Below are positions 1 through 64,000 of a DNA stretch of 64,000 bases, piece after piece (the first letter of the stretch is position 1; the number at the start of each line of letters is the position of its first letter). Under the pieces are notes generated by a model, which saw nothing but the letters and a program-made list of their open reading frames with translations, did not search any database and was not told the origin of the DNA. The translations under genes and the position numbers were made by a program. The stretch is from NCBI GenBank assembly GCA_024679065.1, contig JAGIQG010000035.1, positions 7,440,001-7,504,000 of the forward strand, in the 5' to 3' direction. Source of the DNA: Sphyrna mokarran. Taxonomy: Eukaryota.

Positions 1-297
1 CCATGCTAAATTGTTCCTTAGTGTACAAAGATGTGCAGGTTAGGTGGATTGGCCATACTAAATTGTCCCTTAGTGTTCAAAGACGTGCAGGTTAGGTGGA
101 TTGGCCATCCTGATTGCCTCTTACTATCGAAAAATGTGTGAGTTAGGTTGATTGGCCTTGCTAAATTGATCCTTAGTGTCAGGGGGACTAGCAGGTTGGA
201 TACATGCAGTTACGGGGATACGGCCTGGGTGAAGTTGTTTTTAGTGTAAGCTTGATGAGCCAAATGACCTCTTTCTGCACTATAGGGATTCTATGGA
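1..297 (+). mobile_element. HE1/V-SINE-like SINE, 3' part with internal ~52-bp repeats
   Basis: Repeated ggattggccatgctaaattg..ccttagtgt units and a CR1-type tail gcactatagggattctatgg. Confidence 0.85.
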
Positions 298-443
298 TTA
301 CTCCCACAGTCTTCTTTCTTCACGATACAAGTTAAAAAAAAACCGTTCAAAATGAATAAAAGGAGATGTGAACTGATCGGGTACAGTGTGATAGACTAGG
401 GTTGTTTCCTTAGAGAAGAGGAGGTGACTTAATTGAGGTGCAT

Positions 444-474
444 ATCGCATCTCGGCCTTTTGGCCAAGATCAAG
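444..474 (+). pseudogene. U2 snRNA 5' fragment
   Basis: atcgcatctcggccttttggccaagatcaag matches U2 nt 1-31 (ATCGCTTCTCGGCCTTTTGGCTAAGATCAAG) with 2 mismatches. Confidence 0.8.
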
Positions 475-1793
475 CTTCAGATCACGTTCAAGATGGGGCG
501 GCATGGTGACACAGTGGTTAGCACTGGAATCAGGGAGGTGCCAGTACTATCCACTGTGCCACCCAATAATTTCTCCCAACACTCTGACAAAGGGTCATCC
601 ACACTCGAAATGTTCTCTCTCCACAGGTGCTATCAGGCCCGCTGAGAACTTCCAGCATTTTCTGCTCATTGCGGCCTACTTGTGACACTAATAAAAAAAA
701 CTTTAAACTTTTTGCTCTCTTCTTTTTTTCTCTCTGTCTTCATTGGCCGGGGCAGCCACGATGGGCTGAATTGTTCCTTTCCTATCTCTGCAAGTGCATG
801 TGTTCACCTTGCTAGTCCCCCTTTCTGCAGTGTAATTTTTCCATGGTTTCCGCGTGACTGGCTAAAGCTTGCCATTAATCTCCCCCGGAGAATGGCCAGG
901 CTAAATAATTCACAGCAAGAAGCCGAGGGAGGAGATTTTTGTAAAATAGATACTGCAGATACAAATCTAAAATAAAAAACGGAAAATGCTGGAAAAACTC
1001 GGCAGGTCTGGCAGTGTCTGTGGAGAGAGAGAAAAACAGGGTCAATGTTTTGAGCCCCTTCAGAGCTCTCAACAAACATGGTATCGTCGTTGGCAACAGG
1101 GGAAGAGACCATCATTTGTGAATGTATTGGAGGCAGTTCAGACGAGGTTCACCAGACCAGTTCGGGGGATGAAAGGGCAAAGAAAATTACAACACAGGAA
1201 CAGTTTCTTCAGGCCTCCAAGCCTGCACCAAAGGAGTTGTTGTATAAGGAGAGATTAAACAGTTTGGGGCTTGTACTTGCTGGAGCTTAGGAGCATGAGG
1301 GAGGTATTTACAATTCTAAAAGGGATTGGTAACAGTAAATGTCGACCAAATGTTTCCCCTTGTGGGGTAACCTCGAACAAGAGGTCACAGGTATAGGCTG
1401 AGAGGCGGTAGATTTAAAACCGAGAGGAGGAGGAGAGGGGGGCTGAATTTGTGGAACTCGCTGCCCCATAGCGCGGAGGAGTCTGAATCATTGAATGGTT
1501 TCAAGCAGGAGATAAATATAGAGCTAGTTTTTGTTTTAGAAAAACAGGTTAAAGGGATTTCGGGGAACAGGTGGGGAGGTGGATTGGAGACCAGGGAGAG
1601 ATCAGGCAGGAGGAGCAGTCTCAAGGTATTGACTCCTATGCCTTCCTTTGGACCCCATCACCCGCTGAGGTCAGCAACATCAGCTTCACCTTCTGTCAAT
1701 AAGAGCTCTGCTGGTAAAATGTTCCTCATTATTAGACGTGAATTAGACTTTGCTTTCGAGAATTCGGCACGGGTAAAGGATTCCAAGACTCAC

Positions 1794-1886
1794 CTGCACA
1801 GGAATAGGAGCTGCTGTGTCATTGCACACCTCCTTGTCTAAAGCTGTGGACTTATTCATGAAGCGGCAGATCAGGGAATCAGTATT
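1794..1886 (-). CDS. Candidate exon NTDSLICRFMNKSTALDKEVCNDTAAPIPVQ (phase 0-0); alternative continuation or UTR exon
   Basis: Acceptor tttcttcattgttttgtgttaaaccaacag, donor CAG|gtgagt, 93 nt, open only in phase 0. Confidence 0.5.
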
Positions 1887-3531
1887 CTGTTGGTTTAACA
1901 CAAAACAATGAAGAAACTGTGGCACCACTGACTGCTTTTTTCAACGCCACGCAAAAAAAAAATTGTACCACTGTGTGGGCCGCCCACCGCAATGGAGATA
2001 CATATAGGTCAAACATTTGTCACACCTCTCTCCATGCACCCCACCCCCACACACCACCCCCCCACACAACCACCTCTTCCAATGAACAGGTAGTGCATGG
2101 CAAAGGGATAACTGATACGCGATGGAGAAGATGCTTCGTCGATACCACAACAGAGGCCAACAGAGCCCTTTCCGAGGCACTATGCCGAGCAGAAATAAAG
2201 CAGCAATCTCCTCAAGCCGTCAATCATTTCAGACTGTCATTCCCCTCAGGCTCTCAATCGCCTCACACCTCTCTCTTCCACCTTCTTCTGTCGAGAGAAA
2301 TATGCAAAAGACAGGTGTCAACTGACTCAAGCACAGTTTCTTCTCTCTGCCATCACACTTTCGAATGGACCCATCACGCATTAAGCCGATCTTCCTCTAC
2401 GCCCTGGACCCGATTTTACGATTGCGTTGAGCAATATTAAATAGATATGAAAACTTGGCAAAATCGGGCGTGAGGTGAGTAGCATGATCCGCGCCTGCCT
2501 CCGCAGCACGAAAATGGCCACAACTAGGACTTTTTTTTTTGCATGCGTTTAAATTGATTCAATGGACCACACGCCCAACCTTACAAGCACTTTCCCCCTT
2601 TATCACCGCGTCCGCCCAACCAGAGTCGGTGCGAAATACATATGGCCGTAGAAGTTGGATTGGGTGCTCCAGTTAGTGAGGAGGTAGGTGCCGAGCGTCT
2701 GATGGCTCTCTGCTTGAGATCAGAGTGGGAGGAAGGGGGTATCCACTGTCACACTGCTTGAGATCAGTGAGGGGGAGAGTGGTCTGCTACCACTCTGTCT
2801 GAGATCAGTGAGGGAGGTGGAGGGGATTGAAATCGGTCTGGGTGGCAGAGGTGTGGGGGGGTTATAAAGAGGTCAGTAATGTTGTGGGGGTTGGGGCAGC
2901 GTCTGTGAGGGGCAGGGAGAGGCATTATCCAGCCTAGGAGGGAGGTGGTAGGGGAGCAGCATTCTATACATGCACTGTACATGCACAGTTGAAGGCAGTG
3001 ATCAGCGCTGCAGAATTTTGGGCTTCTGCAACATGATTTGGAATCGCTGTTTTTTTTTTCAGACAGAGTGCCAGCGAACAGGTCTACACTCCCAGTTTCA
3101 AGTCCATCCAGCACATTAAACGAAAATGGTAAATTTGGGTCCCCTATCTGTGATTGTAACATTATACTCTGCAGCGTCTCCTTCCCTTCTCTGCGATGTA
3201 CTCTATGAAATGTTTTTTTTTTTAAACTTTTCATTGCAAACAGACACATGACAGTAATAAATCAAATCAAAGAATGTTTAAAAAAAACTGAACAGCAGCA
3301 GTTTAGATTAGTTTAGATTGTAGTCTGGTTTTACATCAACCATTATACTCAATGTCTTTGCAGCCACCATAACTTATAGACTGAGTGGTCACGTGATAGC
3401 ACGGCTACAAAAGGATCATGAGATGGAAGCTTGGGAGTTCTCTCTCAGCACAGCACAAGCACTGGAGTAGCAACTCAACAAGTGAAGAAAGTATTGCTTG
3501 TAACAAGTCCTTGGCTTTAATTGTTTCAGGA

Positions 3532-3906
3532 GTGGTGTGGAGATGGGACAAATTCAGTAAGAAGTCTCACACCAGGTTAAAGTCCAACAGGTTTATTTGG
3601 CAGCAAACGCCACTAGCTTTAGGGCCTCTATTCCTTCGTCAAGTGAATGGAGAGTTCTGCTCACAAACAGGAGATGTAAAGACATACACTCAGTTTACGG
3701 ATACTGATTAGAATTCTGAATAGAATACTAATTAGAAAACTCGCATTCTGATCAGTATTCTGTAAACTGAGTATGTGTCTTTACATCCTCTGTTTGTGAT
3801 CAGGACTTTCCACTCACCTGACGAAGGGTCAGAGGCCCTAAAGCTAGTGGCTTTTGCTACTAAATAAACCTGTTGGACTTTAACCTGGTGTTGTGAGACT
3901 TCTTAC
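3532..3906. mobile_element. Miniature palindromic Penelope-derived element (inverted pLTR pair with hammerhead-like motifs)
   Basis: Inverted arms 3556-3712 and 3745-3906; 12-bp TSD attgtttcagga (3520-3531, 3907-3918); CTGACGA..AAAGCTA motif. Confidence 0.8.
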
Positions 3907-4150
3907 ATTGTTTCAGGAACACTGTGCCTCTAGAATATCTGAAAAGCCAAGGGATTCAAAATTCGTTCTGTTTTTTTTTTCACTTTTTTTTTCCTGGGGT
4001 GGGTAAGAATCGTGACTCACAACCAACCTACATCCTGTGAACTGGAGAGAGGCAAAGTATAATATTGACTTTGTTCAACTGATAGTCACATTGAGCCAAC
4101 CTGCTGGGAACATCTGTGCCCAGGAAAGATTTGCCATTAGTAGCACCATT

Positions 4151-4174
4151 TGTGACGGTATCAAAGATCACAAT
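4151..4174 (-). CDS. Candidate terminal coding segment AKENCDL*
   Basis: Acceptor atatttaatatcttgcgcag. Removing the CR1 at 4270-5358 leaves an intron of about 100 nt linking it to the 59-nt exon in phase 0. Confidence 0.5.
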
Positions 4175-7100
4175 TCTCCTTTGCCTGCGCAAGATATTAA
4201 ATATGTAGAACTGGGAGATAAAGCAGCTCAAGCATGAACATGGAAAACTCTCATGGATTGAAAAAAATCTCATGGATTGAAGATCGGCTATCTAATAGAA
4301 AGCAGAGAGTTAGAATAAATGGGTGCTTTTCTGGTTGGCAGTTGGTGACTAGTGGAGTGCCGCAGGGATCGGTGCTGGGGTCTCAACTGTTTACCATTTA
4401 CATAGACGATCTGGAGGAGGGGGCTGAGTGTAAGGTAACAAAATTTGCTGCTGACACGAAGATGAGTGGAAAAGCATGGAGGATGTGGAAAGTCTGCAGA
4501 GAGATCTGGGTAGGCCGAGTGAGTGGGCGAGGACCTGGCAGATGGAGTATAATATTGGCAAATGTGAGGTTATCCACTTTGGAAGAAATAATTGTAGGAT
4601 GGAATATTATTTAAATGGTGAAAAGTTGCAGCATGCTACTGTGCAGAGGGACCTGGGGATCCTTGTGCATGAATTGCCAAAAACTCAGCCTGCAGCAGGT
4701 GATCAAGAAGGCAAATGGAATGTTGGCCTTTATCGCGAGGGGGGATAGAATATAAAAGCAAGGAGGTCTTGCTGCAGCTGTACAGGGCACTGGTGAGGCC
4801 GCAACTGGAATAGCGTGTGCAGTTTTGGTCCCCTTATTTGCGAAAGGATATATTGGCCTTGGAGGGAATACAGAGAAGGTTCAGCAGGCTAATACCAGAG
4901 ATGAGGGAGTTAGATTATGAGGAGAGATTAAACAGACTGGGCCTGTACTCGTAGGAGTTTAGAAGTTTGAGGGGGGACCTTATAGAAACTTACAAGATAA
5001 TGAAGGGGCTAGATTGGGTAGAGGTAGTAAGATTCTTTCCATTTAGAAAGGAAACCAAAACTAAAGGGCACAGCCTTAAAATAAAGGGGGACAGTTTAGA
5101 ATAGAATTGAGGAGGAACGTCTTCTCTCAGAGGTGTTGAGTCTCTGGAATTCTCTGCCCATTGAAGTGGTGGAGGCTACTTTGGTGAATATGTTTTAGAT
5201 AGATTTCTGATAGACAAGGGAATTAAGGGTTATGGGGAGCAGGCGGAGAAGTGGAACTGATCCACTCCAGATCAGCCATGATCTTACTGGATGACGGTGC
5301 AGGCTCAAAGGGCTAGCTGGCCTACTCCTGCTCCTATTTCTTATGTTCTTATGTTCTTACCGACTGGCATTCTGTAGCAAAGTCAGTTCCATTTTCCGGA
5401 AGACACTTAAAAGGACGATCTGAAAATACAAACCAGATAGTTGACTTTCTAAATCTTCAAGTAATTAGCCATAGTCCCCAGCAGAACAGAGACACCTTGC
5501 TCTAATGCAGGATGTGCAATATGGAAAGCATCCTTTCCGGATATATCACAGCTTGTATGCTCCTGCTCTGACCAAAGCCACAAGAAACTTCAGAGGGTTA
5601 TGAACATTGTGCAAACCAGCCTCCCATCCACTGACTCTGTCTACACTTTCCACTACCTCCAAAATGCAATCAACATAATCAAGGACCCACATACCCTGGA
5701 CATTCTCTCTTCCACTTTCTTCCATCAGGAAAGAGATACAGAAGTCTGAGGTCCTGTACCAGCCAACTCAAGAACAACATCTTCCCAGCTGTCAGCAGAT
5801 TTTTGAATGGACCTACCTTGCACTAAGTTGACCTTTCTCTACGCCCTAGCTATAACCGTAACACTATATTTTGCACTCTCTCCTTTCCTTTTCCCCTATG
5901 ATCTCTATAAATGGTATGCTTTTTTTCTGTATAGCCCAAAAGAAACAATACTTTTCACTGTATCCCAAAACATGTGACAATTACAAATCAAAGCAAATCA
6001 AATTTTAAAAAGCTTGAGGACCATCATTTTGCAATCATGGGGCAAGGCAAGGAGGAGGGCCTGAAACAACAAAGAACAACACAGCATGGGAAACAGGCCC
6101 TTCAGCCCAACGAGCCCACATTGCCATTTTAACAAGGTGCATTCCCTCTACCACCCATGACCCTTGTCAATTGCTTATGAAATCCACATTGGGAACCAGA
6201 TTGAGGGGAGACTAATTTAGGGACAATTTGTTACACCAATTAGCCTAAGAGCACATCTTTGGGGTGTGGGAAGAAACTGGAGCACCCGGAGAAAACCCAC
6301 GCAAGCACAAGGAGAATGCTCAAACTCCCACAGATACTGGCCCGAATCCATGTATCTGCACAGCACAGGGATATTCACTGAGCTGTCGTGTTGCCCATCA
6401 GCTGGTCCAGTTTAAGCGTACACTAACGACGTGAAGCACTAGGATACTCTCGAAAAATCTGAGAGCAGCCCTCGCACGACCCATTACATGTATGCCCCTT
6501 GTTGGACAACAAGACGGACTGAAGCACCTGTGGATTAAAAGAGAAAAACATCAATAACATGGCACATCTTATGCAAACATCCAAGGGAATCACCAGAAGC
6601 TCAAAAGTAAAATAAATGAGCCAGAAAATATGTTGGAAGGTCCATAGGGATCAATTGATTCCCAGGAAAATCCCAAGGCTCTTGATGCCTATTTAAAAGT
6701 CTCCTATATCCTTCCATCTCTATTCCGCTCATGTGTCTATATAACTATTCCTTAAACAACTCCAGCGTGCCTACCTCCACCATCTTACTTGGCAATGCCT
6801 TCCATACCCCCACAACACTGTGTGAAAAACCTCCCTCTAATATCCGAATTGCTCCCCTCACCTTTGTAATATTACCTTCCAATCTAGGAAAAAGTTTACC
6901 ACTGTTTACTCTAATATTATACACCTCTATTAGATCTTCATAATCTTATACACCTCTATTAGATCTCCCCTTATTCTCCGTCTTTCTAAGGAAAACTGTC
7001 CCAACTTGCCCAATCTTTCCTCGTAACTCAGACCTTCCATACCAGGCAGCATCCTGGTAAACCTCCTCTGCACTCTCTCCAGAGTCTTCATGTCCTTCCG

Positions 7101-10100
7101 GTAGTAAGGCGACCAGAATTGGACGCAGTATTCCAAATGAGGTCTAACCAAAGTTGTATACAACTGCAACATTAAAGGCCAGCTCTTGTACTCTATACCC
7201 CTTCGTATAAAGGCGAGCATACCATAAGCTTTCTTCACAACCTTCTCCACCTGTACTGCCACCTTCAAAGATTTGTGCATTTGCACCCCCAGGTCCCTCT
7301 GCGTTTCTATACTCTTAATAGGTCTACCCTTTATTGGATAACTCCTCCTTACGTTATTTCTCCCAAAATGCATTACCTCGCATTTATCAGGATTAAATTC
7401 CATCTGCCATTTATCTGCCCAATACACCTTGAACTACCACAGCCGATCTGGGGATTGAACCCATGCCAATGGCATCATACACTAGCCACCTGACCCAAAC
7501 AACACCCATTTGGTAATGGACATTAAGGAGAACTTTGTTACTGAGAAAGGAGTATTGTATACAACTCTGGGTGCCACACTATAGGAATCCCATAGTACCA
7601 ACTAAAAATTCTTAGAGTGACCATCAAGTCTGCACCAACTAATTCCAGCCTTGGATCACTGAGTGTGTGAAGTCTGCATGTTCTCCCTATGTCTGTGTGA
7701 GTTTCCACCAGGTGCTCCAGTTTCCTCCCAAAGTGCAAAGATGTGCAGATTGGCCATGTTAAATTGCCCTTAATGACCTAAAATGTGTGGATTAACCATG
7801 GTAAATGCATGGGATTAGGGACATAGGTTGGCAAGGAGATGGGCCTGGGTAAGATGCTCTTTCAGGGGGTCAGTGCTGACTCAATGGGCTGAATGGCACT
7901 GTAGGGATTCTATGGATTCAGCAGTGAGTTGTGAAATAGGGGAAGGTGAATTCAATCATTGGTAATCAGATCAATGCATGAACGTACCGTCCTTAATACT
8001 GAGGATTACATCTTCTTTCTTGTTATTGCCTCCGCAATATTCTACTTGGCAGCAGTACGGACCCTCATCTCCCATGGTCAAATTGTGTACGGTGAGAGAG
8101 ACGTTACCTTGCTCAATGTCCTCAAACAAGTTGTATTTTGTGTTAGAACGATAGGTGATATTTTTCCCATCAGTTCTAAGAATCATTTTGTGACTTGCAG
8201 ACATCTCTGAGCACCTGCCTTGACTCCAATGCATTGCAGTTAAACCATATGAGAGAACGCTGTACGTGCAAGGCAGGATGACCGAGGATCTCAACATCCC
8301 ATTGATGTGTAATGCCTCTGCAAAAAAGAATGGAAATTACATCCAGAGTCTGTAATAGGAGGAGATTGTGTTACCAAAACAGCTGAATCACAACAACTGA
8401 ATCAGAACACTTTTAAGATTAGTATCTTCAGATTTAACCTAAAGAATGTGAAGGTGAAAAATTAAGCGGCTGCTGCTGGTGTGGAATAAAGGGGCAGAAG
8501 AAAGCCAGTTACCCCTTCAAGCCAAAAGAGAAAGCATCTTGTCCAGATGTAATACAGCTTGGTATGGCTCCTGCTCTGAACGACAAAGAGCGACATTGAC
8601 AAAAGAAAAGCGGTGGATGTGGTTTATATGGACTTCAGCAAGGCATTTGATAAGATTCCCCATGCAAGACTTCTTGAAAAGGTGAGAGGGCATGGGATCC
8701 AAGGGGCTGTTGCCTTGTGGATCCAGAACTGGCTTGCCTGCAGAAGGCAGAGAGTAGCTGTGAATGGGTCTTTTTCTGCATGGAGGTCAGTGGAGTGTCC
8801 CAGCGTTCTGTTCTAGGATCCAGGTCATCCATAAGCGACCTGGATGAGGAAGTGGAGAGATGGGTTAGTCAGTTTGCCGATGACACAAAGTTTGGTGGTG
8901 TTTTGGATAGTCTGAAGGCACGTCAGAAGTTGCAGTGAGACATAAGATAGGATGCAAGACTGGGCGGAGAAGTGGCAGATGGACTTCAACGCAGACAGAT
9001 ACGTAGTGGTCCGTTTTAGCAGGTCCAATGGGATGAAGGAGTACAATATCAAGGGTAGGACTCTTAGCAGTGTTGAGCAGAAAAAGACCTTGGAGTCTGG
9101 GTCCATAGGACTCTTAAATCGCCCTTGCAGGTGGAGGATGTGGTCAAGAAGGTGTATGGTGTGCTAGCTTTCATTAATTGAGAGATTGAGTTTAGGAATC
9201 AGGAGGTAATGCTGCAACATTATAGGACCCTTGTCAGACCCCACTTGGATACTGTGCGCAGTTCTGGTCACCTCACTACAAGAAGAATGTAGAACCTATT
9301 GAGAGGGTTCAGAGGAGATTTACAAGGATGTTGCCTGGATTAGGAGGCATGTCTTATGAAGGTAGGTTGAGGGAGCTAGGTCTCTTCTCCCTGGAGAGAT
9401 GAAGATTGAGAGGCGACCTGATAGAGTTAATAAAATATTGAGATGTGGATTCTTGGATGCTATTTCCCAGGGCTGAAATGGTCGCTACAAGAGGACAGAG
9501 GTTTAAGGTGCTGGGGAGCAGGTACGGAGAAGATGTCAAGGATACGTTTTTCAGTCAGAGGATAGCGAGTGAATGGAATCGGCTGCTGTCGGTGGAGGTA
9601 GAGACAAACTCGCTGAGGTCTTTTAAGAGACTTCTGGATAAGTGCATAGGATTTAATGGGATTGAGAGTCATAGATAGGCCTGTTAGGTATAGATATGAC
9701 CGGCGCAACTCATGGGCCGAAGGGCCTGTTGTGCTGTAGTGTTCTATGTTCTAAGATCGCAAGAAACCACAAAAGCTTGGGATTGTAGCCCAGTCCATCA
9801 CACTAACTAGCCTCTCATCCACTGACTCTGTCTACACTTCTGGTTGCCTTGGAAAAGCAGCCAGCATAATTCAGGACCCCACGCACCCAGACATTTTCTC
9901 TTCCACCTTTTTCCTTTGGGAAAAGGATACAAAAGTCTGAGGTCACGTACCAGCCGACTCAAGAACAGCTTCTTCCCTGCTGCTGTCAGACTTTTGAATG
10001 GACCTACCTCGCCTTGAGTTGATCTTTCTCTACACGTAGCTGTGGTAAAAGCACAGGTTAGGAGGATAGAGTGGTAAGTGGATGGGCCTGGATAAGATGC

Positions 10101-13100
10101 TCTTTCAGGGAGTCAGTGCTGACTCAATGAGCTGAATGGCACTGTAGATATTCTATGGATTCAACAGTAAGTTGTGAAATATAGGAAGGCAAATTCAATC
10201 ATTGATAATCAGGTCAGTTGTATGAACTCACCCAGATTAAGGGTAAGGATTATATCTTCTTTCCTCTCATTGAACATTCCGCTATATTGTATCCAGCAGC
10301 CTCATCTCTCATGGTCAAATGGTGTATGGTGAGAGATAGGTTACCTTGCTCAATGTCCCCAGACAAGTTGTATTTTGCATTTAAACCATTGATGATATTT
10401 TTCCCATCAGTTTTAAGCAACTCGTTGCTACAGAAACATATAAACATTTCTGAGCACCTGCCTTGACCCCAACACATTGCAGTTAAGCAATAAGAGGCAA
10501 CATTGTAGATGTAAGGCAGAATGACCGAGGATCTTAGCGTCCCATTGATATGCAATGCCTCTGCAACGAAAGGAATGGAAATTACATTCAGAGTCTGTAA
10601 TATGGAGGAGGACATGTTACCAAAGCAGCTGAATCACAGCAACTGAATCAGAACACTTTTAAGATTAGTGTCTGCAGATTTAACCCAAAGAATGTGGAGA
10701 TGCAAAATTAAGCAGTTGCTGCTGTTGTGGAACAAGGAGAAAGCCAGTTACCTTCTCAAGTCAGTATAGAAAGCATTTTGTCCAGATGTATCACAGTTTG
10801 GTATGGCTTCTGCTCTGAACAAGATCGCAAGAAACTACAAAGGCTTGGGATCGTAGCCCAGTCCTTCATGCAAACCATCCATTGACTCTGTCTACACTTC
10901 CCGCTGCCTTGGAAAAGCAGCCGGCATAATCAAAGACCCCAGGCATCCTGGACATTCTCTCTTCCACTTTCTTCCATCAGGAAAAAGATACAAAATTCTG
11001 AGGTCCCGTACCGATCGATTCAAGAACAGTTTCTTCCTTGCTGCTGTCAGACTTTTGAAAGGACCTACCTCGCATTAAGTTGATCTTTCCCTACGCCCTA
11101 GCTATGGTAAAAGCACAGAGTTGGGGAATAGAGTGGCAAGTGGGTGGGCCTGGATAAAATGCTTTTATTGGACGTTAGTACTGGCTCAATAGGCCAAATG
11201 GCATTGTAGGGACTCTATGGATCCAGCAGTGAGTTGTGAAATATAGGAAGGCAAATTCAGTCATTGGTAATCAGAACAATTGTACGAACTTACCGGCTTT
11301 AATGCTGAGGATTACATCTTCTTTCTTGTTATTACCTCTGCTATATTCTATCCAGCAGCAGTACGGACCCTCATCTCTGATAGTCAAATTGTGTATGGTG
11401 AGAGAGACATCACCTTGTTCAATGTCCCCATACAAGTTGTATTTTTTTTTCAAACGAAGGGTAATTACTTTCTCAGCAGTTGCAAAAAACACGTTAGAAC
11501 AGAAATATGTTTCCATTTTGGAGCACCAGCCTTGACCCCAACATATTGAAGCTAAACCATAAGAGGTAACATTGTAGGTGCAAGGCAGGGTGACTGAGGA
11601 TCTTAACGTCCCATTGATATTCAATGCTTCTGCAAAAAAAAGGAATGGAAATTACATTCAGAGTCTGTAATGTGGAGAATGACATGTTACCAAAGCAGCT
11701 GAATCACGATGACTGAATCAGAACACTTTTAAGATTAGTGTCTGCAGATTTAACCCAAAGAATGTGGAGATGCAAAATTAAGCAGTTGCTGCTGTTGTGG
11801 GACAAGGAGGCAGGAGAAAGCCAGTTATAGAAAGTCTCAAGTCAGTATAGAAAGCATTTTGTCCAGATGTATCACAGTTTGGTATGGCTTCTGCTCTGAA
11901 CAAGATCGCAAGAAACTACAAAGGCTTGGGATCGTAGCCCAGTCCATCGTGCAAACCGTCCATTGATTCTGTCTACACTTCTCCCTGCGTCAGAAAAGCA
12001 GCCGGCATAATCAAGGACCCCAGGCATCCTGGACATTCTCTCTTCCACTTTCTTCCGTCAGGAAAAAGATGCAAAAGTCTGAGGTACCGTACCAATCAAC
12101 TCAAGAACAGTTTCTTCCCTGCTGCTGTCAGACTTTTGAACGGACCTACCTCGCATTAAGTTGATCTTTCGCTATGCCCTGGCTATGATTGCAGCACTAC
12201 ATTCTGTACTCTCTCCTTTCCTTCACCTCTATGTACTCTATGAACGGTATGCTTTTTCCATGTAGCGTGCAAGAACCAATACTTTCTACTGGATCCCAAA
12301 ACATGTGACAATAATAAATCCAATCAAAAAAAAACTTGAGGGCCCCATTTTGCAATATTGGGGCAAGGCAAGGAGGAGGGCCTCCTTGAGCTACCACAGC
12401 CAATCCAGGGATTGAACCCATGCCACTGGAGTCATACACGAGGCACCTGATTTAAACAACACCCAGTTAGACATTAAGGAGAACATAGTTACTGGGAAAG
12501 GAGTGTTGTGGACAGTTCTGGGTACAGGATTCCCAAGGAATCCCATAGAATCATTACAGTGCCCATGAAGCCTGCACCAGCCAGTTCCGGCCTGGGGTGA
12601 CTCTCCACGTGGAGTTCTCCCCATGTCTGCATACATTTCCTCCTGGTGCTCCGGTTTCCTCTCACATTCCAAAGATGTGCAGCTTAGGAGGATTAGCCAT
12701 GTTAAATTGCCCCTTAGTGTCCAAATATGTGCAGGTTAGGTGAATTGGTCACTCTAAATTGCCCCTTAGTATCCAATGAACAAAGAATAAAGAAAAATAT
12801 AGCATAGGAACAAGGTCTTCGGCCCTCCAAACCTGCACCAACAACGCTGCCTGAGTGAACTAAAACCCCTACTCTTCCGGGAACCATATTCCTCTATTCC
12901 CATCCTATTTGTGTATTTGTCCAAATGCCCCTTTAAAGTCAACATCGTGTCTGCTTCCATTACCTCCTCAGCACTGAGTTCTAGGCATCACCACCCTCTG
13001 TATAAAAAACTTGCCTTGCATATCTCTGTTAAACCTTGCCCCTCACACCTTAAACCTGTACCCCCTAGTAATTAACTCTTCCACCTTGGGAAAAAGCTTC

Positions 13101-16100
13101 TGACTATCCACTCTGTCCGTGCCTCTCATAATCTTGTAGACTTCTATCAGGTTGCCCCTCAACCTCCATCACTCCAGTGAGAACAAACCCAAGTTCCTCC
13201 AATCTCTCCTCATTGCTAATGCCCTCCACACCAGGCAACATCCTGGTAAATCTTTTCTGTACCCTCTCCAAAGTCTCTACATCCTTCTGGTACTGTGGCG
13301 ACCAAAATTGAACACTAGATTCCAAATGTAGCCTAACTTAGGTTCTTTGAAACTGCAACATGACTTTCCAATTTTTAAACTCAATGCAAACACGGCATAT
13401 GCCTTCTTGACTACCTTATCCATCTGCAGTGTTATTTTCAGTGATCTATGTACCTGTACGCCCAGATCCCTCTGCCTATCAATACTCTTAAGGGTTCTCC
13501 CATTTGCTGTGTATTTCCTATCTATATTAGTCCTTCCAAAAAGCATTACTTCACATTTGTCTGGATTAAGCTCAATCTGCCATTTCTCCTCCTCAAGTCT
13601 CCAACCGATGTATATCCTGCTGTATCCTCTGACGCTCTTCATTGCTATCAGCAATTCCACCAACCTTTGTGTCATCCACAAACTTAATAATCAAATCAAT
13701 CACATTTTCCTCCAAATCATTTTTCTATGTTACAAACAACAAAGTTCCCAGCACTGATCCCTGAGGAATGCCACTAGCCACAGTCCTCCATTCAGAAACA
13801 CACTCTTACATTGTTACCCTCTGTCTTCTATAACCAAGCCACTTCTGTATCCACCTTGCCAGCTCACCTCAGATTCCATGCAACTTCACCTTCTGCACCG
13901 GTCTGCCATGAGGGACCTTGTCAAAGGCCTTACTGAAGTCCATGTCGACAATATCCACTGCCCTACCCTCATCAATCATCTTCATAACCTCCTCGCAAAA
14001 CTCATTCAAGTTAGTGAGACACAACTTTCCTTTCACAAAACTATGTTGCGTCTCATTAATATGTCCATTTATTTCCAGTAAATCCTGTTCGAAAAATCCT
14101 CTCCAATAATTTCCCTACCACTGATGTAAGGCTCACCAGCCTGTATTGACCTGGATTATCCTTGCTACTCTTCTTAAACAAAGGAACAGCACTGGCTATT
14201 TTCCAATTATTTGGGACCTCCCCCTAGCCAGTAAGAATACAACAATTTCTCTTGAGGCCCCAGAAATTTCCTTCATTGTCTCTTTCAGTATCCTGCGTTA
14301 TATCCCATCAGGCCCTGGGGACTTGTTTACCTTAATGTTTTTCAAGACCTCCAATACTTCTCTTTATAATCTCAACATGACCCAAACTATCTACACACCC
14401 TTCTCCAGATTTATCATCCAGCAAGTCCTTCTCTTTGGTGAATATTAATGCAAAGTATTAATTTGATACCCTCACCCTTTTCTCTGGCTCCCTCTCCTGT
14501 CCTTGAATGGACCAGCCTCTCCCTGATTATCCTCTTGCTATTTATATATGTATAAAAAGCCTTGGGATTTTCCTTAATCCTTCCAGCCAATGACTTTTCA
14601 TGACCCTTTTTAACCCTCCTGACTCCTTGCTTAAGTTTCTTTCTACTTTCCTTGGATTCCACACTTGCTTTGTGTGTTCTCAGCCTTGACAAATTCCTCC
14701 TTTCTCTTTTTGACTAGGCTCACAGTATCTCTCATTATCCAAGGTTCCCGAAAATTGCCATACTTATCCTTCATCCTTACAGAAACATGCCGGTCCTGAA
14801 TTTCTATCAAATTACACTTGAATGCCTCCTACGTGCCAGATGTTGGTTTGCTCCCAAATATCTGCTGCCAACCTACATTCTTCAGTTCCTGCCTGATGTA
14901 ATTAGCTTTCCTTCAATTTAACACCTTCACCTGAGGATTGCCCTATCTTTATCTATCAGTCCCTTAAAGCTTACTGAATTGTGGTCACTGTTCCCAAACT
15001 GCCCCTCTACTGAAACATCGACAACCTGGCTGGGCTCATTTCCCAGGTCAAATATGGCCCTTCCCCCACCTGGACTATCTACATACTGTATGCTGCCTAC
15101 CAACTCTGCCCCATCCACACTCCTAGCACTAAGTGGATCCCAGTCAATATAGGGGAAGTTAAAATCTCCCAACACAAGAATCCTGTTACTTTCACACCTT
15201 GCCAAAATCTGGTTACATATCTGTTCCTCTATCCCCTGCTGGCTGTTGGGTGGCCTGTAGTAAACCCCAACATTGTGACTATACCATTCCTATACCTAAG
15301 CTCTACCATATTGCCTCACTGTACGAGCCCTCTGAGGTGTCCTCCCACACTACACCTATTATATTCTCCTTAACCTTTAGTGCAACCCATTTTACTTCCA
15401 CCTCTATCTCGCCTGAAACATCTGTATCCTGGAACATTAAGGTGCCAATCCAGTCCTTCCCTTAACTAAGTCTTTGTAATAGCAACAGAGCTACTCTCTA
15501 ATTCCCCTTCAATCCCCTTTGGTTCCCACCCCCCACCAAACTAGTTTAAATCCTCCTATATGACGCTAGCAAACCTCCCGGCCAGAATATTTATACCGCT
15601 CCAGTTTAGATGCAAACTGTCCTTTTGTACAAGTCTCACTTGCCCTGAAAGAGCTCCCACTGGTCCAGATATCTGAAAACCCCTCCTACACCAGCTGTTT
15701 ATCCACGTGTCGAGCTGTAGCATCTTCCTATTTCTAACCTCACTAGCACATGGCACAGGAAGTAATCCTGAGATTATGGATAGCACAGTGGTTAGCACTG
15801 CTGCTTCACAATCCCAGAGACCTGGGTTCAATTCCGGGCTTGGGAAACTGCCTGTGTGGAGTTTTCACATCTCCTCGGGTCTGCATGGGTTTCCTCTGTG
15901 TGCTCCGATTTCTCCCAAAGTCCAAAGATGTGCGGGTTAGGTTGATTGGCCATGCTAAAATTCTCCCTTAGTGTCCTGAGATGCATAGGTTAGAGAGACT
16001 AGTGGGTAAATATGTAAGGATACGGGGGGTAGCACCTAGGTGGGATTGTGGCCGGTGCAAACTCAATGGGCCCGATGGCCTCTTTTTGCACTGTAGGGTT

Positions 16101-19100
16101 TCTATGACTTCTAGAGTCCTGCTTTTTAACTTTCTATCTAACTCTCTAAAGTGCTGCTGCAGGACCATGTCATTTCTTGCCTATGTCGTTAATACCAATA
16201 TATATCATGACCTCTGGCTGCTCATCCTCTCCCTATAGAATGCCTTCTGCCCATTCAGAAATACTCTGGACCCTGGCATCAGGGAGGCAACATATCACCT
16301 TGGAGCCTCTTCCATGTCCACAGAGTTGCCTATCTGTACCCCTAACTACAGAGTTCCCAAAGAACTATTGCCCTAGTGCTCTTTGTCCCTCTCTACTTAA
16401 GAACGGAGCCAGCCGTAGTGTCACTGCTCTGACTGCTGCAGCTATTATTCCCTGATAGGCCACTCATCCCCAACAGTATCCAAAACGCATGCTTGCTTCC
16501 TGCGCTGACTGCCTGCTCCTTCCTGCGGCTACCCATCTATCTACCTCCACCTTGGGTGTCACCACATTACTAAAACTCCTTCCTATGACACTTTCTGCCA
16601 CCTTCATGCTTCTAAGTGCATCCGACTGTTAGAAAAACCCATCAACGCACTCTGCGAGGAGCTGGGTGCAATTCCTGCAGATGCAGTCGTTGGAAGTGTC
16701 ATGTATCTCCCACTTCTCTCAAGTGCATAACCCCACTACCTGACATTTCTATCACCAATTCAATTATTTTAGAACATTTATTAAAAATTCTTACCTTCAC
16801 TTATCGATGTAGATACCCAAAGTAGGGAAAAAGCTTCTGACAATCCATTCTGTTCATGGTCGCCTCTCATAATCTTGTGGACTTCTATCAGGTCACCCCT
16901 CAACCTCTGTTGTTCCAGTGAGAACAAACCAAGTTTCTCCAACGTCTCCTCATAGCTACTACCCTCCATACCTGGTAACATCCTGGTAAATCTTTTCTTT
17001 ACCCACCTCTAGTTGCCCTTGGGGGCTGTGGGTTGGGATAGTTCCTTTTTAACCAACTAACTAGACCAATAAACTTATAACTGGAAAAATTAGATTTACG
17101 ACTTCACTCTTTAAATACCATACTGCTCAAAATTACCAAATTTCAATCCCACTCTGACTGTCTCACACTATGTACAATGTTTACCAATGATGTGCAGGTT
17201 GGGTGGATTAGCCATAATAAATATATGGGGTTAAGGGGATAGGGTGGCAAGGGTGTGGGCCTGGATAAAATACTCTTTCAGGGAGTCGGTGCTGACTCAA
17301 TGGGCTGAACGGCACTGTAGAGATTCTATGGATTCAGCAGTGAGCTGTGAAATATAGGAAGGCAAATTCAATCATTGATAATCAGATCAATTGCATGAAC
17401 TCACCGTCCTTAAAGCTGAGCATTATATCTTCTTTCTTGTCATTGAACAGTCCTGTATATTCTACCCGGCAGTTGTACAGACCCTCATCTCTCATGGTCA
17501 AATTGTATATGGTGAGAGAAACGTTACCTCGCTCAATGTCCCCAAGCAAATTGTATTTTGAGTTAAAACGATGGGTGATACTTGTTCCATCAGTTTTAAT
17601 CAACTGTTGGCCACACAAACATGCAAATATTTCTGAGCAGTCTCGACCCCAACACATCGCAGTTAAACCATAAATGGCAACATTGTAGGTGCAAGGCAGG
17701 GTGACCGAGGATCTCAATGTCCCAATGATATGCAATGCCTCTGCAAAAAGGAATGGAAATTACATTCAGAAACTGTAATATGGAGGAGGGCGTGTTACCA
17801 AAGCAGCTGAATTACAATAATTGAATCAAACACTTTTAAGGTTAGTATCTGTAGATTTAACACAAAGAATGTGGAGGTGCAAAATTAAGTGGCTGCTGCT
17901 GTTTGGAACACGGGGAACTCCCCCAAGCCAGTTCCACCAGTCCATGAAATCTTGGCTGAGCTTCAACTTAATTGCAAGACCTCACCTTAACGTCACATCC
18001 CTTTGGTTAACAAAAATCAATCCCGGATTTAGAGGGGAGTTTTTCCTTTCCCACCTGCCACAGGAATCGTATCAGTGGGACAAAATCCTGTCCTTGCACC
18101 AATTGCCATTTGCATTAGAGAGTTCCAAACCTCTACATAGAAATATAGGAATTAGAAGCAGGCGCAAGTCATTCATTTTGATCATAGCTGATCGTCCAAT
18201 TCAATACCCTGATCCTGCCTTCTCCACATATCCCTTGATCACTTTAGCTGCAAGAGCTATGGCCATGATTCTCCCAAAAAAAGTGCGTGAAAGAAAGGGA
18301 GTTTTTTTTTATCTTGATTTCCAAAAAGAATCTCCACCACTCTGTGCATCATAGAATGCCTCAGCAGGATTCCCTCTTTGTGGGCAAGACCCATTGCCAC
18401 TCAGGAGGCTGGCAGCATAGTGTTGAACAGAATATTGCAGATGTGCCGATCTGTCAGTGCAAAGATTGACTCATACACTGTGACCTTACATTGACAGCCT
18501 CCCAATCAGTGGCCAGGCCTGCAATCCTCCCACTGCTGGCTTTCAAACCCCCCAACCCCGGATCGTGGCTTCCCTGACCTCCACGGGGCAGCCCCAATCT
18601 CCCCACCTCCTCAGGCATACCCGATCTCCCAATTCACCACCCCATGACAGTCCCGACCCTCCAGCAGCCCTGACCCACCTCCCATACCTGATCACTTCTT
18701 TCCACTCTCTCCAAGTCATTCCAATACAGAGAGGCAATGGATCCTCCCCATCCTCACCAATTGCCCTGCCTCCCCCAATAGGCCCTGTGCTCTCTAGCCC
18801 CATCCCCTTTGGCACTGCTAGTTTGTCCCTTGGGCAATGCCGGGGCACTGCCCAGAAAGTAGCCCCCGTTTACTTGCGACCTCCTTGGGGGGTGCCTCAA
18901 TGGCCTCTCTTCCCTCCAGTGGAATAACCCCCTACGTCTAATTCCTTCTTGAAATCACACAACGTTTGATTGTTGTGGACAACCCTAACCCCCCCTGGTT
19001 GTGTAACAATAGGGGGCTGGCCCTCATTCTGGTAAATCGACATTGCGCTTCCCCCTGGACCATACCCTTCTGGAAACTGCCCTCACTACTCCAGGTGTGG

Positions 19101-22100
19101 TCTATACTGTCCCAGAGGGTGATGGCCTGCTCACCCCTTTGAGGCGGTGAAAGCTGACTGATGGTGATTGAGCCTGAGGGTCAACACACCTCAGGCAAGG
19201 AGCAAGGTTAAGAAGGCCTTTATGGATAATCTCAGCTGGTGTGGGAATTGAACCCACGTTGTTGGTGTCACACCGCATCACTAACCAGCAATTCAGCCAA
19301 CTGAGCTAACAGACTCCCCCAGGTATGGTCTAACCAGGGTTTTGTACAGTTGGAGCACAACCTTGTATGTTTCTTTTTCACTTAATTTGTAGGATGTGCG
19401 CATCACTGGGTGATGTCAAGTTGTCATCAGTTTCCAGAAGGGAATGGTCCAGGGCGGGGAAGCACAATGTCAATTTACCAGAATGAGAGCTGGACCCCTC
19501 TTTGTTGGAGCTTTACGTATCCAGGCATGTGGCGAGCATTCCATCCTGCCTTGTGGGCAGCACGGTGGCACAGTGGTCAGCACTGCTGCCTCGCAGTGCC
19601 AGAGAGCTGGGTTCAATTCCCAGCCTCGGGACACTGTCTGTGCGGGGTCTCTGGGACTGTCGTGGGACTGCCTGGAGTAATGAGGGCAGTTTCCAGAAGG
19701 GTATGGGTCCAGGGGGAAGCGCAATGTTGATTTACCAGAATAAGAGCTAGACCCCTGTTGTTACACCATCAGAGAGGGTTAGGGTTGCACTTGCCAGAAT
19801 TTAGAAGATTTAATCTAAGTTTAAGAGGAACAGACAGTGTACAGAGAGAGAAAAACTATCCCGTGTCCATTTATAACCCCCTGGTTATTAATCCTCTGAT
19901 TATTATTTAAAAAGTGAAAAGTTGCAGCATGCTACGGTGTACAGGGACCTGGGATCCTTGTGCACGAATCGCAAAAACCCACTCTGCAGGTGCAGCAGCC
20001 GATCAAGAAGGCGGACGGAATGTTGGCCTTTATAGCGAGGCTGAATAGATGCCAGAATGTGGCTGGAATTTGCAGTGTTAATGTAAGCCTAGCTGTGACT
20101 AATAAATAATAAAGAAATACAAATGCTTACCGAATTGGTGAATGTTTTGATTCCAAATGATCCAATGAAAAACAGCTAGAAAACAAAAAAAAAATTGTGA
20201 TTACGTGCAAAGTTTTTTTGCTAATATATCAAAGCCCGAATTTTCCCACCTTTCACACGGGTTGAATCTTCGGTCCCACTGACAGCAACCCTCCACTGTG
20301 GTTACCCCGGTGATGAGGGGTGCATTCAACGTGAAACCCTGTCGATAGCGGCGGGACGGGAAGATCCCGATGCCAGCCAAAAGCGGGTCACCTCCACCGC
20401 TATGGAACATGCGATAAGTTGTGTGGAAAATCCCACCTCTGGGAGTTTTTGTTGAATTGGCAGAGATTCTCTACGTTCATTTTCAATGGACAGGAGAGCT
20501 AGCTGGGAAGACAATCCAATGGGAGCCCTCAGGAGTCTTTTACGCCAGCAGGACTTCCCATTCCGATTGTCCCAATTATGCCAATGACGTATTAGGATTC
20601 CTGCCGTGAAAGGTCAGGAGATCATGGTGTCCAATGGTAACCATAGTCAGTTAAAACATGACAAAATTCCACCCATTGAGTTGTTGGAGTTCACTGGAAA
20701 ATAAAACTTGACACCAAGGCACAGGATAACATTGCTGTACATTAATATATCACTAGTGAAGCTTCCCAGTCTAATATCTCCCACATCACAATCAGCAGGA
20801 TTTACAACAGATCCTGATCACTGAGAACTGGCAAAGTGTATCTGTCGAGGGAGCGCAGGTAAGTACCCCTGGGGGAAGAGGGGGCGTATAGCAGTGAGGG
20901 TCAGATCCTTTCCTTATCGTGCATACTTGTCAAACTGCATTATGGTGTGGCATGGCATTCACTCCACTCCTGACTGGAAAACTCTTTTGCCAGTAGTCAA
21001 AACTGCCCAATACATCACCCAGCTCCCAGCCTCCCCAGGATATTTATCACAAACGCTGTCTGTGGAAATCTCTCAGCATTACTAGAAATTCCACCCATCC
21101 CAGCCTCAGACTGTTTGCCCCCTCTCTACATTCTGGGAGGTCTTACAGGTGCATTTGAGCCGATCAGAGTAGGTTCAGAAACAGTTCTTCCCTAGACTCA
21201 GCTGGCCTCTGTCCTTGGACATATTTCCAGGCAATGGGCATTGTGGTAACATGCATGTACACATTTAATGACATTGGCCCTTTTTCGTAATGACCACTTG
21301 CATTTGCTTTTTCTTGTATCTTGGGAGCCTGCAAAGTCACTTTTCATCAGATTCGTATTTGCACACCTTACATTGACAATAAAGCTGAACTGAATTTCCT
21401 TGGCACTATTACGATACTGCTGAGGTGGGGGTTTGGCAGGGGGTGCAATGCTGGCTTAGTTGTCTTCAAGTGGAGAAGTCAATACGTGGGGGAATGGTTC
21501 CCATTGTCCATTGTGGGGGTGGTGCTTCCTGAAGGGAAGGGATGGGTAGGGATTTCCTTGAGTGTGAAGGTATGTCCATGGAGAAAGGGGAGAATGCGCA
21601 TGGGGGGGCAGGGAGGGGGGTGGGTGCCTCATGCATGGAGGGGAACGTGCGGGGGTGGAAACGTGCGGGGAGGAAAGTGCGTAGGGTGGGGGAACATGTG
21701 GAAGGGGGGGGGAATTCCTTTTTTTTTTATATTGATCAGGGCACCTTTTAAAAACAACACCGTGATCTCCTGAAGTCCGAAGTTGTTGCTTGGAAGGAGG
21801 ATGTTTTAGAATCCGTCCTACACTGTGTGACCAACCGCGTTCCCCCCCCCCCCCCCCCCGCCCCAGCACCCCCACTCCCCCACCCACCTAGGGGATTTAT
21901 TTTTATCTAACTTTAAAGAGGAATGGCGCGGCAATCCAGCAGTGCAGTTGGCGGGCAGCACACATCTTTGCCCCACCCAAGCTGACAAAGTTAAAGCATG
22001 ATGATATTCCACTCATTGAGTTGTTGGGGTTCATTGGAGAATTATCAAACAAAATTTGGTATCAAGGCACAAAACACAATATCAGGACCAAAAGGCTTTA

Positions 22101-25100
22101 GGAAGGGAAAGTTAAAGTGGGAATTTTATTGTTTCACAGGCTGGCACGATGGTTAGCACTGCTGCTTTCACAGTGCCAGGGACACATGTTCAATTCCGGC
22201 CTTGGACACTGTTCTCCCTGTGTCTGCATGGATTTCCTCCGAGCAGTCCAGTTCCCTCCAACATTCCAATGATGTGTGAGTTAGGTTGGTTGGTTTGCTA
22301 AATTGACCATTACTATTCGGGTGACCAGCAGGGTAGATAGGTGGGTTGTGGAGGGGGTGGTGGGGGAATAGGGCCTGGGTGGGATTGTGGTCGGTGCAGG
22401 CTCGATGGATCTGCACTTGTAGGGATTCTATAATTCTATGATAACGTTGTTGGTATCACTGACCAGGTCAGAATTTGTTGCCTATCCCTAATTGTCCCTT
22501 GAGATCGAGTGGGATCTGGATAGATACATGAATAGGTAGAGAACAGGAGAATATGGACCGCGTAGAGGCAAGAAAATACTAGATTAGAGAGGCAAAAATG
22601 TTGGCACAGACCTGGTGGACCAAAAGACCTGTTCCTATGCTGTGCAGTTCTTTGGTCTTCTTTGAACCGCTGCAGTCTGTGTGGTGTAGGCCCACTCATA
22701 GTCTATTAGGGAGGGAATTCCAGGATTTTGACTCAGTGACAGTGAAGGGATGGCTGTGTGTGAGGGGAATTTCCAGATGGTGGTGTCCCGTGTGTCTACT
22801 GTTCCTGTCTTTCTAGGCGGTAGATGCTGTGAGGTGCTGCCTAAGGATCCTTGGTTAGTAGCTGCAGTGCATCTTGTAGATAGTACACACTGCTCCCACT
22901 GCACGCAACAGTCACACAGAGGCCAGGCCAGGAAGGAATGGCAGATTTCCATCCCCAAAGAAAATCAACGAACAAAATGGATTCTAATCACAACAGGTAA
23001 TGGTCACCATTACCGAAACTAATTTTATTGATTGGAATTTAAATTCCACCAACCACCATGGTGGAAATGGTAGGATTTGAACTCATGTCCCCAGAGCATT
23101 AGCCAGGATTTCTGGACTACTAGTCCATCAATGTTACCACTACCTTCTCTGGGCAGCATGGTGGCTCAGTGGTTGGCACTGCTGCCTCACAGCTCCAGGG
23201 ACCCACGTTCAGTTCCAGCTATGGGTCACTGTGTGGAGTTTGCACCTTCTCCCCAGATTGTGTGGGTTTCCTTCAGGTGCTCCGGTTTCCTCCCACAGTC
23301 CACAGATGTGCGGATTAGGTGGATTGGCCATGGTAAATTGCCCCTTAGTGTCAGGGGCATCAGCAGGGTAAATACATGGGGTTGCCGGGGATAGGGCCTG
23401 GATGAGATTGTTGTCAGTGCATGCCCGATGGGTCGAATGGTCCCATAGGTCCCACAGGGACTGCAGTGGTTCAAAAGGATGGCTCAGTGCCACCTCCTCA
23501 AGGGATAATTAGGGATCAGCAACAAGCCAATGACACCAACAACCTGTGTAAGAATAAATGAGAAAAACAGGTTTCCCACTCTAACTTCCCCTTCTGCGCT
23601 GTTGAGGTTCTCTGCTAACATAGAATCATATTACACCGAAGGCTTATGTGGCCAGTTTGGTTGTTGCAGTGCCTGGAAGAACCATGTTCATTGCTTCCAT
23701 CACTGTGTGATAATGTGTGAAAACACTATCAATATGATTGTTATCAAATCCTTGCCTAATGATATTTTTGTTTTTTCTGTACCTTATCAGCATTTTGCAA
23801 TGCCTGCAGAAGCTGCATTACTTCCTCTTTACTCACTGGTCAGAAATGATTCTGGCAGATAGGGTTTCCTTTGGGCGCAATCAGATAGCATGTTGCACCA
23901 CACCATACAGCTAGCATCGTGAAAAAAAAGGAACGTCTCTCGCAACTTGTTTTCCAAGAAAATTCTGTGTTGCACTCTGTAGATTCAGCTGTTCAATTCA
24001 ATAAACAGTTCTTGCATTCTATCCCAGCTTCATTTACGGGGTGTGGACCAGCATTTATTGCTCATCCCTAATTGCCCCTTCAGAAGGTGAGCTGCCTCCT
24101 TGAGCCGCTGCAGACCCTGTGGTGTAGGTACACCCACAGTGCTGTTTGGGGGGGAAGGGGGGGGGGGGGGGGGGGGGGGGAGTTCCAGAATTTTGACCCA
24201 GCTACAGTGAAGGGACAGCCGATATATTTCCAAGTCAAGTGGCTTTGATGCGAGGCGCTGGGTGGTGTTCCCATGGGTCTTTGTCCCTCTAGATGGGTAC
24301 GGAAGGTGCTAGCTAAGGAATTTCAATGGGTGCCATCTTTCAGATGCTGCAGTACATCTGATACTTGGCACACATGGCTGCCACTATGCCTCAGTGATGG
24401 AAGGAGTCAATATTTGTAGAAAGGGTGCCAATAATGTGAGCTGCTTTGTCGTGGATGGTGCCAAGCTCCTCGAGTGTAGTTGGAGCTGCACCCTCTAGGC
24501 AAGCGGAACGTATTCCATTATACTCCTGACTTGTGCTTTGTAGATGGTAACAGTTTTTTGGGAATCAGGAGGTGACTTCATGCAGAATTCCCAGCCTCTG
24601 ACCTGCTGATATCATACAGCAAATAGTACAGAAATTTGTGAAGTTGAGATTGACCTCCTTGGAGAAGAAGAGAGTAAAAGGAGATCGAATAGGGGTTTGA
24701 AGCGTTTTGAGGGGTTTTGGTAGAGCAAATAAGGAAAAAATTGCTTCCAGTGGAAGGAGGGTCAGAGGTCACAGATTTAAGGTGATTGGCAGAAGAACCA
24801 AAATCAACAGTTTCTTTTTACTCAACACGTTGTCACAATCTAGAATGTGTTGCCTGAAAGGATGGTGGAAGCAGATTCCAAATTAACTTTCAAAAGAGGA
24901 TTATCATAAACCTAAAGATGAAAATTTTGCAAGGTAGTGGACAAAATTCCTGTGAGATTAACAGAAGAGCTCTTTCAAAGGGTCAGCATCAGCACAATGG
25001 AGTGAATGGCCTCCTTGTGCACTGTATGATTCTATGAAATGGAATGATATTCACAAATTATCAATGTGTTGGTGGCATTACCACTTCCAATAGTGTGGGC

Positions 25101-28100
25101 CCCTGCTCTGAAACATACCATCAGATATTACTCCAATGCACCCACTTATTGGTAAAAATCATAGAATTCCTACAGTGCAGAAAGAGGTCATTCAGCCCAT
25201 TGAGTCTGAATCAACCACAGCCTCACTCAGGCCACATTCCCATAAGCCTGCAAATCCCCTGATACTAGGATGAATTTAGCGCGGCCAATCAACCTAACCT
25301 GCACATCTTTAGAGGAAACTGGAGCACCTGCAGGAAACCCATGCAGACATGGGGAGAATGTGCAGACTCCACTCAGACGGTGACTTGAGGCCAGAAATGA
25401 ACCTAGGTGCCTGGCACTGTGAGGCAGCAGTGCTAACCACTATGCCAGCGTGCCACCCCGTATCGCCTAAGGTACACCTTATGCGGCTGAGATCGTTCAT
25501 TTCACAACAGTGATCCCAGTCATCTTCACACCTCTGAGTATTGTAAAGAAAAATCACAATCGCGACAGTCCTTTAAATAATAGCAGTCACCCGTCATTCC
25601 ACCAACGTAGAGGAGATTGACAAGAATGTTGCCAGGCCTTGAAAATTTCTGCAATGAGGAGAGATTGGATAAGCTGGGGTTGTTTCTCTTAGAACAGAGG
25701 CAGCTAAGGGAAAAGACCTAATGAGGGGACCAGACAGGGTAGACAGGTAGCTGAGGGGTTAATTACAGGGAGCATAGATTTAAGGTGATTGGTAGAAAGA
25801 TTAGAGGGGACATGAGGAAAAATGTTTTCATCCGGGCGGTAGTGGGTATCTGGAATTCACTGCCTAAATTGTTGATTGAGGTGAAATGCTCAACTCATTG
25901 AACAGATATCTGGATCTTTATCTGAAACCTGCGAGGCTACAAAGAACAAAAAAAAAGTACACACAGGAATAGGCCCTTCGGCCCTTCAAGAGCATGCCAA
26001 TCATGATGCCCTAACTAAATTTAAAAAAACCTTCTGCCCTTATGTGGTCTGTATCCCTCTACTCCATCCCTATTCACGTACCCATCCAGATGCCTCTTAA
26101 ATGTTGCTAATGTGCCTGTTTCCACCATTTCCTCTGGCAGCACATTCCAGGCACCACCAGCCTCTGCGTGAAAAACTTCCCCCGCTCCCTTCCTTTAAAT
26201 TTACACCTTCTCATTTTGAGCCTGTGCCCCCCTGTAATGGACACTTCCATCCTGGGGAAAAAAGCCTCTGATTGTCCTTATTGCATACACCTCTCATAAT
26301 TTTGTAGACCTCTATCAAGTCTCCCCTCAGCTCCGTCTTTCCAGTGAAAACAATCCCAGTTTATTCAACTTCTCCTCGTAGCCAACAGCCTCGAGACCAG
26401 GCAACGTCCTGGTGAACCTTCTTTGCCCTCTCTCCAAAACTTCCACGTTCTTCTGACAGTGTGGTGACCAGGAACTGCACGCAACACTCCAAATGCAACC
26501 CAACCAAGGTTTTGTATCGCTGCAACATGATTTCCTAACTCTTGTACTCAATGCCCAAAAGTATTGCCCAAATAATGCCCAAATGGACCAGATGCTGGAA
26601 AGTGGCGTTAAAATAAGCGACAATTTCTATTTTTGCTATTTTAGCTGGCACAGATGTGATGGGCCGAATGGTCTTGTCCTGACTATAGCTTTGCCAGGGT
26701 TGTCGGGAGGCATTGTACAAGTTAGCATCTGAATTGAAAGGTGTACAGGGAGAAAAAAAAGGAAGTACTTACATTTACATTTTTTTCAATATTCATTCTT
26801 GAGTCATGGGCATTGATGGCTGGCCAGTATTTGTTGAAAGTCCCTAGTTGCTGTTGGAAGGCCACATTTCTGTGGCTCGAGGTCATACGTAGGCCAGACT
26901 GGGTAAGGAAGACAAATTTCCTTCCTTTAAGGACATTACTGAACCAAATGGGTTTTTCCGACAATGGTTTCAAAGTCATCAATAGATTCTTAATACCAGA
27001 TATTTTTTACTGAATTCAAATTTCACCATCTACCATGGCATAATACGAATCCGGGTCCCAAGAACATCAACTGAGTAGTTTCTGGACTAATATTCCAGTG
27101 ATAATACCACTACACCATCGCATACACCATACCCTTAGCGCCTTTCTCAATCTTAGGCCACCTAAAAGAGCTCTGCAACCATTAAAGTACTTTTAAGTCA
27201 TCACTGTTTTACCAAAGGCAATGAGGAAGACAATATGTGCACAGCAAGATCCCAAAGCCAGCACTGAGATATTGACTGGATAATCTAGGCCTGCAATGCT
27301 GTTTGAGGGCGAAGGGACCCTAAATCCGCTATGAAAAGCGGATGTTAAATGTGAAAGCTTTATATTCAACATATGTAAGGATCTAGGTAATAATCTCTTC
27401 AGAAATTCATGATGCGGTAATCTTTCAATCCCCTTTGTACTCTTCCTGCACCGTAGAATCATAGAATCCCTACAATGTAGAAGGAAACCATTTGGCCCAT
27501 CGAGTCTGCACTGACCATCATTCTACCCAGGCCCTATCCCCATAACCCCATGCATTTACCTCAGCTAGTCCCCCTGACACTAAGGGCAATTTAGCATGGC
27601 CAATCCACCTAACCTGCATATCTTTAGACTGCAGGAGGAAACTGAAGCATCTGGTAGAAACCCACGGAGACTCCACACAGAGTCACTCAAGGCCACAAAT
27701 GAATCCCGGTCCCTTGGAGCTGTGAGGCAGCAGTGCTAACCACTGTGCCATCCCAACCTGAAAATCCTTCCAAACATGCCAATGGCTGGCAGGAAAAGCA
27801 GGAGAGACTCCTGGCCATGCTTGGAGTGGCACTCCCTCAAGCCAAAAGTCTCTGGTGTCAGACTAGCAACCTGTTCCAGGAATTACTAGCCATGGAGACA
27901 GAAGAAAGTCTGCCTTGGTGTGCCACTAGATGCAGGAAGGGAATTGAGCATTTCTAATTCACCACATGAATAGAAGGTATGTCCACCAATAAAAGCCAGC
28001 CTCCCAGCAGCCATTTTATGCTGGAAACAGAGTTAATTGGTTGAGGACGGGATTTCCACTCAAAGTAGCCAGCCAATCTGATTGGCCAGCCACTCTGTAA

Positions 28101-31100
28101 TCTCAGCAGCGCCAGGTTGGAGTGGTGGCCACCTCTGGGACTGCAGGCAATTCTCAAAGGGGAGGAGGTTCATGCCGGTGGGGAACTGTCAAATCTAGCC
28201 CTGTGTTTCAGGTGGATAACTTTTCATCAGGATGGAAAGAAGAGGCAAGGAAAGGGGGGAAGGATGGGATGCACACATGGGAATGTGTATGAAAGGGAGT
28301 AAGGCAGAGGAAATCAAATGACAAAAGGACTAATGGGGCAAGGAATAGGGAGAACCGAAGTCTGAGGTATCTGCAGGACCTCTCCAGGAAACTTTTGGGG
28401 GGAGGGTGATGTCTTAGGCAACTACAGGTTGAGGGTTAAAGATGGAGTATGATCTTGAGAGTAGGTAACAGGAAGATCCCCAAAGGGGCCCCTTAATCCT
28501 CAAAATATGACCCCTAGTTCTGGGCTCCCCAACCATCAGGAACATTCTTTCTGAATCTACCCTGTCTAACCCTGTTAGAATTTTATAAGTTTCTGTGAGA
28601 TCCCCTCTCATTCTTCCAAGCTCCAATGAATACAATCCTAACCAGCTTAGACTCTCCTTATTTGACAGGACTGCTATCTCAGCTATCAGCTTGATACACC
28701 TTTGGCTGAATTCCCTCTATATCAGAGAAACCAAAATTGCACGCAGTGTTCCGGATGTGGCCTCATCAACACTCTGTACAGTTGCAGCAAAACATCTCTT
28801 TTCTGAAACTCAAACTGGGAGTAGGAGAGAGAATTAAAATAGCCACTGACAGAAGCTCAGGGTCACATGCTTGCTCACACCTAGGGGAACACGTTCGCAA
28901 TTTCTCCTTTGATGCCACTCAATTCCTCTAAATAAAAACCATTACAAAAGGAACCTGTGTGTGTCCGAGCTACACCTGCTTTTTAGAGGCCATATAAAAC
29001 ATGCTTTTTTCCAAGCCTACTAAGGTTCCTTCCATCACCAATTCCAATGGACAGATGACTCTATTGGTGATGATTCTTGCTCTTGCCTCAAATGTCATCA
29101 AATTTCACCCTTCTCTCCTTTTGTACAAAGAACAAAGAACAAAACAGCACGGGAAACAGGTCCTTCAGCCCAACAAGCCCATACCGCCACCCCAATGTTC
29201 CCATCTTTATCCTTCGATCCCTGTCTATGTTTATAGATCTATGGATTAAAAACCAAATTTGAGACAACTTAGGGAGAAAACACAGATTCAAGCCCCAGTG
29301 GCAGATTAACTACCATCCGGACCCCTAGGCTGAGCTTTAGTAAGACCCCCTGACCTTGCACCCTGCCCCATTCTTTACTGAATAGAATAGAGTGATGTTA
29401 AGTGACGTTAGATAACTTATATTGTTGTATTATGTATAATGTACTACATGTATAATATCATAAAGTTATATGAATTAATTTCAACCCTCATTCATTTATT
29501 TTTCATTTTTTTAACATTTGTACTTAAAAAGTTCCTGTGTTTTTTGTTTACAAAAGCGTCGATAAAAGCATGTAAATTGGGGTTCATATCCACAGATCTC
29601 TGAAGGTTGCCACTCAAGTGGATAGAGCCATAAAGAAGGCTTATAGCGTGTTAGCATTTATTAACAGGGGGTTTGAGTTTAAAAGCCGTGGGGTTATGCT
29701 ACAACTACTGGACTTTGGTCAGACTTTGTGTGCAGTTCTGGTCACCTCACTATAAGAAGGATGTGGAAGCATTGGAGAGAGTGCAGAGGAGATTTACCAG
29801 GATGCTGCCTGGTTTGAAGGGTAGGTCTTATGAGGAAAGGTTCAGGAGCTGGAGTTTTTCTCTTTAAAGCACAGGAGGATGAGAGGCGACTTAATAGAAG
29901 TTTAAAAGAGATGAGGGGGTTAGATAGAGTGGATGTTCAGAGATTATTTCCTCGGGTGAATGTAGCTGTTACTAGGGGGCCATAACTATAAGGGTCATGG
30001 TGGAAGACACAGGAGGGATATCAGAGGTAGGTCCTTTATTCAGAGAGTGGTTGGGGTGCGGAATGCATTGCCTGTTGTGATGATGGAGTCGGACACTTTA
30101 GGAACTTTCAAGCAGTTATTGGATAGGCGCACAGAGTACACCAGAATGATAGGGAGTGGGATAGCTTGATCTTGGGTTCAGACATAGCTCGGCACAACAT
30201 CGAGGGCCGAAGGGCCTGTTCTGTGCTGTGTTGTTCTATGTTCTAATTCAACAGATCGAAACATTCTGATTCAATGTGCACGAGTGCCAGATGACTAAGT
30301 TTCTCATCTGATTTTGATGTTGATATTGGTGAATTGTCGGATGATGATGGTGAATTTGACGATACATTGGTAGCACTGGAGGCAGTGGTGACAGTCATCA
30401 TGCTGTGGTGTGGGACTAATACTATGTAAGGGTGAATGCTGAGAAAAGTACTATATGTAACTAAATATGCACCAAAATAAGTATGTATACATGTATAGCA
30501 TGACAATAAACTCTTTGTTGCATTTATTTTGTATTTACTTGCATGTAGTACAAGTCTGGGGGGGTGAAGCTCCTCTATTTATGGGTATTTGTTATATTAA
30601 TTCACCCACGGGGAATACTTAAGAAAATGTAAAGTGTTACATGAAAATTTAAAGGTGTTAAACCAACTTTTTTTGCTCTTGGGCCACCCGCCCTTTTGGG
30701 CTCTTAGGCTTAAACTACTCAGCCTAATGGTTAATCGGCCACTGTTCATCCCACCTCTGACTCTCTCCTGCCCTCCTTTGACTTCTTCTCCTCCATTACT
30801 GGGTTTAGACTGTCAACAAATATTTGTCAACAGGCTACCGATTCTCACAGCCACTTTGATCACACTTCCTCACACTCCCCCCTTCCTGTAGGAACTCCAT
30901 CCTTCCATTTTTCCTGGTCTCCTTCATGTCTGTTCAACACCAGCACCTCTGATACTGAGGATTCTTTTGTACCACCATCACCTCGATCCTGTTCGTTCTA
31001 TTTCCTGCTCTCATCTTTTTCGTGTTTTCCCAGAACAGTGGCTCCCCTATCCTCTGTCCCAAGCAGCCTCGGAATCACTGGATCATCCTCCATCGATTCC

Positions 31101-32453
31101 ATCAGCACCGATGTGAGGACACAACCAAACCCACCCCAGCAGTTAGCCCTGCTGCCTCACAGCACCAGGACTCAGTAAGAATTTAGCAACACCAATTTTA
31201 AATCCAACCGATTTATTTGATAGTAAATCTGCATTTGATAGTAATCTCGTCTATTGCAGACCAGAACACTGCATTTGCCTGACGAAGACGAAAAGGTCGA
31301 AAGCTCGCAGATTTACTATCAAATAAATCGGGTGGATTTAAAATTGGTGTTGCTAGATTCTTACTGCGTTCTTACTACCCCAGTCCAACGCCGGCATCTC
31401 TATATCATCACAGCACCAGGGACAGGGGTTCAATCCCGACCTTGGCCCACTCTCTGTGCGGAGTCTGCACATTCTCCCTGTGTCTGCATGGGTTTCCTCT
31501 GGGTGCTCTGATTTCCTCCCACAGTCTGAAAGATGCGCTGGTTAGGTGCATTAACTGTGCTAAATTCTCTCTCAGTGAATTCAAACAAGTGCCGGATTGC
31601 AGCGACTAGGGGATTTTCACAGTAACTTCACTGCAGAATTAATGTAAGCCTAGTTGTGACACTAATAAATAAACTTAAATTTCCCATTTTAGCATGGGAA
31701 GGTGATGGCGTAGTGATATTGTCACTGGACTAGTCACCCAATGTAATCTTCCAAGACGACAGCAGATGGTGAAATTAGAATTTAATAAACAGCAAACCTG
31801 AATTTAAAAAAAGTCTATTGGTGACCATGAAACCATTTTTGATTCTTGTAAGAACCTGTCTGGTTCACAAATGCACCTTTAGGGAAGGAAATCTGGCATC
31901 CTTACCCTGCCTCGCCTCCAAGTGACTCTAGAGCAAAGTGTTGATCTCAAAGCCTTCCGGCAATAAATGCTGGTCAGCCGGTGATGCCTGTGTCCCACAA
32001 ATGAATTTTAAAAAATGCTGCACACCATCCTGACTTGGAAATATATCTCTATTCCTTCCCTGACATTGGGTCAAAACTCAGAAATTCCCTTCCTGGTAAC
32101 ACCGTGAGTGTACCTATAGCAGGTTGACTGCAGTGTTTTAAGAAGGGATCTCACCTTCCCAGTTACAGACAGCTAGGGATGGGCAATAAATATTGAAATG
32201 TAAATATTGACCCTGCATACCAGAAATGAACAAAGAGAGACAGTTACATGAGCGGGGATTACAATTCAAACTCCAATTCAAGAAAGGCTACAACACTAAA
32301 AGGACAAGGTTAATGGCTCTTAACTTCTTACACGGGTAAATGTATTAAAACAGTTATAAAAATGAACATTCATTACATTGTACATAAACTTGTACATACA
32401 TAGGTAATCATACCAAACTCACCATGAAAAGCCAAACAATGCCTAGTCTTCAT
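4151..32453 (-). CDS. Spliced TIM/HAVCR-family (hepatitis A virus cellular receptor-like) gene with tandem IgV exons; coding model join(32453-32423,20175-20131,17740-17405,11629-11294,8317-7988,5419-5361,4174-4151), 386 aa if V2 is skipped
   Basis: All exons have canonical AG/GT boundaries and compatible phases (1,1,1,1,1,0). The joined frame is open from MKTRHCLAFHAVFHWIIWNQNIHQFEALHI to DRPFKCLPENGTDFATECQSAKENCDL*. The IgV exons carry TIM motifs (LPC, CWG..C....C, GD..GxVSLTI.N.T..D.G.YxC, FND). V-exon identity is strong; linkage of the small exons is inferred. Confidence 0.6.
4270..5358 (+). mobile_element. CR1/HER1 LINE, 5'-truncated
   Basis: RT motifs SGVPQGSVLG, KFAADTK, WQMEYN; (ttcttatg)n tail. 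Confidence 0.92.
5361..5419 (-). CDS. Post-IgV two-Cys exon (DRPFKCLPENGTDFATECQS, phase 1-0)
   Basis: Acceptor ggtttgtattttcag, donor TCG|gtaaga, 59 nt, open in phase with the V exons; NGT sequon. Confidence 0.65.
5525..5998 (+). mobile_element. Rex1/Babar LINE 3' fragment (paralogous copies at 8528-10043, 10768-11103, 11848-12325)
   Basis: Encodes degenerate IIKDPTHPGHSLF.LLPSGKRY.SL..RT..LKNSFFPA; aaatc tail. Confidence 0.8.
6063..7426 (-). mobile_element. CR1 LINE 3' part with long SINE-containing 3' UTR
   Basis: ORF 6930-7427 (WQMEFNPDKCEVMHFG..RPHLEYCVQFWSP); absent from the paralogous unit near 12382. Confidence 0.9.
7988..8317 (-). CDS. TIM-type IgV exon V1
   Basis: ttttgcag|AG GCA ... 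AAG GAC G|gtacgt; 330 nt, open, with an in-frame deletion in the CC' loop: LPCTYSVLSYGLTAMHWSQGRCSEMSASHKMILRTDG...GNVSLTVHNLTMGDEGPYCCQVEYCGGNNKKEDVILSIKD. Confidence 0.85.
8582..9752 (+). mobile_element. CR1 LINE, truncated, inserted into a Rex1 fragment
   Basis: DVVYMDFSKAFDKIPH and FADDTK motifs; ttctatgttct tail; the paralogous empty site reads ctctgaacaagatcgc. Confidence 0.92.
10232..10560 (-). pseudogene. TIM-type IgV pseudo-exon V2
   Basis: Splice sites are intact, but a 10-nt deletion (GGTCCGTACT relative to V3) after RDE shifts the frame to a TAA at 10250-10252. The B-strand Cys is mutated (LPY). Length is 329 nt. Confidence 0.85.
11294..11629 (-). CDS. TIM-type IgV exon V3; all six TIM cysteines present
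   Basis: ttttgcag|AA GCA ... AAA GCC G|gtaagt; 336 nt, open: LPCTYNVTSYGLASICWGQGWCSKMETYFCSN...GDIEQGDVSLTIHNLTIRDEGPYCCWIEYSRGNNKKEDVILSIKA. Confidence 0.88.
12780..17183 (-). mobile_element. Near full-length decayed CR1 LINE (ORF1 esterase-like, APE, RT) with nested SINE 15776-16050
   Basis: TSD ccaatga at 12773-12779 and 17184-17190; fragments GDFNFPYIDWD, IKENPKAFY, DSLHLN..G.NILA. Confidence 0.9.
17405..17740 (-). CDS. TIM-type IgV exon V4 (first in transcript order); retains LFND MILIBS-like motif
   Basis: ttttgcag|AG GCA ... AAG GAC G|gtgagt; 336 nt, open: EALHIIGTLRSSVTLPCTYNVAIYGLTAMCWGRDCSEIFACLCGQQLIKTDG...GDIERGNVSLTIYNLTMRDEGLYNCRVEYTGLFNDKKEDIMLSFKD. Confidence 0.9.
20131..20175 (-). 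CDS. Candidate second leader exon (xVFHWIIWNQNIHQF, phase 1-1)
   Basis: Strong acceptor ttttttttttgttttctag, donor TCG|gtaagc, 45 nt, open and in frame with V4. Confidence 0.65.
20234..20674. mobile_element. GC-rich non-autonomous DNA-transposon-like (MITE) element
   Basis: Terminal inverted similarity gcccgaattttcc / aaaattccaccc. Confidence 0.4.
23151..23470 (+). mobile_element. HE1-like tRNA SINE (other copies at ~7645, 12575, 22140, 25180, 27455, 33908, 34390, 52548, 60661)
   Basis: A/B-box head ggcagcatggtggctcagtgg..gttcagttcc; V-domain gggtttcc..ggtgctccggtttcctcccacagtcc. Confidence 0.85.
25940..26555 (-). mobile_element. CR1 LINE 3' fragment
   Basis: WSPHCQKNVEVLERGQRRFTRTLPG; microsatellite tail near 25940. 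Confidence 0.85.
29578..30243 (+). mobile_element. CR1 LINE 3' fragment
   Basis: CVQFWSPHYKKDVEALERVQRRFTRMLPG; ttctatgttct tail. Confidence 0.9.
30243..30415 (-). CDS. Candidate Ser/Thr-rich (mucin-like) terminal exon VPHHSMMTVTTASSATNVSSNSPSSSDNSPISTSK...
   Basis: Phase-1 acceptor cttacatagtattag|TC CCA; S/T/P-rich ORF; ends at a CR1 tail junction; minus-strand AATAAA at 29495-29500. Confidence 0.3.
31170..31407 (+). mobile_element. Penelope pLTR-derived mini-element with hammerhead ribozyme (31273-31312), inserted in a SINE head
   Basis: 13-bp TSD tcacagcaccagg (31157-31169, 31408-31420); atttgc-CTGACGA-agac gaaaag gtc-GAAA-gctc-gcagat. Confidence 0.8.
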
Positions 32454-32491
32454 CTTTCTGATGTGCTTTAGATCGAAGCAAGCCCAGAAAC
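32423..32491 (-). CDS. Candidate start-codon exon (ATG at 32453; MKTRHCLAFH, phase 1)
   Basis: Acceptor tctcttctcaaatgtgcatag, Kozak-like gaaagATGa, donor CATG|gtgagt; lies in non-repetitive sequence. Confidence 0.5.
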
Positions 32492-32582
32492 CTATGCACA
32501 TTTGAGAAGAGAATTATGATTACATTTGCGTCTGCAATGTTAAGATGAATTGATGGCGTGAGCTGATTAGCACTTCAACTTA

Positions 32583-33015
32583 GCCCTTAGCTCAGTGGGC
32601 TGACTTTCCTGAATTGTGCATTTCAGCTCCACTCCAGAGACCTGAGCGCACTTTCGAGGTTGGGTCTCAGGAATAGTCGATAGGGATGCCTCTGGAGGTC
32701 CTATCTACCCTCTCAGGCAGATGTGAAAGATGCCAGGGCGATATTTCAAAGAGGACAGCTGGATTCTCATTGGTACCCTGGTCAATTTGCTCCTTTACCA
32801 CTACCTAACGCAGATTATTTGGCCACTATCACACTGTCCTTTGCCCAAAAACATGTTTGAGCAAACAGAAACATGATAATGGCCAAATAATCTGCATTAG
32901 ATTGGCTGCTGTGTTTCTCACAGCACAGCAATACCACAAAAAGTCATTAGCTGGCTGTAAAATCCTTTGCGTCATCCTGAGACTGTAACAGATGCTGCAT
33001 AAAATGCAAGAATTT
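32583..33015 (+). mobile_element. DeuSINE (SacSINE1/AmnSINE-like)
   Basis: Deu-domain-like ccctctcaggcagatgtgaaagatgccagggcgatatttcaaagag and an L2-type tail ggctgtaaaatcctttg..aaatgcaag. Confidence 0.65.
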
Positions 33016-33302
33016 TGTTTCTTTAAAAGTCACATAAAGAATCAAATATGCAAAGAGAAATGTTCCTCATTTTTCACCTCGTCTTTGACAGCACAAGCCT
33101 CTTCATTCTACGAGTGAAAGTTTAGCATCTCGTCATGTAAGCAGGAGCCCAGCTAACTTGCAAAGGGTAGCCCTCCTCAAACTACAGGGCTAACAATTAA
33201 ATGGGCACCACTCCATAATCAGCGCAATTTTTATGTGTTGGGGGTGATGGGGAGCGATGGGGGGGTGAGGGGGAGAAAAATCAAGTACCAGCAATGACTT
33301 AC

Positions 33303-33385
33303 AGTTTTGCAAATGAACTGGGCTGCTGAGCCAGTCACCCAATGTCTGCTGAGAAGAGATTCCTTCTTGCTGCAACTTGATGGGA
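33303..33385 (-). other. Candidate non-coding first exon of the TIM-like gene
   Basis: Donor ACT|gtaagt at 33302; TATA-like CATAAATA on the minus strand near 33413-33420; 5' end uncertain. Confidence 0.3.
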
Positions 33386-35239
33386 GAAAATGTGAAGGAT
33401 TCCTGTTAATTCTATTTATGTATTTGTACTGAGTGTGCAATGAGAGACATCAGTCCAACAAATACATTAGTCGTATTCATGATGTGGCCAGAGTACAACT
33501 CAGATAAGGAAACGAGAAGTGAATGATGATGCAAGTTTATTTATGGTTGTGGAAAGAGTGATGTCAATGCTTTCTCATCCAAATTAGTTGGTTTAACTGT
33601 GTTAAGAGTTAGTTAAACCAAAGAGTTTAACTGTGGACAAATGTTATGCAGATTTCGCATAATGAAAGCAACTGTGACACCTTTAGTTCTAACTTTCTAG
33701 TCAACATTTTATTCAGTGTTTTTGAGTGTGCTTGTGTAGGTCCATAGAATAGAACCTCTTGCAGAAGGAGGTCATTTGCCCCATCGAGTCTGCATCAGCA
33801 GACTTCAACAGGGCACCTTACCCAGGCCATATCCCAATAACCGTACATACATACCCCACTTATTCCCCTAATCCACACATCCTGGGACATGAAAGGGAAA
33901 CTTGTGGGTGGCACGGTAGCACAGTGGTCAGCACTGCTACTTCACAGCTCCAGGGACCTGGGTTCGATTCCCAGCTCGAGTCGCTGTCAGTGTGGAGTTT
34001 GCACATTATCCTTGTGTGTATGTGGGTTTCCTCCAGTTTCCTTCCAGTCCAAAGATGTGAGGGTTAGGTTGATTTGACATGCTAAAATTGCCTCTTCGTT
34101 TCCTGGGATGTGTAGGTTAGAGGGATGACTGGGTAAAATACATTGGATAAAAAGATAGGGCCTGAATGGGATTATGGTCAGTACAGACTCAATGGGCCAA
34201 ATGGCCTCTTTCTATACCATAGGGATTCTATGAAACTTAGTATGGCCAAGCCATCTAACCTGAACATATTTAGACACTAAGATACAATTTAGCATGGCTA
34301 ATCCTACAAATTTTTGGACAGTAAAGGACAATTCAGCATAGCTAATCCACCTAACCTGTGTATCTTTGGACACAATTTAGCATGGCTATTATTGCTGCCT
34401 CACAGCGCCAGGGACCAGGGTTCAATTCCCGGCTCCAGGTCACTTCTGTGTGGAGTCTGCATGTTTGCCCCGTGTCTGCATGGGTTTCCTCTGGGTACTC
34501 CGGTTTCCTCCCACAGTCCAAAGATGTTCAGGTTAGGTGGATTGGCCATGCTAAATAGCCCTTTAGTGGCCAAAGATACATATAGGTTAAGAGGATCAAC
34601 AGAATAAAATACGTATGGTTACAGAGGTTTCAGGAATAGGATATAAGATTTGATGCACCATGTTAGTGAGTTTTTTTGGCAGGCAGAAGAGTGATGGTGA
34701 CTTGCTAAGCACCATTATGATGCAAACTAGTCTAACTCCTACCTGAGCTCCACATGCAGGCGAGCACCTGGGCTCACGTCTGTGTAGTGGGTAAGTGATC
34801 TGTAAACTCCCATACAGGACCCTGAGGTGGGTGGGGTGGGGGAGAGGAGGCAATCGCTTTTGAGTTCTGGGGAACCAAGGGCTACATTTTCTCAGTGACA
34901 CAGCATTGAGTGGTCTCCCCAACTGAAAGAAGCAAGAGGTTTTTCTCTCTCTCTCTCTCTCTCTCTCTGGAAGCTGCTGTTTAAGTGTCAGAAGACAGGC
35001 TTCTCTCTCTGTATCTCTCTCCAGAAGTATTATAGTCCTCTAGGACTGCTAACAAGTAAAAGCACAAAAGCCTATGTTGTTTGCTAACTGATTTTGAAGA
35101 GGTGTTTAAGTCTATAAGAGGAAAATTGCTTGAACTGGAAATAGTAGAGATAGGTTAGCAATTAAGAATTGTAACTTGTCATGTTTAAGTACTTCAAGCA
35201 GTAAAAGCTAAGTTAAATCATTTATTTATTTATTTTCAT

Positions 35240-35435
35240 TTATATATCCAATGCAATCCGATCAAAGTCCAATTCAGAGTGTCAGCAAGTGAGACATTCC
35301 TTATCCAAGCTGACAGAACAGGTAGGCCGCTTCCTGTCCTGGGCTTGATCTACATGATCCAAGCTGATTGGAGTAGACATTGCACCTTCTCCAAAGCTCA
35401 ATCTCATTTGCATCTTAGCCAAAAGGCCGAGATGC
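35240..35435 (-). mobile_element. U2-headed SINE-like chimera
   Basis: Minus strand gcatctcggccttttggctaagat (U2 5' stem-loop), then about 170 nt of non-U2 body and an A-rich tail. Confidence 0.55.
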
Positions 35436-35503
35436 TGCTTTAAAAGATTGCTTCAAATGAAGCCTTAATATAACCTCATGACTTCAACCAAGTGCAAGAT
35501 ATT

Positions 35504-35544
35504 GATACTACACTTCATCTTAGCTAAAAAGCCTGAAAAGCGAT
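35504..35544 (-). pseudogene. U2 snRNA 5' fragment (about nt 1-40)
   Basis: atcgcttttcaggctttttagctaagatgaagtgtagtatc versus the U2 5' end, including the branch-point-pairing GTAGTA. Confidence 0.75.
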
Positions 35545-36163
35545 ATATTTAAATTATTGTTAAAATAAAGATTATTTTGATAAAAGCTTCCTAGAGTGTC
35601 AACAAAATTGCACCTTGATTAAAATGCTTAGTGTTTTTCACACTGATGCCAAAACATAAAAAATATTTGGGATCTAGTTTAACTTCAAAATATAACTTGG
35701 GGTGTCTGATCAAGTCCCTAATGGGTCAGATTTTGATACAGAACCAGGTAACAACAAGGTTAGTGGCATTATGAATATCAGGCTGACTGCAGCTTTGAAA
35801 TGCTAAAGTATAATACTGAAATGGAGACTCCTTTAAAGGGACATTACATAAAATTTCCTGTAACTTCCCCCAACATTCTATATATAGAGTACCACAAATT
35901 AACACTTTTTTCCATAAGAAACAGACTGAGCTTGCACAGAAGGTAGCAAGAATGCAGAAGTGGCCTGAAATAATTTTAGGATCTAATTTCACTCAGCTTC
36001 TCAGCTGCCAATTTCAGGATGTTACCACCACAGAGGGAGTGTACAGAAGTTCATCAGACTTATTCAGAGGATCTTCTGAAGAAAGATTGGGCTCAACTGG
36101 GCCTGACTTCCAAAGGATGAGAGGTGATCTTATTGAAACTTACATAACACTGAAAGGAATAGA

Positions 36164-36634
36164 ACAAAGAACAAAGAACAAAACAGCACGGGAAACAGGC
36201 CCTTCAGCCCAACAAGCCCACGCCGCCACCCCGACGTTCCCACCTCTACACGCAATCCCTGTCCACGTTTATAGATCTATGGATTAAAAACCAAATTTGA
36301 GACAATTTAGGGAGAATTTGTTTTGCCAATCAGCCTAAGAACACATCTTTGGAATGTGGGAGGAAACCGGAGCTCCCGGAGAAAACCCACGCAAGCACGG
36401 GGAGAATGCGCAAACTCCCACAGACACAGGCCCAAATCCATGTATCTGCACAGCACAGCGATAGCCACTGAGCTGTCGTGTTGCCCATCAAATGGTCCAG
36501 GTCAAGCGTACACTAACAACGTGAAGCACTAGAATACTCTCGAAAAAATCCAAGAGCAGCCCTCTCACGACCCATCGCGTGTATGCCCCTCGTTAGACAA
36601 CAAGGTGGACCAAAGCACCTGTAGGATAAAAACA
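36164..36634 (-). mobile_element. 5'-truncated copy of the SINE-containing CR1 3' UTR
   Basis: Near-identical to 57003-57460; TSD gaataga (36157-36163, 36635-36641). Confidence 0.85.
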
Positions 36635-37179
36635 GAATAGACAGGGTAGATCACAGAATCATTAGATCCTTACAGTGCAGAAAGTGGTCATTCAGCCCAC
36701 TGAGCCTACATTGACAACAATCCCATCCCATAATATTCCCATCCCATAATCCTCCAGAATTAAGGAGCAATTTAATATGGCCAATCCACCTAACCTGCAT
36801 ATCTTTGGACATTAAGGAACAATTTAGCGTGGCCAATCCACCTAACCTGCATATCTTTGGACATTAAGGAACAATTTAGCGTGGCCAATCCACCTAACCT
36901 GCACAACGTTAGAGTGTGGGAGATTTGAAAATTGGCTAGTTAACAGAAAACAATAAGCATAAATGAGTCATTTTCTGTTTGGCAAGATCTAACAATCCAC
37001 CTAACCTAAAGATCTTGGGACACTAAGGGACAATTTAGCATGGCCAATCCACCAATCCTGCCTCATAGTACCAGGGACTTGGATTCAATTCCGCCTTGGG
37101 TGACTGTGTGGAATTTGCATGTCCCCCCACACGTCTGCATGGGCTTCCTCCACATGCTCTGGATGGGCAGGTTAAGTAC

Positions 37180-37640
37180 ACAGGCGATGCTAAATTGCCC
37201 CTTAGTATCTAAAGATGTGCAGGTTGGTGATTGGCCATACTGAATTGCCCCTTAATGTCCAAAGATGTGCAGGTTAGGTGGATTGGCTATGCTAAGTTGC
37301 CCCTTAGTGTCTGAAGATGTGTGTATTAGGTGGCTTGGCCTGCAAAATTGCCCTTTAGTGTCCAAAGATGAGTAGGTCAGATGGATTGGCCATGCTAAAT
37401 TGCTCCTTAGTGTCCAAAGATGTGCAGGTTAAGTGGATTGGCCATACTGAACTGCTCCTTACAGTCCAAATATATCTAAACTTGGTGGATTGGCCATGCT
37501 AAATTGCCGCTTGGTGTTCAAAAGTGTGTGGGTTACATGGATTGGCCATGCTAAATTGGCCTTTAGTGTCCAAAGGACACTTTAGTGTGCAAAGATGTGC
37601 AGGTTAAGTGGATTGGGCATAGTAAATTGGTCTTTAGTGT
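37180..37640 (+). repeat. Tandem expansion of a ~52-bp SINE internal unit (about 8-9 copies)
   Basis: Repeated ggattggccatgctaaattgccccttagtgtccaaagatgtgcaggtta. Confidence 0.85.
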
Positions 37641-40336
37641 AGGGGGAATAGCAGGGTAAATATATGGGATCACAGGGATAGGACCTGGGATTGTAGTCCA
37701 TACAGGTTGGATGGGCCAAATGTCATCTTTCTGCACTGTAGGGATTCAGTGATTCTATAGTCTTCTCAGGTCCAGAGTTGACATTTCCCCATGTTGAACT
37801 CCATCCACAGTGTTTTGACTGCTCGTTTGTTTAAATGCATTGAACAGACTGCTTAGCACGGAGGAAGCAGAATTGAAAGGAAGTTTTTAATCTGGCCCGT
37901 GATGCCCGAACCAGTGATGCTGACCGATTTATCCGGCTCACTAGTTCTTTCTCCTTGGCTCATTCTTTTAAAATTCCCTTTTCAAATAGTTATCAAACAA
38001 ACGCCTTTATTAAAGGTACGGCTGAATCTGTTTCAAATACCCTTTCCGGCCTGGGTAACTGTCATTGTCTGCCTGGGCTTTCTCTGAGTGCTCTGGTTTC
38101 CTCTCTGGGATGTGCAGGTCAGGTGCATTGCCCATGCTGAATTACACCTTAGTGTCCAGTACACTCCAGATCTTAACCATTCATACCACATTAAAACAAA
38201 AGTCTCCTCCAATTTTCCTTGGAGATTATCTTAAATCTGCTTCCTCAGCAACTGACCCTCACTAGAAACAGTTTCTCCTCATTTATCCTAGCAAAGTCAT
38301 TTGTTAGTTTTTGTAATTATGTTAATGTGCTTTGCACAAATAAGAGACATGCTTTGCACATGTAGGGGGTGATCTTCCCCAGAAGGTGATCTTATCAGCT
38401 CACGGTGCCAGTCGATTGGCACACCGAACAGTAAGGTGGCATACTGATTGAAAAATTATCCATTTTCATGCACAATTACCGGCACTGTTTTGACAGCAGG
38501 ATTGGTTTTGTGTATTGATGACATGCGAGTGAGTCCAGCATGGTATCATCCAGCCTCACCAGCATTTACCACCGCGAGAGTCAGTCCTCAAACCAGTGAT
38601 AATCACTGCTGGTCTCCACAAGTGGAAACCAGACCTGATGGCCTCACTGGGAAGTTCAGAGGCCACCGAAGAACCCACTTCCCTCCCCGGGTGGTCAAAG
38701 ACATGGCTAGGCAGTGCAGTGCCAATCTAGCAAACTGGCACTGCCCACCAGGCACCATAACTATGCCAAGGGGCATGCCAAAAGGGTGGAGCCTGAGGAG
38801 GTGTGGGGCTATGACAGGGCAAGAGGGGAGCTCTGCAGTGGGAGAGGCAAAAGGGGGTTTCTTCAAAGGGAAAGAAAAGGGGGAGCTCTAAAACTGAGGT
38901 GGGGGGGGGAGATGTGTCGATGGGAGGAGGGGCTGGGAGATGGGAGGTTATGGAATTATGCCAGGGAGGATGATTGGCAGAAGTTAGAATGCAAGGGGCT
39001 ATATAAGAACAAAGAAAGGTACAGCATAAAAACAGACCCTTTGGGCCTCCAAGCCTGCAACGATCGTAATGCCTGTTCAAACTAAAACCATAAAGAACAA
39101 AGAAAAGATGCTATGCAAGGGATGGAGGAATCTGGCACAGGAAGTGATTGGCAGAGGGTATAGACTGCACAGGGGTCATGACAGGGACTCATTAAAAGGC
39201 GTCCAGTACCTGGATGTTGACAACCCATGTTGCCATAGTGGGGCAGAGAGGTTTACACTGCCGCTGATGATAGGGATGGAGATTTTTTTGCGGGAGGAGA
39301 GGGAACGATCTCCCATTTCAATGGGGGATCAGGTTGCCTGCTTAATGGAGACCCGAGCAACCTGCAGCCGGCTTCCCGGTGAGCTAACCCCTGCTGGTGA
39401 GAACTGCTGTCCTACTTTTCACTCATTCTGCTGCAAACAGATGACAGATTTGCCATCATCCCAGATGCCCAAGGGCTGTTCACCCTTTGAGAGGGAGAGT
39501 GGACTGACGGTAATTTAACCTCAGGCAAGAGGCAAGTTGAGATGATGCAGCTTTCACGAACAAACTCAGCCGCTACAGGAATTGAACCCACCATCTAGCC
39601 AACTGGGCTGAGGCAGCCCCCATGCACATGTGCACAGCTGACAGCAATAGGCAACTTTGTAAACCACATGTTCAGTATCATCTCAACAGTGTTGGTTAAC
39701 TACAAATGTTCAACGAACTTCCCTTTTCAACATAGTTCTCCAAATCTGCAACCAAATGCAAAGGAGTCTCAAACTAAAAGATCAGCAAAGGGATTTTTTT
39801 CACCACAATTTGCAAAAGTCATGATTTATTAAAATCTGTTTCCAGCAGTCCCTGCATGAGACACAGACAGAAACTATAAACTGAGAGACTAAGAGGGAGA
39901 AAAAGCTCTAGGCAAAATGCGACCTCTATCCAACCTCCTCAGTAAGTAATTAATACTGAACACCAATGTCTATTGATCAATGTGGAAAATGTTTTGAAAT
40001 ACAATATATAGTTCTGATGTAAACAGCTCCTCTGACACAGATAGGATGGCAGAGTGGTTAGCAGTGCTGTCTCGCAGCACCAAGGACCAGGTTCAATTCT
40101 GGCCTTGGGTGACTGTACGTGGAGTTTGTACATTATCACTGTATCTGGGTGGGGTCCTTTTCAGGCGCTCGGTTTGTTCCCACAGTCTAAAGCTGGCAAA
40201 CTGGTGCAGGAGGTAAAGTTTAATGGGATTAGAGGTCAGCTGGCAAGGTGGATACAAAACTGACTTGGTTAAAGAAGATAGACGGTAGCAGTGGAAGGGT
40301 GCATTTCTGAATGGCAAGCTGTAATAAGTGGTGTTC

Positions 40337-42592
40337 TCAGTAAAGTTTTACAACACCAATTTTAAATCCAACCAATTTATTTGATAGTAAATCTGCGAGC
40401 TTTCGACGCTATGCGCCTTCGTCAGGCAAATGCAGTGTTCTGATCTGCAGAGGCACTCACATCCACACAGACAGTTACAGATTGCTGATTAGAATGCGAA
40501 TCCTTACATCTAACCTGCTATTCAAGTGTTAAAGTGGCTAACAATGTGTGTGAAGGGAATCCTGAGCATTGGTTAGAGAATTGTGTATTTTCTCCAGACA
40601 GCACAGTAAGTGAGGATTTTTTGCTAACCCAGGCAAGTTACGGGGGTTACAGATAGTGTGTCATGAAGCCAAGATCCCTATTAAGACCGTCCTCATGTGT
40701 GCGGAACTTGGCTATCAGTCTCTGCTCAGAAACTCTGCACTGTCGTGTGTCACGAAGGCCCCCTTGAAGAACATTTACCCGCAGGTCGGAGGCCGAATGC
40801 CCATGACTGCTGAAGTGTTCGCCCACAGGAAGGGAACTGTTTTGCCTGGTGATTGTTGAGTGATGCTCATTCATCCGCTGTCGTAGTGTCTGCGTGGTCT
40901 CCCTAATGTACCATGCTTCGGGACATCCTTTCTTGCAACGTATTAGGTAGACAACGTTGGCCGAGTTGCAAGAGTATGTACTGTGTACCTGGTGAATGGT
41001 ATCCTCACGTTTGATGATGTCGTTCATGTTTATGATCTGGCATGTCTTGCAGAGGTTGCTGTGGCAGCGTTGTGTGGTATTGTGGTCACTGTTCTTCTGA
41101 AGGTTGGGTAGTTTGCTGCAAACAATGATCTGTTTAAGGTTGTGCGGTTGTCTGAAAGCAAGAAGTGGGGGGGGTGGGGATGGCCCTAGCGAGATGTTCA
41201 TCGTCATCAATGATATGTTGAAGACTCCAGAGAAGATGTCGTAGCTTCTCCGCTCCGGGGAAGTACTGGACAACAAAGGGTACTCTGTCCACCGTGTCCC
41301 GTGTTCATCTTCTGAGGAGGTCAGTGCGGTTTATCGTTGTGGCACGTCGGAACTGTCGATCGATGAGTCGAGCGCCATATCCTGTTCTCACGAGGGCATC
41401 CTTTAGTGTCTGGAGGTGTCTGTCATGATCCTCCTCATCTGAGCAAATTCTGTGTATACGGAGGGCTTGTCCATAGGGAATGGCTTCTTTAACGTGTCTA
41501 GGGTAGAAGCTGGAGAAGTGGAGCATTGTGAGGTTGTCTGTCGGTTTGCGGTACAGTGAGGTGCTGAGGTGACCGTCCTTGATGGAGATGCGTGTGTCCA
41601 AGAATGCAACTGATTCTGGAGAATAGTCCATGGTGAGTCTGATGGTGGGATGAACTTGTTGATATTATCATACAGTTGTTTCAATGATTGTTCACCATGA
41701 GTCCAAAGGAAAAAGATGTCATCAATGTATCTAGTATATAACCTTGGTTGAAGATCTCGTATGGTGAAGAAGTCTTGTTCGAACCTGTGCATGAAGATGT
41801 TGGCATACTGAGGTGCAAATTTGGTTCCCATGGCTGTTCCATGTGTCTGGATGAAAAGCTGATTGTTGAAGGTGAAGACATTGTGGTCCAAGATGAAGCG
41901 GATGAGTTGTAAAATTGCATCTGGAAACTGGCAGTTGTTGGCATTGAGGACTGAGGCAGTTGCAGCAATACCATCGTCGTGGGGGATGTTGGTGTAGAGC
42001 GCCGAGACATCCATTGTGACAAGGAGTGTCCCTGGTTCAACTGCTCCATGTGTGCTGAGTTTCTGTAGGAAGTCCGTAGTGTCAAGACAAAAGCTGGGGG
42101 TTCTTTGTACAATGGGTTTCAGGATGCCCTCGATATAGCTGGAGAGGTTCTCACACAGGGTCCCATTGCCCGATACGATGGGACGGCCGGGTATGTTTGC
42201 CTTGTGTATCTTTGAGAGGCAGTAGAGATCTCCAATGCGGGGAGTACGTGGAATGAGAGCCCGGAGGGTGTTCTGAAGGTCCGGATCAAAGGTTTTGATC
42301 AGAGTGTTGAGTTGACGATTGTGTTCTTTGGTCGGATCTGCTGGTAACTGTCTGTAGTGTTTCACATTGTTTAGTTGTCGGTACACTTCTTCACAGTAGT
42401 CCGTTCTGTTCAGTATGACGGTGGCGCCTCCTTTGTCTGCTGGTTTGATGACAATGTTGCGGTCGGTCTTAAGAGCACGGATGGCCTTGCTTTGTGCTTG
42501 GGTGATGTTCGGGACTGTCTTGTAAGTGCGGTTGATGAATCTGGTGTTCACGCACGTCCTGATGGCTTGGGCATACATGTCCAGTCGGGGGC
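40337..42592 (-). mobile_element. Penelope-like element, inverted 5'-truncated arm (RT + GIY-YIG, disrupted)
   Basis: PADKGG, DVSALYTNIP, GTAMGT, RYIDDIF, NVVYLIRC..WYIRET..LRQRMNEH; pLTR at 40337-40646. Confidence 0.95.
40391..40431 (-). ncRNA. Minimal type I hammerhead ribozyme in the inverted pLTR
   Basis: Reverse complement atttgc-CTGACGA-aggcgc ata gcgtc-GAAA-gctc-gcagat. Confidence 0.75.
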
Positions 42593-45420
42593 TCTCACAC
42601 TCCTCAATCACCTCATACACCAGCTCTATAGCAAACGCCGCACCCTGGAAAGTAAAATGGAATACATATTCTCAACTTGCACTCAGGACGCAGATCAGTT
42701 GCGAAACCTTGCCAAGCAGATGAGACAAAGAAACTACACCATTTAGATGCACACCAAGAACAGGAAACTTGAAAAACCCGGCATCGCCACCGGCAACAAC
42801 CAAGCCTCCCATGGCATCACAGTAGAAAACAACACTACCGCAAGGAGGTCCATTGTTAACCTGTCAGACTACACACTTCAATCAGAGGAAATCGAAGTTC
42901 TCAGCCGAGGGCTCAATTTCTGTCCCACCACCAAAATGGACCCCATCAGTCTCGCAGCGGACACACGAGGAATTCATCAGGCGAATGAGGCTGCGTGAGT
43001 TCTTCCACAAACCCCAAGAGGCCAATAGCAGATTCAATGAGATAGCTAATGAACCAGAACAGCCAACAGAGGGATCCGCAGTGCAGCAACCAAAGAGGAA
43101 TGAATCCAGTTGGACTCCTCCGGAAGGCCGCTGCCCCCGACTGGACATGTAAGCCCAAGCCATCAGGAGGTGCGTGAACACCATATTCATCAACCGCACT
43201 TACAAGACAGTCCCGAACATCACCCAAGCACAAAGCAAGGCCATCCGTGCTCTTAAGATCGACCGCAACATTGTCATCAAACCAGCAGACAAAGGAGGAG
43301 CCACCATCATACTGAAGAGAACGGACTACTGTGAAGAAGTGTACCGACAACTAAACAATGTGAAACACTACAGACAGTTACCAGCGGATCCGACCAAAGA
43401 ACACACTCGTCAACTCAACACTCTGATCAAAACCTTTGATCCGGACCTTCAGAACACCCTCCAGACTCTCATTCCACGTACTCCCCGCATTGGAGATCTC
43501 TACTGCCTCCCAAAGATACACAAGGCAAACATACCCGGCTGTCCCATCGTATCGGGCATGGGACCCTGTGTGAGAACCTCTCCGGCTATGTCGAGGGCAT
43601 CCTGAAACCCATTGTACAAAGAACCCCCAGCTTTTGTCTTGACACTACGGACTTCCTACAGAAACTCAGCACATGTGGAGCAGTAGAACCAGGGACATTC
43701 CTTGTCACAATGGATGTCTCGGCGCTCTACACCAACATCCCCCACGACGATGGTATTGCTGCAACTGCCTCAGTATTCAATACCAACAACTGTCAGTTTC
43801 CGGATGCAATTTTACAACTCATCTGCTTCATCTTGGACCACAATGTCTTCACCTTCAACAATCAGCTTTTCATCCAGACACGTGGAACAGCCATGGGGAC
43901 CAAATTTGCACCTCAGTATGCCAACATCTTCATGCACAGGTTCGCACAAGACTTCTTCACCACACGAGATCTTCAACCAAGGCTATATACTAGATACATT
44001 GATGACATCTTTTTCCTTTGGACTCATGGTGAACAATCATTGAAACAACTGTATGATGACATCAACAAGTTCCATCCCACCATCAGACTCACCATGGACT
44101 ATTCTCCAGAATCAGTTGCATTCTTGGACACACGCACCTCCATCAAGGACGGTCACCTCAGCACCTCACTGTACCGCAAACCGACAGACAACCTCACAAT
44201 GCTCCACTTCTCCAGCTTCCACCCTAGACACGTTTAAGAAGCCATTCCCTATGGACAAGCCCTCCGTATACACAGAATTTGCTCAGATGAGGAGGATCGT
44301 GACAGACACCTCCAGACACTGAAGGATGCCCTCGTGAGAACAGGATATGGCGCTCGACTCATCGATCGACAGTTCCGACATGCCACAACAATAAACCGCA
44401 CTGACCTCCTCAGAAGACGAACACGGGACACGGTGGACAGAGTACCTTTTGTTGTCCAGTACTTCCCCGGAACGGAGAAGCTACGACATCTTCTCCGGAG
44501 TCTTCAACATATCATTGATGACGATGAACATCTCGCTAGGGCAATCCCCACCCCCCCACTTCTTGCTTTCAGACAACCGCACAACCTCAAACAGATCATT
44601 GTTCGCAGCAAACTACCCAACCTTCAGGAGAACAGTGACCACAATACCACACAACCCTGCCACAGCAACCTCTGCAAGACATGCCAGATCATAAACATGG
44701 ACGACATCATCAAACGTGAGGATACCATTCACCAGGTGCACGGTACATACTCTTGCAACTCGGCCAACGTTGTCTATCTAATACATTGCAAGAAAGGATG
44801 TCCTGAAGTATGGTACATTGGGGAGACCATGCAGACACTACGACAGCGGATGAATGAGCATCACTCAACAATCACCAGGCAAAACAGTTCCCTTCCTGTG
44901 GGCGAACACTTCAGCAGTCATGGACATTCGGCCTCCGACCTGCGGGTAAATGTTCTTCAAGGGGGCCTTCGTGACACACGACAGCGCAGAGTTGCTGAGC
45001 AGAGACTGATAGCCACATTCCGCACACATGAGGATGGTCTTAACAGGGATCTTGGCTTCATGTCACACTATCTGTAACCCCCGTAACTTGCCTAGGTTAG
45101 CAAAAAAACCTCACTTACTGTGCTGTCTGGAGAAAATACACAATTCTCTAACAATGCTCAGGATTCCCTTCACACACATTGTTAGCCACTTTAACACTTG
45201 AATAGCAGGTTAGATGTAAGGATTCACATTCTAATCAGCAATCTGTAACTGTCTATGTGGATATGAGTGCCTCTGCAGATCAGAACACTGCATTTGCCTG
45301 ACGAAGGCGCATAGTGTCGAAAGCTCGCGGATTTACTATCAAATAAATTGGTTGGATTTAAAATTGGTGTTGTAAAACTTTACTGAGTTTACCCCAGTCC
45401 AACGCCGGCATCTCTACATC
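42593..45420 (+). mobile_element. Penelope-like element (RT + GIY-YIG endonuclease; stops and frameshift) with pLTR
   Basis: LSRGLNFCP, RYIDDIF, VVYLIHC..YIGET; the whole composite is flanked by 13-bp TSD ataagtggtgttc (40324-40336, 45421-45433). Confidence 0.95.
45292..45332 (+). ncRNA. Minimal type I hammerhead ribozyme in Penelope pLTR
   Basis: Stem I atttgc/gcggat, core CTGACGA, stem II ggcgc/gtgtc, GAAA, palindromic AGCT stem III, CUC cleavage triplet. Confidence 0.75.
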
Positions 45421-45639
45421 ATAAGTGGTGTTCCTCAGGGATCAATGATGGGACCTTTTCTGTTTCTAATATATATAAATGATTTGGAGGAAAATGTTAT
45501 TGGCTTGTTCAGTAAGTTTGTGGACGACACAAAGATTGGTGAATTTGCGGATAGTGATGAGAAATATCAGAGGATATAGCAGGATATAGATCAGTTACAG
45601 ACCTGGGCAGAGAGATTGCAAATGGAGCTTAATCAGGAC

Positions 45640-48600
45640 AAATTCCAATTCCAGCTCCTTGAAGACCATGTTAGGGATCTGGAGCTGGAACTGGATGAAC
45701 TCAGGATTATTTTGGAGGCAGAGACAGTTAGACAAAAGGAGATGGTTACTTTTAGAAATGATGATACTTGGATGACTGTTAGAAGGGGTAAGAAGCAATC
45801 AGTGCAGTGATTCCCTCTTGTGTTCCTTTATAATAACAAGTATACTTTTTTGGATACTGTTGGGGAGGTAGAAGGCACTTACCAGGGGTAAGCCATGGGG
45901 TACAGATCTCTGGCACAGAGTCTGTCCCTGTTGCTCAGAAGGGATGGGGGGGAGAAGAATACAATATTAGTCACTGGGGACTCCATAGTTAGGGCGACAG
46001 ATAAGAAATTCTTTGGGAATGAGAAGAAGCGCGGTGGGTATGTTGCCTCCCTGATGCCAGGGTCCATGATGTCTCGGATAATGTTTTTGGGATCCTTAAG
46101 GGAGTAGGGAACCAGCCGCAAGTCATGGTCCACATAGGCACCAAAGACATAGGTAGGAAAAGGGTTGGAGATGTAAGGCAGAAATTCAGGGAGTTAGAGT
46201 GGAAGCTTAGAGCTATAACAACAGAGTTATTATCTCAGGTTTGTTACCCTTACCACGTGCTAACGAGGAGAGGAATAGGGAGAGAGAGGACTTGAACACA
46301 TAGCTACAGGGATGGTATAGGAGGGAGATATTCAGATACCTAGATAATTGGGGCTCATTCTGGGGTACATGGGACCTCTATAAATGGGATGGTCTACACC
46401 TAACCAGAGGGATACCAATATCCTGGGGCGAATTTGTTAATGGTCTTCAGGAGGGTTTAAACTAATTCAGCAGGGGATGGGAACCTGAATTGTAGCTCCG
46501 GTGTACAGGAGGTTGAGAGTAGTGACATCGTGAATAAGGTTTCAAGGTCGCAGGAGTGTACTGGCAGGCAGGAAAGTGGTTTGAAGTGTATCTACTTCAA
46601 CGCCAGGAGCATCCGGAATAAAGTGGGTGCACTTGCAGCATGGGTTGATACCTGGGACTTCGATATTGTGGCCATTTTGGAGACAGGAATGCCTGTTGCA
46701 GGTTCCGGGGTTTAGATACTTCAGTAAAATCAAGGAAGATGCTAAAAGAGTGGGATGTGTGGCCATGTTAGTCAAGGACAATATTACGGTGGCAGAAAGG
46801 GTGTTTGATGAGGACTCATCTACTGAGGTAATATAGGCTGAGATTAGAAACAGGAAAGGAGAGGTCCCTGTTGGAAGTTTTCTATAGGCCTCTGAAAAGT
46901 TCCAGAGATGTCAAGGAAAGGATTATAAAGATGATTCTGGATAGGAGCAAAAGTAACAGGATAGTTGTTATGGGGGACTTTAACGTTACAAATATTGATT
47001 GGAAATGCTATAGTTCGAGTACTTTAGATGAGTCAGTTTTTGTCCATTGTGTGCAAGAGTGTTTCCTGACACAGTTTGTAAATAAGTCAACAAGAGGTGA
47101 GGCCACATTGGATTTGGTACTGAGTAACGAACCAGGTCAGGTGTTAGATTTGGAGGTAGATGATCTCTTCGGTGATAGTGACCACAATTCGGTCACATTT
47201 ATTTTAGCAATGGAAAGGCATAGATATATACCACAGGGCAAGAGTTATAGCTGGGGGAAAGGAAATTATAATGCAATTAAGCGAGATTTAGGATGCATAG
47301 GATGTGGAAGGAAACTGCAGGGGATGGTCACAATTGAAATGTGGAGCTTGTTCAAGGAACAGCTACTGCGGGTCCTTGATAAGGATGTACCTGTCAGACA
47401 GGGAGGAAGTGGTCAAGCAAAGGAATTCAACTAAAGAAGTTGAATCTCTTGTGAAGAGGAAGAAAGAGACTTATATTGCAGAGCTTATGTTGCAGAGCTG
47501 GGCCGAGAGGTGGCAAATGGAGTTTAATGTGGAAAAGTGTGAGGTAATGCACTATGGCAGAAATAATAAATGTGTAGATTATAGGGCAAATGGTAGGATT
47601 CTTAGTAGTCTAGATGAACAGAGGGATCTTGGTGTGTATGTGCATAGATCCCTGAAAGTAGGCAGTCAGGTCGAGAAGGTTGTTAGGAAGGCATATGGAG
47701 TCTTGGCTTTATTGGTAGAGGGATTGAATTTCGGAGCCGCAACGTCATGTTGCAACTGTACAAAACTCTAGTGCGGCCGCACTTGGAGTATTGTGTGCAG
47801 TTCTGGTCCCCACATTATAAGAAAGATGTGGAGGCATTGGCGAGGGTACAGAGGAGGTTTACCAGGATGTTGCCTGGTATGGAGGGCAGGTCTTATGAGG
47901 AGAGGCTGAGGGATTTGAGGTGTTTTCGTTAGAAAGGAGGCGGCTAAGAGGGGACCTGATCGAAACATATAAGATGATTAGAGGTTTAGATAGGGTGGAC
48001 AGTGATAGCCTTTTTCCTAGGATGGAGAAAGCTAGTACGAGGGGACACAGCTTAAATTAAGGGGTGATAGTTATAGGACGGATATCAGAGGTAGGTTCTT
48101 TACCCAAAGGGTGGTTCGGGAGTGGAATGCCCTGCCTGCAGCAGTTGTAGATGCGCCAAGTTTGGTGGCGTTTAAAAGGTTAGTTGATAAGTATATGGAA
48201 GAGAAGGGAATGGTTTAGTTTGGAGGGGCATTGCTTTTTATATTGGTCGGCGCAACATCGAAGGCCAAAGGGCCTGTTCTGTGCTGTAATGTTCTATGTT
48301 CTATGTTCTATGTTCTATATAAAAATGAGACGTGAAGGCTCAGTTAGGGCACTTGAGAGTTACAAGTTTGCCAGGAAGGACTTAAAGAGAGAGCTAAGAA
48401 GAGCCAGGAGGGGACATGAGAAGTCTTTGGCAGGTAGGATCAAGGGAAACCTTAAAGCTTTCTATAGGTATGTCAGGAATAAAAGAATGACTACGGTAAG
48501 ATTAGGGCCAGTCAAGAACAGTAGTGGGAAGAAATAGGAAGGCATTAAATGAATATTTTTTGTCAGTGTTCACACAAGAAAAAGACAATGTTCTTGAGGA

Positions 48601-49850
48601 GAACACTGAGATACAGGCTATTAAACTAGATGGGATTGAGGTTCATAAGAAGGAGGTGTTAGCAATTCTGGAAAGTGTGAAAATAGATAAGTCCCCTGGG
48701 TGGGATGGGATTTATCCTAGTATTCTCTGGGAAGCTAGGGAGGAGATTGCAGAGCCTTTGGCTTTGATCTTTATGTCACCATTGTCTACAGGAATAGTGC
48801 CAGACGACTGGAGTTTAGCAAATGTTGTCCCCTTGTTCAAAAAGGGGAGTAGAGACAACCTTGGTAATTATAGACCAGTGAGTCTTACTTCTGTTGTGGG
48901 CAAAATTTTGGAAGGGATGATAAGAGATAGGATTTATAATCATCTAGAAAGGAATAATTTGGTTAAGGATAGTCAACACAGTTTTGTGAAGATAGATCGT
49001 GTCTTATTGATTTCTTTGAGAAGGTGACCAAAGAGGTGGATGAGGGTAAACATTTGATGTGGTGTATATGGATTCCATAAAGCGTTTGATAAGATTCCCC
49101 ATGTAGCTATTGCAGAAAATATGGAGGCATGCGATTGAGGGTGATTTAGTAGTTTGGATCAGAAATTCGCTAGCTGTAAGAAGACAGAGAGTGGTGGTTG
49201 ATGGGAAATGTTCATCCTGGAGTTCAGTTACTTATGTTATACCATAAGGATCTGTTTTGGGGCCACTGCTGTTTGTCATTTTTATAAATGACCAGGATGA
49301 GGGCATAGAAAGATGGGTTAGTAAATTTGTGGATGACACTAATGTTGATGGAGTTGTGGACAGTGCAGAAGGATATTGCAGGTTACAGAGGAACATAGAT
49401 AAGCTGCAGAGCTGGCAAATGGAGTTTAATGCAAAAAAGTGTGAGGTGATTCACTTTGGAAAGGGATAACAGGAATACAGATTACTGTGCTAATGGTAAG
49501 TTACTTGGTAGTGTGGATGATAAGGTTGTTAAGAAGGGCTACAGTGTGTTAGCTTTAATTGGTAGAGGGTTTGAGTTTCGGAGCCATGAGGTCATGTTGC
49601 AGCTGTACAAAACTCTGGTGAATTATACACAGAATTGTGTACAATTCTGGTCACCGCATTATAAGAAATTTGTGGAAGCATTGGAATGGGTGCAGAGGAG
49701 ATTTACCAGGATGTTGCCTGGTATGGTAGGAAGGTCTTATAAGGATAGGCTGAGGGACTTGAAACTCTTTTCATCAGAGAAGAGAAAGTTAAGAAGTGAC
49801 TTAATAAAGGCATATAAGATGACCAGAGGATTAGATAGAATGGACAGTGA
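45640..49850 (+). mobile_element. Long decayed CR1 LINE (ORF1 remnant, APE, RT) with nested younger CR1 at ~47477-48315
   Basis: YFNARSIRNK, VMGDFN, SDHNSV, KSPGWDGIYP, NYRPVSLTSVVGK, KFVDDT. Confidence 0.92.
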
Positions 49851-50499
49851 GAATCTGCTCCTGCCATTTTCTCAGGCTGTGTATTTCACCAGCATCTTCT
49901 AAACCCACCTCAGATGGACAAGGGCAGCAAACACATGGTAATACCACCACCAATGCTTAGCGCTGCCAGGGACCCTGATTCAATTCCCAGCTTGGGTCAC
50001 CATCTGTGTGGAGTCTTCACGTTCTCCCTGTGTCTGTGTGGGTTTCTTCCAGGTACTTCAGTTTCCTCCCACAGTCTGAAAGATGTGTTGGTTAGCTGCA
50101 CTGGCCATGCTAAATTCTCCCTCGGTGTACCAGAACAGGTGCCAGAGTATGGCGGCTAGGGGAATTTCACAGTAACTTCATTGCAGTGTTAATGTAAGCC
50201 TACTTGTAACACTGATAAATAAACTTTAAACCTGCGAGTTTCCCTCCAAGCACCGACCATCCTGATTTAGAAATATATCATAAACATACAAAAATAGGAG
50301 CAGTAGGAGACCATTCGGCTCTTCAAGGCCGTTCTGCAATTCATTATGATCTTGGCTAATCATCCAACTCAATAGTCTGATCCCACCCCCATTGCTCCAA
50401 GAGCTATATCCAACTCCTTCTTGAAAACCATAGGATGGGATTTTCTGGCTGAGCTTGCCCCAAAACTGGAAAATCCCACCCAAAATCAATGGATATCTG

Positions 50500-50940
50500 C
50501 ATGGTCTGCCCCCTCCTCCGCCCATTATGATGGGAAAAGGTTCCCCCACAATATTTTGGTCTCAACTGCTCCCTGTGGTAACGAATTCCACAGGGCTCAC
50601 CACTCACTAGGTGAAGAAATTTCTCCTCAGCTCCAAAACCATCTATCCTTATCCTTTGACTATGATCCGTGTTTCTGGACACCCTCACCAAGAACATCCT
50701 TCTTGAGTCTACCCTATCTGATCCTGATGGAATTTTGTAGGTTTTTAATGAGACATGCACCCCGCCCCACCCCCTTCTTCTGAACTCCAGTGAACATAAT
50801 CCTAACCAACTCAATCTCTCCACATATGTCAGTCCTGCCATCCCAGAAATCAGCCTGGTAAATCTTCTCTGCACTCCCATTACGACAGCAACATCCTTCC
50901 ACAGATAATATTCCAGGTGTGGCCACACCAAAGCCCTGTA
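50500..50940 (-). mobile_element. CR1 LINE 3' fragment
   Basis: VWPHLEY..GVQRRFTRLISGMAGLTYVERL. Confidence 0.8.
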
Positions 50941-51457
50941 TAACTATTTACATCCAATAGAATAAAAAAAAGGGACATATCGATCGGAGGAGGCACTGTT
51001 AGAGAGCAAAAGCAGAAAAAAGTACTTTCTAAAAATATATGAGGTATGAATGGTTAAGAAATAGAGTCTTACGGAAGGTTCCAAGTCCATTCAGCCCATC
51101 ATGCTAGTGCCTGTTCTTACAATGAACAATCCAACCAATCCCACTTCTCATGCTATGTCCTCGTAACCCTATAATTTTGCTTTCCTTTGCAAGTTTTATA
51201 TCTAGTTCTCTTTTGGAAGCCACTCTTTTCCAGAATGCGCAGCCCAGGTTATAACAACTTGTTGTGTTTCAAACAAAAATCACCCTTCCTCACTCACCGA
51301 ATCTTTTATTTTTCAAATGTGGCCTCTGTTAATGACCGTCTGGATGGTTGGAACTGTTCCTCCTAATTTCCAGAAAAATCTTTCAATCATTTTGAATGCC
51401 CCTATTAGATCTCTCCTTAATGTTACTCTCCACTGCAAAGTGAGCAAGCCCAGCTCC

Positions 51458-52360
51458 ATTACTAAATTTGCGGATGACACCAAAGTTGGAGGAGTGGTAG
51501 ATAGTGAAGAGGGGTGTTATAGTTTGCAGAGAGACTTGGACATGTTGCAGAGCTGGGCCGAGAGGTGGCAAATGGAGTTTAATGCGGAAAAGTGTGAGGT
51601 AATTCACTTTGGCAGGAATAACAAATGTGCAGAGTATAGGGCTAATGGTAGGACTCTTAATAGTGTTGATGAACAGAGGGATCTAGGTGTATATGTGCAT
51701 AGATCCCTGAAAGTTGGCAATCAAGTCGATAAGGTTGTTAAGAAGGCATACGGAGTCTTGGCTTTTATTGGTAGGGGGATTGAATTTCGGAGCCACAACG
51801 TCATGTTGCAACTGTACAAAACTCTAGTGCGGCTGCACTTGGAGTATTGTGTGCAGTTCTGGTCCCGCATTATAAGAAAGATGTGGAGGCATTGGAGAGG
51901 GTACAGAGGAGGTTTACCAGGATGTTGCCTGGTATGGAGGGCAGGTCTTATGAAGAGAGGCTGAGGGATTTGAGGTTGTTTTTGTTAGAAAGAAGGCGGC
52001 TAAGAGGAGACCTTATTGAAACATATAAGATGATTAGAGATTTAGATAGGGTGGACAGTGATAGCCTTTTTCCTAGGATGGAGAAAGTAGCACGAGGGGA
52101 CATAGCTTTAAATTGAGGGGTGGTAATTATAGGACGGATGTCAGAGGTAGGTTCTTTACCCAGAGGGTGGTAAGGGTATGGAATGCCCTGCCTGCTGCAG
52201 TTGTAGATGCGCCAAGTTTGGGGGTGTTTAAGTGGTCAGTGGATAGGTTTATGGATGAAAAGGGAATGGTTTAGGTTAGAGGGTCATTGCTTTTTCTTAA
52301 TTGGTCGGCGCAACATCGAGGGCCGAAGGGCCTGTTCTGCGCTGTAATGTTCTATGTTCT
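51458..52360 (+). mobile_element. CR1 LINE, 5'-truncated, relatively young
   Basis: KFADDTKVGG..WQMEFNAEKCEVIHFG; very similar to 47477-48315. Confidence 0.92.
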
Positions 52361-53754
52361 ATATTCATACATCTTTCCACATACCTGGAATTTTGAATTC
52401 CAGGCAGTATCGTCGTCAATCTCCTCTGCCACCTATTCAGTCTCTCTAACATTTAGAATGAATTCTTTACAGTTCAGAACGATGTGCGTGCATGGGTTTA
52501 AACATTGGCACCGAAGCAAGCTGAATGTACACAACTGTTGTAATATCATAGATTCCCTGCAGTGCAAAAGGAGGCCATTTGGCCCAGTGAGTCTGTACTG
52601 ATTCTCTGACAGAGCACTTTACCCAAGTCGTATCCCCATACTGCATGCATTCATTTACCCTGCTAATTTCCATAACCTGCACATCTTTGGACATTAAGGG
52701 GCAATTTAGCATGGCCAATCACCTAACCTGCACATCTTTAGACAGTGGGAGGAAACCGGAGCACCCGGAGGAAACCCATGTCGACATGGGGAGAACTTAC
52801 AAACTCAGCACAGTCGGTCACCAGAGGCTGGAGCTGAACCCAGGTTCCAAGCACTGTGGGGCAGCGGTGCTAACCTCTGTGCGGCCCATACTGGCAGCTC
52901 AAGTTTTTTATTTTCCAATTAAGTTGCTCCTAAAATTAAGACCTGCTGCTCAAAGATAAGTGGATTGGCTTTCAAGAAGTGGAAAAGGAGTCCCATTGCG
53001 ACTGTCATGTTTGGCGATAACATCTGTGGTCACCTTCCTTTTTGTTTATTAGTTGGCAGGATGCACACGGGTCAGCACAAAGGCCAGATTTGTCTTATGA
53101 CATAAGATTGTCCTCCAACATCTCCGGAACCTCTGACAGTGGCTTTTGATGACTATTTCCCTTTCCACCAACTGAAAAAATGTCAGTTTCAGACAGTCTC
53201 ACCGTTCCTAGTTGGACCTACTCCAGGATTCTGATTTGGTGAGATTAGCAAACAGTTGGCCAACTTCACTCGTCCAAACTCCAAGGCTGATTTGTTTTAT
53301 ACTGAGGGCCCCAGGTGTTGTAACATTGCAAAAAGAAGAACATGAAATAAAATCCTGCCGTTATACTGCATCGCTTACACTTTAAGTCACATAAACATTC
53401 AAATTAGGAGCAGGAGTAGACCACTCAGCTCCTCGAGCCTGCTCTGCTATTCAACAATATCATGGCTGATCTGATTGTAACCTCAACCCCACATTCCTGC
53501 CCACCTCCAGTAACCTTTCACCCCCATGTTAATTAAGAATTTATCCAAGCCTGCCTTAAAAATATTCAAAGAATCTGCTTCCGTTGCCTTTTGAAAAGAG
53601 AATTCCAGAGACTCACCACCTTCTGAGTGAAAAGAATTCTCCGCATCTCCATCTTAAATGGGTGACCCCTTATTTTTAAACTGTGAACCATAGTTCAAGA
53701 ATCTCCCACAAGCGGAAATACCCAAAAGCATCATTAATGAAGGAAAACCAGAGG

Positions 53755-53972
53755 AGGTGATGGTCTCGTGGGATTTTCAGTAGACCATTAATCCAAAAAC
53801 TCAGCTAATGTTCTGGGGAACCTGGATTTGAATCCCACCACGGCAGATGGTGGAATTTGAATTCAATAAAAAATGTCTGGAGTTAAGAATCTACTGATGA
53901 CTGTGAAACTATTATTGGTTGTCAGAAAAACCCATCTGGTTCTCTAATGCATTTAGGGAAGGAAATCTGCTG
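53755..53972 (+). mobile_element. Additional tRNA-derived SINE family (copies also near 26790-27120 and 31700-32000)
   Basis: Shared ttgaatcccaccacggcagatggtggaatttgaattcaat and aaaacccatctggttc. Confidence 0.65.
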
Positions 53973-56900
53973 CACTTTCCTGTGCTAGGACAGATATACA
54001 GACCCTCCAATTAAATCCTAATTGATAGCAATTATTCAATATAAGTCACTGATATATAAAAATGTGGCACTGGGTGTTGGTGGATAATTATATGTGGAGT
54101 TGGATTAAAGAAATAAATGTAGTTTACGAAGAAGCTGAACTCATGTCTCTATTTCTAAACTACAACCAAGAAGCTCAAACAGTGTTAGCAGAGGATGGTT
54201 CCTGGTTGCAAGTAAAGGGCTGTAACTTATGACTTCTTCAAAAAATAGGGCAAGACTTGACTCAATCAAATCAACAAAGGAGTGAGTAGGAAAGAACAAA
54301 CTGGCTAAACCAAGAGTAAAGGTGTCAGGATGTGACTATCCACCATTATTCTCAAACAGTCAACGTTATGAACAATGGAAAAGTGAAGTTGCTGTATGGA
54401 CTAAGGTAGCTGATATGGGGAAGAGAAAACAAGGAATGGTTTTGGCTCTTTCTTTTCCAGAGAGAAGTCAAGTTAGACGCAAAGTATTTTCCAAATTAGA
54501 GTTGGAACATTTGGACTCGGAGGAAGGTCTGGACATCTTATTAACTTTTATGGATAAGATCCATCAGAAAGATGGCTTGCTGAGTGTGTATGAAGCCTGG
54601 TTAGATTTTGGAAATTGGAGAACATTTCTATTGAGCAATATGTGGTGGAATTTAGCAGACTATATCCAGGCAAAAATACTGCCTGGAAATTCCACAGTCT
54701 GCATTGGCATTTAAGTTACCGGACTGTGTGAAAACTATAAGTATGGATAGCTCCTGGTTTTGAAAGGAATTAAGTTTGTAGACAAACTCACCTTATATGA
54801 TCAAATGTCAGAGGCCTTAAATTTTTTTTAGGGAAACATTCTATCCCTGTGGCTTTTATAACACAAATGGGAGAGTCAGTGATAAAACAGACAGTGGCAA
54901 GTGGACTGTTGACAGAATGGCAAAATCATATAGGCATAAACCAGCTATGAGAGTATGCAGAAGAGTGGAACCCAGAAATTATAACGACAGAAACTCTTTA
55001 ATATCTATAGCAGAAGGAAGGATTTGGAGAGAAGTGATAGAAAAATGAACCCTAGAAATGGTCAGGTTATGATAAATCAGTGTTTTCAGAGTGACTCTAA
55101 ATTATATTATCCTTTCAACTGCCTGAAATGATCTAGTAGAATGTTTGAAGCTATGCATGAGATGGAAGAATTGGAAGAGGAAAAAGGTAATGATCAGAAA
55201 GAAGGCATTGTCTTATTAACGAGAAACTTTACAAAGTTTTGGTTGCAGAATCGTTTAATTGTGCTGTATTGGACAGTGGCTGCATATCTACCATATTAGG
55301 AATTGTCTAGTTAAAATGTTACCTGGGCTCTTTAGATTTTTCCTGAAATTTGTGGAACTTACAAATTCCTTAACTTTGTGCTGAAAACCAGAACAAAGTT
55401 AAGGAATTTGTAAGTTCCACAAGTTTCAGGTTTGGGGATAATATTACCCTGAGGTCACTGAAAAGAGTGGTGATCCCTTGTAATATTGCCAGAGCAAACA
55501 TTCTCATTAGCATAGATGTTGTGTCAAGTGAGATACCTTTGCTTCTGAGTAGAAAGGCACATGGAAACCGGATATAGAAAATGATAAAGCAACAGTTATT
55601 GGAGAGGGACAGGAATGAGATCACCAACAAAGTTCCATATGGACAGTGGGGGATGGGATTTACTAATGATGAGTTTCAGGATATGTGTGAAAACATGAAT
55701 ACGATTGTGGAAAACCCATTTACTAATGGGATGTGAGAGAGAAATCATGCACTATTGGATGACATCCTCTAGGAAGTTTTGGCAGATAGACCAGATTTCA
55801 ATTTAAAGTTCAGCCTTGGCATGACTAGTATGTGCAAATAATTCATTGCAGATGATTGGGGAGCTATAGTCCCGTCAATTAGTATTCGGAAAGAATCCTA
55901 AAGTTCCATCCATTCTGAATGACCAGCCTCCAGCTTGGGAAAGGTTTATAATGAGCTGTGCCTTTGCTGAGCATTTAAATGCATTGCACAGAAGTAGAGG
56001 ACCATTTTTGAAGCCGAAGTCTTCTGAAAAAAATTTGCAGAGCTTTAAGACATGGCGATCAAACACCATTTTTTAGCAAAGCATTGATGGCAAAACAATT
56101 GTTTTGCAAGGTGCAAATTTAGCGTAGACGTACGTGATGGGGAACTAGGTTCATCTGATATTTATGTGTTACAAAACTAAGCACTAGTTAACTTAAATTG
56201 ATAAGGTATCTGTACAGGAACACAATATTTCTGATGAACCAGAACAGGCCATTTTTCCGAAAGTATGATTGCCAAAGTTGGTACAAAAGTGACATACTTG
56301 CCTGAAGGGAATGACGCAACTGTCATTAGTGGAGCAGGGAAGGCCACTTCAAGTATAAACACTGATTGAATGTACAGAATACAGAGGAGGCCATCAGGAC
56401 CATGGACTGGGAACACAAAGTTCTGAAATTGAGGGCACAGAAACATAGCATCTGCTCAGAGAGTAAGTGCGATAGTGAATATATTCATAGGAAGAGATTG
56501 AGAACCATTGAAAGAATATCTCAGAACAGGAGGAAAAGATCAAGCAGTGGTAGCACAGAACGAGATATCAGGTGGGAAAGGGGGGCGGAGCATGACACAG
56601 CCTCAATTTGAGTAAGATTACAAATGCTATTAGGAGTAGAAGCCCACATACTCCTGAGATTTTAGTGGTCTTCAATAAACTAGATGAAAAAGTTATAAAA
56701 GATGTCAAACTATTAGAGTGAATTTGGGGATACACAGAGGTACCAGATTGGGGACAAAGAGTTCTATATCACAGATGGATTTGCACAGAAGAATTGCTTC
56801 CTGATGGAACGTATAAGGCAAAGGGCAGGGCTTGTGGCAAGGGGATTTAGATTCACCCACAGCGGGGAAGGTTATTTTAAAGATCTTCTTAGCTCTGTTG

Positions 56901-57000
56901 TGGGAATGCATGGAAATGTAAATCTATTGATATAAAAGTTGCCTTTTGCAGAACATCAGCTTCCGAGAGACAACTTTCTCCATCCTCCTAAAGAGACAGT

Positions 57001-58010
57001 TAACACAAAGAACAAAACAGCACGGGAAACAGGCCCTTTGGCCCAACGAGCCTGCACCGCCACCTCGATGTTCCCACTTCTACCCGCCATGTTTATAGAT
57101 CTATGGATTAAAAACCAAATTTGAGACAATTTAGGGAGAATTTGTTTTGCCAATTAGCCTAAGAGCACGTCTTTGGGATGTGGGAGGAAACCGGAGCTCC
57201 CGGAGAAAACCCACGCAAGCACGGGGAGAATGCGCAAACTCCCACAGACACAGGCCCAAATCCATGCATCTGCACAGCACAGCGATAGTCACTGAGCTGT
57301 CGTGTTGCCCATCAAATGGTCCAGGTCAAGCGTACACTAATGACGTGAAGCACTAGGATACTCTCAAAAAAAAAAATCCAAGAGCAGTCCTTTTATGACC
57401 CATCGCGTGTATGCCCCTTGTTAGACAATAAGGTGGACCAAAGCACCTGTAGGATAAAAAAAGTACATCAATATCATCATCTATTTACACACTTCCCAGG
57501 GATTCCCAAGGCTCATGATCCCCATTTTAAATCAGTTTTCTATACCCCTCCATTCCCATTCTGTTCATGTGCCCATCTAAGTATTTCTTAAATAACTCCA
57601 GAGTACCTGCCTCCACCACTTTACTTGGCAGTGCGTTCCATACCCCCACCACCCTCTGTGTGAAAAAACTCCCTCTAGCATCCAAATTATACCTTACCCC
57701 TCTCATTTTAAGCCTGTGACCCCTCGTGCTATTTGAGTCCACCCTAGGAAAAAGCTTCGCCCTGTTTACTCTATCTATCCCCTTCAAAATCTTATACACC
57801 TCTATCAGATCTCCTCTAAGTCTATGTCTTTCTAAGGAAAACAGTCTCAATTTGCCTAATCTGTCCTCGTAACTCAGACCTTCCATTCCAGGCAGCATCC
57901 TGGTAAACCTCCTCTGCACTCTCTCCAGAGTCTCCACGTCCTTCTGGTAGTAAGGCGACCAGAACTGGACCCAGTATTCCAAATAAGGTCTAACCAGCAT
58001 TTTATACAAC
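57001..58010 (-). mobile_element. CR1 3' part with SINE-containing 3' UTR, nested in the Copia RT
   Basis: ORF 57527-58012 CR1 C-terminus; collinear with 6063-7426. Confidence 0.9.
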
Positions 58011-58514
58011 AAACAGAAGGAGTATTCTGGAAGTTAAATAAACGTGTTTATGGGCTAAATACATCTAGAGTTTGGTAAGGTTGGTTTTGTTAAAGTTTGG
58101 CTGTTGCCCATTGAAAGCAGATCCTGCAATGCTTTACTGGCACTATGAAGGAAATCTTTCTGGTATCTTTATGATGCATGTCGAAGATTTTGTGTGGGGT
58201 GGCAGTAGTGATTTCGAAGCTATAGTAGACACTGGGATGAGGAAGAAATTCAGGGTTGGAAGTCAGGCTTCAGGCACTTCAAATATATTGCGCTGGAAAT
58301 TGGACAGATAGAGTCACGTGTCACTCCAATCAGCAATCTTATTTGGAGAGTATCAGCCCAATAGCAATTAGTTATAGTAGGGCTTCACAAAGGATGCGGT
58401 GGTTTCTAAGAAGGAAAAAGAGGAACTCTGAAGTTTGATTGGGCAACTGAATTGGGTAGGCAGACAGATCAGATTGAGCATTGTCCTAGAGTTGAATGCA
58501 AAAATGAAAGTTCA

Positions 58515-59317
58515 TTGAGATATAGGAGCAGAATTAGGCCATTCAGCCCATTGATTCTATTCGGCCATTCAATCATGGCTAATTTGCTCCTCATCCCCAC
58601 TTTCCTGCCTTCTCCCCATAACCCTTCAACCCATTACCAATTAAAAATCTGTCTAACTCTTCCTTAAATTTATTCACTGTCCCAGCATCCACCACATTCT
58701 GGGGTAGCGAATTCCATAGATTCACAACTCTTTAGAGAAGTAGTTTCCCCTCAACCTCAAATTTACTACCTCTTCTCCTAAGACTATGACGCTAGAATGT
58801 CCCACCAGGCGGAAGCATCAGCTCCACAACTACTTTATCTATATCTTTTATCATCTTGTATATCTCAATTTGATTTCCTCTCATTCTTCTAAATTCCAGA
58901 GTGTAGGCTATTCAATCTCTTTTCATACCCCCTCATCTCAGTAGTTAAATCTATTGATCATCTTCTGACTGCCTCCAATGCCATGACATCTTTGCTCAAA
59001 TAAGGAGCCCAAAACTGTGCACAATACTCCAGGTGCGGCGCACCAATGCCCTGTATAGTTGCAACAATACTTCCTTACCTTTATATTCTATTCCTTTAGC
59101 TATAAATGCCAACATTCTATTCACTTTCTTTATTATCTGCTGTACCTGTGTGCTAGTTATGGGTGACTCGTGAACAAGGACACCCAGATCCCTCTGCATC
59201 GGAGCACACCGAAGTCGTTCCCGTTATTGAGATAATAAGCCGCCTTCCTATTTTTCTGACCAAAATGCACAACCTCATAGTTATCCGCATTAAACTCTAT
59301 CTGCCAACCTACATACG
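58515..59317 (-). mobile_element. CR1 3' fragment nested in Copia
   Basis: WQIEFNADNYEVVHFG, QRDLGVLVHES. Confidence 0.85.
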
Positions 59318-61739
59318 TGGGATCACATGATCCTAGAGTGGAAGACATAGTGAGGGCAAACAAAACATTGACCAAACTAAAAATGCAGGAGTGTGTTTTG
59401 AGGTTCCCATTTTTGGGTGATCTTAGACACCTGAAACTTATAGTTTTTAGTGATGCATCCTATGCCAATTTATGTGATGAGTTTCAAGTTTGGGAGGTTT
59501 TATAATATTTCTTTTGGGGAAAATGTTGCCCCCTTGTGTGGAAACAAAGAAAATAAGGAAGGCTACTCAGACACTAAGCCTTTCAGAGGCACTGGATATG
59601 GATTTTTTCATTTCACAGATATTAACAGAAATTTTGGGATTAGGGGATTCGGGTAAAATACCCATTGAGTGTCACACTGACAATCAATCCCTTTTGGAAA
59701 ATGCATACACCACAAAAAGTGTAAACGAGAAAAGGTAGAGGATTGGCACAGCCAGTCTAAAGCAAATGCTGGATAAAGGGGAATTGTCAAAAATTAAATG
59801 GGTCGATAATCGCTATTAATTGTTTTACTGAGAGAGGGGCTACTTTGAAGAAACTTTTGGATGTTACTGAGGAAAGTTATTTCTCTGCGGATATATGTTT
59901 TTTTTTTTCTCTACCAACAAATGTAAAAAAGAGGAAGGGAAAATAGTATGTTTTGCATTTTCTGTTTTTCTGTGGAAATAATATTCAATTTTCCTTCCAA
60001 GGAAGGGGGGACGGTTAGGAATGAATTAACAGAGCTTGCAAATGAGTCCTAATTTGATGTCAATTACTGAATAGAAGTCACTAATATATAAGGGAGCTAC
60101 AGGTGGCACTGGGTGTTGGAGGAGAATTCTATATATGTGGAGTTAGATCAAAGAAATGGAGATAGTTCATGAAGAAGCTGAACTCATGTCTCCTTTACTG
60201 AACTACAACCGAGACGCTCAGACAATCAGCTCGGTCAAACATGTAACTCCAGAGCCACAGCAATATGGTTGACTTTCAAATGGCTGAGTGAGCCACTCAG
60301 TTCAAGGGCAACTAGGGCTGGGCAATAAATACTGGGCCCAGCCAGCAACACCCGTGTTGAACGAATTAAACGAAACAACTTGACTGCAGCAACGAGCAGA
60401 CAATCAAATGATGTTTGTTGAAGGTTAAATATTATGCGGTGTTACAGCAAAGCTGATGAATATGCTGATTGTGTCATGGCCAATATTTGCCCCTTAATCA
60501 ATATTGTTCAAATAAATGATCTGGTATCTATGGGATTGTTGTTTGTGGGACTACTCCTGTAGATAAGTGGACTGCTGCATTTTCTATTTTGAAACAGAAC
60601 ATGTGAAGCTATGTGGCACCAACACGAGAGGTTTCTCAATTAACAGGATGCTGCCATTAGGGCATCACGGTGGCACTGTGATTAGCACTGCTGCCTCACA
60701 GCGCCAGGAATCTGGGTTCGATTCCCGGCTTGGGTCACTGTCTGTGTGGAGTTTGCACATTCTCCTCGTGTTTGCGTGGGTTTCCTCTGGGTGCTCCGGT
60801 TTCCTCCCACAGTCCAAAAGGTGTGAGGGTTAGATTGATTGGCCATGCCAAATTGTCCCTTAGTGTCCTGGGATGCATTGAGTCTGCACTGACTACCCCA
60901 GCCCCTCTCCACCATCTTACTCCCACACATTTCTCATGGCTAATCATTCAAACCTACACATCTTTGGATATTAAGGGAAATTTAGCGTGGCCAATCCGCC
61001 TCACCTGCATATCTTTGGAGTGTGAGAAGAAACAGACACGGGGAGAAAGTGCAAAACTGGCACAGACAGTCACTTGAAGCCAGAATCGAACACATGGCTT
61101 TGGCTCTTTGAGGCAGCAATGCTAACCACTGCGCTGCTCTCTGTGCAACGGTGCCAACCCTCACAACAGGCAAATTGTTGAACTTACTCAATCTTACAAA
61201 ATTCCAAACATTGGCTGGAGGATAGGGTGAGGGGGGGTTTGTACTGTCAGGGTGGCATTTGACAATGCCAGAGAGCAGTGTCAAGGTGGCAGTACCAGAC
61301 CACTGCCCAGCTATGTCTTCCACCACCTGGAGGCTACACTTACCAGTGCACACTGCAACATGATCATCATGGGCAGTTTTTATTTTTAAAACTGGTGGTG
61401 AAATCACAGCGATGTGACATCATGCCAGCTGGGCGGGATGAGACAACGAGGGTGGGAGTAGTGGCAGGAAGGCCTAAAATGTTGTTCAAATTGATTATAA
61501 AATATACTAATAAGGCTCAAGCCCTTCCTGATTATGTCACCAGTGAGGGGTTTCAATCCGAAATTTCACCAGCAAATCTTGTTTTTGCCCTCATGAGATT
61601 CAGGCCGTTACACGATTTGTGCCCCAGAATAGTGTCAGGGGCTAGGTATGTAAGCACTGCTTTGGATCAAGACTAATCAATCTGCATCAATCTACCCTGA
61701 GTCTCATAAACTTTGTCTAAAGACTGTAAATTGTATTGG

Positions 61740-62097
61740 TGACGGCACAGTGGCACTGTGGTTGGCATCACTGCCTCTTAGCGCCAGGGACCCAGGGTCA
61801 ATTCCTGGCACGGGTCACTATCTGTGTGGAGTCGGCGCATTTTCCCCGTGTCTGTGTGGGGTTCATCCAGGTGGTCCGGTTGGCACATTCTCCCCACGTC
61901 TGCGCAGGTTTCTTCTGGGTGCTCAGGTTTCCTCCCACAGTCCAATAGACATGTTGGCTAAGTGCGTTGGTTGTGATAAATTCTCCCTCAGTGTACCTGA
62001 ATAAGCGCTGGAGTGTGGCGACTAGGGAATTTTCACAGTAACTTTATTGCAGGGTTAATGTAAACCTACTTGTGACACTAATAAATAAGCTTTAAAC
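61740..62097 (+). mobile_element. SINE with HE1-like head and an alternative tail (copies at 31140-31680 and 49955-50225)
   Basis: Tail ggaattttcacagtaact..gttaatgtaa.cctacttgtgacactaataaataa. Confidence 0.75.
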
Positions 62098-62610
62098 TTT
62101 AATTAACTTTTAAACTGGTGATATTTGCACAACACACTTGGATCTGAAAATCTGTCTCCTGTCAGTTACAGATGCAAACAAAGTTTAACAGATGTTTTTG
62201 GGGTTATTTTTGCAGTTTTGCTGTGGATTTGGCCTGAATGCTTTGCTGCTGGAGATGGTGAGTAACAATCCAAAAATCGGGAACATAGAGTTTTGTTAAA
62301 TATGTAAAAATAATCATAAGAAAATACTCTGAAGAGCTGTGATTCCATTCATTCACTGACCTTTTACTTCATGGTTTGATCATAAACAATAGGATCCCTA
62401 CAGTGCAGAAACAGCCATTCAGCCTATCGAGCCTGCACCAAAAACAATCCCATCCTATTCCCATAACCCATGTATTTGCCCTATTAATCTTCCTGACACA
62501 TAGTGGCAATTTAGCATCCAATCCACCTAACTTGCATATCATTAGACACTGAGGGTTAATTTATCATGGCCAATCCATCTAACCTGAGCGTTCATGGGCT
62601 GTGGGAGGAA

Positions 62611-63028
62611 TGGTGTAGAGATGCTGGTGTTGGACTGGGGTAAACATAATAAGCAGTCTCTATCTGTAACTAGCTGTAAGCCTCGATCTATCTAACTGTC
62701 TGTCACACTATCTGTAACCCCCTCCCCCATGTCTTGCCTGGGCTTGCAAAATCTCACTTACTGTCCTGTCTGGAGACAATACTCATCTCTTTAACCTATG
62801 CTAATGCTGTCTCCACTCAAATTGTCTGCATCTTTAAGACTCGAGTAGCAGGTTAACTGTAAAGACTCACATTCTATTTAGTATTGTGTAAACTGTGTTT
62901 GTCTTTATATGCCCTTCTCTGATCAGAAGCTTCCACATACCTGACAAAGAAACAACGTTTCCGAAAGCTTGTGGGATTACTATCAAATAAACTGTTTGGA
63001 CTTTAACCTGGTGTTGTGAGACTTCTTA
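62611..63028 (+). mobile_element. Penelope pLTR solo fragment inserted in a SINE; degenerate hammerhead
   Basis: Homologous to 45060-45390; flanking ctgtgggag duplication; CTGACAA..GAAAGCTT. Confidence 0.75.
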
Positions 63029-64000
63029 CTGTGGGAGAAAAGCACCCGAAGGAAACCCACACAGACATGGAGGGAATGTGCAGACTCCACACACACAGTG
63101 ATTCAAGGCTGGGAATCAAACCCAGTTCCCTGGCACTGTGAAGCAACAGTGCTAAGCACTGTGGCCCCATGCCTCCCCTTAATAGAGATGGATAAGATTA
63201 TGATAGAATTAGATAACATAGCCAAAGAAAAGTTGTTCCCTTGAGAAGATGGGGAGAGACAGATTTTTCATTTTGGTTGAGAGATGCAATGGGAAAATGA
63301 GGAAGAAACAGTGAGTTAATCATCTGGAACTCACTGTCCACAAGACCTGTGAAGCAAAGAACAAATCAAAGGGAAACTGGATGACTCTCCAAAAGAATAA
63401 ACAGGCAGGGCTCTGGGTTAGATCACACGCTTGAGCCCTGGTGTGGGGCTTTGACCCTTGTGGCCAACTTAACACTGTGAATAGTTTCAGATATCAGTTT
63501 ACTGCATTAAACTTTATCGATTTAGTAATAATTAGTTCTAGGCAATGCACTCACAGTGCGGTATATTCTCGAGTTGGAGTCTGTGAATGAATCATTAATC
63601 AAGAATATTAGAAAAATAAAAAATAAAAGAAATCATCAGAATAGCTGTAAGGTGAAAATGAAGATCATGTTAGGGGACAACGCTGTCCCTTTTCCCTCTT
63701 GTTTGTAACTATTTCTTTCTTTGGCTTGTATTAATCCACGTTCTTTTCACTATATTCTTGGATTTATCAAAGACTTTGGAAGGTATTACTATCAAGTTGA
63801 AGAAGATATGCGACTTGAACTTTCTGCTTATGATTTTTTATTTAATTTATTCGGTAAGATATCTGTTTCTCGATTTAATTCTGTGCCTCTCTCAGTACCT
63901 GTTCCGTCATTGCATTTATTCATGAAGAATGCTCAGCTGATAATTAAAGAAATTTTGATTCATTTGCTTGGAAACTTGAACTAAGGTGATGACCTGGAGG

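What the first reader, a model, noticed from the sequence alone, without database searches (positions are those of the whole stretch)
4151..32491. TIM/HAVCR-like gene with an array of four IgV exons between one leader and one tail: multi-IgV or cassette-V immune protein
Known TIM proteins (HAVCR1/2, TIMD4) have one IgV domain plus mucin, TM and cytoplasmic tail. Seen here: four divergent TIM IgV exons duplicated inside one locus. The duplicated unit contains only the V exon, with no leader or tail exon of its own. All V exons are phase 1-1, so any subset of V4/V3/V1 joins in frame to the same leader and tail, giving about 164 aa for one V and 386 aa for three. Inference: either a tandem multi-domain TIM or a splicing-diversified V cassette system in a cartilaginous fish.
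Basis: partly seen in the sequence, partly recalled or inferred. Interest (0 to 1): 0.9.

Follow-up and report, generated by a model that had tools for sequence, protein, structure and literature searches.

The report
Shark adhesion GPCR with TIM domains
The four immune-type V exons are real, but they form the front end of a shark adhesion G-protein-coupled receptor that carries TIM-like domains where its relatives carry EGF repeats, not a small TIM protein.

Summary
Four TIM-family IgV exons lie in tandem on the minus strand. V4, V3 and V1 are intact and phase 1-1. V2 has a frameshift and a Cys-to-Tyr change. They arose by duplication of a ~1.07 kb unit that holds only the V exon.

The leader exons, the exon called a "tail" (5419-5361) and a further exon (1886-1794) match, in order, RefSeq models from 10 elasmobranch species named "adhesion G protein-coupled receptor E3-like". 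Those models read leader, 1-3 TIM-type IgV, short Cys stalk, GAIN/GPS, 7TM. The window ends before the GAIN and 7TM exons, so the 164-386 aa estimates are wrong.

The multi-V or cassette idea is supported indirectly. The closest available ortholog, Mustelus asterias, has annotated isoforms with three, two and one V. Only V4 keeps the phosphatidylserine/metal pocket motif (LFND); V3 and V1 have lost it.

Six literature searches found no paper on this architecture. I rate it a new variant of a known kind, of moderate interest. Other first-stage notes report TIM IgV exons elsewhere in this genome; I did not test them.

The parts
32423..32453 (-). Exon 1 coding part: ATG + 10 codons + 1 nt (MKTRHCLAFH), GT donor at 32422-32421, ends in phase 1
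   Evidence: Read. tblastn match to the first residues of the Cetorhinus and Mustelus orthologs (weak E 0.07-0.1 because the match is short, 11 of 11 residues in order with one change).
20131..20175 (-). Exon 2, 45 nt, phase 1-1 (A-VFHWIIWNQNIHQF): second half of the conserved leader
   Evidence: AG/GT flanks. tblastn gives 15 of 16 identical to Mustelus X1 residues 9-24 (E 4e-4).
17405..17740 (-). V4: intact TIM-type IgV exon, 336 nt, phase 1-1. Keeps the FG-loop LFND motif. One F-strand Cys is replaced by Asn and there is an extra Cys in the CC' region.
   Evidence: (HAVCR1 IgV 5dzo E 4e-24).
11294..11629 (-). V3: intact TIM-type IgV exon, 336 nt, phase 1-1. All six TIM cysteines are present. 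The FG loop is degenerate (G-NN in place of xFND).
   Evidence: Pairs with Mustelus domain 2 in the tree (99/96).
10232..10560 (-). V2: pseudo-exon, 329 nt. Net 7-nt shortfall relative to 336 nt, giving a frameshift. First Ig Cys changed to Tyr. In-exon stop at 10252-10250. AG and GT retained.
7988..8317 (-). V1: intact TIM-type IgV exon, 330 nt, phase 1-1. It lacks the cysteine pair that corresponds to human TIM-1 C46-C57. FG loop degenerate (GGNN), with an extra Cys in the FG loop. Donor is GTACGT.
5361..5419 (-). Stalk exon, 59 nt, phase 1 to phase 0 (DRPFKCLPENGTDFATECQS).
   Evidence: tblastn to Rhincodon (13 of 20 identical) and Mustelus (E 0.08; E 2e-4). It sits at the same position, between the last V and the GAIN region, in all orthologs.
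1794..1886 (-). 93-nt exon, phase 0-0 (NTDSLICRFMNKSTALDKEVCNDTAAPIPVQ). It matches the first part of the GAIN-region sequence of orthologs and is the last exon of the gene inside the window.
   Evidence: tblastn to Mustelus X1 residues 382-417, 69% identity, E 1e-10. Cetorhinus E 0.007.
5614..5931 (.). Copy of the inter-exon spacer of the duplication unit, downstream of V1. Other copies are at 9805-10033, 10866-11183 and 11947-12264.
   Evidence: the repeat finder families D2, D5 and D6.

Best explanation
Window 32453-1794 (minus strand) is the 5' part of an elasmobranch-lineage adhesion GPCR of the ADGRE (EGF-TM7) type. In this gene the usual EGF repeats are replaced by TIM-family IgV domains.

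Shown:
- Exon order is ATG exon, 45-nt leader exon, V4, V3, V2 (dead), V1, Cys stalk exon, first GAIN-region exon.
- The V exon was multiplied by tandem duplication of a ~1.07 kb unit. Retroelements later spread the copies apart.
- V4, V3 and V1 are open, have splice sites and are phase 1-1.

Inferred from orthologs:
- The gene continues beyond the window into GAIN/GPS (HL|SSFAVLMA) and a secretin-type 7TM.
- The mRNA carries one to three V domains by cassette splicing, as annotated for Mustelus asterias. This would parallel the 3-5 EGF-repeat isoforms of ADGRE5/CD97.

Inferred mechanism:
- The membrane-distal V4, which alone keeps the Asn-Asp metal/phosphatidylserine pocket, binds phosphatidylserine or a similar ligand on another cell.
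- V3 and V1, whose pockets are degenerate, act as spacers or bind something else.
- Pulling on the N-terminal fragment exposes the tethered agonist and signals through G proteins.
- Inclusion of V2 would give a premature stop, so it could act as a poison exon.
For: TIM identity of the V domains:
- V4, V3 and V1 each hit solved TIM-1/-2/-3/-4 IgV structures first, at E 4e-24, 1e-19 and 1e-19.
- In an 89-sequence TIM-like alignment, V4 positions F98 and D100 are at least 90% conserved and N99 is invariant.

Gene identity:
- A library-wide HMMER search with V4 found elasmobranch proteins of 482-952 aa that RefSeq names ADGRE-like.
- Pfam on four of them gives V-set + GAIN/GPS, plus 7tm_2 in the two complete ones.
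- tblastn of these proteins on the window recovers exon 1, exon 2, the four V exons, the stalk exon and exon 1886-1794 in protein order, with nothing else in between.
- Of the 120 listed relatives of the Cetorhinus protein, 12 carry V-set. Eleven of these are elasmobranch, from 10 species. The twelfth, a teleost protein, has no TIM-like Ig.
- The 7TM of the Mustelus protein is closest to solved ADGRE1, ADGRE5 and ADGRL structures.

Multi-V use:
- Mustelus isoforms X1, X2 and X3 are 953, 840 and 729 aa, with three, two and one V.
- S. canicula has 2 V and Pristis has 3 V.
- In the tree, window and Mustelus V domains form one clade (98/95), and V3 pairs with Mustelus domain 2 (99/96). The array therefore predates the split of the two species.
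- V4, V3 and V1 are 71, 75 and 69% identical to their nearest Mustelus domains, so the extra V domains do not evolve faster than V4.

Pocket:
- An xxND motif is present in at least one V of all 10 species and in V4. V3 and V1 have G-NN instead.
- The role of WFND and of the three disulfides in human TIM-1 comes from passages of PMC9611583.
- The CD97 EGF-repeat isoforms come from passages of PMC13197933.
Against: - There is no RNA evidence for this species.
- The GAIN and 7TM exons of this very gene are outside the window and were not seen.
- The Mustelus isoforms are automatic RefSeq models, and I could not check their transcript support.
- dN/dS between the paralogous V exons is high (0.96, 0.99 and 0.59). 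That fits relaxed constraint as well as diversification.
- V4 has lost one of the six TIM cysteines. This may disturb the CC'-FG cleft on which phosphatidylserine binding depends.
- No structure model could be made.
- Ligand and signalling are pure inference.
Confidence: 0.78

Rival explanations
1. Only V4 is used. V3 and V1 are silent relic exons in an intron, on their way to decay like V2, and the protein has a single IgV as in most sharks.
For: - Seven of the 10 species have single-V models only.
- V2 has already decayed.
- dN/dS between paralogous exons is 0.59-0.99.
- V1 has a weaker donor, GTACGT.
- V3 and V1 have lost the nearly invariant F and D of the pocket.
Against: - V3 and V1 keep open 110-112-codon frames, AG/GT sites and phase 1-1.
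- Their counterparts are kept in Mustelus and are included in its annotated isoforms.
- Their identity to the Mustelus counterparts (75% and 69%) is no lower than that of V4 (71%).
- Framework residues (Trp, Cys, DxGxYxC) are intact.
Confidence: 0.15
2. One reading: a small stand-alone TIM-like protein (leader, 1-3 V, short Cys-rich tail), secreted or otherwise lacking mucin and TM. It could be the main product or an alternative short isoform.
For: - No TM or mucin exon is seen between V1 and the window edge.
- Reading through the donor of exon 5419-5361 meets a stop after three codons (sequence), so an intron-retaining short form is conceivable.
- Soluble forms of adhesion GPCR N-terminal fragments are known (passage in PMC13197933).
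Against: - Exons 5419-5361 and 1886-1794 match, in order, the stalk and GAIN start of 7TM-bearing orthologs.
- No ortholog model ends there.
Confidence: 0.05
3. Annotation artefact: a TIM gene and a neighbouring ADGRE gene are wrongly fused by gene predictors, here and in the relatives.
For: - All named orthologs are automatic models.
- ADGRE paralogs with EGF repeats lie on the same chromosome-scale records.
Against: - The same architecture and the same unusual leader (…WIIWNQNIHQ…) recur in 10 species, from sawfish to lamniform sharks.
- The stalk exon changes phase from 1 to 0, exactly as needed to join a V exon to the next exon.
- The window has no TM or cytoplasmic exon after V1.
- Sharks' separate TIM-like genes are on other records.
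Confidence: 0.02

Closest known systems
ADGRE / EGF-TM7 adhesion GPCRs (EMR1-4, CD97)
   Same: - The orthologs' GAIN/GPS and 7TM are about 40% identical to ADGRE proteins of other vertebrates, and solved ADGRE1 and ADGRE5 structures are among the closest.
- The GPS motif HL|SS and a Stachel-like SSFAVLMA are present in orthologs.
- The N-terminal module is built of repeated phase-symmetric exons, and annotated isoforms differ in repeat number. This resembles the 3-5 EGF forms of CD97 (PMC13197933 passages).
   Different: - There are no EGF or EGF-CA domains at all. One to three TIM-type IgV domains stand in their place.
- The GAIN and 7TM exons of the window's own gene were not seen.
TIM family (HAVCR1/TIM-1, HAVCR2/TIM-3, TIMD4/TIM-4)
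   Same: - IgV domain sequence: E 1e-19 to 4e-24 against solved TIM IgV structures.
- The six-cysteine pattern is present in V3.
[quoted passage not shown]
   Different: - No mucin domain, single-pass TM or tyrosine-bearing tail; orthologs have GAIN + 7TM instead.
- Several V domains in tandem.
- In the tree the aGPCR V domains group apart from other TIM-like domains, including the sharks' own (84/91).
Multi-IgV TIM-like proteins of frogs, a turtle and a mormyrid fish (annotated "polymeric immunoglobulin receptor-like", "HAVCR1-like" or uncharacterized)
   Same: - Three to five tandem TIM-type V domains in one predicted protein.
- One frog protein (464 aa) is also encoded on a 1585-nt Logan contig, which fits an mRNA.
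   Different: - These are not GPCRs.
- Their V domains fall in the other half of the tree, so they are independent expansions.
Phosphatidylserine-binding adhesion GPCRs ADGRB1/BAI1 and ADGRG1/GPR56
   Same: By inference they work alike: an adhesion GPCR whose extracellular part recognises phosphatidylserine (table passages in PMC13197933).
   Different: - BAI1 uses thrombospondin repeats and GPR56 its N-terminal/GAIN region, not a TIM IgV.
- Phosphatidylserine binding of the shark protein is untested.

Membership tests
TIM family (HAVCR1/2, TIMD4) | IgV domain with TIM-type sequence | tested here: met
   V4, V3 and V1: the top 15 solved-structure hits are all TIM-1/-2/-3/-4.
TIM family (HAVCR1/2, TIMD4) | Six cysteines forming three disulfides (human TIM-1 C36-C105, C46-C57, C52-C104; PMC9611583) | tested here: inconclusive
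   By alignment: V3 has 6 of 6. V4 has 5 of 6 (the C104 equivalent is Asn) plus an extra Cys two residues after the C57 equivalent. V1 has 4 of 6 (the C46 and C57 equivalents are both lost) plus an extra Cys in the FG loop.
TIM family (HAVCR1/2, TIMD4) | FG-loop metal-ion-dependent ligand-binding motif (WFND) | tested here: inconclusive
   V4 has LFND (met). V3 and V1 have G-NN (not met). The V2 remnant reads MFNE in its shifted frame.
TIM family (HAVCR1/2, TIMD4) | Mucin domain, single-pass TM and cytoplasmic tail after the IgV | tested here: not met
   After V1 come a 20-aa Cys stalk exon and an exon that matches the GAIN-region start of orthologs. The orthologs have GAIN, GPS and 7tm_2.
   The window holds no neighbouring gene, only retroelement ORFs. 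Shark TIM-like genes lie on other records than the orthologs of this gene.
Adhesion GPCR, subfamily E (ADGRE) | GAIN domain with GPS cleavage motif | tested here: inconclusive
   Only the first exon of that region (1886-1794) is in the window. Orthologs score GAIN 4e-11 and GPS 1.6e-14.
Adhesion GPCR, subfamily E (ADGRE) | Secretin-type 7TM closest to ADGRE | not testable with these tools
Orthologs score 7tm_2 at 1.9e-57. The Mustelus 7TM matches ADGRE1 at 2.5e-82 and ADGRE5 at 8e-68.
Adhesion GPCR, subfamily E (ADGRE) | N-terminal EGF / calcium-binding EGF repeats | tested here: not met
   None of the 11 elasmobranch V-bearing proteins has an EGF family on record, while most other ADGRE relatives in the same list do. 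No EGF exon was found in the window.
Adhesion GPCR, subfamily E (ADGRE) | Isoforms that differ in the number of N-terminal repeat exons | tested here: inconclusive
   Annotated for the Mustelus ortholog with 3, 2 and 1 V. Phases in the window allow it. There are no reads for this species.

The most novel reading that the evidence does not exclude
Sharks and rays have a receptor type unknown in other vertebrates. The phosphatidylserine pocket of a TIM domain is wired directly to an adhesion GPCR, so contact with apoptotic cells, activated platelets or enveloped particles would be turned into G-protein signalling by mechanical exposure of the tethered agonist. Lineage-specific V-exon arrays and cassette splicing (3, 2 or 1 V, plus a frameshifted V2 acting as a poison exon) would set the reach and ligand range of the receptor.
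Probability: 0.3. Interest if true: 0.75.

Novelty: new variant of a known kind. Interest (0 to 1): 0.55.

Why it matters
It is a clear natural case of exon shuffling between two immune receptor families. A phase 1-1 TIM IgV exon has taken the place of the phase-symmetric EGF exons of an ADGRE receptor and was kept across sharks and a sawfish. It has then been re-duplicated independently in at least three lineages.

If V4 binds phosphatidylserine, this would be a third, structurally independent way in which adhesion GPCRs sense this lipid, after BAI1 and GPR56. It would also give a simple system for asking how the length of the extracellular arm tunes mechanical activation.

For annotation, the RefSeq names ("ADGRE3-like") hide the TIM domain. 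V exons like these should not be counted as TIM genes in surveys of immune checkpoint genes in cartilaginous fish.

Tried and rejected
Junction use in this species therefore stays untested.
- Short transcript-derived protein fragments. A search with the V3 exon translation found no candidate. That search sees only proteins of 61-194 aa and says nothing about others.
- More multi-V orthologs. A search with the first 420 residues of Mustelus X1 gave 9 proteins and no new species.
- Structure model of V4, to see the CC'-FG cleft with its altered cysteines.
- Synteny. ORFs of at least 110 aa in 32.7-64 kb are retroelement-like (RVT_1, GIY-YIG and Exo_endo_phos). tblastn with four EGF-type ADGRE paralogs found nothing in the window. 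Neither TIM-cluster nor ADGRE-cluster synteny can be judged.
- A teleost V-set + EGF + 7TM model (Diretmus) was considered as a non-elasmobranch case and rejected. Its Ig shows no TIM-like match to V4 (best E 0.032 over 11 residues).
- Pure neutral decay of V3 and V1 was considered and is kept as a rival at 0.15, not excluded.
- Literature. (listings only, apart from the papers below) showed no paper on a TIM-type IgV in an adhesion GPCR or on this gene in cartilaginous fish. Subscription journals and supplements were not covered.
- Papers read. Passages only (find mode) of PMC13197933 and PMC9611583. PMC8459961 gave no passage for my terms.
Full report
**What is in the sequence**

Six-frame ORFs showed four related Ig-like frames on the minus strand. 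Pfam scores three of them as V-set: V1 1.6e-13, V3 2.3e-11 and V4 3.1e-11. V2 scores 19.1 bits, below the cut-off. tblastn of the four translations against the window finds exactly these four loci at E 1e-26 or better. Nothing else is found beyond unit flanks and noise.

I read the exon limits from the sequence:
- V4: 17740-17405, 336 nt
- V3: 11629-11294, 336 nt
- V2: 10560-10232, 329 nt
- V1: 8317-7988, 330 nt

Each is preceded by a pyrimidine tract and AG and followed by GT (GTGAGT, GTAAGT, GTGAGT, GTACGT). V4, V3 and V1 start with two bases of a split codon and end with one, so they are phase 1-1 and have no stop.

V2 has Tyr in place of the first Ig cysteine. It is a net 7 nt short of 336 nt, mainly through a 10-nt gap after "GATGAGG". 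That shifts the frame onto a stop at 10252-10250, inside the exon.

**The duplicated unit**

The repeat finder gives four in-register copies of the exon and of its two flanks, with a V2-V3 start-to-start spacing of 1069 nt. It also gives four copies of a spacer, at 5614-5931, 9805-10033, 10866-11183 and 11947-12264. The unit is thus about 1.07 kb, made of a V exon plus intron, with no leader or membrane exon. The larger V4-V3 and V2-V1 distances hold retroelement ORFs.

Identity between units is uneven. V3 and V2 are 95% identical in the 250 nt upstream of the exon but only 79% in the exon. The V2 exon is closest to V4 (83%). I cannot explain this mosaic. Unequal crossing-over or gene conversion is the obvious candidate.

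**The domains are TIM-type**

Against all solved structures, V4's 15 best hits are TIM-1, TIM-2, TIM-3 and TIM-4 IgV domains (E 4e-24 to 4e-19). The next hit is CEA at 4e-9. V3 and V1 behave the same: 15 of 16 hits at E <= 1e-8 are TIM proteins.

Passages of PMC9611583 define the human TIM-1 features. These are disulfides C36-C105, C46-C57 and C52-C104, and the WFND motif (W112-D115) of the metal-ion-dependent phosphatidylserine site. N114 and D115 substitutions abolish function.

By alignment:
- V3 has all six cysteines but G-NN in place of xFND.
- V1 has lost both partners of the C46-C57 pair, has GGNN, and has gained a Cys in the FG loop.
- V4 has LFND, but Asn at the C104 position and an extra Cys two residues after the C57 equivalent.

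In an alignment of 89 TIM-like sequences, the N is invariant and the F and D are at least 90% conserved. V3 and V1 therefore depart from a strongly kept motif.

**What gene it is**

A library-wide HMMER search with V4 gave 997 proteins at E <= 0.001. Of the 150 listed, 45 had two or more matched stretches. I looked up names for 20 of them.

The closest single-domain hits (55-59% identity) and one three-domain hit are elasmobranch proteins that RefSeq names "adhesion G protein-coupled receptor E1/E2/E3-like", plus one Rhincodon protein named "uncharacterized".

Pfam on four of them gives V-set + GAIN/GPS. The two complete ones (Cetorhinus, Pristis) also have 7tm_2, at 1.9e-57 and 3.6e-53.

A word-indexed search with the Cetorhinus protein listed 120 relatives. 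Twelve carry V-set. Eleven of those are from 10 elasmobranch species:
- Cetorhinus
- Carcharodon
- Mustelus
- two Scyliorhinus species
- Heterodontus
- Pristiophorus
- Heptranchias
- Rhincodon
- Pristis

The other 108 are ordinary ADGRE/CD97-type proteins, with EGF domains or with none. The twelfth V-set protein, a teleost model, has no TIM-like Ig.

tblastn of these proteins onto the window recovers the following, in protein order:
- MKTRHCLAFH at 32453-32423 (ATG, donor G|GT, phase 1)
- the 45-nt exon 20175-20131, read as A-VFHWIIWNQNIHQF (15 of 16 identical to Mustelus)
- the V exons
- DRPFKCLPENGTDFATECQS at 5419-5361 (phase 1 to 0)
- NTDSLICRFMNKSTALDKEVCNDTAAPIPVQ at 1886-1794 (phase 0-0; 69% identity to Mustelus residues 382-417, E 1e-10)

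In the orthologs that last stretch leads into the GAIN domain. Nothing further matches, so the gene leaves the window. The predicted sizes of 164 and 386 aa are wrong. The stretch near 4151 has no homology support and lies in retroelement-like sequence.

The 7TM of the Mustelus ortholog is closest to solved ADGRE1 (2.5e-82 over 282 residues), ADGRE5 and ADGRL structures.

Sharks also have separate short TIM-like genes (Carcharodon "HAVCR1 homolog", a Mustelus uncharacterized protein). These lie on other chromosome-scale records than the GPCR.

**One V or several?**

The Mustelus asterias gene has three RefSeq isoforms. X1 is 953 aa with three V, X2 is 840 aa lacking the first V, and X3 is 729 aa with the first V only. 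Scyliorhinus canicula has a two-V model and Pristis pectinata a three-V model.

I built a maximum-likelihood tree of 36 V domains. Three partial domains were dropped.
- All 19 GPCR-borne V domains group together (84/91), apart from 17 other TIM-like domains.
- The window and Mustelus domains form one clade (98/95).
- V3 pairs with Mustelus domain 2 (99/96).
- The Pristis copies are nearly identical to each other, and the two Scyliorhinus canicula copies group with S. torazame.

The array in this window is therefore older than the split from Mustelus. V exons were also multiplied independently in at least two other lineages.

The three window domains are 71% (V4), 75% (V3) and 69% (V1) identical to their nearest Mustelus domains. 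The extra domains have not diverged faster than V4. This argues against V3 and V1 being dead, together with their open frames and splice sites.

Against this, dN/dS between the paralogous exons is 0.96 (V4/V3), 0.99 (V4/V1) and 0.59 (V3/V1). That is what relaxed constraint would also give.

I have no reads for this species.

**Mechanism (inferred)**

The first or only V of every ortholog keeps Asn-Asp in the FG loop, and so does V4. I therefore take the membrane-distal V4 to be a Ca2+-dependent binder of phosphatidylserine or a related ligand. V3 and V1 would be spacer or alternative-ligand domains.

The orthologs keep the GPS motif (…CSCSHL|SSFAVLMALYE…) and a full 7TM. The usual adhesion-GPCR scheme should therefore apply: autoproteolysis, force on the N-terminal fragment, exposure of the tethered agonist, and G-protein signalling.

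Variation in V number would parallel ADGRE5/CD97, whose 3-5 EGF-repeat isoforms differ in affinity for CD55 (PMC13197933, passage seen). The same review lists phosphatidylserine as a ligand of ADGRB1 (thrombospondin repeats) and ADGRG1. It does not mention cartilaginous fish or sharks (0 occurrences of either term in the held text).

V2 has intact splice sites and an internal stop. If it is spliced in, it would truncate the protein or trigger nonsense-mediated decay.

**Comparison and novelty**

The gene fails TIM membership on architecture: it has no mucin, single TM or tail. It fails the EGF criterion of ADGRE. It is best described as an ADGRE-type receptor with a TIM-type adhesion module.

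The protein models exist in RefSeq under uninformative names. Six full-text searches found no paper that describes the architecture. Supplements and subscription journals were not covered.

Tandem TIM-type V domains as such are not unique. Frogs, a turtle and a mormyrid fish have predicted proteins with 3-5 of them, and one frog protein also lies on a 1585-nt contig that fits an mRNA. These are independent, non-GPCR expansions.

I rate the finding a new variant of a known kind. Expression and ligand are still open.

**Limits**

"Closest to Mustelus" rests only on the orthologs available.
- First-stage notes on this window agree on V2 and on pocket and disulfide divergence. They disagree with me on the "secretory tailpiece".
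- Two further notes report TIM IgV exons elsewhere in this genome. I did not test them.

Noticed in passing
window 10560-10820 vs 11629-11890 (upstream introns of V2 and V3), and 10754-11053 vs 11835-12134: The intron upstream of V2 and the intron upstream of V3 are 94-95% identical, while the exons they precede are only 79% identical. The V2 exon is closest to V4 (83%). This mosaic suggests recent unequal crossing-over or gene conversion limited to the spacer.
   Followed up: partly
window 40647-45077: Two copies of a retroelement lie in inverted orientation. ORFs with RVT_1 are at 41403-42620 (minus) and 43174-44237 (plus). ORFs with a weak GIY-YIG match are at 40647-41276 (minus) and 44334-45077 (plus). 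The RT plus GIY-YIG combination recalls Penelope-like elements; that name is from memory.
   Followed up: partly
window 46871-52000, 6930-7427 and 13277-15205: LINE-type fragments (Exo_endo_phos endonuclease, RVT_1) fill much of the window, including the introns between the V exons. They account for the wide V4-V3 and V2-V1 spacing.
   Followed up: partly
window 5361-5356 (donor of the stalk exon): Reading through the donor of exon 5419-5361 meets a stop after three codons (…CAG TCG gta aga aca taa). Intron retention would therefore give a short secreted leader-V-stalk protein. There is no evidence that this happens.
   Followed up: no
proteins P0001-P0004, P0008 (frogs), P0005 (turtle), P0006 (mormyrid fish): Predicted non-GPCR proteins with 3-5 tandem TIM-type IgV domains, several named "polymeric immunoglobulin receptor-like". 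One frog protein of 464 aa also lies on a 1585-nt Logan contig, which fits an mRNA.
   Followed up: partly
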